Below are positions 1 through 64,000 of a DNA stretch of 64,000 bases, one piece after another. Made by a program: the position numbers and the translations under genes. The notes beneath the pieces are model-generated. The model was not told where the DNA came from. It ran no database searches and saw nothing but the letters and a program-made list of their open reading frames with translations. The DNA is from Mytilus edulis (Eukaryota), in assembly GCF_963676685.1 (NCBI RefSeq), contig NC_092356.1, positions 65,348,001 through 65,412,000 on the forward strand. The letters are read 5' to 3'. Position 1 is the first letter of the stretch; each line of letters starts with the position of its first letter.

Positions 1-2429
1 AACTTTGGTACAACCACAAAATGGGGGTACATTTAAATCAGCTTAACGTGCAGACAAACCACTGGCCTACCTAGACCATGTGTCATAGTACTATGCAATA
101 CAATAGCAATGTCAACAGGGAAGCTTTAAACATGGTGAATGTTTATTCAATAAATTTAAAAACTATCATTTCATTTGGAAAGCAGGGTCAACATGTTGGC
201 TCTACTACAGAAAACTATCTCAGGTAACTACTAGGCTATAAATTGGTATATTGAACAATAGTATTGAACAACGATCCTATCAGTTTTCATTAACAATCCA
301 GTAAAAAATGTCAGTATTCAAAATCACTTCATCACCGAATGTATGAACTATTTTTAAATCATTTTTGAAGTCTTTGTCTATATTTCGGATACTATATTCC
401 TCAATATTTAAGTTCCATAAACGACATTTCAATTTTTTAATGCCTTTGAACAATAGACAAATGATAGTAAAAACTTAAGAAAGATGTTTAGTCAAACATC
501 TATTGTTAAAAATAAGTAGTTCTGTGGATTCCAGTTAAAATGACGGAAATTTGTATCGTTAATTTAAAGTTTATTCAAATGAAGAGAAGAAAAAAATGGT
601 TTTGGTGTTTTTTTCCCTCAAATATCCTGTTTCATGGAGGGTTTTAGTATATTAGCAACATTCCTATTTGTATGTAAATTCAAATATGAAAATATGAAAA
701 TAAGAAGTAGTGGTATGAAAAGTTTTTCAGTAAGTAGTAAAAGCACAAATATAATGTACTTCGGGGAAAATCAAAAACGAAAAGTCCCTTATCAAATTCT
801 CAAACACATCTAACGAATGGATAAAAACTCTCGCATTCCTGACTTGGTACTGGTATTTCCTCATGTAGAAATCCAGTTCTAATATTGATTCAAAACAATA
901 TATGAGATGATATATGTGCTTGAACTACAACGTATATGTCGCATGGAGACAAAAATGCTTCCACAATACGGAATAATAAGGATTACAAACCCATGTTATC
1001 TGGGTTATTCGCTATTTTGTACATTTTTCCTTTGATATATTTTGTGTTAATTTTTCATATCATGCTACTGGCTAACGATGGAAAATTTTCGCTTGAAACT
1101 AAGGAGGCACGTGGCGTTGCTAATGAAAATGACATGAAATTGACAACGTCGTCATAGGTGAAATAGCGATAAACAGTTTTCAATGGTCATCTCAACTCGA
1201 TTGCCGTACCGGCTCAAGAGAGAAAATCAATTTCATTGAGATGATCAACGGTAATCTATAATTATCATGGGTTCTAAATTTAAATATGGATACATGACCT
1301 AACAACATTGATTCACTCAAAAATACCCATTAGCTGAGCTGAACAGTTTGTAAGAAACCTGAAGTTTTTCCAATTGATTGGCTAGATAATTTTCTGTTCT
1401 TGCTTTTGAATGAGAGCTATGATCGTAGTTGTTCTTTATACACGATGATGATGTCCTAGGTTATAACACGAGCACAGTACTATATTTGTATACAATTAAA
1501 ATCACAAAGATACCGAACTGCCAGGAAAATTAAAAACGAAATATCTTTAATCTGATAGAAAATTTAAAAGTCAAAACACTTCAAACGAACGGAGAACGAC
1601 TGACATATTTCAGTACAGGCATTTTGTATGTGAACTTTATATATTTGAGAAATCAAGAGGTTTAGATTTTACATTCTTAAGTATGAATGATTCTTGTGAA
1701 TACAATGTGTTTGGATACAATATGTTTAATGTAGGTCACCGCACGGCTTTCAACAATGAGCAAAGCCCATACCGCATAGTGAGCTATAAAAAGGCCACAA
1801 AATGAAAATGTAAAACAATTCAAACGAGAAAACTAACGGCCTAATGTATGTACAAAATTGAACGAAAAACAAATATGTAACGCATAAACAAACATGCTCT
1901 TTTCCTGAAATATGAAGGAGTATGTATAATATAGCTAATATAGTGTTGCTAAAATGAATCAAGTATCACAAATAAGTGATTGCCTATATAAAGTATATTG
2001 GAACTTGAAATAAAATAAAAAATAAAAGGAAACGTCTTTTGAACCATTAAACCACAAGTGTATAATTATAAACGAGTCCAATATATTGAAAGTTATATGG
2101 AATGCGATAGCCACTCTAGTATTTAACAATTCGCTATGTACCGTCAGGTATTTATGACTTGTTAACAATTCATATTCGAAAAACTTTTCATATACATATA
2201 TATTAATTACCAAAAATGTCTGATAATGAAACTGAGGTTGTCGCCAATGCAATCATTTCTACAGAACGCAAAATTAACACTTATCTGCCGTTTCTATAGC
2301 AATTGGATTTTCGAGGACACATTGCAAGAAATGGGAAACGCTTTACAAGAATGTGGATAAACTATGAAATTACAAAGGTTAGAGAAGCAAGAGGGCAAAA
2401 CAAAAACTGCTACGTCCTAAACGTACATA

Positions 2430-2838
2430 GAAGAGGGGCGAAAATAAACTGACAACGACATGGCTAAAAATGAAAAAAGGCAAACAGACAAACAATAGTA
2501 CACATGACACACCATAGAAAACTATAGAATATACAAAACGAACCCCACAAAAAACAAGGGGTGATTTCAGGTGCTCCAAAAGGGTAAACAAATCCTGCTC
2601 CACATGTGACACCCGTCGTGTTGCTTATGTGATATCAAATCCGGTAAATAGTCCAATTCGATATGTCACATTCATGAACGGGAAGGGGATTGTAGTAATG
2701 ACGTAAGGAACATATCCGATATCATTAGTGTGTACTATTGTTTGTCTGTTTGTCTTTTTTAATTTTAGCCATGGCGTTGTCAGTTTATTTTCGATTTATG
2801 AGTTTGATTGCCTCTTTGGTATCTTTCGTCCCTCTTCT
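2430..2838. mobile_element. Penelope-like 3' tail (minus, ~2430-2730) fused to an inverted partial copy (plus, ~2730-2838)
   Basis: catggctaaaaatg..acaaacaatagtacaca on the left is the reverse complement of tgtactattgtttgt..ttttagccatgg on the right. Confidence 0.75.
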
Positions 2839-2904
2839 ATGCACGTTTAGAACGCAGCAGGTTTTATCTTGCCTTCGTGCTTCTCTAACAAACGAGACCA
2901 AGAG

Positions 2905-3110
2905 CAAGTTGAAGACATTGATACATATGTCGCTGCATTGCGTACATTAGTCAAAACATGTTATTATGCACAATAGAGAAAAGCTTAATAAGAGACAGAA
3001 TAATGATTGGAGTTCTTGAAAATTCAACGAGAAAGAAGTTATTACAGGATGCAAAACTAACTTTGAATCATTATGTAGACATCTACCGCGCAAATGGAAA
3101 AAAAGAATAT
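2905..3110 (+). mobile_element. Gypsy/Ty3 LTR-retrotransposon gag remnant
   Basis: IDTYVAALRTLVKTC, then after a frameshift LIRDRIMIGV..STRKKLLQDAKLTL..VDIYRA, matching the common invertebrate Gypsy gag motif. Confidence 0.7.
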
Positions 3111-3854
3111 AAAAAGGAAAGATATTTCACAAGAGGAGGACCAGTATGTAAGGAGACGGGATCAAAAACCCAGAAAAAAACTTGACACCGAGACCGCAAA
3201 CCAATTAGACATTTCTCGAATCAGTATGAATTTACGCATACAAGTTCGCAGAGATATCCACAATCAAATGGAAAAGTTTAAAACGCTATCAAGACAACAA
3301 AAAGGTTGATGGTTAAATCTCAAAAGCCCGTATTTACAATAGTTAAATTGGAGAAATACACCATCTGAAGGCTTATGTAGTTCTCCGTCACAACGTGTGT
3401 TCGGAAGAAGAGGTAGAACCATTCTACTATCGGCGTCAAGATTATTGAAGCTGGATATTCAAACAAATGTTGTGGGAAACAAGAAGATTCAACAGGAGAA
3501 AGAGCGTTACTATACACCTCGCCAAAAGTTAAGCAACACCTGATAATTTTCCAGAATCGTCTTTTACTGAATTCATAACTTATCGAAATATCGATACAAT
3601 GAACTGAATTTGTGTTTTATTAGATAACATATAACATATTGATTGACATATTGATTGAAAAGTAAAATTTTGGACTGTTGATTGATTTTTTTGCTATTTC
3701 ATTTTGGGCAAATGGTTGTAAAATGGCAAAATAAAATACAAGATAAAGTTTCCATTTATACTGAAGTTTTTTAAACATTTGCTTTGCTCTATACACAAAT
3801 TATTTTCAAAACTCGAGAGTGACAATTTGTGAATACATTAAAGTGCAATTTAGG

Positions 3855-4600
3855 TCAGTAGCGAGTGTATCCTCCACGCTTCCTGAAAATTTCATCCACA
3901 CGTCGTCTAATGCTTTGAACTAAGAGTCGTAATGATCTAACACGATTTCTTTTCTCAATCAAGGGTGCTCGTAGTTCCTGTTAATTCTTACTAACTGAAA
4001 CCCTGTTGCTAATTTTTCGACCAATATCATCCCGGACATGCTCAATGGGATTCATATCCGGTGACATGGGTGGCCAAGGAATAGAGTCAGTTACCTCCTG
4101 ACGTAAATAAGCTAAAACAATGCGTGTTCTGCGTGGTCTAGCATATTCATCAAGGAATATTGGTCTAGTTGCAAGATTGTGATAGTTAAAATGTGACACA
4201 ACGATATCCTGGATGATTTTTTCGCGATATTGTGACCCGTCATGTCCTATCCAGAACATAAAGGTCAATTTTGCAGTCAAATAAAAGCATAACAAAATTG
4301 TCAAAATGCCTACCAACAAACGTTGTAGCTCCAAGAATGTGCCGTTTCCTGTATGCTGTATTCTGATAACGCCATACGCGCATGCGCTCATCAATATGAT
4401 GTTGGAGAAATATTCTCTCGTCAGACCAATGGACTTGACGTCACTGTCTCAAAGTCCTATAGCGGTGACCCAGTGACTACTTATGTCGAGCTTGGGGATG
4501 CCTACGAGTAAGCAGTGGTCTTTTGACTGGCCTACGGGCACATGAATTGGCACAATATAGTCTGCGGTTAACAGTTACATTTCAATGCATGAAACTTGCA
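3855..4600 (-). mobile_element. Degenerate Tc1/mariner transposase remnant
   Basis: Minus-strand translation gives DEYARPR (cf. DNARPH) and WPPMSPDMNPIEHV (cf. WPxxSPDLNPIE), and ends RKRGGYTRY* at 3855, the typical Tc1 C-terminus. Frameshifted; 5' boundary approximate. Confidence 0.85.
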
Positions 4601-4799
4601 AGGAACAAACTTGTATGTAGCTTTATAAAACCTGTTTTCTAAGGTACATAGGGAAAAATTTATACCTGAATTCTTACCTTTCGATTAAAAATAGGTTTAC
4701 GAAATATATGGAAAAAAGCAGTATCAAATTGTATTCTAAAACAAATATTAGAAGCAAAAACATTTAGGTGTTGCTTAACTTTTGGCGAGGTGTATATTA

Positions 4800-5112
4800 T
4801 TCCATTTCTAAGTAGCAACACTCCAGCATCACTTGCATACGGCGTATTTGTCTCCCAATTGATACGATATTCCAGTGCTTGCATTTCCTATAATGATTTT
4901 CTAGATAAAGGGTTGTTACTCACAATGAAGCTATTAAATCAAGAGTGTCAAATGGTGCAGTTGAAATCATTTCTTCGTAAATTTACGGACGCCATCACGA
5001 GTTGGGTGACCGTTATGGAATAACCGTTTCACAAATGATATCGGATATGTTCCTGACGTCGTAACTACAATCCCCTTCCCTTTCATAAATGTGACCTTCC
5101 AAATTAGACTAT
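4800..5112 (+). mobile_element. Penelope-like RT C-terminal fragment
   Basis: PFLSSNTPASLAYGVFVSQLIRYSSACISYNDFLDKG aligns with the 62991..63461 protein. Confidence 0.78.
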
Positions 5113-6589
5113 ATCTTTAACGCGTAAAGTAACTGTTTGTCATAAAATCACATTATCCTTATTGTCTTTCTGATCAATGTGCTGGCGGCGTTGATTCCAA
5201 AGATTTGAAATAGAAATGATTTATTTACTTCTTTATGTGAATATATCATTAGTGAATTTTTAAAATGGAAATGATATGAATATTATAAAGTTTGTTTCAA
5301 ATTTGAACACTCATAACTATTTTGTTCAAACCCTTGATGATATGACAAACAGGTGAAAGGGGGGAGGGGCTCTACAAGTGAAAAATGCATCGTTGAAATA
5401 GACATTTGATTGGATATTTGTTCTTTATAATAGGGTCTCATATCAATCAGAATAACAAAGTCAAACAATCTTTGTATTCTACTATTAGAAAGTACTGTAA
5501 ATACTGATGCAAAGAAAAACAACTCCGATTTTCTGACTATTTTCATATAAATCACGAATTGGATTTGCCAAATCATATTTTTGATATGGTAATCACTACT
5601 AGCTTCTAAATCTAGCTCGTTTGGTAAATAAATCAATCAATGTGATCAGATTGACAACATTAGTATAAAGTTGTTTTTTTTTCTCAGCGCGAGAACTTTC
5701 AAACGATAACAAAAGATACTTGTATTTGAATGGCAATTGAAATTCAAAAGACTTCGATGAATCCCATTTAAGAAATGAGGCAACAGAGATACTTTTCAAT
5801 GTACATTTCAACTTAGTTTTTGGGAGTGCTATCAAAAAATGTTATTCATACATGTGCATAGTTACTTATGTTTTTCTGCGTCGTAAGTATAGGAAGATTT
5901 GATACGTTGTAATCAGTTTTGAATAATCGTTCCCTTTTTTTTTTTTTTTTTGGCTAATTATGTTTCTTCACATAGTTTGCCGCAAACAGTCCTACCAAAT
6001 AGACATGTCTCTTAATCCCCTTTGTTAAGCTCGAGAGAATTTATTTCTCATCTGCTAATAATAGAATTGTTTTAAAACACATTTTATTAGAAAGAATAAC
6101 CATACTCTTAGGTAAAAACTTACAAAATTGAAGATTATCAACCAACTGAACGAGTGCAAAATATGTTTCTAAAGGGTGCTTATAGTATTGATCAGAAGCA
6201 CCTGAAGTCTCCCCAGTTTTAAGTTGGGTTTTTGTTGCACGGTCTTTAGTTTTCTATATAGGGTTTTTATACTGTTGTTTGCTTCTTTAGTCTTTGTTTT
6301 GCCATGCCGTTGTTAGTTTATTTTCGCGTCTGAATGTCACTTTTATAAAATTATAGACGTGATATAGACGAACAAATAACGGGAATGAAACTGTACTACT
6401 TTATGCAGACTTATTTCTCTGTAATCATTTTTTTAAAGACGTCACAAACCGTGTCGTATATCTGAATGAAAATGTCTTTAAATAGATCGTGAGAAAGAGT
6501 TTGCAATTGATTTTCTTAATTGAAAAAAGATAAACAAGTCATTTTAACTCTGATGATATAAAGAGGAAATTTAAATGAAAATAGAAAAT

Positions 6590-7850
6590 TAGTAGTTGAC
6601 TCTATATTTCTCTAGTAAAGTAAGTAAATAGGGTTCAACATGTTCAAACGATAATGTCATAATTAATGTCAATCTTCTTTGTCATGCTAGTTTCAAGTTA
6701 AAATATCACAAGATATAGAACACGTTTACATATCATATATATAAAATGTATATCTTGGCTGACATTCAATAAGTGACTTGGCAATGGTTTACATTAAGTT
6801 AAATCTATATTATTTATATTAAAAATTGAAAATACTTGTCTGTGTGTGTGCTTAAGTGTGTGTCTGTGTTTTTTAAATCTAGGGTTAAGTTAGGTATTAC
6901 GTTTTTGGATATTTTACTGGCTTTTGTCTGATCATTCTGATCGTTGAATAATGTAAAATGATACTAGACTTGTGATTCCATGTTTATTATGTAACTATTG
7001 TGACGATCGGCTTTATTGAAACAATAAATCCTATCACACCATTATGACCGATCCGTTGAAATAACAGTGCTGGAACTTATTGTTTATGTATTTGAGCAAA
7101 AAAGAGCGATACATGGCAACGTTTTGATTTATTTAATAGAAATGTGTTTAATTCGTGTCGAGTAGTTTTTAAACGCCTATTTGAAACAAATTTCAAATGT
7201 ATCCTGTAGTGTGTGAAGTTTAAACAAACACATTAGGTTGCTAAGATAAACATCCTATTCTTATTATTTGATACACAACAAACTGTTCTTTGTTCTTTTC
7301 TTTTTATATATAACTTCCATATTGATGAAATGCAGCTTTTCACTTTAATGTTATTTAAGTAAGTTTGATTTATATTGTTAAATGCTCCATGTCCCTATCC
7401 TTGATAACGCGTGAAGCATAACAGTTTACATACAAATATTTTAATGTTTATACATTTAAATACGTTGGAATGATTTTAACGATGCATGACTTATAAAAAA
7501 TCAATGAATTTGTATTATTTTACTTTTGACTTTCAATACCCTTTTTTATATATATATACATGTCAATACATGCAATACAAATAATACTTTATTCAATTTA
7601 GCGACGCCTTATGTAAAATATTTGCAGTAAAAAAGGTATACACTTTTCGTCACGACGAGGAAACCCTTAGATGTCCATTTACTTATGGAAAACTTGCATT
7701 ACAAAAAACTTTTAAATTAGTAAGTGTTTGATTTTACCTTTAATTTTTACATAATATTTCATAAACTTACTTTTACGTATTACATTTTTAATCTACCATC
7801 AAAACTTATCTTATGACCTCTTGTGACCTTTATTACGTATGTAATATTGT
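6590..7850 (+). promoter_or_regulatory. Conserved upstream block of subfamily-A genes: putative promoter and non-coding first exon ending at donor GTAAGT (7720)
   Basis: Homologous blocks at ~15425-16520, ~22585-23800 and ~33770-35000. GTAAGT is positionally conserved at 7720, 16381, 23663 and 34870. The function is inferred. Confidence 0.5.
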
Positions 7851-9159
7851 TGTTGTTCTCTAAGAATTTATCGACGAGTCATCGACATTTTGTGTATTTG
7901 AAGACAGATCGTTATGCCTATCATCTTCTATTATCAACTTGACAGAAAATGTAGCAGTAACTAAATGACAAAAAAAACAAAGGCATTAAAACATTACACA
8001 TGTAAGTAACCAACTATTAGCTTTTCAAAATGTCAAGCTATTAACCGTGTAATATTCTGAATAAACTATATAGAAAGTTTCAAATAGCTCTTAAAAAAGT
8101 AAGATTTTCTATGATCAAGATAAACACAATGCATTCAATTGCTAATCTTCCTAGGATTGCCAATATTTTTCCGGTAAACTTTTCAGAACCATTTAAACTT
8201 TAAATCAAATATATCTTTCACACTTTTCAGAAATGACGACGAATCCTAGATTTTGCGGTATCTGTGACCAACGCCATATCACAAAGCCCTCAAGTGATTG
8301 GTGTTCCGAATGTAACCAAGCTCTATGTACCGAATGTAAAGATCTCCATGCAATTATTAAAGCTTTACAACATCATTCGTTGATACCAATAGCGAACTAC
8401 CTATCTCTTGGTACCTCTTTTTCTTTAGTTGAGGGACATTGTCCCTTACACGACGACAAATATCAACTGTTTTGTCAATCACATGACTGTTTACTCTGTC
8501 TTACATGTTTAGAAGAACATATGAATTGTGAGAACGTGGTTCGTATCAGTAAGCTAACCAAAGATATAAAAACGTCTGAAATTTTTTTAGAAACTAAAAA
8601 TGGTCTATCGGAGATTATACTCAAGTTATCGAAATTACAAAGTCAGCTTGAGGATAACTTAAGGAATATCAAGATACAAAAAGAATCAGCACTTCGAGAA
8701 ATATATCAGATAAGAGAAAAGATGAATAACCATCTGAATCAAATTGAAAGCGCTCTGAAAACAGAACTATGTGAAATAATGGATGATCAGTGCCACAGTG
8801 GTATTGATATGACGTCTTTACAAGAGGTTAAAAGGGAGAAAGCGAATGTTGAACATTTCCAGCAACAGATGGAAGACCTCAGTAAATATGGATCAGATCT
8901 ACAAACGTTCTTTGACCTACGAAAGATAATTGCAAAAACTGCCACCGCTAATCAGTACTTGCAGACCTTGGCGGACGATGGTAAATTAGATAAAATGACA
9001 TTTACCTGTGAAATCAATAAGCTTATTCCAGACTTCCTTACGGATGTAAAGAGTTTAGGAAAAATCCAATTACAGAAAATTCCTGGTTATATTACACTGG
9101 ATAGTGCAAAAGACGCAAATGCACAGTTGGTAGGTTCGGGAAACAAATCTATTAGTGAT

Positions 9160-11296
9160 CTACAGATTTCTTTTCTGATATTGCATGGTGGGCGTATTTT
9201 ATGAATGTGTTCGATGGAACAGTAATTTTTTTAGATTCTAAACCAGTTACTGCTTGCAAACTGATGCGTGTTTACATAGTGGTGCAGGATATTATGAAGA
9301 TTTTGTTTGTGTGATTGGGACACATATTAACCGAGTTTTAAGAACTATCACTTAAATATTAAAGAGACTATGACTATTGTGTTGTCAACGATGCGATAGG
9401 GACATTTGTGGGCTTATAGACGTGTTGTCGAATCTACACACAACATGACTACAAAATGCATCATTAAGAAAGGTAGTTTTAGAAACAAAACTTTAATGGC
9501 TCAGTTGAGAGAACTTTTCTGGTTGTCGGCTGCACACAATTTTGACATCAGAGCCAAATTTATCAGTGGTCGTAATAATGTAATTGCTGACGCCGCGTCA
9601 AGACTTCATGAACCAGGACAATTATCTAGGCTTTATGATAAACTTTTGAGCCACTTATTTTATATACCGTTTACGACTATCGAGGTACTAAATCACATAT
9701 TTTTTTCACTTTTTTAATGCCAAATGAAGAAACAATGGAAACACAAATGAATATTGGAGAACAGCGTGGCTCGCTTGAAAAGCGAGGGGTGGGCTAGTTC
9801 AATTTCAGGATTTTACCATACCCATCTTAAGCCAAATTATGACCTAAAACCAGTGCCATACACTACCAAAACTGTAGAACTTTACATCGCTTTTCTTGTG
9901 GATGTGAACAACTTTGCGTTTAGCTCGATACGATCGTTCTTGAACATTATTTCTGTGCTGTATAAATCACACGACAAACCGGACCCTATTGCAAGCTGTT
10001 GGAATGGCCGACATTTACTAACTGGTGTCAAACGGGAACTTGGTACTAGTAAAAATTGTAAAACACCTGTTACGCCAGAACTGTGGTTAAGATTTAAGTC
10101 AATTTTAAATCTTTAATGTCCTTATAATATTGTTTTTTGGGCTGCTTGCCTTACAGGTTTTTATGTTTTTTGCGACCAAACAATTTTTTAGTCAAAGGTC
10201 CTTTTAATCCAATTTTGAAATTGAAATTGAAATCAATTTCCGCAGGGTATATGTGCTGCCTTGTGGCTGGGTATGTTTGTAACGCTCAAAGTAACCAAGA
10301 CGCTGCAGTTTCAATCTAAGCTTATTGAGGTAAGTTTTTCCTTTGTTACACGGTCACCAACTTTGTCCGTATGAAGATTTATCCCGTGTGCTGCCTTACC
10401 TGGAGATCCCTTAGATCCTTTATTTAGTTCGTCTGACAAAAGATGTTTGTCTTATACTGTTTGTCTCCAATGCCTTCGTTTTTTGTTACAACACCTTGAC
10501 TGTAATCCTCATAATGGGGACACTCTTTTCGTACGGTTGCTGCCACTTGGGCAGGATCTATAGGTCTTTCGGATAGTGACAATAAATTGTTAGGTTATTG
10601 GTCAAGAGATTGATTTTACGCTATATTGATTTTGATAGAGACCAGCGTCTCAAAGCCATGACGTCTTTCTGTTCTTGATTACCTTCTTTTAAACAACTAC
10701 CCCTTCTTGTTTGGGTTTGGTGTTATATTTTTATTATGTCATATATCATGTACAAGGGTGGTGTTAGGCTTGGGTTACCAATGCAAGCTAATAAAATTGC
10801 CATTATTATATTATTGTTGTTATCTTAGACACCCTTGTCACATCTGCTTGCCAATTAACTAGTAACTCAAAGGTAAAGTGTAATTTAGGAAAAATGTAGT
10901 TTTAACCACGTGTATTAATATCACATGGTTAGCTAGCCTTGAGACGACCTCTCACTAATGCGCAGCTTCGCAGAGATAGTGACCCCATTGAATTGTGATC
11001 AGCTTCGTAAGCATGCAAGCAAATTTTTCCTTAAGCCCCGCCTACCCTCCAAGTAGTTTTACTAAGGGTGTTGTGGGATTTTGCTTTTCTTATTTTTGAA
11101 TATTTTTTGTAGTTGAGTATTAGTAATACTTATTGTTTTATTGTATGGGGTTATATTTTTTATTACGTCATATATCATGTACAAGAGGGGTGTTAGGCTT
11201 TGGGTTACCAAGGAAATAAAATTGCCATTATTTTATTATTGCTGTTATCTTAGACAGCCTTGTCACATCTGCTTGTCAATTAACTAGTGAGGTAAA
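9160..11296 (+). mobile_element. 5'-truncated tyrosine-recombinase retrotransposon (DIRS order, Ngaro/PAT-type split direct repeats)
   Basis: Decayed RT-end/RNase H motifs (DIAWWAYF..FDG, QTDAC, ISGRNNVIADAASR), then tyrosine recombinase (FLRPNN, GHSFRT.AATWA, IKLLGYWS..RYID). The 3' end is repeat B1 (~10719-10877), a spacer (~10878-11146) and repeat B2 (~11147-11296). Confidence 0.88.
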
Positions 11297-11571
11297 TTCA
11301 TACTATCAATTTAAGTGGAGAATTTACTGGATGTCTTATTCTTCCAGATGAAAAAATTGTGCTATGTGATTGTAAAAATAACAGTGACTGCATACAAATA
11401 TTGCATTCACATGGAGATCTCATTTTCAAAATCCCAGCGTCATCCAGCTATTATTCGGATGTAACTATGTTGATAAACAAACGGTAGCTGTAGTTTCAGA
11501 CGTCCAACAGCAAGTATTTATAATAAATGTGGAAACATGCAAACCCCGGATTCATGTTATGCAACAACTCA

Positions 11572-11703
11572 CATTTTAATGTTGTGTCAACATTCTCCTC
11601 TTATATTTAATGCGTTCCTCTCGGTTTTGGTTTGTGACCCAGATTTGTTTTTTTCTATCGATTTATGAGTTTTGAACATCGGTATACTACTGTTGCATTT
11701 ATT
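11572..11703 (+). repeat. SINE-like repeat fragment inserted in the copy 1 propeller; relatives at ~18050-18413, 25010-25330, 29727-29830(-), 38625-38758, 45446-45660(-), 53700-53795, 59870-60060
   Basis: Shared core gatttatgagttttgaaca(g/t)cggtatactactgttgc(c/a)tttattt. Confidence 0.7.
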
Positions 11704-13776
11704 TATGTTGTATTCAACGGGAAGGCATCCAAAGTAGCAATCTTCAAAGAGAAAAGAGTTCTTTCATTGTAAATTGAATCTTAGTCCATTGTCTTCTATC
11801 ACTTTTGTCGACAAAAGAATATTTTATACTAACCAAAAAAGAAATAGTGTGACATGTTGTGATATTGATATGAATAATATCATATGCACGTACAGAGACA
11901 CCTCTGTTTTGAAGGATCTTCGTAGAATTGCACTTGACAATGAAGTAAATGTTTACATTGTTAGTTACATTCAAAATAAACGTGTTCTATTATCTGCACA
12001 CGGACAACAACATAGGCAACTTTTATCGGAAAAAGATGGACTTCTAAAACCTTATGCTATTTGTTATGACAAAAACAAACAAACATCGTCTGTTAATTTT
12101 TAATCGAAAAAATATGGGTTTGATGTAGCAACGAAATTAAACAAATGCGTGTTTTTTAACATTGTTTGCTATTTTATCGTTTTGTTTTATTGGGTTTATT
12201 AACGATGGTATCTGTGTTTTAATGAAAAACAAATAGTAGAGAAACTTGTGTGTAAGATGTTGGCAATTGTGTCTGCAAAATACGAACAAATCATATGTTG
12301 TTAATCTTTGCTTGAATTTCTAATTAGGATCTATACAATTATTAGTCATGTTAGATAATTGTATTAGTCAAACTCTTTGATTTCTTACTTCAACACTGGT
12401 TTTCCTTTCAGCACATGTTTCTGATATAATAATTCAACAGTCTTATTTCTGAAAATTTTGTCAAGACAACGAATTTTCATGTTAAAAAAGTCCATAAAAA
12501 GTAACATCACAAAAATACTGAAATCCAAGGAATATTCAAAACGGAAAGCCCCTCATCAAATGGCAAAATTAAAAGTTAAAACATATCAAACGAATGGACA
12601 ACAACTGTCATGCATGTGTTTAATAGTTAACCTTTAATGGTCTTATCAATTTTCAAAAAAAAAAAAATATTTACTGAATTGTCAAAGTATCCGAAAGGTC
12701 CGAAAAATTGATGTAATGTATAAATCTTTTAACAAATGCAATTACGACATTAAATAATAAAATGAAAACTTACGGCAAAACCTAAGGTGCATTAGTAGCC
12801 AAAATTTCTATCAATAACCATTGAATGAAATATGTTTTTTTCGATCAAACGTTATATAAATTATAAACATGCATTGCATCAATAATTTCAGTAACATTTA
12901 AAAATCAGAAAGTTTTAACATATGATTTTACGCCCCAGTCCCACTAGACCACGATCGCACCACGCTCACCATGATCTAAAACAAATTCAGATCGTGGTGA
13001 GGTCGCGGTATGAGCGGCATGAAAATATAAATTTTCGTTGCTTTCACGATGCTACTACGTCCTCATTACGCTTCTACAACGATCCCGCTACTATTATACC
13101 ATGTTCTCGCTGCGCTTATTCTGCGACGTCACTACGCTTATCAAGATCTTTTAATTAAAAGAAATCTTCTTATCAAGATACTTAAACAAATCGAATCAAA
13201 AAATGTTTGAATATGGCTTTATAATTTTGTGCAATCTATATCTGATAGACATCGCGATAAATTATACTCCATCACAATATATTAGACTCCTTTTACGGAC
13301 AGGACATATACCGAAGGTAACCTAGGTTTATAGAGTAAACTGCACCAGGTCCATCTGCGCGGATGATTTGGACTTCAATAAACTGCCAATGTTAATGTAC
13401 TACTATTAAAACTGGAATTCAATTTCAATATATTTTAGTTATCTGCCTCCTTATAACTAGCGTATGGCAATGCGAAACCATCGTTAGTATTGGCTGCTTT
13501 CAACTGAAAGTTGGATTCATATGACTGCAAATTCGAAACAGTCTAAGAAAGATTGCCTTCTAGAATATTTCCTCTGAAATTCGGAAAAGTTAAAGTCGGT
13601 AGGTGGTATGTTTGATTGCTATACATTGACAGTGATAGAGAGAATATAACTATATTGTTGATTTCTAACACCTATAGTTGGGATATTTTGATTTAAAAAA
13701 AAAAAGGTAGTATTTAAAGTGTGACAGGATGAAATAGAATGTTGATTTGCATGATTGTTTTTACGTATTAATTATA

Positions 13777-13930
13777 AAAGAGGGACGAAAGATACCAAAA
13801 GGACAGTCAAACTCATAAATCTAAAACAAACTGACAACGCCATGGCTAAAATGAAAAAGACAAACAGAAAAACAATAGTACACATGACACAACATAGAAA
13901 ACTAAAGAATAAACAACACGAACCCCAATA
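13777..13930 (-). repeat. Penelope-like 3' tail fragment
   Basis: aaagagggacgaaagatacc..aaacaacacgaaccccaa matches 62580-62735. Confidence 0.75.
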
Positions 13931-14924
13931 AAATTAGAGACAATGTAGTACAAATGCAAATGAGACCATTTTTCACAAGAGACCGAATAAATAGAAATTA
14001 ACATCTGTAAGTCACCGTAAAGCCTTCAACAACTGACAAAGCGCATACCGCAGAATCAGCTATAAAACGCCCCGAAATCACAAATAAAAAAATTAATTCA
14101 AACAACAAAACTAACGGATTAATTAATGAACCAAACATGCACGAAAAACAAATATGTAACCACCAACAAACGATGCCCTCTGAAATACATACAGAATGTA
14201 GCGTGTTTAAACAAGTAAGCGGGATCACAACCCTACCTATACCTTGGACATTGGTGTAACAGTACAGCAAAAGAACGAAGTATAAAAACAAGTTGAAAAG
14301 TTTAAATCATCAGACGGATACTAACAGAAATATATTTAACAAAACACAGAGTGACCGGTTCTTGTATACATCCCAACAACAATTAGACACTAAGTACAGA
14401 ATGCAAGTATACTCATGTGTATTCAACTTCTCCTTAAATATCCTTCGAAAATAATCAAAATGGCAAAAATACCGAACTGCGAGGGCAATTCAGATGGGAA
14501 ATTCATTTATCAAATGGCAAATGTTCAAACAAAAAATGTCGAAAATACTTGAAAGAGTTGTACTCAATTGTATATAGAATGCAAATCAATCTAGAATGCA
14601 CAATTACACAAGTTTGACGTGAGAAAGTCTATACGTTACAAATCTGAAATAAGTTTCTAAGGACAGTCCAACCCATGCATCGTTGTAAAAAAAAAGCCGA
14701 AAAAGAGATAGTCATTCTTTACATGTACTTGTAAGTTTTATATCATTCTAGCATTCTGGCACTTACATACCAAGCATAATAATTCTATTAACGTATCCGT
14801 CTATTTGTTTGATAAAAAATGGTTATAGCTGGTAGGAAAACTGACTTCATCACGTAAAACTACCGTAGGTTACTTTGAAAATACGTTATATTTTATATTT
14901 ACTATAAACATTTGCATATTCTAA

Positions 14925-15229
14925 NNNNNNNNNNNNNNNNNNNNNNNNNNNNNNNNNNNNNNNNNNNNNNNNNNNNNNNNNNNNNNNNNNNNNNNNNNNN
15001 NNNNNNNNNNNNNNNNNNNNNNNNNNNNNNNNNNNNNNNNNNNNNNNNNNNNNNNNNNNNNNNNNNNNNNNNNNNNNNNNNNNNNNNNNNNNNNNNNNNN
15101 NNNNNNNNNNNNNNNNNNNNNNNNNNNNNNNNNNNNNNNNNNNNNNNNNNNNNNNNNNNNNNNNNNNNNNNNNNNNNNNNNNNNNNNNNNNNNNNNNNNN
15201 NNNNNNNNNNNNNNNNNNNNNNNNNNNNN
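14925..15229. other. Assembly gap (N run)
   Basis: Run of n. Confidence 1.
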
Positions 15230-15230
15230 A

Positions 15231-15332
15231 GTACTTCTAGTTACAGCCGATTGCATTGAGTGTACATCATCATCATCATGATGCTAAACGCTGAAGTAGT
15301 ACTTCTAGTTACAGCCGATTGCATTGAGTGTG
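15231..15332 (+). repeat. Edge of a 68-bp minisatellite containing (CAT)n; second instance at 22393-22494
   Basis: gtacttctagttacagccgattgcattgagtgt starts at 15231 and again at 15299. Confidence 0.8.
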
Positions 15333-18300
15333 TAGGCAAAAGCAATATATTTAGTTAGCTTGCTTACTATAGATGAACTGTGAAGTAATTATCAGGTTAG
15401 GTACACTACTCTCCTTAGAAGTCGCGTTGACTCTATATTTCTTAGTGAAGTAGGTAAATTAGAGGTTTAACATGTTTAATTAAAAACAATAATTTCTTAA
15501 ATTGTAAATCTCGTCAGCAGTATAAAGTTAAAATATCATGCGATATAGTACACGTTTACATATCATATGTAAAATGTATTTCTTGGCTGACATTCAATGA
15601 GTGACTTTCCAATTGTTTAAATCAAGGTAAATTTATCATTTAATTTTAAAAATCCAATCCGTCTGGGTATGTATCTGTGTTTGTGATATCTGTGGGTATA
15701 GGTTAGGTTTCACTTTTATGATATTTATGAAATAACATGCAGTGGTGGAACTTATTTTTTCATGTATTTCGGCAAATGAAGCATTACATGGTAACGTTTT
15801 GATGTATTTGATAGAAATGTGTTTAATTTGTGTCGAGTAGTTTTAAAACGCCTATTTGAAACAAATTTCAAATGTATCCTGTATTGTGTTATAAAGTTAT
15901 ATAAGTTTAAACAAATACGTTAAGTTGCTAAGATAAACATCCGTTTTTTTTATTATTTGTTATTTGTTCTTTTTTATATATAACTTCCATATTGATTAAA
16001 TGCAGCTTTTCACCCTTATGTAATTTAAAGTTTGATTTATATTGTTAAATGATCCATGTCCCTATCCTTGATAATGCGTGAAGCATAACAGTTTACAAAC
16101 AAACAACTTAAATTATACATTTAAATACGATGGAATGATTTTAACGATGCACAACTTATAAAATCAATGAATTTGTATTATTTTAATTTTGACTTCCAAT
16201 ACCCTTTTTGTATATATGTACATGACAATTTATGCAATACAAATAGTGTCTTATTCAAATAAGCGACGCCTTATGTAAAATATTTGCAGTTAAATAGTTA
16301 TACACCTATCGTCACTACTAGGTGACACTTAAATATCCGTTAACTTATGGGAAATTTGCTATCTAAAAACTTATAAATCGGTAAGTGTTTGATATTATCT
16401 TTAATTTTTGAGTAATATTTCACAAACTTACTTTGAATTCACGTTTTACATATTAAATCTACTATCAAAACTTATCATATGACCTCTCGTGACGTTAATT
16501 ACGTATGTAGTATTGATACTGTTTTATATATTAGATATATGATCAAGACAGCCTCGATGTTAGTTTATATGATATTTTAGGGGACAAGCACAAATACTCG
16601 TACATTTTTCTTTAAACTTTTATTTATTTAGAATATTAAAAGTTCTAAATGAAAACGATTCTTCCATAATTATATAACTGAGTATTGTGGAATTCTTTCT
16701 GTTCTAAATTGGAATTTTAACACATGTTAAGATCAATCTCAAAGCGAGTTTTTTTTCCATTTCAGAAATAATAGTAAGTCATACAATTTGTATCTTTATG
16801 TATATATGTATGTATTAACATAAAACGGAGATACATCAATGGAATAGTGACGGTTTGAAAGAAAAGAAAAAAAAAACATTAAATTTTTAAAATGTCACGC
16901 TCTTAACCTAAAATATTTTGAATAAACTATAAAGAAAGTTTCAATACCTCTAAAAAAAGACACGAAGGTATGAACTATGATAACTATTGTCATCGTTCAT
17001 AAACCACATTTTTGGCAAATATATTTCATTAATTATCCTCCATATACTATAGACATTTCACCATTGTTGTAAATACATTGTATAGTTTGTATAAAAGAGT
17101 CTTCATTTTTAAAACTTTTTAGACGGATGAGTTGGAATTTATTTGGTAGTTTTTGCTTTTTTTTCTAAGAACCATACAATGGACTTATTACTATAGACGA
17201 GATACCAAATAGATATTCAAACTAACAAGTCGATAACAAACTGTCAATACCGTGGCAACAACAAATACAACGGAAAATCAACCAGTACACACAACAACAA
17301 AAAGTAAAACTAAAGACTAACGAACACGAACAATACAACCAACTGGGGTCAAGTTATATTAACATGCACGTCTACTATTATGAATAGGCATTTTAAATAG
17401 TCCTTATTTCAATACAAACATTTACGTACTTCAAACAGACAGCTGCAGCTCTGAATTTTGAGTACGACTCCTGGTTTGACACTACATACGTTGACAAATA
17501 CGATATGTCTGTGTTACCTCTATAGCGACATGCTCTCGCAGTCTTAATCGTTAAAGAAGATAGAATAGTCATATCATCTATTAGTCCTATAATTTGACCG
17601 ATGGTTGCCTTTAACCGATTGTAAATTTCATTGAATGTGGATTTACATGACAGATGATGCCTGCATATCAGAGGACGCATCTGGGAAAAATAGAATTATT
17701 TCGATTCTAATAGGAATATTTGAACTTTTCTACTTCGAAGCGGACCTATAGTAGACGCTCGAAATGTCGCCATTTTGATTTGATGAATAAAAACGTTATA
17801 GAAAAATCAACAGTTTGTCAATAAAAAAAAGAACAGAAACATTTAAACTTACTTTTAGAATGTTTTTATTTAATTTCCTAGCGAAGAACACCAACAAAAA
17901 TGTCCATTTTGATCTCTGGCGTTGTTCGAAATTCATCTGACGTTGCAATTTCAATTGTGACGTCAATCACGTGCAGCCCATGTTCTATTCGAATTAGAAC
18001 ATGGCTTTGTACCCAAAGCTAAAGAAGAACGTCATATTAGAATAGCTAGTATTTGTGTGTTTCTCTGTCCTATATGTTCCCCCAAGAACTTGTATTGTAG
18101 TCCTGTCATGTAAGGTTGTCATTTTAATGTGATGTTTAGCATTGCCATTAAAGCGGGAGGGTTTGGCTAGCCACAAAACCAGGTTCAACCCCCCATTTTT
18201 TTCTTACAAAATGTCCTGTATCAAGTCAGGAAAATGGTCATTGTTTAGTTCGTTTCTGTGTGTGTTACATTTTATTGTTGCGTTTCTGTTGTGTCGTGTT

Positions 18301-18710
18301 CTCCGCTTATATTTGATGTGTTTCCCTCCGTTCTAATTTGTAGCCCGGATTTGTTTTTTTCTCGGTCTATTTATGAATTTCGAACAGCGGTATACTAATG
18401 TTGCCTTTATTTACCTTGTCGATGCACCCGGTATCGCTTCTTTTGGAATTCATGTAATTCCCTCAGATTTTGTTTTATATTTTACATATATAACTGACTT
18501 CTGAGTCTATTTATGAGATTTGAACATGTTGAACATAGTTAAACTACTGTTACCTGAATGTATATACTGGTTGGTTAGACATTCTGCGGACAATATAAAA
18601 ATACAAATACATTCAATTGATCCTCCACCTCGGATTGTCACTTATTCTCCTGTACACTTGTCAGTACCATTTAAACATTAAATTAAATAAATCTTTCATA
18701 TTTTTCAGAA

Positions 18711-20393
18711 ATGACGACAAATCATCAATTTTGCAGTATGTGTGATCAACGTCATATCACTAAGCCTTCAAGTGATTGGTGTTCTGAATGTAACCAAGCT
18801 CTATGTACCGAATGTAAAGATCTCCATGCAATTATCAAAGCTTTACAACATCATTCTTTGATACCAATAGAAAACTACCTATCTCTTGGAACATCTTTTT
18901 CTTTAGTTGAGGGACATTGTCCCTTACACGACGACAAATATCAACTAGTTTGTCAATCACATGACTGTTTACTCTGTCTTACATGTTTAGAAGAACATAT
19001 GACTTGTGAAAACGTGGTTCGTATCAGTAAGCTAACCAAAGATGTAAAAACGTCTGAACATTTTATAAAAGCTAAGACGGGTGTATCGGAGATCATACTA
19101 AAGTTTTCGAAATTACAAAACCATCTTGAGGAGAACTTAATTGAACTCAAGACAAAGAAAGAATCAGCACTTCGAGATATAACTCAGATTAGAGAAAATA
19201 TGAATACTCATCTAAATCAAATTGAAAGCACTCTGAAAACAGAACTATGTGAACTAGTAGATGATCAGTGCAACCGTGGTATTGATATGACTTTACAAGA
19301 GGTTATAAAGGAGAAAGCGAATGTTGAACATTTCCAGCGACAGATTGAAGACCTCAGTAAATATGGATCAGATCTACAAACGTTTTTTGGCATGCGAAAG
19401 ATAATTGCAAAAACTGCCACCGCAAATCAGTACTTGCAGACATTCGCGGACGATGGTAAATTAGATAAAATGACATTTACCTGTGAAATCAATAAGCTTA
19501 TTCCAGACTTCCTTGCGGATGTAAAGAGTTTAGGAATAATCCAATTACAGACAATCCCTGGTCATATTACACTGGAAAGTGCAAAGAATACAGAGGCACA
19601 GTTGGTAGGTTCGGGTAACAAATCTATAAATTATATCAAACTCAGTTTGGTTCATACTATCAATCTAAGTGGAGAATTTACTGGATGTTGTATTCTTCCA
19701 GATGAAAAGATTGTGCTATGTGATTGTAAAAATAACAGTGACTGCATACAAATATTGCATCCACATGGAGAACTCATTTTAAAAATCCCCACAGCATCCA
19801 GCTTTCATTCGGATGTAACATATATTGATAAACAAACCGTAGCTGTATCATCAGATGTACAACAGCAAGTACATGTCATAAATGTAGATACAAAATCCAT
19901 AAGATCCATCCCAACTCCTGATTCATGTTATGGAACAACGCACAAAGAGGGATCACTGCTATGTTGTATTCAAGGGAAAGGCATACAAAGTATCAATCTT
20001 CAAAGTGAGAAAAGTACTACGATTGTAAACTGCAATCTTAGTCCATTGTCTTCTATTGCTTTTGTCGACAAAAGAATATTTTATACTAACCAAAAAAGAA
20101 ATAGTGTGACTTGCTGTGATATGGACACGGGTAATATTATCTGGACATTTAGAAACGCATCTGTTGTGAAAGATCTTCGTAGAATTGCAGTTGACAATGT
20201 GGGAAATGTTTACATTGTTAGCTACAATCAGAATAAACTCGTTGTATTGTCTGCCGACGGACAACATCATAGACAACTGCTATCGGAAAAAGATGGACTT
20301 CTTAAACCTTATGCTATTTGTTATGACAAAAACAAAAATCGTCTCCTGATATGTAATCGAAAAAATACCGGCTTTTTGTTTGATGTATCATAA
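18711..20393 (+). CDS. RING-less TRIM-like protein, copy 2 (subfamily A): B-box1, B-box2, coiled coil, NHL-like beta-propeller, 560 aa
   Basis: Uninterrupted ORF with two Cys/His B-boxes. The C-terminal half has repeated blade motifs (FTGCCILPDEKIVLCD, IAVDNVGNVYIVS, PYAICYDKNKNRLLIC). Preceded by acceptor tttttcag|aa|ATG. Confidence 0.92.
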   Translation: MTTNHQFCSMCDQRHITKPSSDWCSECNQALCTECKDLHAIIKALQHHSLIPIENYLSLGTSFSLVEGHCPLHDDKYQLVCQSHDCLLCLTCLEEHMTCENVVRISKLTKDVKTSEHFIKAKTGVSEIILKFSKLQNHLEENLIELKTKKESALRDITQIRENMNTHLNQIESTLKTELCELVDDQCNRGIDMTLQEVIKEKANVEHFQRQIEDLSKYGSDLQTFFGMRKIIAKTATANQYLQTFADDGKLDKMTFTCEINKLIPDFLADVKSLGIIQLQTIPGHITLESAKNTEAQLVGSGNKSINYIKLSLVHTINLSGEFTGCCILPDEKIVLCDCKNNSDCIQILHPHGELILKIPTASSFHSDVTYIDKQTVAVSSDVQQQVHVINVDTKSIRSIPTPDSCYGTTHKEGSLLCCIQGKGIQSINLQSEKSTTIVNCNLSPLSSIAFVDKRIFYTNQKRNSVTCCDMDTGNIIWTFRNASVVKDLRRIAVDNVGNVYIVSYNQNKLVVLSADGQHHRQLLSEKDGLLKPYAICYDKNKNRLLICNRKNTGFLFDVS

Positions 20394-22146
20394 AAGAACA
20401 TAAACCAAATGCGTGTTATATATTGTTTTTTTGTTATTTTGAGTTTTTTCTATGTTTGTTTTTTTGTGTTTTTGGTGATTGCGGCAATTGGGGCTGCGAA
20501 ATTCCGAGTAATTCACATTTCGTAAAGTTTGCTTAAATTTGTAATTAGGATTTCTAAAATTATTAGTCATGATAGATAATTGTACTAGTCGAACTCTGCT
20601 TTACACAGTAGATATATTGTCCATTGTCTGGATAACGTTGACACTTAGTTTGTGAGACTATAACATGTATAAGATACAAGGGTCACACTTTGTCACGAGA
20701 CGCTTTTTATCCGTAGCTGTATGCATTTACATCTTTAGTTTTCTTACTACATTTAGTGATTTTTATATTGTCTGTCTTTTTGTCTGCCGCTATGGTGTTA
20801 GTTTCTCGAGATCTTCGATGTATACTAGTTTTAAATGTCTCCTAGGTATCTGCCGATTCTTTGTTGTAATTAGTTCGCGCGTACTTTTTTGGTATCTCGC
20901 CACTTCCACGATAAGTTGTATATTGAAGGACGGATAGACCAGTTTGAACTTTTCCCTATCAATGTACGTATAACCATACATTTCTCTTCTCTTTTAAATA
21001 AAGTTCCAGATCTGTAGGTTCAAGGTTATTGTCATTTTGTGTTTCTCCTTGATTTATTTCTATGAATTATTTGTAAGATCTCTGATGTCTTTTTAGCTGT
21101 TCCTCCAAACAAAGGTCATAGAAAACTTTCGTCTGCAAATTGACATCAGTGGTCGTACAAATAATTCATAGAAATAAGTCACTATAAAATTGAGAATGGA
21201 AATGGGGAATATGCCAAAGAGACAACAACCCGACCATAGAAAAAAAAAGAGAGACACCGTAAAGCCTTCAACAACTGACAAAGCGCATACCGCAGAATCA
21301 GCTATAAAACGCCCCGAAATGACAAATGAAAAAAAATTCAAACAACAAAACTAACGGATTTTTTAATGAACCAAACATGAAGGAAAAACAAATATGTAAC
21401 CACCAACAAACGACGCCCTCTGAAATACATACAGAATGTAGCGTGTTTAAACAAGTAAGCGGGATCACAACCCTACCTATACCTTGGACATTGGTGTAAC
21501 AGTACAGCAAAAGAACGAAGTATAAAAGCAAGTTGAAAAGTTTAAAATATCAATACTAACAAAAATACATCTAACAAAACAAAAAGTGACCGGTTCTTGT
21601 ATATATCCCAACAACAATTAGACAATAAATACAGAATGCAGGTATACTCATGTGTATTCAACTTCTTCTTAAATATCCTTCGAAAATAATCAAAATGGCA
21701 AAAATACCGAACTGCGAGGACAATTCAGATCGGAAAGTCATTTATCAAATGGCAAATGTTCAAACAAAAAATGTCGAAAATACTTGAAAGAGTTGTACTC
21801 AATTGTATATAGAATGCAAATCAATCTAGAATGCACAATTACACAAGTTTGACGTGAGAAAGTCTATACGTTACAAATCTGAAATAAGTTTCTAAGGACA
21901 GACCAACCCATGCATCGTTGTAAAAAAAAAAGCCGAAAAAGAGATAGTCATTCTTCACATGTACTTGTAAGTTTTATATCATTCTAGCATTCTGGCACTT
22001 ACATACCAAGCATAATAATTCTATTAACGTATCCGTCTATTTGTTTGATAAAAAATGGTTATAGCTGGTAGGAAAACTGACTTTATCACGTAAAACTACC
22101 GTAGGTTACTTTGAAAAATACGTTATATTTTATATTTACTATAAAC

Positions 22147-22392
22147 NNNNNNNNNNNNNNNNNNNNNNNNNNNNNNNNNNNNNNNNNNNNNNNNNNNNNN
22201 NNNNNNNNNNNNNNNNNNNNNNNNNNNNNNNNNNNNNNNNNNNNNNNNNNNNNNNNNNNNNNNNNNNNNNNNNNNNNNNNNNNNNNNNNNNNNNNNNNNN
22301 NNNNNNNNNNNNNNNNNNNNNNNNNNNNNNNNNNNNNNNNNNNNNNNNNNNNNNNNNNNNNNNNNNNNNNNNNNNNNNNNNNNNNNNNNNNN
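22147..22392. other. Assembly gap (N run) at the position homologous to the first gap
   Basis: Run of n with the same flanks as 14925-15229. Confidence 1.
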
Positions 22393-25300
22393 GTACTTCT
22401 AGTTACAGCCGATTGCATTGAGTGTACATCATCATCATCATCATGCTAAAAGCTGAAGTAGTACTTCTAGTTACAGCCGATTGCATTGAGTGTGTAGGCA
22501 AAAGCAATATATTAAGTTAGCTTGCTTACTAGCTGAACTGTGAAGTAATTATCAGGTTAGGTACACTGCTCTCCTTAGAAGTCGCGTTGACTCTATATTT
22601 CTTTAGTAAAGTAGGTAAATAAGAGTTTTAACATGTTTAATTAAAAACAATAATTTCATAAATTGTAAATCTCGTCAGCAGTATAAAGTTAAAATGCCAT
22701 GCGATATAGTACACGTTTACATATCATATGTAAAATGTATTTCTTGGCTGACATTCAATGAGTGACTTTCCAATGGTTTAAATCAAGGTAAATTTATCAT
22801 TTAATTTTAAAAATCCAATCTGTGTGGGTATGTATCTGTGTTTATGATATATGTGGGTATAGGTTAGGTTTCACTCTTATGATATTTTCCTGGTTTAAGT
22901 CTGATCCTTATGATCGTTAAATATTGTTATGTGTAATTAGTCACGAAATTTCCATGTTTATTAAGTAACTATTGTAATAATGGGCTTCTTTGACTGATCC
23001 GTTGAAATAACATGCAGTGGTGGAACTTATTTTTTTATGTATTTCGGCAAATGAAGCATTACATGGTAACGTTTTGATGTATTTGATAGAAATGTGTTTA
23101 ATTTGTGCCGAGTAGTTTTAAAACGCCATTTTGAAACAATTTGCAAATGTATCCTGTATTAAATATTGTGTTATAAAGTTATATAAGTTTAAACAAATAC
23201 GTTAAGTTGCTAAGATAAACATCCGGTTTTTTTATTATTTGTTATTTGTTCTTTTTTATATATAACTTCCATATTGATTAAATGCAGCTTTTCACCTTTA
23301 TGTAATTTAAAGTTTGATTTATATTGTTAAATGATCCATGTCCCTATCCTTGATAATGCGTGAAGCATAACAGTTTACAAACAAACAACTTAAATTATAC
23401 ATTTAAATACGATGGAATGATTTTAACGATGCACAACTTATAAAATCGATGAATTTGTATTATTTTAATTTTGACTTCCAATACCCTTTTTGTATATATG
23501 TACATGACAATTTATGCAATACAAATAGTGTCTTATTCAAATAAGCGACGCCTTATGTAAAATATTTGCAGTTAAATAGTTATACACCTATCGTCACTAC
23601 TAGGTGACACTTAAATATCCGTTAACTTATGGGAAATTTGCTATCTAAAAACTTATAAATCGGTAAGTGTTTGATATTATCTTTAATTTTTGAGTAATAT
23701 TTCACAAACTTACTTTGAATTCACGTTTTACATATTAAATCTACTATCAAAACATATCATATGACCTCTCGTGACGTTAATTACGTATGTAGTATTGATA
23801 CTGTTTTATATATTAGATATATGATCAAGACAGCCTTGATGTTAGTTTATATGATATTTTAGGGGACAAGCACAAATACTCGTACATTTTTCTATAAACT
23901 TTTATTTATTTAGAATATTAAAAGTTCTAAATGAAAACGGTTCTTCCATAATTATATAACTGAGTATTGTGGAATTCTTTCTGTTCTAAATTGGAATTTT
24001 AACACATGTTAAGATCAATCTCAAAGCGAGTTTTTTCCATTTCAGAAATAATAGTAAGTGATACAATTTGTATCTTTATGTATATATGTATGTATTTACA
24101 TAAAACGGAGATACATCAATGGAACAGTTACGGTTTGAAAAGAAAAGAAAAAAAACCAAAAGCATTAAATTTTCAAATTGTCACGCTCTTAAACTAAAAT
24201 ATTTTGAATAAAGAATAAAGAAAGTGTCAATACCTCTAAAAAAAAAGACACAAAGGTATGAACTATGATAACTACTGTCGTCGTTCATAAACCAGATTTT
24301 TGGCAAATATATTTCATTAATTATCCTCCATATACAATAGACATTTCACCATTGTTGTAAATACATTGTATAGTTTGTATAAAAGAGTCTTAATTGTTAA
24401 AACTTTTTAGACGGATGAGTTGGAATTTATTTGGTAGTTTTTGCTTTTTTTCTAAGAACCATACAATGGACTTATTACTATAGAAGAGATACCAAATAGA
24501 TATTCAAACTAACAAGTCGATAACAAACTGAAAATACCGTGGCAACAACAAATGCAACGTAAAACAACCAGTGCACCCCAAAAAACAAGTAAAACTAACG
24601 AATAACGAACACGAACAATACAAACAACTGGGGTCAAGTTATACTAACATGCACGTCTACTATTATGAATAGGCATTTTAAAATAGTCCTTATTCTAACA
24701 CAAACATTGATGTATTTCAAACAGACAGCTGCAGCTCTGAATTTTGAGTACGACTCCTGGTTAGACACTACATACGTTGACAAATACGATATGTCTGTGT
24801 TACCTCTCCAGCGACATGTTTTCACAGTCTTAATCTTTAAAGAAGATAGAATAGTCATATCCTCTATAAGTCCTATAATTTGACCGATGGTTGCCTTTAA
24901 CCGATTGTAAATTTCATTGAATGTGGATTTACATGACGGATGATGCATGCATATCAGAGGACGCATCTGGCAAATTATAAACCTGGTACCTTTTAATAGC
25001 TATTATTTGTGTGTTTCGCTGTCCTATATGTTCTCCCATTAGCTTGTATTGTAGTCCTGTCATGTAAGGTTGTCATTTTAATGTGATGTTTAACATTGCC
25101 ATAAAAGCGGAAGGGTTTGGCTAGCCACAAAACCAGGTTCACCCCCCCCCCCCCCATTTTTTTTCTTCCAAAATGTCCTGTATCAAGTCAGGAAAATGGT
25201 CATTGTTTAGTTCGTTTCTATGTGTGTACATTTTATTGTTGTGTTTTTGTTGTGTCGTGTTCTCCTCTTATATTTGATGTGTTTCCCTCAGTTCTAATTT

Positions 25301-25618
25301 GTAGCCCGGATTTTTTTTTTTATTTATTTACCTTGTCGATGCACCCGGTGTCGCTTCTTTTGGAATTCATGCAATTCCCTCAGATTTGGTTTTATATTTT
25401 ACATATATAACTGACTTCTGAGTCTATTTATGAGATTTGGACATAGTTAAACTACTGTTACCTGAATGTATATACTGGTTGGTTAGACATTCTGCGGGCA
25501 AAATAAAAATAAAAATACATTCAATTGATCCTCCACCTCGAATTGTCACTTATTCTCCTGTACACTTGTCAGTACCATTTAAACATTAAATAAAATAAAT
25601 CTTTCATATTTTTCAGAA

Positions 25619-27275
25619 ATGACGACAAATCGTCAATTTTGCAGTATATGTGAACAACGTCATATCACTAAGCCTTCAAGCGACTGGTGTTCCGAATGTA
25701 ACCAAGCTCTATGTACCGAATGTAAAGATCTCCATTCAATTATCAAAGCTTTACAACATCATTCTTTGATACCAATGGCGAACTACCTATCTCTTGGTAC
25801 CTCTTTTTCTTTAGTTGAGGGACATTGTCCCTTACACGACGACAAATATCAACTGTTTTGTCAATCACATGACTGTTTACTCTGCCTTACGTGTTTAGAA
25901 GAACACATGACTTGTGAAAACGTGGTTCGTATCAGTAAGCTAACCAACGATGTAAAAACGTCTGAACATTTTATAAAAGCTAAGACGGGTGTATCGGAGA
26001 TCATACTAAAGTTTTCGAAATTACAAAACCATCTTGAGGAGAACTTAATTGACCTCAAGACAAAGAAAGAATCAGCACTTCGAGAAATAACTCAGATTAG
26101 AGAAAATATTAATAATCATCTAAATCAAATTGAAAGCGCTCTGAAAACAGAGCTATGTGAAATAGTTGATGATCAGTGCCACAGTGGTATTGATATGATT
26201 TTACAACAGGTTATAAAGGAGAAAGCGAATGTTGAACATTTTCAGCAACAGATTGAAGACCTCAGTAAATATGGATCAGATCTACAAACGTTCTTTGGCA
26301 TGCGAAAGATAATTGCAAAAACTGCCACCGCAAATCAGTACTTGCAGACATTCGCGGACGATGGTAAATTAGATAAAATGACATTTACCTGTTAAATCAA
26401 TAAGCTTATTCCAGACTTTCTTGCGTATGTAAAGAGTTTAGGAATAATCTAATTACAGACAATCTCTGGTCATATTACACTGGAAAGTGCAAAGAATACA
26501 GAGGCACAGTTGGTAGGTTCGGGTAACAAATCTATAAATGATATCAAACTCAGTTTGGTTCATACTATCAATCTAAGTGGAGAGTTTACTGGATGTTGTA
26601 TTCTTCCAGATGAAAAGATTGTGCTTTGCGATTGTAAAAATAACAGTGACTGTATACAAATATTGCATCCACATGGAGAACTCACTTTAAAAATCCCCAC
26701 AGCATCCAGCTTTCATTCGGATGTTACATATATTGATAACCAAACTGTAGCTGTATCATCAGATGTACAACAGCAAGTACATGTCATACAAAATCCATAA
26801 GATCCATCCCAACCCCTGATTCATGTTATGGAACAACGCACAAAGAGGGATCACTGCTATGCTGTATACAAGGGAAAGGCATACAAAGTATCAATCTTCC
26901 AAGTGAGAAAAGTACTACGATTGTAAACTGCAATCTTAGTCCATTGTCTTCTATTGCTTTTGTCGACCAAAGAATATTTTATACTAACCAAAAAAGAAAT
27001 ATTGTGACTTGCTGTGATATTAATACGGGTAATATCATCTGGACATTCAGAGACGCATCTGTTGTGAAGGATCTTCGTAGAATTGCAGTTGACAATGTAG
27101 AAAATGTTTACATTGCTAGTTACAGTAAAAATAAACTCGTTGTATTGTCTGTCGATGGACAACATCATAGGCAACTGCTATCGGTACAAGATGGACTATT
27201 AAAACCCTATGATACTATGATATTTGTTATGACAAAAACAAAAATCGTCTTTAGATTTTAAATCGAAAAAAGTTT
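25619..27275 (+). pseudogene. TRIM-like copy 3 (subfamily A), nonsense and frameshift pseudogene
   Basis: Near-identical to copy 2, but GAA>TAA at 26393, CAA>TAA near 26450, a 10-nt deletion near 26790 and a short duplication frameshift near 27210. The ORF pieces 25619..26395, 26510..26800 and 26944..27261 tile the protein. Confidence 0.9.
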
Positions 27276-29007
27276 TAAAACTTTTTTTAAACTATATGTT
27301 AATGAATAAAAATTAGTAGAATAACTTATGTGTAACATGCTGACAATTGTGTCTGCAAAAAACAAGGCAATTCATAGTTTGCTTAAATTTCTTATTATGA
27401 TTTATATCTCATAAAATTATTAGGCATAAGAGATAGTTGTACTAGTCGAACTCACAAAGAGCCTGTGTTGTTCACCTAGGTCTGTGTACATCTTTAACAA
27501 TGGACACTCTCTATTATACAACCAAGACAAAATATGTTTGTTGATCTTGTATTTGTGATTATTTATTCAGTATAGTATCTATCTATTTTCTGTTGTCTAT
27601 ACACAAACAGTTTTTTACATGTTTTACAGGAGCATTCACTCTTACATGTCATATCAACGAAAGTAAATAGTAAAAGTTGTCATGAACGAGCCAGAATATA
27701 CAGTAACGACTTACAATTTTCAATGGTTTACTCATTTGTAAGTTTTTTTTAATTTAAAGTGTTTATCTATCTACACAAGTTTTTAAGGTAAAAAGCAAAA
27801 CACTAAAAAGGGGAATAAACCGTTGATAAAGAGCTATAACCCCAATAAGGAGTCGACTTTGACTATGTTGGCTTATCTGTATATCTTGTCTTTTGCTTAT
27901 ATATGTATAGGGCAAAATTTACTGTAAAAGGCCTTCTGATTTGTGTATGTAAATGAACATAAGGGAGATCATAACATTCTTAAAATTTCTTCCGATTCAG
28001 ATATTCTCTATTTATAATCGTTTTCAAGATAATAGACAAAACTTACGTTTCTGATCAACAAGACAATCTAAAAATAAGTCCCTATAAATGGGGAATAAAA
28101 CGTCAGTAAAGGACAATAACTCTAACAAGGAGTTGACCTTGACTATGGCTCTAAATAATTCCTTCGCGATATCGTGTGTTTCAATGATAAGGTCTTAAAA
28201 TATATTGTGCAAAAGAGCTAGTTATTAAACTTTTGAATAAAATGATCAAACTCGTTAATCTGACTCTGTTCCGATAAAGTTGAAAAAGTGATAAATAAAA
28301 CATAACCAGAAGCTGAATCCATCTGGCTTGAACAAGTCAATTAAGTTTGAATATTAAAATGTATACGTATCTATTGATATTTATTTTAAATCTCTCAAAT
28401 ATGTAATGAAAATATCTCGTTATCTGGTACACCTGTTATCTGTCATATGACAAATGAACCTCTTTTTTGACATTGAAAGCGTGACTTTTCAAACGTTATA
28501 ATTCAGGTATATTTATTATTTACTTTTTTATTAAGTGTGTGTGAAAGAAAGAAAAGTTTGTTTCAGTTTTAAAAAGTGTATCAAAACTATTTCATATGTG
28601 ACTTTGTCATGCGATTTTTGTGTGTACGAGGTATCAAGTGTGAAACCCTCAATTTAAAAAAAAGATACGTTGTCAATTTATTACGAAAGTTTCGTTGAAA
28701 TAACAATGATGCTTGGTTTAGTGTGTGTGCTTGTTTTGATATTAAAAAGAATGCATGTCAAATATTTTGATTGAAACATATTTGATTATAAAATGCAAAC
28801 GGTGACCTGTAGTTGTTAATTTCTGTGTCATTTGGCAATCATACCACTTCTGTTTATAATCATTCCGATGCACACAATTCATAGAACTTTTCACAATTAC
28901 AGCTGTTTGTCTTATCATATTTTCCTGTCTTTGAAAAAATCCCAAACAAATGATTTTCGATACTAGAATTGTTAACGCCGTTTATGTACCTCTCAATTCT
29001 TTCAGCC

Positions 29008-30826
29008 ATGACAAAAAATCTTAAATTGTGCGGTATATGTGATCAACGTCATATCACAAAGCCTTCAAGCGACTTGTGTTCCGAATGAAACCAAGCTCTG
29101 TGTACCGAATGCGAAGATTTCCATTCCCTGTCAAAAGCTTCACAAAACCATTCAACGATAGCGATATCAAATCATTTAGCTCTTGACTCATTTTCCCACG
29201 TCAAGGGGCACTGCCCTGTACATGACGAAAAGTACGTACTTTTTTGTCAAACGCATGATTGTTTACTCTACCTGACGTGTCTAGAGGAACACGTGAAGTG
29301 TGAAGACGTCGTTCGTATCAGCAAGTTAACCAAAGATGTCAAAACTTCCGAAAGTTTGCTCGACAATCAAAAAAGTCTATCAAACATCATATTGAACCTT
29401 GCAAAAATACAATGTCATCTCGAGGAAAATGTATGCGATATATAGCAACAGAAAGAATCAATTCTCCGGGAAATATCTCAGATTAGGGAAAAGATCGACA
29501 GTCATCTTGATAAAATGGAACGCGATCTGAAAACAGAATTATGTAAAGAGGTTGATAATGAACGCAATAACACTGGTGGAAGAAAATTGGTACCGTTAAT
29601 TTTATCTGTAAAACTCTGGAAGACATTCAAAGAAAGAAAACAAATATAGAAAAATGTCAGCAGCAAATGGATGACCTGAATAGATATGGATCAGATCTCC
29701 AAACATTCTTTAGTTTGCAGGAGATAACAAAAGGCAACAGTAGTATACCGCTGTTCAAAACTCATAAATCCATGGACAAAAAACAAAATCGGGGTAACAA
29801 ACTAAAACCGAGGGAAACGCATTAAATAACAGCCAGGACAAATACAGCTGATCAGTATTTACACACATTAGTGGACGGTAGTAGCTTGAATAGAGTGTTG
29901 ATGTCTTGTGAAATTGAAAGAAAGATTTGATTTCAGAATTCGTTGAAGACGTAGCGAGAATAGGAACCATACAGGTGCAGACAGTTCCGAGTCAACTTAT
30001 CCTAGAGAGATCAAAGGACAAACAGGCACAGTTAGCAGGAGTGAGAAACAAATCTATAAATGATATAAAGCTGAAGTTGGTGCATACTATCAAATTACAT
30101 GCAGGTGTTGCAGGATGTTGTTTTCTTCTAGACGGAAAGCTGGTTCTTTGCGATCGTTCAAAGAAAATCTTTGAAAAGATATTACTTCCACAAGGAGAAA
30201 TGTCGTTCGAAATTTCTATGTCGCCCAGTTATGCTTTCGATGTAACATGTATTGACCCCGAAACTTTAGCTGTATCGTCAGACCACCATTATTACAAGCA
30301 AATAAATATCATCAATGTGGACACAAAATTGAGGAGGTCATTACGTACCGAACATGAATGTTATGAAATTGCACACAAAGATGGATCAATTATTGTGTGC
30401 GTCAATGGTAAAGGAGTACAAAAAGTCAATACCCATAGTGCGGCAAGTACGACGATTGAACCGTATAAATTAAGTTCATGGTCTTACATTGATTCCAGTG
30501 ACAATAAACTATATTATACTAATAAAAGTGACCATACTGTTACATGTTGTGATATGGTAGGTAATATTATCTGGACATTCAAAGACGAGAAGATTTTGCA
30601 GGATACTTATTGTATTGCAGTTGACAATGTTGGAAATGTTTATACTGTCAATAGAAGGAAAAAAAAACTGATTGTGTTGTCTGCCGACCGACAACAAAGT
30701 CGACAATTTTTGTCAAAAGTTGACGGACTTCGTGAGCCATGTGCAATAGCTTATGACAAAATCAAAAATCGTCTTTGCGTTGCAAGTTATGACACAAATA
30801 TATTTTTGTTTGGCGTTATATTTTGA
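29008..30826 (+). pseudogene. TRIM-like copy 4 (subfamily B), 5' half disrupted, propeller half still open (29927..30826)
   Basis: ttcag|cc|ATG at 29008 reads MTKNLKLCGICDQRHITKPSSDLCSE* (TGA at 29086). A second stop lies near 29443, a short foreign insert near 29575-29605 and a reversed SINE-like insert near 29727-29830. The 299-aa ORF matches the propellers of copies 5, 7 and 8. Confidence 0.88.
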
Positions 30827-31685
30827 GAAGTGATTAAAACATAAAATCCCAGTGAGCTTTATGATGATTTTATGTGTATGTACATGATTTAAGGAGATGT
30901 GTGTAATTTATCTTGGTATGAATAAAAGCATTCCCTTATTGTCGTATTTATGTTATTTATCCAAATAAAAAAAACAAGAATACTACCAGGAATGAAGAAA
31001 CAAGAGATCAAAGAGAAATTTTAATGTCAGCATTCAATTATACAATAGCATACCATATTTTCGACTAATTGACAGAGTAATATTCTATTGGTCCAATGAA
31101 AGTTACGTTCAAAACAAACAGACAGGCACAATTATACTTAATGGTTAATTGTTGATTGTTTTAGATAATGGCAGGATATTTCAACATGTTTTGTAAGTAG
31201 CGTTCAAAAGGAAAGGAAAGTATGTAACTGAAAGCTGTCTTTTCCGAAGTATTGAACAATTCTATCATTTTGTTTAGTTTCTAATTCAAAAATGGTGTTT
31301 TTTCCTGTATAATCCATACAAAATGTGTCATTTTGTCACGTCCTGTAGCTTGAGAAAATGCGCGGTGACCTATTTTTATTATATTTTTCAACATATATCA
31401 ATAGATACTAGGTTTTGGCAAAGTATGAACAAATTCTATCATTTTTATTTTAGACTCCCATACCACCTTAAGAGTTATTTCCCTTAACTTAAGTCTACCT
31501 CCTTAAATCTCTTACAATTGTAATGTACCGAACTTTTCAACCACACTCTCCTGTAAAGCCTCATTTCGACTAACATTATATTATAACGATAAAGAAATCA
31601 CAATTAGCAAGTTAATTGACCACAATATAATTTCTTAGTACAGTGTAATTAAATTGTGATTATTGTCTCAAATTTTTTTTCAGCA

Positions 31686-33356
31686 ATGACATCAAATCCT
31701 AAATTTTGCAGTATATGTGATCAACGCCATATCACAAAGCCTTCAAGTGACTGGTGTTCCGAATGTAATCAAGCTCTGTGTACCGAATGCAAAGATTTCC
31801 ATGCACTGTCAAAAGCATCACAAAACCATTCAACGATAACGATACCGAACTATTTAGCTCTTGAATCCTCTTTTTCCGAAGTCAAGGGACACTGCTCTGT
31901 ACACGACGACAAATACCAATTGTTTTGCCAATTTCATGACTGTTTACTCTGCCTTACATGTCTAGAGGACCACACAAAGTGTAGAGACGTCGTTCGCATC
32001 AGCAAGTTAACCAAAGATGTCAAAACTTCCGAAAGTTTCGTCGACACTCAAAAGAGTCTATCAGACATCTTATTGAACCTTTCAAAAATACAAAGTCATC
32101 TCGAGGAAAATTTATGCGATATAAAGAAACAAAAAATGTCAATTCTCCGAAAAATAGCTCAGATGAGGGGAAAGATAAACAGCCATCTTGATAAAATCGA
32201 ACACGCTCTGAAAACAGAATTAGATACAGAGGTTGATAATCAGTGCGATAACACTATTGGTGAGACTGTGGAAGACATTAAAAGAAAGAAAATAGATATA
32301 GAAAAATATCAGCAACAAATGGATGACCTGAATAAATATGGATCAGATCACCAAACGTTGTTTAGCTTACGGGAGATAACACCAAAGGCGGATACCTTCG
32401 ATCAGTACTTACAGACATTAGTTGACGATAGTAGCTTGAATAGAGTGTCGATTGCATGCAAAATTGATAGAAAGATTTCAGGATTCATTAAAGAAGTAGC
32501 AAGTTTAGGAACAATTCAGGTGCAGAAAATTCCGATAAACCTTAACTTAAAAAGATTAAAGGACAAACAGGCACAGTTAGTAGGTGTTAAAAACAAATCT
32601 ATTAATGATATCAAGCTCAAGTTGGTGCAAACTATCAAACTAGATGCAAGTGTCACCGGATGTTGTTTTCTTCCTGACGGAAAAATTGTTCTTTGTGATC
32701 GTTCACGTAATAACTATCTGAGAATATTACATCCACATGGAGCATTGATGTTTGAAACTTCAATGTCGCCCAGTTTTGCTTTTGATGTAGCATATATTGA
32801 TGACAAAACTTTGGCTGTATCATCAGACAACAGCCAAAACAAGCAAATAAATATCATCAACATAAATACAAAGGCAATAACGTCCATCCGTACTGAAGAT
32901 ATATGTCATGGAATTACACATAAAGATGGATCACTAATAGTTTGTGTTAAAGGAAAAGGAATCCAAAGTATCAATATCCAAAATGAGAAAAGTACTACGA
33001 TTGTACCATGTGATTTAAGTCATTATTCATTTATTGTTTCCAGTGACAATAAACTATTCTATACGAACAGAAAAGACAACACCGTAACATGTTGTGATAT
33101 GGCAGGTAATATTATCTGGACATTTAAAGACGAGAATGTGTTGACGGATCCTCGTGGTATAGCAGTTGATAGTACCGGAAATGTTTATACTGTCAGTTAC
33201 GATAAACATACACTAATTGTGCTGTCTGCCGACGGACGAAAAAGTCGACAACTCTTATCAAAAGACGACAGACTTCACAATCTGAATGCTTTAGATTATG
33301 ACAAAAGCAGAAATCGTATTTTTGTTTCAAATCTTGTCTGGCAAAACAGCTGTTAG
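31686..33356 (+). CDS. RING-less TRIM-like protein, copy 5 (subfamily B); last ~10 residues replaced by foreign sequence
   Basis: True start inferred at ATG 31686 (tttttttcag|ca|ATG), in frame with the track ORF 31656..33356. Full B-box/CC/propeller. Ends NLVWQNSC* instead of the family NLxNxGYLFDVxF*. Confidence 0.85.
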   Translation: MTSNPKFCSICDQRHITKPSSDWCSECNQALCTECKDFHALSKASQNHSTITIPNYLALESSFSEVKGHCSVHDDKYQLFCQFHDCLLCLTCLEDHTKCRDVVRISKLTKDVKTSESFVDTQKSLSDILLNLSKIQSHLEENLCDIKKQKMSILRKIAQMRGKINSHLDKIEHALKTELDTEVDNQCDNTIGETVEDIKRKKIDIEKYQQQMDDLNKYGSDHQTLFSLREITPKADTFDQYLQTLVDDSSLNRVSIACKIDRKISGFIKEVASLGTIQVQKIPINLNLKRLKDKQAQLVGVKNKSINDIKLKLVQTIKLDASVTGCCFLPDGKIVLCDRSRNNYLRILHPHGALMFETSMSPSFAFDVAYIDDKTLAVSSDNSQNKQINIININTKAITSIRTEDICHGITHKDGSLIVCVKGKGIQSINIQNEKSTTIVPCDLSHYSFIVSSDNKLFYTNRKDNTVTCCDMAGNIIWTFKDENVLTDPRGIAVDSTGNVYTVSYDKHTLIVLSADGRKSRQLLSKDDRLHNLNALDYDKSRNRIFVSNLVWQNSC

Positions 33357-36235
33357 ACGTCAGAGTAATCTCGGACTAGATCGGGGTGACTATAATAAAC
33401 TACGTTATATGTTTTTGTTTAACTATTAACACATGAACAGTCCGACCATTCATCCTTATCGTGTTGAAAGTAATAGTATGTCCCGTTAATTAGTTTCATT
33501 GTTGGACACTTTTATTCAACGCTTAGAAAAATTAACTTAAATCACGTTCTGGAAATAGTTCATTGCATAGAAAGCAATCTCGAGCTGTTTCTTTGTGAAT
33601 CATTTTAAGACATCACTAACCGTGTCATATATCTAAATAAATGACAATGTTCTTAAAATATATCATGAGAAAAAGTGTCTATTGATTTTCTTAATTGAAA
33701 AAAGATAAACAAATCAATTGAGCTCTGATGATATAAATTTAAAATTTAAATGAAAATAGAAAATTAGAAGTTGACTCTATATTTCTCTACTAAAATATGT
33801 AAAATAGCAGTTTTTTATGCTTAATCGAAAACAATAATTTCCTAAATTGTAAATCTCGTTAGTATAAAGTTAGAATATCACACGATCTAGTACACGTTTA
33901 CCTATCATATGTAAAATATATTTCTTGGCTGACATTCAATGGGTGACTTTCCAATGGTAAAATCAAGGTAAATTTATTTTTTACTTTTAAAAATTCAATG
34001 TACGTGTGTGTGTGTTTGTGCTTGTGACATTTTGGAGTATAGTTTTGGTATCACTTTTTGGATAATTTCCTGGCTTTAGCCTGATCATTCTGATCGTTGA
34101 ATATTGTAAAATGTTACTAGCAATGAGATTCCATGTTTATTATGTAACTATTGTGAAAATGGGCTTTATTGAAACAATAAATCCTATCACACCATTATGA
34201 CTGATCCGTTGAAATAACAGTGCTGGAACTTATTGTTTATGTATTTGAGCAAAAAAGAGCGATACATAGCAACGTTTTGATTTATTTGATAGAAATATGT
34301 TTAATTCGTGTCGAGTAGTTTTCAAACGCCTATTTGAAACAAATTTCAAATGTATCCTGTATTGTGTGAAGTTTAAACAAACACATTAGGTTGCTAAGAT
34401 AAACATCCTATTCTTATTATTTGATACACAACAAACTGTTCTTTGTTCTTTTCTTTTTATATATATCTTCCATATTGATGAAATGCAGCTTTTCACTTTT
34501 ATGTTATTTAAGTAAGTTTGATTAATATTGTTAAATGATCCATGTCCCTATCCTTGCTAACGCGTGAAGCATAACAGTTTACAAACAAACATTTTAATGT
34601 TTATACATTTAAATACGTTGAAATGATTTTAACGATGCATGACTTATAAAAAATCAATGAATTTGTATTATTTTACTTTTCACTTTCATACCCTTTTTTA
34701 TATATATACATGTCAATACATGCAATACAAATAATACTTTATTCAATTTAGCGACGCCTTATGTAAAATATTTGCAGTAAAATAGGTATACACTTTTCGT
34801 CACGACGAGGAAACCCTTAGATGTCCGTTTACTTATGGGAAATTTGCAATCCAAAAAACTTTTAAATTAGTAAGTGTTTGATTTTACCTTTAATTTTTAC
34901 ATAATATTTCATAAACTTGCTTTTACGTATTACATTTTTAATCTACCATCAACACTTATCTTGTGACCTCTTGCGACCTTTATTACGTATGTAGTATTGT
35001 TGCTGTTCTATAAGAATATATCGACGAGTCATCGACATTTTGTGTATTTGAAGACAGATCGTTATGCCTATCCTCATCTATTATCAACTTAACAGAAAAT
35101 GTAGCAGTAACGAAATGACAAAAAACCGTGTACTATTCTAAATAAACTATATAGAAAGTTTCAAATAGCTCTTAAAAAAGTAAGATTTTCTATGATTAAG
35201 ATAAACACAATGCATTCAATTGCTACTCTTCCTAGGATTGCCAATATTTTCCCGGTAAACTTTCAGAACCATTTATACTTTAAATCAAATATATCTTTCA
35301 CACTTTTCAGAGATGACGACGAATCCTAGATTTTGCAGTATATGTGACCAACGCCATATCACAAAGCCCTCAAGTGATTGGTGTTCCGAATGTAACCAAG
35401 CTCTATGTACCGAATGTAAAGATCTCCATGCAATTATCAAAGCTTTACAACATCATTCTTTGGTTCCAATAGCAAACTACCTATCTCTTGGTACCTCTTT
35501 TTCTTTAGTTGAGGGACATTGTCCCTTACACGACGACAAATATCAACTGTTTTGTCAATCACATGACTGTTTATTCTGTCTTACGTGTTTAGAAGAACAC
35601 ACGACTTGTGAAAACGTGGTTCGTATCAGTAAGCTTACCAAAGATGTAAAAACGTCTGAACATTTTATAAAGCTAAGACGGATGTATCGGAGATCATACT
35701 AAAGTTTTCGAAATTACAAAACCATCTTGAGGAGAACTTAATTAAACTCAAGACAAAGAAAGAATCAGCACTTCGAGAAATAACTCAGATTAGAGAAAAT
35801 ATGAATAATCATCTAAATCAAATTGAAAGCGCTCTGAAAACAGAACTATGTGAACTAGTTGATGATCAGTGCCACCATGATATTGATATGACTTTACAAG
35901 AGGTTATAAAGGAGAAAGCGAATGTTGAACATTTCCAGCAACAGATGGAAGACCTCTGTAAATATGGATCAGATCTACAAACGTTCTTCGGCATGCGAAA
36001 GATAATTGCAAAATCTGCCACCGCAAATCAGTACTTACAGACATTGGCGGACGATGGTAAATTAGATAAAATGACATTAACCTGTGAAATCAATAAGCAT
36101 ATTACAGACTTCCTTGCGGATGTAAAAAGTTTAGGAATAATCCAATTAAAGACAATTCCGGGTCAGGTTATATTGGAAACTGCAAAGAATACAGAGGTAC
36201 AGTTGGTAGGTTCGGGAAACAAATCTATAAGTGAT

Positions 36236-38344
36236 TTACAGATTTCTTTTCTGATATTGCTAGTGGGTTAATTTTATGAATGCGTTCAATAAAACAGTAA
36301 CTTTTTCTAGATTCTAAACCAGTTACTGCTAGCAAACTAATGCGTGTTTACATGGAGGTGCTGGATATTATTAATGTTATTTTTTTATGTGAATTGGGAC
36401 ACAGATTTACCGAATTTTAAGAACTATCACATAAATATTAAAGAGACTATGGCTATTGTGTTGTCCTCGATGAGATGGGGACAGTTGTGGGTTTATAGAC
36501 GTGTTGTCGTATCTACACACAACATGACTACAAAATGCACCATTAACAAAGGTAGTTCTAGAAACAAAACTTTAATGACTCAGTTTAGAGAACTTTGCCG
36601 GTTGTCGGCTGCTTCCAATTTTGACATCAGAGCCAAATGTATCAGTGGTCGTAATAAAGTTATTGATGACGCCGCGTCAAGACTTCATGAACCAGGACAG
36701 TTATCAAGGCTTTCTGGTAAACTTGTGAGCCACTTATTTTATATACCGTTTACGACTATCGAGGTACTAAATCACATATTTTTTTCACTTTTTTAATTCC
36801 AGATGGAGAAACAATGGAAACACAAATGAATGTTGGAGAACAGCGTGGTTCGCTTGAAAAGCGAGGGGTGGGCTAGTTCAATTTCAGGATTTTACCATAC
36901 CCATCTTAAGCCAAATTATGACCTAAAACCATTGCCAAGCACTACCAACACTGTAGAACTTTACATTGCTTTTCTTGTGGATGTGAACAACTTTGCGTTT
37001 AGCTCGATACGATCGTACTTGAACATTATTTCTGTGCTGTATAAATCGCACGACAAACCGGATCCTATTGCAAGCTGTTGGAATGTCCGACATTTACTAA
37101 CTGGTGTCAAACGGGAACTTGGTACCAGTCAAAATTGTAAAACACCTGTTACGCCAGAACTGTTGTTAAGATTTAAGTCAATTTTAAATCTTGAATGTCC
37201 TATTAATATTATTTTTTGGGCTGCTTGCCTTACAGGTTTTTATGTTTTTTTGCGACCAAACAAATTTTTAGTCAAAGGTCCTTTTGATCGAGAAATCAAT
37301 TTCCGAAGGGTAGATGTGCTGCCTTGAGACTGGGATATGTGTGTAACGCTCAAAATAACTAAGACGCTGCGGTTTCATTCTAAGCTTATTGAGGTAATTC
37401 TCCCTTTGTTACGGGGTCACCAGCTTTGTCCGTATGAAGATTTATCCCGTGTGCTGCCTTACCTGGAGATCCCTTAGATCCTTTATTTAGTTCGTCTGAC
37501 AAAAGATGTTTGTCTTATACTGTTTGTCTCCAATGCCTTCGTTTTTTTATTACAACACCTTGGCTGTAATCCTCAAAAATATAGGGGATACTCTTTTCGT
37601 AGGGGTGCTGCCACTTGGGCAGGATCTATAGGTCTTTCAGACAGTGACAATACATTGTTAGGTTATTGGTCAAGTGATTGTTTTTACGCTATATTGATTC
37701 TAATAGAGACCAGCGTCTCAAAGCCATGACATTACCTTCTTTTTAACAACTACCCCCTTCTTGTTTGGGTTTGGGGTTATATTTTTATTATGTCATGTAT
37801 CATGTACAAGGGTGGTGTTAGGTTTGGGGTTACCAGTGCAAGCTAATAAAATTGCTATTATTATATTATTGTTGTTATCTTAGACACCCTTGTCACATCT
37901 GCTTGTCAATTAGCTAGTAAGGTAAAGTGTAATTTAGGATAAATGTAGTTTTAACCACGTGTATTAGTATCACAGGGTTAGCTAGCCTTGAGACGACCTC
38001 CACTAATGCGCAGCTTCGCAGAGGTAGTGACCACATTGCATTGTGATCAGCTTCGTAAGCATGCAAGCACGTTTTTTCTTAAGCCCCGCCTACCCTCCCA
38101 GTAGTTTTACTAAGTGTGTTGTGGTATTTTGCTTTGCTTATTTTTGAATATTTTTTGTAGTTGAGTATTTGTAATACTTATTGTTTTATTGTATGGGGTT
38201 ATATTTTATATTATGTCATATATCATGTACAAGAGGGGTGTTAGGCTTTGGGTTACCAAGGAAATAAAATTGCCATTATTATATTATTGTTGTTATCTTA
38301 GACAGCCTTGTTATATCTGCTTGTCAATTAACCAGTGCGGTAAA
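36236..38344 (+). mobile_element. Second copy of the same truncated Ngaro/PAT-type element
   Basis: ORFs 36344..36796 (RNase H: HINIKE, ISGRNKVIDDAASR) and 36830..37327 (YR N-half); GYSFRRGAATWA near 37586. B1 ~37773-37926 and B2 ~38195-38344. Junctions are identical to those of the first copy. Confidence 0.88.
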
Positions 38345-38880
38345 TTCATACTATCAATTTATTGGAGAATTTACTGGATGTTGTATTCTTCCAGATGAAA
38401 AAAATGTGCTATGTGATTGTAAAAATAACAGTGACTGCATACAAATATTGCATTCACATGGAGAACTCATTTTCAAAATCCCAACGTCATTCAGCTATAA
38501 TTCGGATGTAACACATATTGATAAACAAACGGTAGCTGTATCAACAGCAAGTACATATACTAGATGTGGACACACAATCCATAAGATTCATCCAAACCCC
38601 GGATTCATGTTATGCGACAACGCACATTTTAATGTTGTGTCGACATTCTCCTCTTATATTTAATGCGTTCCTCTCGGTTTTGGTTTGTGACCCGGATTTG
38701 TTTTTTTTCTATCGATTTATGAGTTTTGAACATCGGTATACTACTGTTGCATTTATTTATGTTGTATTCAACGGGAAGGCATCCAAAGTATCAATCTTCA
38801 AAGAGAAAAGAGTTTTTTCATTGTAAATTGTAATCTTAGTCCATTGTCTTCTATCACTTTAGTCGACAAAAGAATATTTT

Positions 38881-38983
38881 TTTTTTTTTTATTATTTTTA
38901 TTCAACAACAAATTGCACTTTCTGCTGTTAACAATATACCTCACCAGTCCAGCATACCAGTGAAGAGTCCCTGTTTGTTAATC
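38881..38983 (-). mobile_element. 103-bp poly(A)-tailed retroposed insert with 15-bp TSD
   Basis: acaaaagaatatttt is duplicated at 38866-38880 and 38984-38998. The minus strand ends ..gaataaaaaataataaaaaaaaaa. The insert is absent from the paralogous site in copies 1, 2 and 3. Confidence 0.85.
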
Positions 38984-40017
38984 ACAAAAGAATATTTTAT
39001 ACTAACCAAAAAAGAAATAGTGTGACATGTTGTGATATTGATATGAATAATATCATCTGCACGTACAGAGACACCTCTGTTTTGAAGGATCTTCGTGGAA
39101 TTGCAGTTGACAATGAAGGAAATGTTTACATTGTTAGTTATAGTCAATATAAACTTGTTGTATTATCTGCACACGGACAACAACATAGGCAACTTTTATC
39201 GGAAAAAGATTGACTTTTAAAACCTTATGCTATTTGTTATGACAAAAACAAACAAATATCGTCTGTTAATTTTTAATCGAAAAAATACGGGTTTTTTGTT
39301 TGATGTAGCAACGAAATTAAACAAATGCGTGTTTTTTTTACATTGTTTGCTATTTTATCGTTTTGTTTTATTGGGTTTATTTACGATGGTATATGTGTTT
39401 TAATGAAAAACAAAAAGTCTCTCAAGTAAGTAGAGAAACTTGTGTGTAAGATGCTGGCAATTGTGTCTGCAAAATACGACCAATTCATATTTTGTTAATC
39501 TTTGCTTGAATTTCTAATTAGGATCTATACAATTATTAGTCATGATAGATAATTGTATTAGTCAAACTCTTTGATTTCTTACTTCAACACTGGTTTTCTT
39601 TTCAGCACACGTTCTGATATAATAATTCAACAGTCTTATCTTTCTGAAAATTTCTATCAATAACCATCGAATGAAACATGTTTTTTCGATCAAACGTTCA
39701 ATAAATTATAAGCATGCATTGCATCAATAATTTCAGTATTATTTAAATGATCAGAAAGTTTTAACATATGATTTTACGTGTAATGTTGTTTACTTATTTC
39801 AAACTATTTTCCATCAAATTTTTAATACAAGTACACATAACACTGTATAGCCACGGTCAAATTTACCCAACCATACAGACCAACGTATTGTCTTTTGTCT
39901 GGTTAAAGTTGATACGTAGTTTGTGGACTACCATTTTATACGACCGCAAAAATTTTAATGTTTTGGTCGTATATTGCTATCACATTGGCGTCGTCGTCGT
40001 CGTCCGAATACTTTTAG

Positions 40018-40625
40018 TTTTCGCACTCTAACTTTAGTAAAAGTGAATAGAAATCAATGAAATTTTGACACAAGGTTTATGACCACAAACGGAAGGTTGG
40101 GATTGATTTTGGGAGTTTTGGTTCCAACAGTTTAGGAATTAGGGGCCAAAAAGGGCCCAAATAAGCATTTTCTTGGTTTTCGCACTATAACTTTAGTTTA
40201 AGTGAATAGAAATCTATGAAATTTTGACACAAGGTTTATGACCACAAAATGAAGGTTGGGATTGATTTTGGGAGTTTTGGTTCCAACAGTTTAGGAAATA
40301 AGGGCCAAAAAAGGGCCCAAATAAGCATTATTCTTGGTTTTCGCACAATAACTTTAGTATAAGTAAATAGAAATCAATGAAATGTTAACACAAGGTTAAT
40401 GACCACAAAAGGAAGGCTGGGATTGATTTTTGGAGTTGAGGTCACAACAGTTTATGAATTAGGGGCCAAAAAGGGGCCCAAATAAGCATTATTTTTGCAC
40501 CATAACTTTAGTATAAGTAAATAGAAATCTATGAAATTTAAACACAAGGTTTATGACCATAAAAGGAAGGTTGGGTTTGATTTTGGGAGTTTTGGTCCTA
40601 ACAGTTTAGGAATAAGGGGCCCAAA
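40018..40625 (+). repeat. Tandem array, about 4 units of ~158-161 bp
   Basis: ttttcgcac..taactttagt..gaaggttgggattgattttgggagttttgg..ggcccaaataagcatt recurs at ~40018, 40177, 40338 and 40494. Confidence 0.9.
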
Positions 40626-40630
40626 GAGTT

Positions 40631-41145
40631 CAAAATTGAACTTTGTGTGATTTCATCAAAAATTGAATAATTGGGGTTCTCTGATATGCCGAATCTAACT
40701 ATGTATGTAGATTCTTAATTTTTGGTCCCGTTTTCAAATTGGTCTACATTAAGGTCCAAAGGGTCCAAAATCAAACTTGGTTTGATTTTAACAAAAATTG
40801 AATCCTTGGGGTTCTTTGATATGCTGAATTTAAAAATGTACTTAGATTTTTAATTATTGGCCTAGTTTTCAAGTTGGTCCAAATGGGGGTCCAAAATTAA
40901 ACTTTGTATGATTTCATCAAAAATTGAATAAATGGGTTCTTTGATATGCCAAATCTAACTGTGTATGTAGATTCTTAATTTTTGGTCCAGTTTTCAAATT
41001 GGTCTACATTAAGGTCCAAAGGGTCCAAAATTAAACTAAGTTTGATTTTAACAAAAATTAAATTCTTGGGCTTTTTTTATATGCTTTATCTAAATATGAA
41101 CTTTGATTTTTGATTATGGGCCCAGTTTTCAAGTTGGTCCAAATC
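40631..41145 (+). repeat. Tandem dimer of ~260 bp built from two related ~130-bp subunits
   Basis: caaaatt(g/a)aact..gattt..caaaaattgaa..ggttct..gatatgc recurs at ~40631, 40766, 40891 and 41026 with alternating similarity. Confidence 0.85.
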
Positions 41146-41160
41146 AGGATTCCATATCAA

Positions 41161-41570
41161 GTATTGTGCAATAGCAAGAAATTTTCAATTGCACAGTATT
41201 GCACAATAGCAAGAAATATCTAATTGCACAATATTGTGCAATAGCAATTAATTTTCAATTAGAGTTATCTTTCTTTGTATAGAATAGTAGTTGATAATAT
41301 ATGTTGGAAATTTGCCAGACATGACTATGATGTCATTTTCTATTTTTATTTGCCAATAACTTTATGTAAATAACTTCATTGGAAATTTGCCAATATAAAA
41401 TGTTGCTGATGAAGCTTTTTTTCCTTATCTTATCTAAAATGTTTTTAGATAATGTATGTTGGACATTTGCCAGACATGACTATGATGTCATTTTCTATTT
41501 TTATTTGCCAATAACTTTATGTAAATAACTTCATTGGAAATTTGCCAATATAAAATGTTGCTGATGAAGT
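41161..41570 (+). repeat. Three ~35-bp units followed by two ~156-bp units
   Basis: tattg(t/c)(g/a)caatagcaa three times in 41161-41260; tgttgga(a/c)atttgccagacatgactatgatgtc at ~41302 and ~41457. Confidence 0.8.
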
Positions 41571-42631
41571 TTTTTTTATTGTTTTATACAATAAACAATG
41601 TATATTCACTTTTACTACCAACCAATCTTTACCATTCAGTGATAACAAGCACTTTATTTTACATTTTAATATTTTATGATGTATTTAAAAGAGTAGTTAT
41701 TGTTGCAAACTCCATTAGAAATTTGAATTGATATCAGTTTTGGAAAAAGGGAAACGGGGATGTGAAAAAAAGGGGGGGGTTTAAATTTTTCTAATTTCAA
41801 ATTTCATAAATAAAAAGAAAATTTCTTCCAACATTTTTTTGAGAGGATTAATATTCAACAGCATAGTGAATTGCTCAAAGGCAAAAAAAAACTTTTAAGT
41901 TCATTAGACCACATTCGTTCTGTGTCAGAAACCTATTCTGTGTCATGATCAGCTATTTAATTTTAGATTTAAAAAGTTTGAAGAAGAAATCTTTAATTGA
42001 TTTGTAAAATCTTGACATTTGTTTTGTGTAAAAAAAAAAAGCATGTAATGTCAAAAATTTGATCACAATCCAAATTCAGAGCTGTATCACGCTTGAATGT
42101 TTTGTCCATACTTGCCCCAACTGTTCAGGGTTCGACCTCTGCGGTCGTACAAAGCTGCGCCCTGCGGAGCACCTGGTTATTGTTTGAAATTTAAAACACT
42201 AGATTGAGTATTAATTTAATTTACATGAATCTATCAAAAAGGCATAGTTGTATTCAACGAGTATTAAATACACTTAAGTAAGTAATCTACAATTAACAAT
42301 AATTAAGATTTGGACAATATGACAGATAGTAAAAAATGATGAAAACTTACCCTCTAAATCAAACTCCAGAATAAAAAACAATATTAAACATGATTGTGTT
42401 GTAAAAATAAATATCGAAATAAGATTGGAATTCATATATATTTGTCTCGAATGTAACTTAGAAATTTGTACTTTGTAAATCCCGCTATCTCAACTGTAAA
42501 CGTCGTGTTATTAGATATATTGCATTAGACATATGACAAAACAACTTCCTGGTTTAAATTCCGGCGACATTTTTATGTTACAATGGGTACGTGTATTAAT
42601 TATATTGTCTTTCTTTTTTGTACTCACTTAA

Positions 42632-42804
42632 GGTCCATCTGTACACTTAAACAAAAATGGCCGTGTTTACACCATAAGATTTTCTCTGAGTGCAGATAAA
42701 ACTGTGAAATTTGAAAAGATTTAAAGCCTGGCAGCTCCTAGAGAATTACATATTACATCGAATTAATGTTTTAAAAAGTTTTTGTTAAAGTGTATATATG
42801 AACC
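42632..42804. mobile_element. 173-bp TTAA-flanked MITE (Kolobok-like)
   Basis: ttaa|ggtccatctgtacacttaaacaaaaa versus the reverse complement of the right end ttaa|ggttcatatatacactttaacaaaaa. Confidence 0.8.
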
Positions 42805-43666
42805 TTAATGCTTTAAAATAATTCATGTATAATTGATAATATGCTGATACATATCATAACTTGACTGTGATTTGTGTGCATAATAAAATAACTATCTATG
42901 ATGTTTATTGATATTGTTATACATATATTGATTTACTCGTTTTTATTTGATTGTATTTGAATTGTCTCCCCTTGACTTTGGTTGTCATTTACTGTTGTTA
43001 TTTATTTTGTGATTCTGTCCAACATGTCCTGTCTTGCCCTTTTCTGTAACTGATTTCTGATGGCCTCTTCTGGTACCTCTCATGTCTGACATCATAGTAT
43101 TGACATAGTAAATAAGAACTCTTAAATGATGCACGTCAATGGGATAGCTTTGTTGAATTTTTTTCTGTTTAGTCCATTTTGGTAATACACTTTTGGGTTG
43201 ACTACTAGGTGTTTAACTATTTATAAATAGTGCTAATGTGTAATTGTGCTTGGGTCATTTTTGTGTTGTTGATTTTGTTTCTTGTTAACTTTGTCTTAAT
43301 AGTGTATATATGCCATTTTGTAATTCTTTGTTGAAACAGTTATTTGTTTTTATCCCAATTTTTGACATTTTTACCTTTTATGTCTCGCTCACACATTGTT
43401 GTCAATATAATGGAGTTATATGCGACTGCCATACAAGTGAGAAGTTAAAGCAATTAAACCAGGTTCAATCCACCATGTTCTTCATACGCAAGTAAATGAT
43501 TGAACCAAGTCAGGAGTATGGCAATTAGCCTCAATGCGTTTTGTGTGTTTAAGCTTATGATTATTGCATCTGATAAAGGACTTTTCGTTTTGAATTTTCC
43601 TTGAAGTTCGGTATTTTCTTATTTTACTTTGTTTTGTTATACATTTCTTTTTATATTTTAACAGCA

Positions 43667-45352
43667 ATGGCATCAAATCCTACATTTTGTGGTATATGTG
43701 ATCAACGTCATATCACAAAGCCTTCAAGCGACTGGTGTTCCGAATGTAACCAAGCTCTTTGTACCGAATGCAAAGATTTCCATGCACTTTCCAAAGCTTC
43801 ACAAAACCATTCCACGATAGCGGTATCTAACTACTTAGCTCTTGGCTCCTCCTTTTCTCAAATAGAGGGACACTGCTCTGTGCACGACGAGAAATACCAA
43901 TTATTTTGCCAACCCCATGACTGTTTATTATGTCTTTCGTGTTTAGAAGAACACGCGAAGTGTGAAGCCGTCGTTCCTATCAGTAGGTTAACCAAAGATG
44001 TCAAAACTTCTGAAAGTTTTTTGGACAATCAAAAGAGTCTATCGGACATCATATTAAATCTTTCAAAAATACAATGTCATCTAGAGGGAAATGTTCAGGA
44101 TATTAAAAAACAGAAAGAATCATTTCTTCAAGAAATAATTCAAATAAGAGAACAGATTGACAGCCATCTGAATCAAATTGAAAACAATCTGAAAACAGAA
44201 TTAGATAAACTAGTTGATGATCAGTGCAACACAAACATTGGCAAGACTTTGAAAGAGATACAAAAGGAGCAAACGAAGATGGAAAATTTTCAGCAGCAGA
44301 TAAATGTCCTTAATGAATATGGATCAGATTTGCAAATCTTCTTTGGCCAACGAGAAATTTCATTAAAAACGGAAACCACCTATAAGTACTTGCAGGCATT
44401 CGAAGACAATGGTAGCTTAAATAAAATGAGAATTTCTCATAAGATTGATAGACTGATTTTCGCATTTTTAAAAGAAGTAAAGAGTCTATGCTCGATTCAG
44501 GTACAGAAAATTCCTAGTGGGATTGTCTTGGAGAGATCAAAACACAAACAGGCGCAATTAGTTGGTGTAAAAAAAAGTTCTATCAATGATATCAAACTCA
44601 AATTAGAACATACTTTCAAATTAAGGGATGATGTTAGCGGGTGTTGTTTTCTCCCAGATGGAAAGCTTGTTCTTTGTGATCGTTCGCGTAATGATAGTGT
44701 AATAATATTGCATCCACATGGAGAATTGATGTTTGAAACTTCAATGTCGCCAAGTTTTGCTTTTGATGTGGCATATAATGATGACAACACTGTAGCTGTA
44801 TCATCAGACTACCCTTCCTACAAGCAAATAAATATTATAAACATAGATACAAAGACAATAAGGTCTATCCGTACTGAAGATGCATGTTCTGGCATCACAC
44901 ACAAAGAGGAATCACTAATTGTTTGCGTTAGAGGTAAAGGTATACAAAAAGTCAATAAACAAAGTGGGGAACGTACTTCTATTGTGTCCTGTAAATTAGG
45001 TTCGTGGTCTTATATTGTTTCTAGTGACAATAAACTATATTATACGAACAGAGATGACAATACCGTAACATGTTGTGATATGGGAGGTAATATTATCTGG
45101 ACATTTAAAGACGAGAATGTATTGAAGGATCCTCGTGGTATAGCAGTTGATAATACAGGAAATATTTATACTGTCAGTAACAATAATAATACACTAATTG
45201 TGCTGTCTGCCGACGGACAAAAAAGAAGACAACTCTTATCAAAAGACGATGGACTTCACAATCCGAATGCTTTAGCTTATGACAAAATTAGAAATCGTCT
45301 TTGCGTGTTAAATTTAAAAAATGCCGGATATTTATTTGACGTAACATTTTGA
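43667..45352 (+). CDS. RING-less TRIM-like protein, copy 7 (subfamily B)
   Basis: Start inferred at ATG 43667 (ttttaacag|ca|ATG), in frame with the track ORF 43601..45352. Intact B-boxes, coiled coil and propeller (DPRGIAVDNTGNIYTVS), ending GYLFDVTF*. Confidence 0.92.
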   Translation: MASNPTFCGICDQRHITKPSSDWCSECNQALCTECKDFHALSKASQNHSTIAVSNYLALGSSFSQIEGHCSVHDEKYQLFCQPHDCLLCLSCLEEHAKCEAVVPISRLTKDVKTSESFLDNQKSLSDIILNLSKIQCHLEGNVQDIKKQKESFLQEIIQIREQIDSHLNQIENNLKTELDKLVDDQCNTNIGKTLKEIQKEQTKMENFQQQINVLNEYGSDLQIFFGQREISLKTETTYKYLQAFEDNGSLNKMRISHKIDRLIFAFLKEVKSLCSIQVQKIPSGIVLERSKHKQAQLVGVKKSSINDIKLKLEHTFKLRDDVSGCCFLPDGKLVLCDRSRNDSVIILHPHGELMFETSMSPSFAFDVAYNDDNTVAVSSDYPSYKQINIINIDTKTIRSIRTEDACSGITHKEESLIVCVRGKGIQKVNKQSGERTSIVSCKLGSWSYIVSSDNKLYYTNRDDNTVTCCDMGGNIIWTFKDENVLKDPRGIAVDNTGNIYTVSNNNNTLIVLSADGQKRRQLLSKDDGLHNPNALAYDKIRNRLCVLNLKNAGYLFDVTF

Positions 45353-46254
45353 AAAGAGTAGTTAAATGTGAAAAGTATGATGTTTGATTGACTGGGAGGA
45401 TTTAGTGTGCATATGTGTATTTTGTGGAGTTTTAGTTGTCGTTTTCAATAAAGGCAACAGTAGTATACGGCGGTTCGAAATTCATAAATCGATTAAGAAA
45501 AAAAATCCTGGTAGCAAACTAAAACTGAGAGAAACACAACATAAACAAACCATTAAAATGTAACGCACAAAGAATCGAACTATAAAATAGCAATGGCCGT
45601 TTTTTTTTACTTGGTACAGGACATTTTAACCCCAAAAAAAATGATGGGATGAACCTGGTCAAATTTGTAAATAAAACTTGTTTATCATTTTCTTTATAAC
45701 ATACCTCATTCATACATTTGTCATATGAAAATCAAAAGTAACAGAAACAAGCAAACCAGAAGAGGCAGTTACATGTAAGCATACCACTCTACTCTAAATG
45801 GTCACAAACATAATTAACTCTAATAATTATTGGCTTATTGTCAAATTAAGCTTTGATTTGTTCAATAGATACTATAAAAAAATATATTGTTTTCAAATTA
45901 AACAAACGGAAACATAGATTATAAGTTGTTAACTTACTAGGGGTCATTTTGAAGTAAGACACGAAAATATGTTCAAGTATAAAACAGTAGCAACGGTGTG
46001 TTGTCGTTGTTGAAATCTCGACATTTCATAAAGATAGTACACATCAAATTGGAAGCATTAAGGCCGCAGAAGTTTTTCGTGATTGAAATTTTGTCAATCG
46101 ATTACAAGAGACAATAATTGAGGGACTCGCATTTATCTCGAAACGGATCGAAGTCGGGCTGATAGACAGGCATAGCTTCTCCTGTTTAGCATACACCATC
46201 GTAAACAAAATGTCCCTAAAAGAACACAACTAACGAGTCTGTTTACTTATCTAC

Positions 46255-46824
46255 AAATTGACAATGAGAGTCGGTTGAAAAAGAAATTACGACAAGAGAT
46301 GATTTCAGCTTCCCAATTGAGGACTTTTTATTTTGATGTAGCAACCTGCATACGGAGTATATATCTCCCAATTGATACAATATCCCAAGGGTCGTATTTC
46401 CTATCATGATTTAGGTGGTTGCTGCTCACAAAAAAGCTATTAAACCAAGAGTTCCAAATGGTGAATTTGGAATCATGCCTTCGTACATTTTACAGACGCC
46501 ATCATTGCCGTTTCACAGATGATATTGGATATATTCCTTACGTCGTAACTACAATCCCCTTCCCTTTTCATGAATATGACCTACCATATTAGAGTATTTA
46601 CTGGGTTTGTAATAAAAAGAGCAACACAACAAGTGCACATATGGAGCAGGATCTGCTCACCCTTCCGGACCACCTGAGATTACCCCTAGTTTTTGATGGG
46701 GTTCGAGTTGCTTAGTCTTTAGTTTTCTATGTTGTGTGCTATTAATTGTCTGGTTTTGTTTAGCCATGACGTTGTCAGTTCATTTTAGGATCTACAAATT
46801 TGATAGTTCCTCTTGTATCTTTCG
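46255..46824 (+). mobile_element. Degenerate Penelope-like RT 3' fragment whose tail is interrupted by a hAT element
   Basis: aaattgacaatgag..tacgacaagagatgatttcagcttcccaatt..tacggagtatatatctcccaattgataca, followed by the family 3' tail. The last bases (cctctcttt) resume at 48021. Confidence 0.75.
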
Positions 46825-48012
46825 TGGGGATGGCGACGAGTACTCGAGTACCCGGGTACTCGCTCGGAAGGCCGATTACTCGAGTACAATTTTAGTACTC
46901 GGATACTCGTTTGCCTATTATACATCTTGAGATATGTCTCTTCACATTTCTACTCACTTTAGTTCAGTTGAAATATCGCCTTTGTAATACCAAATCAATC
47001 GATTACCCACATACAAAATGTGCATGTGTTTATCCTGAAGATACTATTTGTTATAGTAGTATACCAGCAACGTCCAATCCTTGAGAGTTAATTTACTTGT
47101 AACAAAAATTAGAAAGTCAAACAGTCTTTCGTCCGAAATTGTTGACCAAATCATATTTCAAAACAAGAACAAAATCAAAGTGACCTGTGGTGAACCCTAC
47201 GTAACTGATTAGAGACATTTGTTAACAATGTTTGTACACGAATCAATACTTTCATTGATTAATAATTAACTCATCACAAGCCGTAAAACTTAAATTTGTT
47301 TGTTTATCAAGATTTCTATGTAAATGAGATTGGTATGATATGTTAATTTAAATTAATTTAATTACTCTGTTTGTGAAACTGAACTATTCTGAAACTTAAC
47401 TATAATTGTTTAATTACAACTTATAGGTATGCGAAAAGACGAGAACGACATTCAAACCCAAAAGTCGAAAATAAACTGACAGTGTCATGGCTAAAAAAAG
47501 AAAGAAAATCAGAGAACTGATAGCGCAAAAAAAAACCAGAAAAAAAGTAAGACTGAGCAACACGAAAAAGCACAAGTATTTTTAAGTCCAATATTGTTGT
47601 TGACAAATTATTGGACAAGTTATATTTTAAAAACAAAATACCAACTCTTCAGGAACAGATGATACATATATCGTCTTCTTTGTCGGACTTTATATGCAAA
47701 TATTTTTTTTTATTTTATTGGAATTTGGTTCAAGAACACGCACTCAAATAATGATTGATATTATGTTAGGTTGTTTGTAGAAACGGCGGTCACTAATTGA
47801 TTGTTTACCCGACACAAAAAAAAACACCAGAGGATCAAGTTATGTTTGAAGTACATTTGTCTTTCGTTAGTTTATGAAAGGTAATAAAAAAATAAAACTG
47901 CTGCCCACCTTAAGTCTGAATAGACGTTTAAGATTTATCCGAGTACTCGCGAGTACTTGAGTATCCTGATCGAGTATTCGAGTATTAAATTTCAAATCTT
48001 TTGACATCCCTA
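46825..48012. mobile_element. Non-autonomous hAT-superfamily DNA transposon (~1.19 kb)
   Basis: Termini tggggatggc and gacatcccta (TAGGGATG-type TIR). Perfect 8-bp TSD atctttcg at 46817-46824 and 48013-48020. Clustered subterminal gagtactc/ctcgagta repeats at both ends. Confidence 0.9.
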
Positions 48013-48024
48013 ATCTTTCGCCTC

Positions 48025-48430
48025 TCTTTTGTAGACAAAACTCACGTCTGGTGCAAACATAAAATTTCAATCCTAGTATCTATAATGAGTTTATTTAAAA
48101 CCACTTGGTCGATGCCACTACTGGTGGAGTTTTTATTCCCCGAGGGTATCATCAGTCCCGTAGTCAGCTCATTTGTGTTGACATGAATTGATATTGATAT
48201 GATCATAATTATAAATTAACTGTTTACAATAGTTTTAATTTTTAAAATACTTAGGCGTTAATTACCTCGGAAATAGATTACCTTACCCATATTTTCAAAA
48301 CGTTTATGATTTTTTTTATGCTTTATGCTCTACAAATTCGTTCTTTATTTCGCCCTTTTTCACTTATTTTTTATTCGAGCTCTACTGATGAGTCTTTTGT
48401 AGACTACATGGACATCTAGCTCAATTTATG
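48025..48430 (+). mobile_element. Degenerate retrozyme-like unit (~368 bp) bounded by hammerhead-ribozyme-like motifs
   Basis: tcttttgtagac occurs at 48025 (followed by aaaactcacgtctgg) and at 48393 (preceded by ctgatgag). Together they reconstitute a minimal CUGAUGA-stemII-GAAA-stemIII-GUC hammerhead. Each copy is mutated or truncated. Confidence 0.6.
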
Positions 48431-49302
48431 AGTTGATGAAGTTATCGATCGATTTACGGATCTGTTATATTTCTGTCGACAAAATAGTGATGGTGACCTT
48501 TAAACGTTAAACCCCTGTTTTATTTAATTCATTAGTTATTCCACATGCACAAAACTTTTATTTCATTTTGTCAGATCTTGTACACTACAAGATAACGTAG
48601 ATAACGACAGATTATAGGACCTTACGTGAACATATGTGTATAACTTCATTATCTTATCTACTATACATTTGTAGGATTATAATTGGTTCAAAGCAACCGT
48701 GTGGAGACCGTACATATTTCATATTAGGTTAGCAGATTCCATATAAGGTTATTAAGGTTCCATATTAGTTTTGTAGGGTTTCATATTAGATTAGTAGGGT
48801 TCCATTTAAGGTAGTTAAGCGGGGCGTATTTCAATACACGCGCACTACAAAAGTCTAAAAGTCTGAAAAGACCAATTTTTGTCTTAATTTGCATGAATTT
48901 TTACTCAGCATTCTCCAAAAGTATGATTTAATTTTTCTTGGCAAACTCTCATTTATATTAAGTTCGTATGAAATTTACTCGACAAATTCTCGACATTCTT
49001 AGTATGGTCTTAAAATGTCTTGACAAATTCTTGACATTTGAGTACTGTCTTAAAATTCTCGACATATTCTCGACATTCTTATTTTTTCTCAGTATGGCTT
49101 CACATATTCTGGATATTTTGAATTGTGTCTTAAATCTACTTGACAATTCTGAGTTTTCATAGCATGATCAATATACATCATATAACTTTGTCTTTATTTC
49201 TCTTTATATAATGTACAGCTGTTTCATGTTACACTTGTTACAACACAATCAAAAGTAAGGCATGTAAAACAATTGATATTTTGGGTATATATATACAAAT
49301 CT

Positions 49303-49524
49303 TGACGAAAGATACCAAAGGGACAGTCAAACTCATAAATCTAAAACAAACTGACAACGCCATGGCTAAAAACGAAAAAGATAAACAGAAAAACAATAGC
49401 ACACACGACACAACATAGAAAACTAAAGAATAAACAACACGAACCCCACCATAAACTAGGGGTGATCTCAGGTGCTCCGGAAGGGTAAGCAGATCCTGCT
49501 CCACATGTGGCACCCGTCGTGTTG
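49303..49524 (-). repeat. Penelope-like 3' tail fragment
   Basis: gacgaaagataccaaagggacagtc..gatcctgctccacatgtggcacccgtcgtgttgc is near-identical to 62588-62812. Confidence 0.8.
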
Positions 49525-50009
49525 CAAAATGTTATCATATCAACAACAAAAAAGATATAAGTATGTTATAATTGCATGCTACCATTACTAGGTACATTGT
49601 CAATCAGATATACAATAATTTAAATATTGTTTTAAATAGATAGCGATCTAGTGCAATTTGACTTTAATTTCTTAATCTGCTTGATTTCACATTACAGGTT
49701 AAAAATATATGTTGATCATCGTTTTTAAACGAATGTTTGGGGATCGTATCAGTCAATCAATTGGTTTACCCTTGTTTCACTTTAAATGTTGACATTATGT
49801 CCTTTTGCTAATTGAACACCCCTTATTTATGAGTAACACATCTTTACTTAAAGGGATAATCTGAAGGTCACATGACCTAATTGTAAAATAATGAAGCAAA
49901 CTGGCTTCTAAAAGCGAATAATTGTTTTACTATTTAACTGTCATTTATGATTGCGATAAACAAAACAAAGAATATAGCACATGTTAACATTTTCATAGTA
50001 AGTTTTCTT

Positions 50010-50480
50010 CATGCTTATCTTGGTTTATACAACACCTTTAGCTTCTAAGATGCACACGTATAGAACTGAAACTATATCATTTAAAATCTTTGCCACATGT
50101 TGATTATCTGTTTATCTCCTAACTCTTTCTTGTGTTTTGGTCATGCTTATCCTGGTTTTTACCACCCCTTTAGCCTCTAAGATGCACAAGTATAGGACTG
50201 AAATCATATCATTTAAAATATTTGCCATATGTTGATTATCTGTTTGTCCCTATCTCTTCCTTGTGTTAACTTAATGTTATCTCCCATCTTCCATGTGTTT
50301 ATTTAATGTTTGTCCCACACATGCACGTGTTTGGTTATTTAATGAATGCCCCCCACTTCCACGTGTTTATTCAAGGTTTGTCCCCCCCACATCAACGTGG
50401 TTATTGAATGGATGTCCCCTACTTTCACGTGTTTATTTAATAGTTGTCATCCACGTCAACGTGTTTGTTTAATAGATGTC
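50010..50480 (+). repeat. Two ~130-bp direct repeats followed by several degenerate ~30-bp units
   Basis: tcatgcttatc..tctaagatgcaca.gtatag.actgaaa..tatcatttaaaat at ~50009 and ~50141; acgtgttt..att.aa repeated across 50280-50480. Confidence 0.75.
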
Positions 50481-51696
50481 TCTTAAGTACACATCACTGA
50501 CAATATTAATTTCTTCAAATTGCTTTTGTAATGTGAAGTTAAATTTCAATTTTAACAAATTGTAAATCATTTTTATTACAGAAGTTGTTTTCTCCGATTA
50601 ATTTCAAAATCAAATATTATCTTATCATCTCGTTATCACACAACGATTTGATTCCATATTAATTTATGAATACATTGGAGGAAATTAAGATAATTATCAA
50701 GTTATTATCATTTTGTTTTAATAAAAGGATGACCATATTTATTTACAGACGATGCTATATTACAGTTTTATTATTATTTTATGACATATTCCGAGGAAAT
50801 TATCATTGTATAAATAAAGATTCTGTTTACCCATTTAATTGTTTTGTGATTCTGAATTTCAATTACGATCATAATTTTACTATATCAGATACATATCTGA
50901 AAGATGTCAAAAATAAAATCAGTAGTATGCCTACAACAATAGCTTTCTTGTAATGGATATAAAAGGACATGAACATTGTCATTTTATTCAGAAATCAATT
51001 AAAAAGAGTTTGCCTGATTACATATTTATTCTTTCGCAGCGCCCCCTCTAATTGAACAATGAATAGATTTAACACAAGAAGTAAAGCAAACCTATCTTGA
51101 TGACTTGAGGAACAAAAAGTCTACAAAAAAGCGTAAATTTAATCATAATTTAGAAGAAAAAAAATCATACTTAACTATTTGACAGTGTTAGTACAGATAA
51201 TTCCTCGACCTACACTCTATTATTTTCCATATTGCACGTATAATTGCTGTTATGAAATGAATGATTTTGTTTCAAAGATAAATAGTTCACGTTTATCATT
51301 TTATTGTACAGCAAATTATGGTATATTTGAATATGAATTCCTGTAGATATAATTTTCGCCTAGTCTTTATCTTATATACGTGATTGTACGTTTTATACAC
51401 ATTTTTACCGTTCTCCTGTTTCAATGTTTTTCAATTAACGCAATTATTATAATTACGCAAGTTTGAATGCCAACATGTTGTAGCTCTGTGACAAGAAAAA
51501 AAATAAAACCAAAGTTATAACTTACAAATTTTCGCGCCCCGGGCTTTTCTGTCAGTTCTTAAAAGTTTCATCACGCATATCAAAACAACCATAACCATTG
51601 AAAGCAATGAATATCAAAATGCTTTTATCCTTACCTAATGCACCTAATAAGATCTGTAGTAACTACAATTTCATTTAAATGTAACTTAAGATAAGC

Positions 51697-51929
51697 ATAA
51701 GCAGCACGACGGGTGCCACATGTGGAGCGGTATCGGCTTATCCTTCCGGAGCACCTGATATCACCCCGAGTTTTTGGTGGGGTTCGTGTTGTTTATTCTT
51801 TAGTTTTCGATGTTGTATTATGTGTACTATTGTTTGTCTGTTTGTCTTGTTCATTTTTAGCCCTGGCGTTGTCAGTTTATTTTCGATTTATGAGTTTGAC
51901 TGTCCCTTTGGTATCTTTCGTCCCTCTTT
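51697..51929 (+). repeat. Penelope-like 3' tail fragment
   Basis: ataagcagcacgacgggtgccacatgtggagc..ggtatctttcgtccctctt. Confidence 0.8.
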
Positions 51930-53917
51930 GACTAAATATGGAATTTTAAGATTGTGGTTTGAGCTATCTCTATGGATTAATAGTTTGCTCACACGGTAAA
52001 TGAATATTTATCCCAAAGTATGCGCTGATAGCATGTGTTCTGTGGCATTAAGTAAAGAGTAGTAGCTTATTTGGAAATTTGAAATGTTTTAAAAAAAAAA
52101 AAAATCGGGCATAATGTACTCTAACTGGTTAATTATTCTATGTTTTTTAAACATAATAAACAAGATCAGATACGATTTGTGGCTTCAGAATGTGATACGG
52201 TCAATGATTTAATTGTTGTAGACTCTTTGTAACCCAATATGAACAAACAAATGTTTTTTTAAAACATGGCACGGTCAATAACTTGACAATTCATTAGAAT
52301 AAACAAACGAAGAGAATATAAATGAAGTCAGATGATATGTGTATCTAAAAAACATTTCAATTAAGATTTATTGCACCTGTTTCGTAATGATAAAATATTT
52401 CTAAACTAAAATTAATAGATTTTCTCGTTGTTTGAGTAATGGGGATTTAATTACTGGCAGTTTTATTCACTTGTCGGTTGGTATTACCATTTTTATTATT
52501 TTCAGAATAAATTCAAATAATATCAACGGTATTAGATGTAATTTTATATTTTTTGCATTCCATATTTGATTGCAATTAAATTTTGTGAAAGCTTATCCGC
52601 CAAACATGTTATTCCCTCTCTGATACTTTTATTATTTTGTTTATGTGTCCTACTTACGGTATTCTATGGATTTAGTTGACACATTGACACGATTTTGTTT
52701 TAACTGTTCTATAATGGTTTTTAAATTAAGTACAATTAATTCTGATATAAAAAGGGGGAATGATATAATGGGACCAATCAAAATCTATGAATTATGATTA
52801 TTGTATACCTTCAAAACTACTTTGAAAAATCTAAGATATCATGAAATCACAAACACTCGCTCAAAGTTACAATACAAATATATTATAATTGTGTAGATTT
52901 TAAGTTGATAAGTTACGTAATTTTACTACAAAGTATGACTGCCACTCCCTCTGGTGAGTTGATCATTCAACTGTTTAGGTCGTTTTATTTGTTTATGGTA
53001 TCAGATATTTTGTTGTTGTGGCTTTTTTAGTCTCTTGAGTTTCTGATAAGCGTTATTCTTCAAATATGCGTCTTACGCAAGAACGTTTTTACCTCATTAA
53101 ATTTCGTGTCTCTCAATTCTGAAACTTATTCTTGCGTGTTTCGTCACAATTAATTAAAATTACATTATTATTCTTACATAAAACTGATAACGGCTTAATA
53201 TATTAATTGTTTCTTTGAAATATGGTCATGAAATAGGAGAAAACATACTTTCATCTGATGTCTTCTATCACGCTGTTTGACAAAATTATCCTGATGAAAT
53301 TCAATTAATTGGTTGTAAATGATTTTTGCAATGTTACATGATACAGGAATTACTATTTACTAATTATCATTAAGTCTAAAATCACCTTGACGCGTGCTTC
53401 TCTAGCTTTGAAAGCGAAATTTTTTATTCGACGTAGATACAAAATGTATCACTTTCGATAGAAATTATACTTAATAATTCAAACTAAAGATTCAATTGAG
53501 CGTATTAAAAATGCATTAAAAAAAGAAAATGAAAAAGTATTTTCGTTCATTGAAAATCCCGTCAACAATTACAAATTAAATAATTTTTACAACGATTTTT
53601 CCCTTTAAAAACTTATCCAAGATCTACGTAAACCTAATTTCCAATAGTAAAACCTACAATTGAGATAGGTCAGGCCTCAAATTAAATCTCGAATTAAATA
53701 CAGTTCTCTCAGTTTTGGTTAGTTGCCCCGATTTTGTTTTTTTTTCCATGGATTTATGAGTTTTGAACAGCGGTATACTTCTGTTGCCTTTATTTATCTC
53801 TCATACTTTTTCATATTTATTTTTCTTTCTTAAATTTGTTTTGCAATTGTTTAGTTGGCACACAATGTATAGACATCTGTGTATTGTTGACAACAACTTG
53901 GTGTTCTCTAAATGTAT

Positions 53918-54391
53918 TTTAGGTGTCATGATTTTCCTGATAGAGGATTGCTGCTCACAAGGAGGCTATTAAACCAAGATTTCCAAATGGCGAAGCTGAA
54001 ATCATACCTTCGTAAATTTTCCGGGCGCCATCACGAGTTGGTTGACCGTTATGGAATAACCGTTTCACAGATGATATCGCATATGTTCCTTATGTCGTGA
54101 ATACAATACCCTTATCTTTCACGAATGTGACCTACCGAATTAGACTATTTACCGGATTTGTAATAAAATAAGCAACACGACGGGTGCCACATACTGAGCA
54201 GGATCTTCATACCCTTCCGGAGCACCTGAGATCACCCCTAGTTTTTGGTGGGGTTCGTGTTGCTTAGTGCTTAGTTTTCTATGTTGTGTCTTCTGTAATA
54301 TCCTTTGTCTGCTTATCTTTTTATTTTTTAGCCTTGGTGTTATTTTCAATCAATGAGTATGACTGTCCCTCTGGTATATTTTGTCCCTCTT
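53918..54391 (+). mobile_element. Penelope-like RT end plus 3' tail
   Basis: HDFPDRGLLLTRRLLNQDFQMAKLKSYLRKFSGRHHELVDRYGITVSQMIS then the family tail. Confidence 0.78.
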
Positions 54392-54446
54392 ATGTTGAGC
54401 TGCTGTCATCTTTGCATTTAAACTACCTCTTATTAACTTATATTAA

Positions 54447-55064
54447 GGGCATATCCAACAGTTTATTTCTGAAGGTGAGATTTTTTCCCCGTTAAGATAT
54501 ATAGGCAATTTATACCTGCTTAAATCAAATATGAAATAAAAAGATATAGCTGCATGTGCTTCTTTTTGAGTAAAATGAGGTCGAAATTTCAGATATTTGC
54601 TTAATATTCGGATTTGTGGACGTATTTTACCTCCCAACAGAAATGCATATTTTTTTTTGGTTTTAAAAGTTAAACACAAGCTGTTTTTTTGTTAAATTCT
54701 TTATAAGTTCTCTTTTAGATATGTATCCTATTTAATGGATTTTGTTTAGAAATACCTAAAAATTATCAAATGGTCATGAATGTAGAAAAAAACGTCATGT
54801 TTTGCTGTATATCTATCAATTTATATAAAAGAAAAAATCATTGACTTTTTCAAGAAATTTGGTGCAAATAATCTTCATACGTAATCAAACAATTTTTTTT
54901 ATAAAAAGAGGGGTCCATGAACTCGTATAATAGTCAAATCAGTTGGAATGATAAAAATCAGTTGAAAAATGCATCTTTAACCGATATGTCACAGTTTGAC
55001 GTCGCAAAAATAACATTTTACGTTAGCAACGTCATTACCTTCCCTCTAACTGTATCGTATGCCC
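54447..55064. mobile_element. TTAA-flanked non-autonomous DNA transposon (Kolobok-like)
   Basis: ttaa|gggcatatccaacagtt at 54443 and aactgtatcgtatgccc|ttaa ending 55068 form imperfect TIRs starting GG, with TTAA on both sides. Confidence 0.75.
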
Positions 55065-55302
55065 TTAAGGCACTTCCTTATGTAACATCCGATCAATATT
55101 ATGTCACAATTATTATGTACCTATAGAACAAGATTTGCATACTTTAAAATTGAGTTCTAAATTGGTCTTCAATATTGGGAATGTTGAAATAATCATTTTC
55201 AATTAAAATAAATACAGATATACAATGAGAGTTTGACTCCAAATGTGTTTTGTCAACGAATGCACCATCAGTTGTCTTCAAAAATCAATTATCATAGTAA
55301 TT

Positions 55303-55414
55303 TAAGAGGGACGAAAGATACCAAAGGGACAGTCAAACTCATAAATCTCAAACAAACTGACAACGCCATGGCCAAAAATAAAAAAGACAAACAGAAAAAC
55401 AATAGTACACACGA
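55303..55414 (-). repeat. Penelope-like 3' tail fragment
   Basis: aagaggggacgaaagataccaaagggacagtcaaactc..aatagtacacacgaca. Confidence 0.75.
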
Positions 55415-56166
55415 CATCCCGCCATTATCACTGTAAAACAAGAGTTATCAGGTAAACAGTACGTCATACGGTCATATGAATAAACGACTTCCTTGTTGAT
55501 ATTCCGGCAACATCGTAAGGTAAACAAAAGGTACGTGTTTAAGTAGCATAGAAACATTTTGGTGTGTGTATAAGTGTGTGTGTATGTGTGTTTATTTCCG
55601 TCGTAAACTGATATGTCAGATTATTCTAAATCCTCATTCTTTATTCTGCTGTTTCAAAACATGCATGGTGACTCATTTATATATAAATATATATATGTGT
55701 CTTAAAATAGCAACAATCAAAATTTATCTAGGCGTGGATCAGTTTGAAAAGAGATTTATTACATCACTGCTGTATAGTTGTATACATCTTCCCGCCCCCT
55801 CGTGTCACTTAGTTCAGTCGTCTTAATTAGCTAAATAGATCGACTGGTCACTTAGTAAAGTATACTTGTCAGGCAATTAAATGAAACTATTTTGTAGAAA
55901 ATTAAAACATCTTAAGCGTGTTTTCCCTGTAATTTATAGTTTCAATCCTGAATCAGCCAAAATAAGGCTCCTAAATCTTGAACCAATCATAATTTCTCAA
56001 ACATTTGGGAATCCGTCATATCCATACTCTCCCATGAAGTCACTCTTGTTCGAACATATTTACCTTTTAACGATTTCTAGACCATAGGCCACTTTTTTTG
56101 TCAGTTACCCACCCGTTGATATAGTGTAAGTATGCGTAATTATCGTCTCACCTTCTCTTTTCAGCG

Positions 56167-57846
56167 ATGGCATCAAATCTTAAATTTTGCGGTATATGTG
56201 ATCAACGTCATCTCACAAAGCCCTCAACTGACTGGTGTCCCGAATGTAATCAACCTCTATGTGCCGAATGCAAAGATTTCCATGCACTTTCCAAAGCTTC
56301 ACAAAACCATTCCACGATAGCAATAGCAAACTACTTAGCCCTGGACTCCTCTTTCCGCAAAGTTGATGTACACTGCTCTGTACATGATGACAAGTACGTA
56401 CTGTTTTGTCTAACGCATGATTGTTTACTCTGCCTGACGTGTCTAGAGGAGCACACAAAGTGTGATGACGTCGTTCGTATCAGTAAGTTAACCAAAGATG
56501 TCAAAACTTCCGAAAGTTTCGTTGTCACTCAAAAGAGTCTATCAGAAATCATATTGAACCTTTCAAAAGTACAATGTCATCTCGAGGAAAATGTTCAGGA
56601 TATAAAGAATCAAAAAGAATCAATTCTCCGGGAAATAGCTCATATTAGGAAAAAGATCGACAGCCATCTCGATAAAATTGAACAATCTCTAAAAACAGAA
56701 TTATGCAAAGAGGTTGATAATCAGTGCAATAACATTATTTGCAAGACTCTGGAAAACATTAAAATAAAGAAAACAAATATAGAAAAATGTCAGCAGCAAA
56801 TGGATGAACTGAAAAGATATGGATCAGATCTTCAAACGTTCTTTGGTTTGCAGGAGATATCAGCAAAGACAAGTACTACTGACCAGTATTTACAGACATT
56901 AGATGACGATGGCAGCTTGAACAGAGTGACGATTTCCTGTAAAATTGATAGAAAGGTTTCAGAATTTATTGAAGAAGTAGCAAGTTTAGGGACCATACAG
57001 GTGCAGAAAGTTACGAGTCAACTTATCCTAGAGAGATCAAAAGACAAACATGCACAGTTAGTCAGAAACAAATCTACCAATGCTATCAAGCTCAAGTTGG
57101 TGAATACTATCAAATTAGATGCATGTGTCACCGGATGTTGTTTTCTTCCTGGTGGAAAAATTGTTCTTTGCGATCGTTCAGAAGAGAACCTTGTACAAAT
57201 ATTAAATCAATACGGAAAATTTATTTTTGAAGTTTCCATAACCCCCTATTTTGCTTTTGACGTTACGAGTATTGATGACAAAACTGTAGCTGTATCATCA
57301 GACAATCCCAACCGGAAGCGAATTAATATCATAGATGTGGAAACAAAAACAAGGAGGTCAATTGCTACTGCAGATAAATGTTATGGAATTACACACAAAG
57401 ATGGATCACTTATTGTTTGCGTCCAAGGGAAAGGACTACAAACTGTCAAGACCCACAGTAAGGAAAGTACTACGGGTGTACCATGTGATTTAGGTTCTTG
57501 TTCTTATATTACTTCCTGGGACAACAAAATATATTACACGAACAACAAAAACCACACCGTAACATGTTGTGATACGGCAGATAATATTATCTGGACATTT
57601 CAAGACGAGAATGTATTGATGGATCCTCGTGGTATAGCAGTTGACAATGCGGGAAATGTTTACATTGTAAGTAGCAGTCAAAATAAACTAATCGTGCTTT
57701 CAGCCGACGGCCAACAAAGTAAACAACTTTGGTCAAAAGACGACGGGCTTGTGGAGCCATATGCAGTGGCCTATGACAAGATAAAAAGTCGTACTTGCGT
57801 TTTTAATTTGCAAAATAACGGATATTTGTTTGACGTAATATTTTGA
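56167..57846 (+). CDS. RING-less TRIM-like protein, copy 8 (subfamily B), 559 aa
   Basis: Uninterrupted ORF after tctttcag|cg|ATG with the same architecture. AATAAA at 57946 is about 100 nt after the stop. Confidence 0.92.
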   Translation: MASNLKFCGICDQRHLTKPSTDWCPECNQPLCAECKDFHALSKASQNHSTIAIANYLALDSSFRKVDVHCSVHDDKYVLFCLTHDCLLCLTCLEEHTKCDDVVRISKLTKDVKTSESFVVTQKSLSEIILNLSKVQCHLEENVQDIKNQKESILREIAHIRKKIDSHLDKIEQSLKTELCKEVDNQCNNIICKTLENIKIKKTNIEKCQQQMDELKRYGSDLQTFFGLQEISAKTSTTDQYLQTLDDDGSLNRVTISCKIDRKVSEFIEEVASLGTIQVQKVTSQLILERSKDKHAQLVRNKSTNAIKLKLVNTIKLDACVTGCCFLPGGKIVLCDRSEENLVQILNQYGKFIFEVSITPYFAFDVTSIDDKTVAVSSDNPNRKRINIIDVETKTRRSIATADKCYGITHKDGSLIVCVQGKGLQTVKTHSKESTTGVPCDLGSCSYITSWDNKIYYTNNKNHTVTCCDTADNIIWTFQDENVLMDPRGIAVDNAGNVYIVSSSQNKLIVLSADGQQSKQLWSKDDGLVEPYAVAYDKIKSRTCVFNLQNNGYLFDVIF

Positions 57847-58671
57847 GAGAAGATTGAAGAATGACTTACTATTGCTTTTTTTTATGATATTGTGTGTTGG
57901 TTATAGGGAATTGTGTTTGATTTATCTCTTTTTCATCTCTGTATGAATAAACATATGTTGTTCCTTAAGAGTTTTTTTTTTTACATTAATCATACCTTAA
58001 AAAATGGGACCCATAGTGAAAAATCAAGAGAACAAAAAGGGCAACATACAACTATTTACTGGCATACCATAGTTTAGGCTAATTGTCAAAAATGAAAGTC
58101 CGTTTTGATTGGTTCATTCAAAATTGCCGAAGAACACTGTGTTCAAATCAAGCAGACAGAAACGTAATTTTTACTTAATGGTTACGTGTTGATTGATTTT
58201 AATTAATGAAAGCATGACGTTTCAACATGTTTTGTAAGAAGCTTACAAAAGAACAGTATTTAACTGTTGTTGACCGTTGTTGGAATCTCGTCGATGTTTT
58301 AGGAATTTTCATATCAACACAATAAAACAAAACGAGTAAGAACAAGTGCGACTATATGATAAGCGTGTCTTGTCTACTTGTATCGTTTATTTCTGTCAAC
58401 GAATTTTGGAGAAGACGTTAATAAGTTGAAAAACTTGTGTCTAATCCATTTGTCTTTTGGAACAATAAAATATGTTGAACTAAACTAGCGAATTTGATTT
58501 GTGATGTCGACTTCAGTCATTTTGGCTCCCAACCCGACTTATCTACTTCCATAAACACAACCATGTTTATTAACTTTGCCTATTCTAAGAAGCCGATCGC
58601 AAGTTGTATATCAATTAACATATTAACATGATATATGAAGTGGAAGGGGTTTCTTCTATGTATTAGATGTA

Positions 58672-58900
58672 AAATTGAAAATTGAAATGGGGAATGTGTC
58701 AAAGAGACAACGACCCGACCAAAGAACAGACAACAGCAGAAGGTCACCAACAGGTCTTCAATGCAGCGAGAAGTTCCCACACCCGGAGGCGTTCCTCAGC
58801 TGGCCTCTAAACAATTATACTAGTTCAGTGATAATGAACGCCATACTAAACTCCAAATAGTACACAAGAAACTAAAATTAAAAGTAGCACAAAACTAACA
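58672..58900 (-). repeat. SINE-like interspersed repeat; opposite-orientation copy at ~61745-61930 and fragment at ~21187-21240
   Basis: aatggggaatgtgtcaaagagacaac..cccgacc..cagacaacagc is the reverse complement of ctgttgtctgctctatggtcgg..tttgacacattccccattt at 61866-61917. Confidence 0.7.
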
Positions 58901-60723
58901 ATGGCTTGATTAATATTTTAGTCTAAATAAATTTATAGGTTGATATTTGCTTAGAGCTTACTTTGGACTTTATTGAACTTAGCAGCATATTTTAATGGAG
59001 AAACACGAGGTATTCCACACGTGGAGCATGTTCTTCAAATCTATCTTGAGCACCTGAAATTGACACTGATGTTTGTCAGGTTGGATTCGTGTTGCTTAGA
59101 AGCTAGCTTTATATAAAGTATTTTGTAGATTTTGTTTGTCTTTTCGTCTTTTTCCCCATAGCATGGCCACTTTCTTTTCAAAATAAGATTTGGATTTCCG
59201 CTTGGTATCTTCCCTCTCATTTTAGTTACATTAACTCAGATTAGTTATGGTATTGTTCAAATCAAGTTCACTGCAATGTATAAGATGTGAGAACTCGATC
59301 AGAAATGGGGTTATTGAGTGAAAGAATTCATCCATGTATCTTAAAATTGAATTGAACTTAGATGCCTTTTCTTTTTTAGGATAATGTTTGTTATGAGATC
59401 TGATTTATATTTATAGAGGGACATGTCGACCAGTAGAGACTCACAATAAGTGTTCACTGTAATGAAGCAGCTGAGTAATAAAATTGTAATTCAACTAAAA
59501 ACATGATGTAGATCAAAATGTCACCATAAGGATATCATCTATTATGGTGTATTTGTTGTATGAATCAGGTTTGTGGGTTGGTTTTTTTTTAAGAAAGAAA
59601 GAATATTTTATCACGTTTAGTAACAAAGTTGTATCTACGATTTATGTGTTTATTTTGAGGAATAAAGAACTATTATGCAGTTTAATGAAAAGGGGTAGCA
59701 ACCATTCATTCAAATGTTTATGTGGAATAGAAATATACTTCGGAAAACTAATTGAAAGTGTTGACATTGTTGTGAAACGGCAATGAATGATAATTAAGGT
59801 TTTGGATCCAAAAAGATCTATAGAAGTTTTAGGAATTTATATCTAATCGACATCGCGGTTATTTTGTTTCTTAAATGTCCTGTACCAAGTCAGAAATATT
59901 GCTTATCACATAGTCCTTTTTTTCGCAGTTCAATGTTTCTGTTGTTCCGTTGTTTTCCTTCTATAGTTGATATGTTTCTCTAGGTTTTAGGTTATGTATA
60001 GGATTTGTTTTAACTTACTCGATTTATGACTTTTGAACAGTGGTATTCTACCTTTGCCAATATGTATGTATACCTCATCGAAATATTTTTGAGGCATACT
60101 TGTTATTTGATAACTTCACCATCCGACTCCGACCGAAAAACATTCACGAAGTTCTGTACAGGCACATTTTACGTTTAAACCTGTTTCACATGCATGCAAA
60201 CCATTTGCCTCTCTAGACCATGTGTCATAATTCCAAACAACACAATAAAAATGTCAGCGTGCAGCTTCAAAAGGGATGTCACCGAACGTTAATTCAATAA
60301 ATTTAACAAAGAAAAATATGCATACCATTTGAAAAGAACATTCAGGATGTGAATGCTACTGTTAAAAACTAGCTTAGGTAGCATCTGCTTATCATTGGAT
60401 ATAATTGATCGAAAAAACAAAATCAAAAACAACAATCCTAAAAAGTTTCATAACATCAATTAAAAATATTAGTATTCAAAATAAGTAGACTGCCGAATGT
60501 ATGAACTTTTTTTGCGGAATTTTTGTAGTCCTTGCTGTTGAAAGAGTTTATGCCAGATGTGTGTATGCACCATTCCTCGATGTTTAAGTTCTATCAACGA
60601 CATTTCAATATTTGGTTTGTCGTTTTGAAATGAAAACATAATATTATAATTGAAAATTTAGAAAGAAACAATTATCGTTTATTATAAAAACTTCTAAGAA
60701 GTTTGGGAATCCAGTAAAAAGAA

Positions 60724-60890
60724 TAAATTATCAAAGGTACCAGAATTATAATTTAATACGCCAGACAAGCGTTTCGTCTACAAAAAACTTATCAGTCACG
60801 TTCAGATCAAAAAAGTTATAAAGCCAAACAAGTACATAGTTGAAGAGCATTGAGGACCCAACAAATCAAAACAATTATGCCAAATACGTA
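60724..60890 (-). mobile_element. Retrozyme-like fragment with a near-complete but mutated minimal hammerhead (~60762-60800)
   Basis: Reverse complement reads gactgataagttttttgtagacgaaacgcttgtctggcgt: CUGAUAA in place of CUGAUGA, with GAAAC and GUC intact. The flank resembles 48280-48400. Confidence 0.6.
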
Positions 60891-62578
60891 ACTATAATTA
60901 ACAACATTGCCAATAATACCCTGACTAGAAATCTGTAGAACTGAATATTATTTTGATTATTTGAAAATATGTTTATTTATGAAACAATTGCTTGAGTGTA
61001 TGCCACATTCCCTTTATAATAAATTACCAGTAAGATTTGTCCAATTTTAGATTATTACTTCGTGAATGTCTGTATAAAGGATATTGCAAATTGAAATTAA
61101 TTAAAAGGAAACTTTTTTCTAAGACCCATAAAACAACTAGTGTAAAATTATAAACGAGTCCAATTAATAAAATTACATTTTAAAATTGATATGGAATGGG
61201 ATAGCCAAGTATTGATACGTTTGACCTTTTGTCCTCAACTTCCGGCTATTCAAATGATTTGTCATGGATTTATAATAGTCTAATCAATTTCTATAAAATA
61301 AAGATATAATTTGATTTCTTATAAAAAACAATAAAAACTTTGGTTGCTATTTAGTCAGCAATTTAGACACGTAAAGGTATTGATTTATATTGTTGTCCAT
61401 ACTTAATATTATCAGCAATTGTTTTCCTCTTTTATGATTATTTAAAAGTTGTTAACTTGAGTGCTAAACTTTACAGTTAAGAACATGAATGTGAAGACTT
61501 ATTATGCGTAAAGCACAGTATCTGAACAATAAGATCTTTAGAATCGTGATCAGCTGACCTGTATTTTGATTACGGCTTAAAATACTTATATTTAAGTCAA
61601 ATAGAGGATGAAAATACCATAGAGAAATTGAATATCATAAGTCGAACGGTATTACCGAAAATACCGAACCTTAACTGTATTTGGTAGTCTATAAAGCCTG
61701 AACAGAATCAATTGCTCGACTATATCAAATACAAAATGTATACAGAGTTTAGTTTGACGTCCATTATCACTGAACTAGTATACATATTTGTTTAGGGGCT
61801 AGCCGAAGGACTCCTCCGGGTGCGGGAAATTATCGCTGCATTGAGACCCATTGGTGGCTTTCGACTGTTGTCTGCTCTATGGTCGGATTGTTGTCGCTTT
61901 GACACATTCCCCATTTCTATTCTATATTTTATCACACCTGGAACAAGATTTGCTTACATTTTACGGAGCACCAGAGATTTCCACCGAACTTCAATGGGTT
62001 GATTTTACTCTGTCATTAGTTTAATTTGCTTTGTTTTGTAGACTTGTGAAGGAAAACTCGTAGTGATTCTTTTATGGCATATTGCCTGGTTACTGCTTTA
62101 TTCCGTATGTATAAAAGTAAAATATCAATATAAAGAATTCCATGTGAAATACAAACCGGAAACCCTATCAGATGACAAAATCAAAAGCTCAAACACATGA
62201 AAAGAATGAAAAAATGTTCTATATTCGACTTGAACAGACGTTTTGGAAAATACTGGATTATACAAAAAAGTCATGTTATAGCTACTCAAACCTCTATCTC
62301 CCTTGAATGACAGAGGCATAAAATTCCATTTGTTTGACAACACAAAAAAAAACAATCAAATATATATATCAATGTATTCGTATGGTAGACAGTAGACTAT
62401 TCTTTATCTTTGTTTTTCTCCAGACGTCTAACTTGAAAATGGTATAAACGGGCATCGTTGAAAACCAACACTCGATTATATGTGTGTTCTTTAAAAGGGG
62501 ACACAGTTCAAAATTGATCATTATACCATAGTCAAATTGGGGGGAAAACTCTGTTACTACGCAAATCTAAAATAATGT

Positions 62579-63504
62579 AAAAGAGGGACGAAAGATATCA
62601 AACGGACAGTCAAACTCATAAATCTAAATAAACTGACAACGCCATGGCTAAAAATGAAAAAAGACAAACAGACAAACAATAGTACACATACATGACACAA
62701 CATAGAAAACTAAAGAATAAACAACACGAACCCCACCATAAACTAGGGGTGATCTCAGGTGCTCCGGAAGGGTAAGCAGATCCTGCTCCACATGTGGCGC
62801 CCGTCGTGTTGCTTATGTGATAACAAATCCGGTGAATAGTCTAATTCAGTAGGTCACATTCATGAAAAGGAAGGGGATTGTAGTTACGACTTAAGGAACA
62901 TATCCGATATCATTTGTGAAACGGTTCATCCATAACGGTCAACCAACTCGTGATGGCGTCCGTAAAATTTACGAAGGGATGATTTTAACTTCATAGCTTC
63001 CTTGTGAGCATCAACCCTCTATCAAGAAAATCATGATAGGAAATGCAAGCTCGGGAATATTGTATCAATTGGGAGATATATACCCCGTATGCAGGTGCTG
63101 CTGGAATGTTGCTACTTAGAAATGGAAAGTTCACTATTGGAAAGCTGAAATAATCTCTTTTGTCGTAAAGTTTTGTTTTCAGCCGACCCTCATTGTCAAT
63201 TTCTAGATGTAAGTCAAGATATGAGGCCGACTTAACTGTATCTGTAGTATCCTTTATCTCTAGTTTAATGGGATAGATGCGTTCCACATAGTCACCAAAT
63301 TTTGAATTATTTAGTGAAAGAACATCATCTATATAGCGGAAAGTAGAGTTAAAGGATATTGCTAACGTCTTGTCTTTCTTCCTAAGAAGTTCCTGCATGA
63401 AATTAGCCTCATAATAATAAAGAAACATGTCGGCAAGTAAAGGGGCACAATTTGTTCCCATTTAAATGCCGACAGTGTGTTGGAAAAACACGTCCTCCGA
63501 ACGT
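62579..63504 (-). mobile_element. 5'-truncated Penelope-like retroelement: C-terminal RT plus 3' UTR
   Basis: ORF 62991..63461: MGTNCAPLLADMFLY..FRYIDDVLSLNN..SASYLDL..YDKRD.FSFPIVNFP..AYGVYISQL. It is followed by the ~300-nt tail found many times in this window. Confidence 0.8.
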
Positions 63505-64000
63505 AAAAAAGCTGATGCAAAGAAAAATAACTCTGACATTTCTAACTATTTCATTTAAATTATTAATGGCATTTGAGATGCTGACTTCGTGCTGTTGACT
63601 TTACTTTCGTTACCAAATATTGCATGGATATAAGACAATAACTATCTTGCATTTGATGTCCAACATTATAAAAAAAAAATGAAAGTCATTTGAATTGATA
63701 AATGTGTTTTATTTACCATCTACATATTCAGCACTGTTTATTGGTTTTGAAGTTTGTTCTCAATTTGAAATTTAGTTGTAAAGAGAGATAAATGTTGTAA
63801 CTTATGCAAACGCATTGTAGTATATATGAAGAGAGGTTGTCGACCTTGTTCATGTTGTTCAACTTGTTCAACTTGTTCAACTTGACAAACGCAATATTAT
63901 ATGTAATATTAATTATACTTTTGACGACGTGATTTCTACTGGTGATTGTGGTTAGTTTGGCAAATATGATTAACAATTTGATAAAATGAAAGCATACCAA

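What the first reader, a model, noticed from the sequence alone, without database searches (positions are those of the whole stretch)
8233..57846. Eight-copy tandem array of RING-less B-box/coiled-coil/beta-propeller genes with a fixed N-terminus and a diversifying propeller
Seen: the first B-box (C(D/E)QRH(I/L)TKPS(S/T)DWCxECNQxLCxECKD) is almost invariant across copies, while propeller loops differ strongly (SSDVQQQV, SSDHHYYKQI, SSDNSQNKQI, SSDYPSYKQI, SSDNPNRKRI; DCKNNSDC, DRSRNNY, DRSEENL). Half of the copies are dead. Known: TRIM-NHL propellers bind RNA or protein, B-box/coiled coil drives dimer and higher-order assembly, and TRIM-like genes are expanded in bivalves. Inference: a birth-and-death repertoire of intracellular sensors that share an assembly module, vary the ligand-binding face and must recruit E3 activity in trans. 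This is the best candidate for an uncharacterised system in the window.
Basis: partly seen in the sequence, partly recalled or inferred. Interest (0 to 1): 0.8.

Follow-up and report, generated by a model that had tools for sequence, protein, structure and literature searches.

The report
Mussel RING-less B-box/NHL gene array
A blue-mussel chromosome carries a head-to-tail array of TRIM-like genes that lack the RING finger; half the copies are dead, and the copies differ most on the ligand-binding face of their propeller domain, which fits a varied intracellular binding repertoire whose ligand and role are still unknown.

Summary
The window (Mytilus edulis by homologue names, C13:65348001-65412000) carries eight same-strand paralogues of a ~560-aa protein with B-box1, B-box2, coiled coil and a six-bladed NHL propeller.

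- **State of the copies:** four are dead. A fifth keeps its ORF but has lost the last propeller strand.
- **Extent:** the array continues beyond both window ends. Both N gaps lie in spacers.
- **RING-less:** confirmed at mRNA level for copy 8. It has a non-coding exon 1 with an in-frame stop, a 634-nt GT..AG intron, and an acceptor 2 nt before the ATG.
- **Selection:** my M1a/M2a tests find positive selection only in the propeller.
  - In this array the signal is marginal (p=0.024) and is lost when the propeller halves get their own trees.
  - It is strong in two sister clusters (p=4e-7 and 1.7e-15) and absent in a third.
  - It is absent in all four N-terminal halves.
  - Selected sites fall on the BC/DA-loop (top) face and never on bottom-face loops.
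- **B-box 1:** its near-invariance is partly nucleotide-level, since synonymous divergence is low there too.
- **Not tested:** immune role, ligand, and E3 recruitment in trans.

The scan noted the same kind of array three times on other DNA of this genome. Verdict: a real feature, a new variant of a known kind.

The parts
8233..9152 (+). Copy 1 (subfamily A), N-terminal part up to codon ~306. Dead.
   Evidence: tblastn. blastn against copy 2 breaks at this point.
9153..11296 (+). ~2.1-kb insertion that splits copy 1. It is a transposon fragment with a weak tyrosine-recombinase N-terminal-like ORF at 9754-10116.
Evidence: 91% identical to the insertion in copy 6. Phage_int_SAM_4, E=2.8e-4, below the Pfam cut-off.
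11297..12130 (+). Copy 1, propeller part, with further frameshifts.
   Evidence: HSPs lie in three frames.
14925..15229 (.). Assembly gap (N) in the spacer between copies 1 and 2.
   Evidence: No gene-homologous HSP lies between 12130 and 18606.
18711..20393 (+). Copy 2 (subfamily A), intact, 560 aa.
   Evidence: ORF. Pfam B-box and beta-propeller hits.
22147..22392 (.). Assembly gap (N) in the spacer between copies 2 and 3.
   Evidence: No gene-homologous HSP lies nearby.
25619..27292 (+). Copy 3 (subfamily A), dead. Stops at codons 259 and 278, a 10-nt deletion at codon 390, an 8-nt insertion at codon 533.
   Evidence: Nucleotide alignment to copy 2, 94.1% identity.
29008..30826 (+). Copy 4 (subfamily B), dead. 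TGA at codon 27 (a zinc-ligand Cys), TAG at codon 147, insertions of 29, 5 and 102 nt. The propeller part (29927-30826) is still an open frame.
31686..33356 (+). Copy 5 (subfamily B), open frame of 556 aa. The last ~11 codons are replaced by unrelated sequence, so the final propeller strand (C of blade 6) is missing.
   Evidence: Alignment of the 3' ends. Strand map from the AF2 model.
35313..36230 (+). Copy 6 (subfamily A), N-terminal part. Dead, with a frameshift near codon 118-122.
36231..38344 (+). The same ~2.1-kb insertion at the same codon as in copy 1, with ORFs 36344-36796 and 36830-37327.
   Evidence: 91% identity over 2259 nt. Phage_int_SAM_4, E=0.0021, below the cut-off.
38345..39310 (+). 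Copy 6, propeller part, frameshifted.
   Evidence: HSPs lie in three frames.
43667..45352 (+). Copy 7 (subfamily B), intact, 561 aa.
55466..55530 (+). Non-coding exon 1 of copy 8 (the part seen in an RNA contig). It has TAA at 55521-55523 in the frame of the downstream ATG.
   Evidence: read laying joint in run X2. Sequence and frame.
55531..56164 (+). 5'UTR intron of copy 8, 634 nt, GT..AG.
   Evidence: joint 55528->56163, 'cut +2', and no contig depth over 55555-56145 in X1, X2 or X8..
56167..57846 (+). Copy 8 (subfamily B), intact, 559 aa, transcribed. This is the copy that was modelled.
   Evidence: Contigs of X1, X2 and X8 (three studies) cover 56163-57906 only. AF2 mean pLDDT 82.3. Foldseek hits NHL domains of Brat, Thin, Mei-P26 and TRIM2/3.

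Best explanation
The region is part of a tandemly and segmentally duplicated cluster: at least 14 loci in about 156 kb of a Mytilus edulis chromosome. It belongs to a very large, mussel-expanded family of RING-less TRIM-like genes.

**Gene and protein (shown).**
- Each gene has a non-coding first exon, one 5'UTR intron, and a single coding exon.
- The protein is ~560 aa with no signal peptide. It consists of B-box 1, B-box 2 (16 invariant zinc ligands in total), a ~130-residue TRIM-type coiled coil, a ~60-residue flexible linker, and a six-bladed NHL beta-propeller.

**How the cluster evolves (shown).**
- Evolution is by birth and death. Whole blocks are duplicated, dead copies included.
- Copies decay through stops, frameshifts and a transposon insertion.
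- N-terminal and propeller halves have different histories, which indicates recombination or gene conversion.

**Selection (shown at family level; marginal in this array).**
- The B-box/coiled-coil half is under purifying selection.
- A ring of residues in the B-C and D-A loops is under recurrent positive selection. These loops form the 'top' face, which NHL domains use to bind RNA or protein.

**Mechanism (inferred).**
- The conserved half mediates dimer or higher-order assembly, as it does in TRIM proteins.
- The propeller top face provides many different binding specificities.
- The family would then act as a germline-encoded repertoire of intracellular binders for fast-changing ligands. 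These could be parasite or virus components, mobile-element products or RNAs.
- The output would have to work without an own RING: sequestration, translational repression as with Brat, or partnership with another ligase.

**My odds.**

| Claim | Probability |
|---|---|
| Architecture and RING-lessness | 0.95 |
| Top-face diversifying selection in the family | 0.85 |
| The same in this particular array | 0.55 |
| Immune or antiviral role | about 0.35 |
For: **Copies, breaks and shared insertion:**

**Family size and identity.**
- 78 of 78 scored own-genome matches have E<=9e-97, out of 2595 first-look candidates. 71 of the 78 have no internal stop. They form clusters on C1, C4, C6, C7, C8, C10, C13 and C14.
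- All 29 homologues that carry an NCBI name are from Mytilus species.

**Domains.**
- Pfam B-box and NHL hits.
- 16 invariant Cys/His across 33 members at 29-74% identity to copy 8.
- AF2 model with pLDDT 82.3, helix 116-247 and 24 strands.
- Foldseek hits the NHL domains of Brat, Thin, Mei-P26, TRIM2, TRIM3 and NHL-2 with TM 0.71-0.79.
- The family profile hits TRIM3/Brat/TRIM2/TRIM71 NHL domains (E 3e-14 to 1e-11). It also hits the B-box-coiled-coil of TRIM28 (1.4e-13), TRIM25 (8.5e-8) and TRIM5 (1.5e-6).

**No RING.**
- There is no C3HC4 pattern in six frames of the window.
- 41 of 47 homologues begin with the B-box, and none has a RING-sized extension.
- The acceptor TTTTCAG (TTTTAACAG in copy 7) sits 2 nt before the ATG in 8 of 8 copies.
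- Copy 8 has a spliced 5'UTR with an in-frame TAA.

**Selection (own M1a/M2a code; its M0 lnL equals IQ-TREE's).**

| Cluster | Copies | Propeller LRT | p | N-terminal-half LRT |
|---|---|---|---|---|
| This cluster, intact only | 8 | 7.42 | 0.024 | 0.00 |
| This cluster, plus copy 4's open propeller frame | 9 | 12.8 | 0.0017 | - |
| C14a | 6 | 29.4 | 4e-7 | 0.67 |
| C14b | 10 | 68.0 | 1.7e-15 | 1.45 |
| C7 | 6 | 3.44 | 0.18 | 0.00 |

- Both propeller halves of C14b stay significant when each is given its own tree.
- Sites with posterior >0.8 on BC/DA loops: 1 of 1 (this cluster, 8 copies), 4 of 4 (this cluster, 9 copies), 10 of 12 (C14b), 7 of 7 (C14a), 1 of 1 (C7).
- 0 of 46 bottom-loop codons are hit in any set.
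- Positions 380-383, 444/445, 460/461, 485/486, 503/504 and 529 recur across clusters.

**Which face is 'top'.**
- In TRIM2 the C-terminus lies on the bottom surface and the binding groove on the top (PMC9634614, passages).
- Here the chain ends after strand C of blade 6. That puts the C-terminus on the AB/CD side, so BC/DA is the top face.
Against: **In this array the signal for omega>1 is weak.**
- p=0.024 on a single tree.
- p=0.09 and 0.19 when the two propeller halves get their own trees. Those trees differ, which indicates recombination, and recombination can inflate such tests.
- Only 1 site passes posterior 0.8 with the 8 intact copies.

**Pooled measures are not decisive.**
- Pooled dN/dS is below 1 in every structural class. 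CD (bottom) loops, at 0.81, are as high as BC loops, at 0.72.
- Amino-acid diversity does not differ between faces (Mann-Whitney p=0.34).
- One of the four clusters (C7) shows no signal.

**Method limits.**
- My codon-model code keeps branch-length proportions fixed and ignores recombination.
- The face assignment comes from DSSP strand order, not from coordinates.

**Function.**
- The net charge of the top loops is -5 to +3 in intact copies. That is not the clearly basic surface expected for an RNA binder.
- No expression data after challenge, no ligand and no presence/absence data were obtained.
- Copy 8 had essentially no reads on its coding sequence in the one raw RNA-seq run (X24).
- Dead copies were duplicated. 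So part of the array's growth is neutral.
Confidence: 0.6

Rival explanations
1. Neutral birth-and-death with relaxed constraint. The array is a by-product of segmental duplication in a duplication-prone region. Propeller loops vary only because loops tolerate change. There is no adaptive diversification in this array and no repertoire function.
For: - 4 of 8 copies are dead and a fifth is impaired.
- An already-dead copy carrying the transposon insertion was duplicated at least twice.
- Pooled dN/dS is below 1 in all classes, and bottom-face CD loops are as variable as BC loops.
- The window-cluster LRT is marginal and is lost with per-half trees.
Against: - Intact copies keep whole-gene dN/dS of 0.23-0.42 in all 28 pairs, so they are under selection.
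- Propeller-specific omega>1 classes are found in C14a and C14b, with the same sequences' N-terminal halves as negative controls.
- Selected sites sit at homologous top-face positions across clusters, including this one. 0 of 46 bottom-loop codons are hit.
- Copy 8 is transcribed and spliced.
Confidence: 0.22
2. Brat-like post-transcriptional regulators. The paralogues are RNA-binding translational repressors, each with its own RNA motif. They would serve endogenous regulation (for example germline, development or mobile-element RNA control) rather than pathogen recognition.
For: - The domain order matches the RING-less TRIM-like protein Brat (PMC3503706 Table 1 passages).
- Brat NHL is the best Foldseek hit.
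- NHL top surfaces bind RNA in Brat and LIN-41 (PMC9634614 passages).
- The selected sites lie on that face.
Against: - Identity to Brat NHL is only 15%.
- The top-loop net charge is -5 to +3 and is not consistently basic.
- Recurrent positive selection and rapid gene death are unusual for developmental regulators.
- No RNA-binding data are available.
Confidence: 0.13
3. Assembly artefact. The eight copies are inflated by mis-assembled haplotypes or collapsed and expanded repeats around the two gaps.
For: - Two N gaps lie inside the array.
- Elsewhere in the cluster, one copy has an identical twin on an unplaced contig (L007 = L008).
Against: - Copies differ by 6% to over 40% at nucleotide or protein level and carry distinct lesions. 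That is far more than allelic divergence.
- The gaps lie in spacers.
- DNA-run contigs hold 87-92% of the sampled words of the copy-8 region.
- RefSeq-type models exist for neighbouring paralogues on the same 75-Mb record.
Confidence: 0.05

Closest known systems
Brat / NCL-1 type RING-less TRIM-NHL proteins (Drosophila Brain tumor)
   Same: - Same domain order without a RING: B-box 1, B-box 2, coiled coil, six-bladed NHL propeller.
- Brat NHL is the top Foldseek hit (E=2.1e-13, TM 0.74) and a profile hit (E=8e-14).
- Brat is listed as a 'TRIM-like' member of subfamily C in PMC3503706 (passages).
- Ligand binding on the top surface is reported in PMC9634614 (passages).
   Different: - From my own knowledge, not from a call: Brat is a conserved, essentially single-copy developmental regulator with a basic RNA-binding surface.
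- Here there are hundreds or more intron-poor paralogues in tandem clusters. They show rapid death, positive selection on the top face and no consistently basic loops.
- Orthology to Brat was not tested. Identity is 15%.
Canonical TRIM-NHL E3 ligases (TRIM2, TRIM3, TRIM32, TRIM71/LIN-41; Marin's subfamily C)
   Same: - The B-box/coiled-coil and NHL halves are both homologous at profile level and at fold level (TM 0.77-0.79).
- NCBI names some paralogues TRIM71-like or TRIM56-like.
   Different: - No RING, so no intrinsic RING-type E3 activity.
- No filamin/Ig domain was found by Pfam. A ~60-residue low-confidence linker takes its place.
- Massive lineage-specific expansion.
Fish finTRIM and primate TRIM5alpha (B30.2/SPRY TRIMs)
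   Same: They evolve in the same way: multigene tandem arrays or rapid turnover, a conserved RBCC assembly module, and positive selection concentrated in surface loops of the C-terminal recognition domain. This is from my own knowledge. PMC3845644 was seen only as an abstract in search listings.
   Different: - The recognition domain there is B30.2/SPRY, not NHL, and a RING is present.
- An antiviral function is demonstrated for TRIM5alpha. Nothing is demonstrated here.

Membership tests
TRIM / RBCC family | N-terminal RING finger (C3HC4) | tested here: not met
   - No RING pattern in six frames of the window.
- No RING family among Pfam hits at E<=1.
- The copy-8 mRNA has an in-frame TAA in exon 1, upstream of the ATG.
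- 41 of 47 homologues start at the B-box.
TRIM / RBCC family | One or two B-box zinc fingers | tested here: met
   - Pfam zf-B_box hits with two stretches in each of the 4 proteins. The score is above the cut-off in copy 7 only (29.0 vs 24.1 bits) and 21.5-21.8 bits in the others.
- Invariant C8 C11 C24 C27 C32 C35 H39 H48 and C70 H73 C81 H84 C89 C92 H96 C99 in 33 of 33 members.
TRIM / RBCC family | Coiled coil after the B-boxes, homologous to the TRIM coiled coil | tested here: met
   - AF2 helices 116-218 and 221-247.
- Profile positions 5-207 match TRIM28 (E=1.4e-13), 24-213 match TRIM25 (E=8.5e-8), and 69-202 match TRIM5 (E=1.5e-6).
- Dimerisation itself was not tested.
TRIM-NHL (class VII / subfamily C) | C-terminal six-bladed NHL beta-propeller | tested here: met
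   - 24 strands in 308-558.
- Foldseek hits NHL domains of Brat, Thin, Mei-P26, TRIM2, TRIM3 and NHL-2 with TM 0.71-0.79.
- Pfam NHL is above the cut-off in copies 5 and 8 and below it in copies 2 and 7.
TRIM-NHL (class VII / subfamily C) | Filamin/Ig domain between the coiled coil and NHL (TRIM2/3/71 type) | tested here: not met
   - No filamin family among the Pfam hits.
- Residues ~250-307 are low-confidence linker.
Brat-type RING-less TRIM-NHL | B-box 1 + B-box 2 + coiled coil + NHL, without a RING | tested here: met
   Architecture as shown above. Brat is in parentheses ('TRIM-like') in Table 1 of PMC3503706.
Brat-type RING-less TRIM-NHL | Sequence-specific RNA binding on a basic top surface | tested here: inconclusive
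   I could only compute a crude proxy: the net charge of the BC/DA loops, which is -5 to +3 in the 8 intact cluster copies. No coordinates and no binding data were available.
finTRIM / TRIM5-like restriction-factor TRIMs | B30.2/PRY-SPRY recognition domain | tested here: not met
   The C-terminal domain is an NHL propeller. There is no SPRY hit.
finTRIM / TRIM5-like restriction-factor TRIMs | Positive selection focused on ligand-binding loops of the C-terminal domain, in multigene arrays | tested here: met
   - Strong at family level: C14a p=4e-7, C14b p=1.7e-15.
- Marginal in this array: p=0.024.
- Sites fall on BC/DA loops.
finTRIM / TRIM5-like restriction-factor TRIMs | Antiviral or immune function, induction by infection | not testable with these tools
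   Only the presence of spliced copy-8 transcripts in contigs from three studies of unknown condition could be shown.

The most novel reading that the evidence does not exclude
Mussels hold a very large germline-encoded repertoire of cytosolic receptors: hundreds to perhaps more than a thousand genes. The receptors are built on a RING-less TRIM scaffold. Specificity sits in a crown of positively selected residues, one or two per blade, on the top face of an NHL propeller. This would be an NHL-based counterpart of fish finTRIMs, TRIM5 or plant NLR arrays. It would be renewed by block duplication, domain-level recombination and gene death, and used against viruses, intracellular parasites, mobile elements or transmissible cancer cells.
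Probability: 0.35. Interest if true: 0.75.

Novelty: new variant of a known kind. Interest (0 to 1): 0.55.

Why it matters
- Bivalves lack adaptive immunity, resist infection well, and are known for expanded and presence/absence-variable immune gene families.
- An intracellular family of this size, with a fixed assembly module and a positively selected binding face, would be a candidate for how mussels recognise fast-evolving intracellular threats.
- It would also be the first case I know of in which the NHL propeller, rather than B30.2/SPRY or LRR, is the diversified recognition module.
- The recurrent selected positions (c8 numbering 320, 338, 380-383, 420, 444-445, 460-461, 485-486, 503-504, 529, 548) point to a concrete surface for binding and structural experiments.
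- If the rival (neutral turnover) is right, the array is an ordinary lineage-specific expansion.

Tried and rejected
**Tried without a useful result**
- **Full cluster inventory.**
  - The own-genome tool returns 10 kb per region.
  - The flanks were therefore sampled in alternating 10-kb pieces, plus the loci.
  - Copies in the unsampled halves that one search did not score may have been missed.
- **Literature.**
  - Eight searches found no paper describing a mussel or bivalve RING-less B-box/NHL family or selection on its propeller.
  - PMC8382680 (passages) lists a bivalve-expanded B-box orthogroup, OG708.
  - PMC5549309 and PMC4346834 (passages) held nothing relevant. There the term 'TRIM' matched 'trimmed' and trimAl.
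Orthogroup and pan-genome tables there may already list this family.
- **Copy 8's exon 1 and intron** have no homologue elsewhere in the window. The 5' exons of the other copies remain unknown.
- **Other scans.** There are no tRNA genes in the window. Pfam on ten other ORFs gave only transposon debris.

**Considered and rejected**
- **Processed retrocopies.** Rejected because a 5'UTR intron and a conserved acceptor are present.
- **A hidden RING exon.** Rejected for copy 8 because of the in-frame stop in exon 1.
- **ORFs at 14912-15259, 14921-15256, 22086-22418 and 22111-22449**. These are artefacts of the N runs.
- **The repeat finder family D1**. This is also an N-run artefact.

**Not done**
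Exon 1 was read on its own in the frame set by the joint.
- The big protein search (search of protein representatives) and the protein atlas were not used. No claim here rests on absence of relatives.

Full report
**What is in the window**

The window is G000:C13:65348001-65412000 of a 1.37-Gb assembly. All 29 homologues that carry an NCBI name come from Mytilus species. Paralogues on the same 75,045,669-bp record are named Mytilus edulis.

ORF listing, tblastn with the intact copies and repeat finding give eight paralogues, all on the + strand. In one search, 8 of 8 copies share the first 300 nt. Start-to-start spacing is 10478, 6908, 3389, 2678, 3627, 8354 and 12500.

| Copy | Coordinates |
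|---|---|
| c1 | 8233-9152 + 11297-12130 |
| c2 | 18711-20393 |
| c3 | 25619-27292 |
| c4 | 29008-30826 |
| c5 | 31686-33356 |
| c6 | 35313-36230 + 38345-39310 |
| c7 | 43667-45352 |
| c8 | 56167-57846 |

The copies fall into two subfamilies:
- Subfamily A is c1, c2, c3 and c6, 82-93% identical in protein to c2.
- Subfamily B is c4, c5, c7 and c8, 63-77% identical to each other.
- Identity between A and B is about 55-59%.

**The gaps**

The N runs at 14925-15229 and 22147-22392 lie in the c1/c2 and c2/c3 spacers. No gene-homologous segment is nearer than about 1.7 kb, so no reading frame depends on them. What does depend on them is the order and number of copies across the scaffold joins, which I cannot check. 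I did not fill them and did not use the paralogous block elsewhere to read across them. The ORFs that one search lists over these places, and repeat family D1, are artefacts of the N runs.

**Which copies are dead**

- **c3**, aligned to c2 at 94.1% nucleotide identity, has stops at codons 259 and 278, a 10-nt deletion at codon 390 and an 8-nt insertion at codon 533.
- **c4** has TGA at codon 27 (a zinc-ligand cysteine), TAG at codon 147, and insertions of 29, 5 and 102 nt. Its propeller part is still an open 299-codon frame.
- **c1 and c6** are split at the same point (codon ~306-314) by the same ~2.1-kb insertion. The two insertions are 91% identical over 2259 nt. Both copies carry further frameshifts.
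- The insertion holds ORFs with weak, sub-threshold matches to the N-terminal SAM-like domain of tyrosine recombinases.
  - A third copy with the same break lies outside the window at C13:65471458-65474983. So a gene that was already dead was duplicated at least twice.
- **c5** has an open frame, but after ...NRIFVSNL its 3' end is unrelated to the other copies. It lacks the conserved final strand. By the strand map below, that is strand C of blade 6.

So 4 of 8 copies are dead, one is doubtful, and c2, c7 and c8 are fully intact.

**The array is larger than the window**

and the sampled flanks give the following.
- **Open copies:** C13:65328192, 65344544, 65446771 and 65481945.
- **Broken copies:** 65426903 and 65471458.
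- **Fragments:** 65413517, 65433016 and 65436022.
- **More distant member (40% identity):** 65549932.
- **No copies** were found in the seven sampled 10-kb pieces outside 65.328-65.484 Mb.

Only alternating 10-kb pieces could be fetched, so this is a lower bound.

Genome-wide, the first look found 2595 candidates. All 78 that were scored matched at E<=9e-97. 71 of those 78 have no internal stop, and nearly all are single ~560-codon frames. They sit in clusters on C1, C4, C6, C7, C8, C10, C13 and C14.

**The protein**

- **Pfam** finds B-box (two stretches per protein) and NHL or related propeller repeats. Several of these hits are below the curated cut-offs. No RING is found.
- **Alignment** of 33 family members at 29-74% identity to c8 keeps 16 Cys/His invariant, in the spacing of B-box 1 and B-box 2.
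- **The AlphaFold2 model** of c8 (mean pLDDT 82.3, pTM 0.49) shows:
  - two small zinc-finger-like modules;
  - helices 116-218 and 221-247;
  - a low-confidence linker (~250-307);
  - 24 strands in 308-558, that is six four-stranded blades. The N-terminal strand acts as strand D of blade 6, and the chain ends after strand C of blade 6.
- **Foldseek** against the PDB puts NHL domains on top: Brat (E=2.1e-13), Thin, Mei-P26, TRIM2, TRIM3 and NHL-2, with target-normalised TM 0.71-0.79, rmsd about 3 Å and 15-19% identity.
- **A family profile** against PDB sequences hits two groups:
  - the NHL domains of TRIM3, Brat, TRIM2, TRIM71 and Thin;
  - with its first ~210 positions, the B-box/coiled-coil of TRIM28 (E=1.4e-13), TRIM25 (8.5e-8) and TRIM5 (1.5e-6).
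- **Location.** The N-terminus has no signal-peptide-like segment, as the sequence shows directly. An intracellular protein is therefore the plain reading.

**RING-less: tested three ways**

1. There is no C3HC4-type pattern without stops in any of the six frames of the window.
2. 41 of the 47 family homologues from five Mytilus species begin with the B-box. The other six are shorter fragments, and none has a RING-sized extension.
3. Transcript evidence for c8:
   - Contigs of three runs from three studies cover 56163-57906 and nothing in 55555-56145.
   - One contig of X2 joins 55528 to 56163. The joint skips 634 nt with GT..AG ends, and the true intron is 55531-56164.
   - Read in the frame that this joint imposes, exon 1 has TAA at 55521-55523, four codons before the ATG.
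   - I read exon 1 on its own and made no joined sequence.

All eight copies keep a pyrimidine tract and AG two bases before the ATG, so the architecture is shared.

Two caveats apply. The runs are only guessed to be RNA, although coverage limited to the gene and the spliced joint say so. The single raw RNA-seq run, X24, had next to nothing on the coding sequence.

**Conserved N-terminus, variable propeller**

Nei-Gojobori estimates pooled over the 15 pairs of the six intact subfamily-B copies of the cluster:

| Region | dN/dS |
|---|---|
| B-box 1 | 0.19 |
| B-box 2 | 0.16 |
| Coiled coil | 0.34 |
| Linker | 0.27 |
| Propeller strands | 0.36 |
| A-B loops | 0.32 |
| C-D loops | 0.81 |
| B-C loops | 0.72 |
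| D-A loops | 0.69 |

- Whole-gene values are 0.23-0.42 in all 28 pairs of the eight intact copies.
- The coiled coil is as variable as the propeller core.
- By plain amino-acid diversity the BC/DA face does not differ from the AB/CD face (Mann-Whitney p=0.34).

The near-invariance of B-box 1 is not purely protein-level:
- Between subfamilies, the synonymous difference in codons 1-55 is 0.39 against 0.59 elsewhere. Only 0.45% of 2000 resamples were as low.
- Within subfamily B the figures are 0.29 against 0.36 (7.7% of resamples).

This points to gene conversion or to nucleotide-level constraint at the 5' end.

N-terminal and propeller halves also give different trees. For example, u1 and d2 are close in the N-terminal half and far apart in the propeller.

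**Codon site models**

No PAML or HyPhy was available, so I wrote M0, M1a and M2a likelihoods (GY94, F3x4, IQ-TREE topology and branch proportions, one free scale). The M0 likelihoods reproduce IQ-TREE's to two decimals.

| Cluster | Copies | Propeller LRT (M2a vs M1a) | p | omega>1 class | N-terminal half (1-302) LRT |
|---|---|---|---|---|---|
| This cluster, intact only | 8 | 7.42 | 0.024 | 4.4% of codons, omega 3.1 | 0.00 |
| This cluster, plus c4's open propeller frame | 9 | 12.8 | 0.0017 | 4.7% of codons, omega 3.3 | - |
| C14b (C14:60.91-61.30 Mb) | 10 distinct | 68.0 | 1.7e-15 | 6.5% of codons, omega 5.9 | 1.45 (p=0.49) |
| C14a (C14:57.05-57.16 Mb) | 6 | 29.4 | 4e-7 | 4.6% of codons, omega 6.5 | 0.67 |
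| C7 (C7:40.44-40.52 Mb) | 6 | 3.44 | 0.18 | 0.8% of codons, omega 9.2 | 0.00 |

- When each propeller half of this cluster is given its own tree, the signal is lost (LRT 4.81, p=0.09; LRT 3.29, p=0.19). The two trees differ, which means recombination inside the propeller.
- Both halves of C14b remain significant (LRT 14.7 and 45.1).
- Positive selection is therefore specific to the propeller and strong in the family. For this particular array it is only suggestive.

**Where the selected sites lie**

I classed propeller residues by the DSSP strand order of the model. Topology puts B-C and D-A loops on one face and A-B and C-D loops on the other.

Sites with posterior above 0.8:

| Set | Sites on BC/DA loops |
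|---|---|
| This cluster, 8 copies | 1 of 1 |
| This cluster, 9 copies | 4 of 4 |
| C14b | 10 of 12 (the other two are the first residues of strands C1 and D4) |
| C14a | 7 of 7 |
| C7 | 1 of 1 |

- Bottom-face loops score 0 of 46 codons in every set.
- Fisher tests of the top face against the rest give p=0.0029, 2.3e-5 and 4e-5 for the three sets with several sites.
- The mean posterior in this cluster is 0.127 on top-face loops, 0.035 on bottom-face loops and 0.014 on strands.
- The positions recur between clusters and come from every blade: 380-383, 444/445, 460/461, 485/486, 503/504 and 529.

That BC/DA is the 'top', ligand-binding face follows from passages of PMC9634614. In TRIM2 the C-terminus lies on the bottom surface and the binding groove on the top surface. 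Both termini belong to the sixth blade, as they do here.

I had no coordinates, so this mapping is topological and not geometric.

**What it most likely does**

- **Shown:** the architecture, the lack of a RING, transcription and splicing of c8, birth-and-death with duplication of dead copies, purifying selection on the N-terminal half, and family-level positive selection on the top face.
- **Inferred:** the B-box/coiled-coil half assembles dimers or higher-order structures as in TRIM proteins. The propeller top face supplies diverse binding specificities. The family would then serve as a repertoire of intracellular binders for rapidly changing ligands.
- **Ligand class:** open. The net charge of the top-face loops is -5 to +3 in intact copies, which is not the uniformly basic surface expected of an RNA binder. 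This is a crude proxy.
- **Not tested here:** the immune role, recruitment of an E3 in trans, and presence/absence variation.
- **One hint of fast turnover:** c8 has no cluster mate at 90% identity or more in the protein collection. Its best match in another species is 74% (M. trossulus).

**Comparison with what is known**

- RING-less B-box/coiled-coil/NHL is the architecture of Brat. Marin's classification lists Brat in parentheses as 'TRIM-like' in subfamily C, together with TRIM2, TRIM3, TRIM32, TRIM45, TRIM56 and TRIM71 (PMC3503706, passages). So the missing RING is not new in itself.
- The mode of evolution resembles fish finTRIMs and primate TRIM5alpha. This is my own knowledge; only an abstract listing of PMC3845644 was seen. 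Those proteins use a B30.2 domain and keep the RING.
- A bivalve-expanded B-box orthogroup is listed in PMC8382680 (passages).
- Eight full-text searches found no description of this mussel family or of selection on its NHL face.
- The genes themselves are annotated in public records as 'uncharacterized', 'TRIM71-like', 'TRIM56-like' or 'B box-type domain-containing'.

**Earlier notes of this scan**

Three notes on other pieces of the same genome (s1-841902, s1-838859, s1-841892) describe the same kind of array and reach similar readings. I saw them only after my own tests. They agree with my results but are not independent evidence.

**Verdict**

This is a real feature, correctly observed. 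It is a new variant of a known kind: a TRIM-like multigene family whose diversified recognition module is an NHL propeller and which has no RING. Interest is moderate. The family-wide top-face selection is a clear and testable result, but lineage-specific TRIM-like expansions in bivalves are expected, the signal in this array itself is marginal, and function is unknown.

Noticed in passing
window 9153-11296 and 36231-38344; also G000:C13:65472399-65474152 (L051): The same ~2.1-kb transposon fragment sits at the same codon of three copies. It has weak tyrosine-recombinase N-terminal-like ORFs, and the two window insertions are 91% identical. A dead, interrupted gene was therefore propagated by block duplication.
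   Followed up: partly
window 53585-54372 and 54964-55554: Stretches upstream of copy 8 have contig word depths of hundreds to thousands in the three RNA-like runs, and reads in the raw RNA-seq run, with many loose ends. They are probably high-copy, transcribed repeats.
   Followed up: no
window 8233-8400, 18711-18880 and the same codons of the other copies (codons 1-55): Synonymous divergence is lower in the first 40-55 codons than in the rest of the gene: 0.39 vs 0.59 between subfamilies. This suggests gene conversion or nucleotide-level constraint next to the splice acceptor and start codon.
   Followed up: partly
L036 (G000:C14:60978910-60980874) and L037 (G000:C14:60983016-60984980); also G000:C1135:18219-19883: Two family members with identical proteins lie about 2.4 kb apart on opposite strands, that is an inverted duplicate. 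A third identical match sits on an unplaced contig.
   Followed up: no
L007 (G000:C13:65480445-65485121) and L008 (G000:C796:10500-15176): A cluster copy and a copy on an unplaced contig give identical scores and the same ORF. This is likely a haplotig or an unplaced duplicate of part of this cluster.
   Followed up: no
window 56167-57846 (copy 8): Copy 8 has no cluster mate at 90% identity in the protein collection, and its best hit in another Mytilus species is 74% identical. This hints at fast turnover or presence/absence variation.
   Followed up: no
window 3981-4394 (-) and 62991-63461 (-): Transposon debris outside the array. One is an ORF with a weak DDE_3 endonuclease match (E=0.004). 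The other is a 156-aa ORF with no Pfam hit that looks like part of a reverse transcriptase. That impression is mine only.
   Followed up: partly
window 31028-31210 and 58042-58251: The 3' flank of copy 8 shares a short 77-79% identical stretch with the spacer between copies 4 and 5. This is the only flank homology found for copy 8.
   Followed up: no
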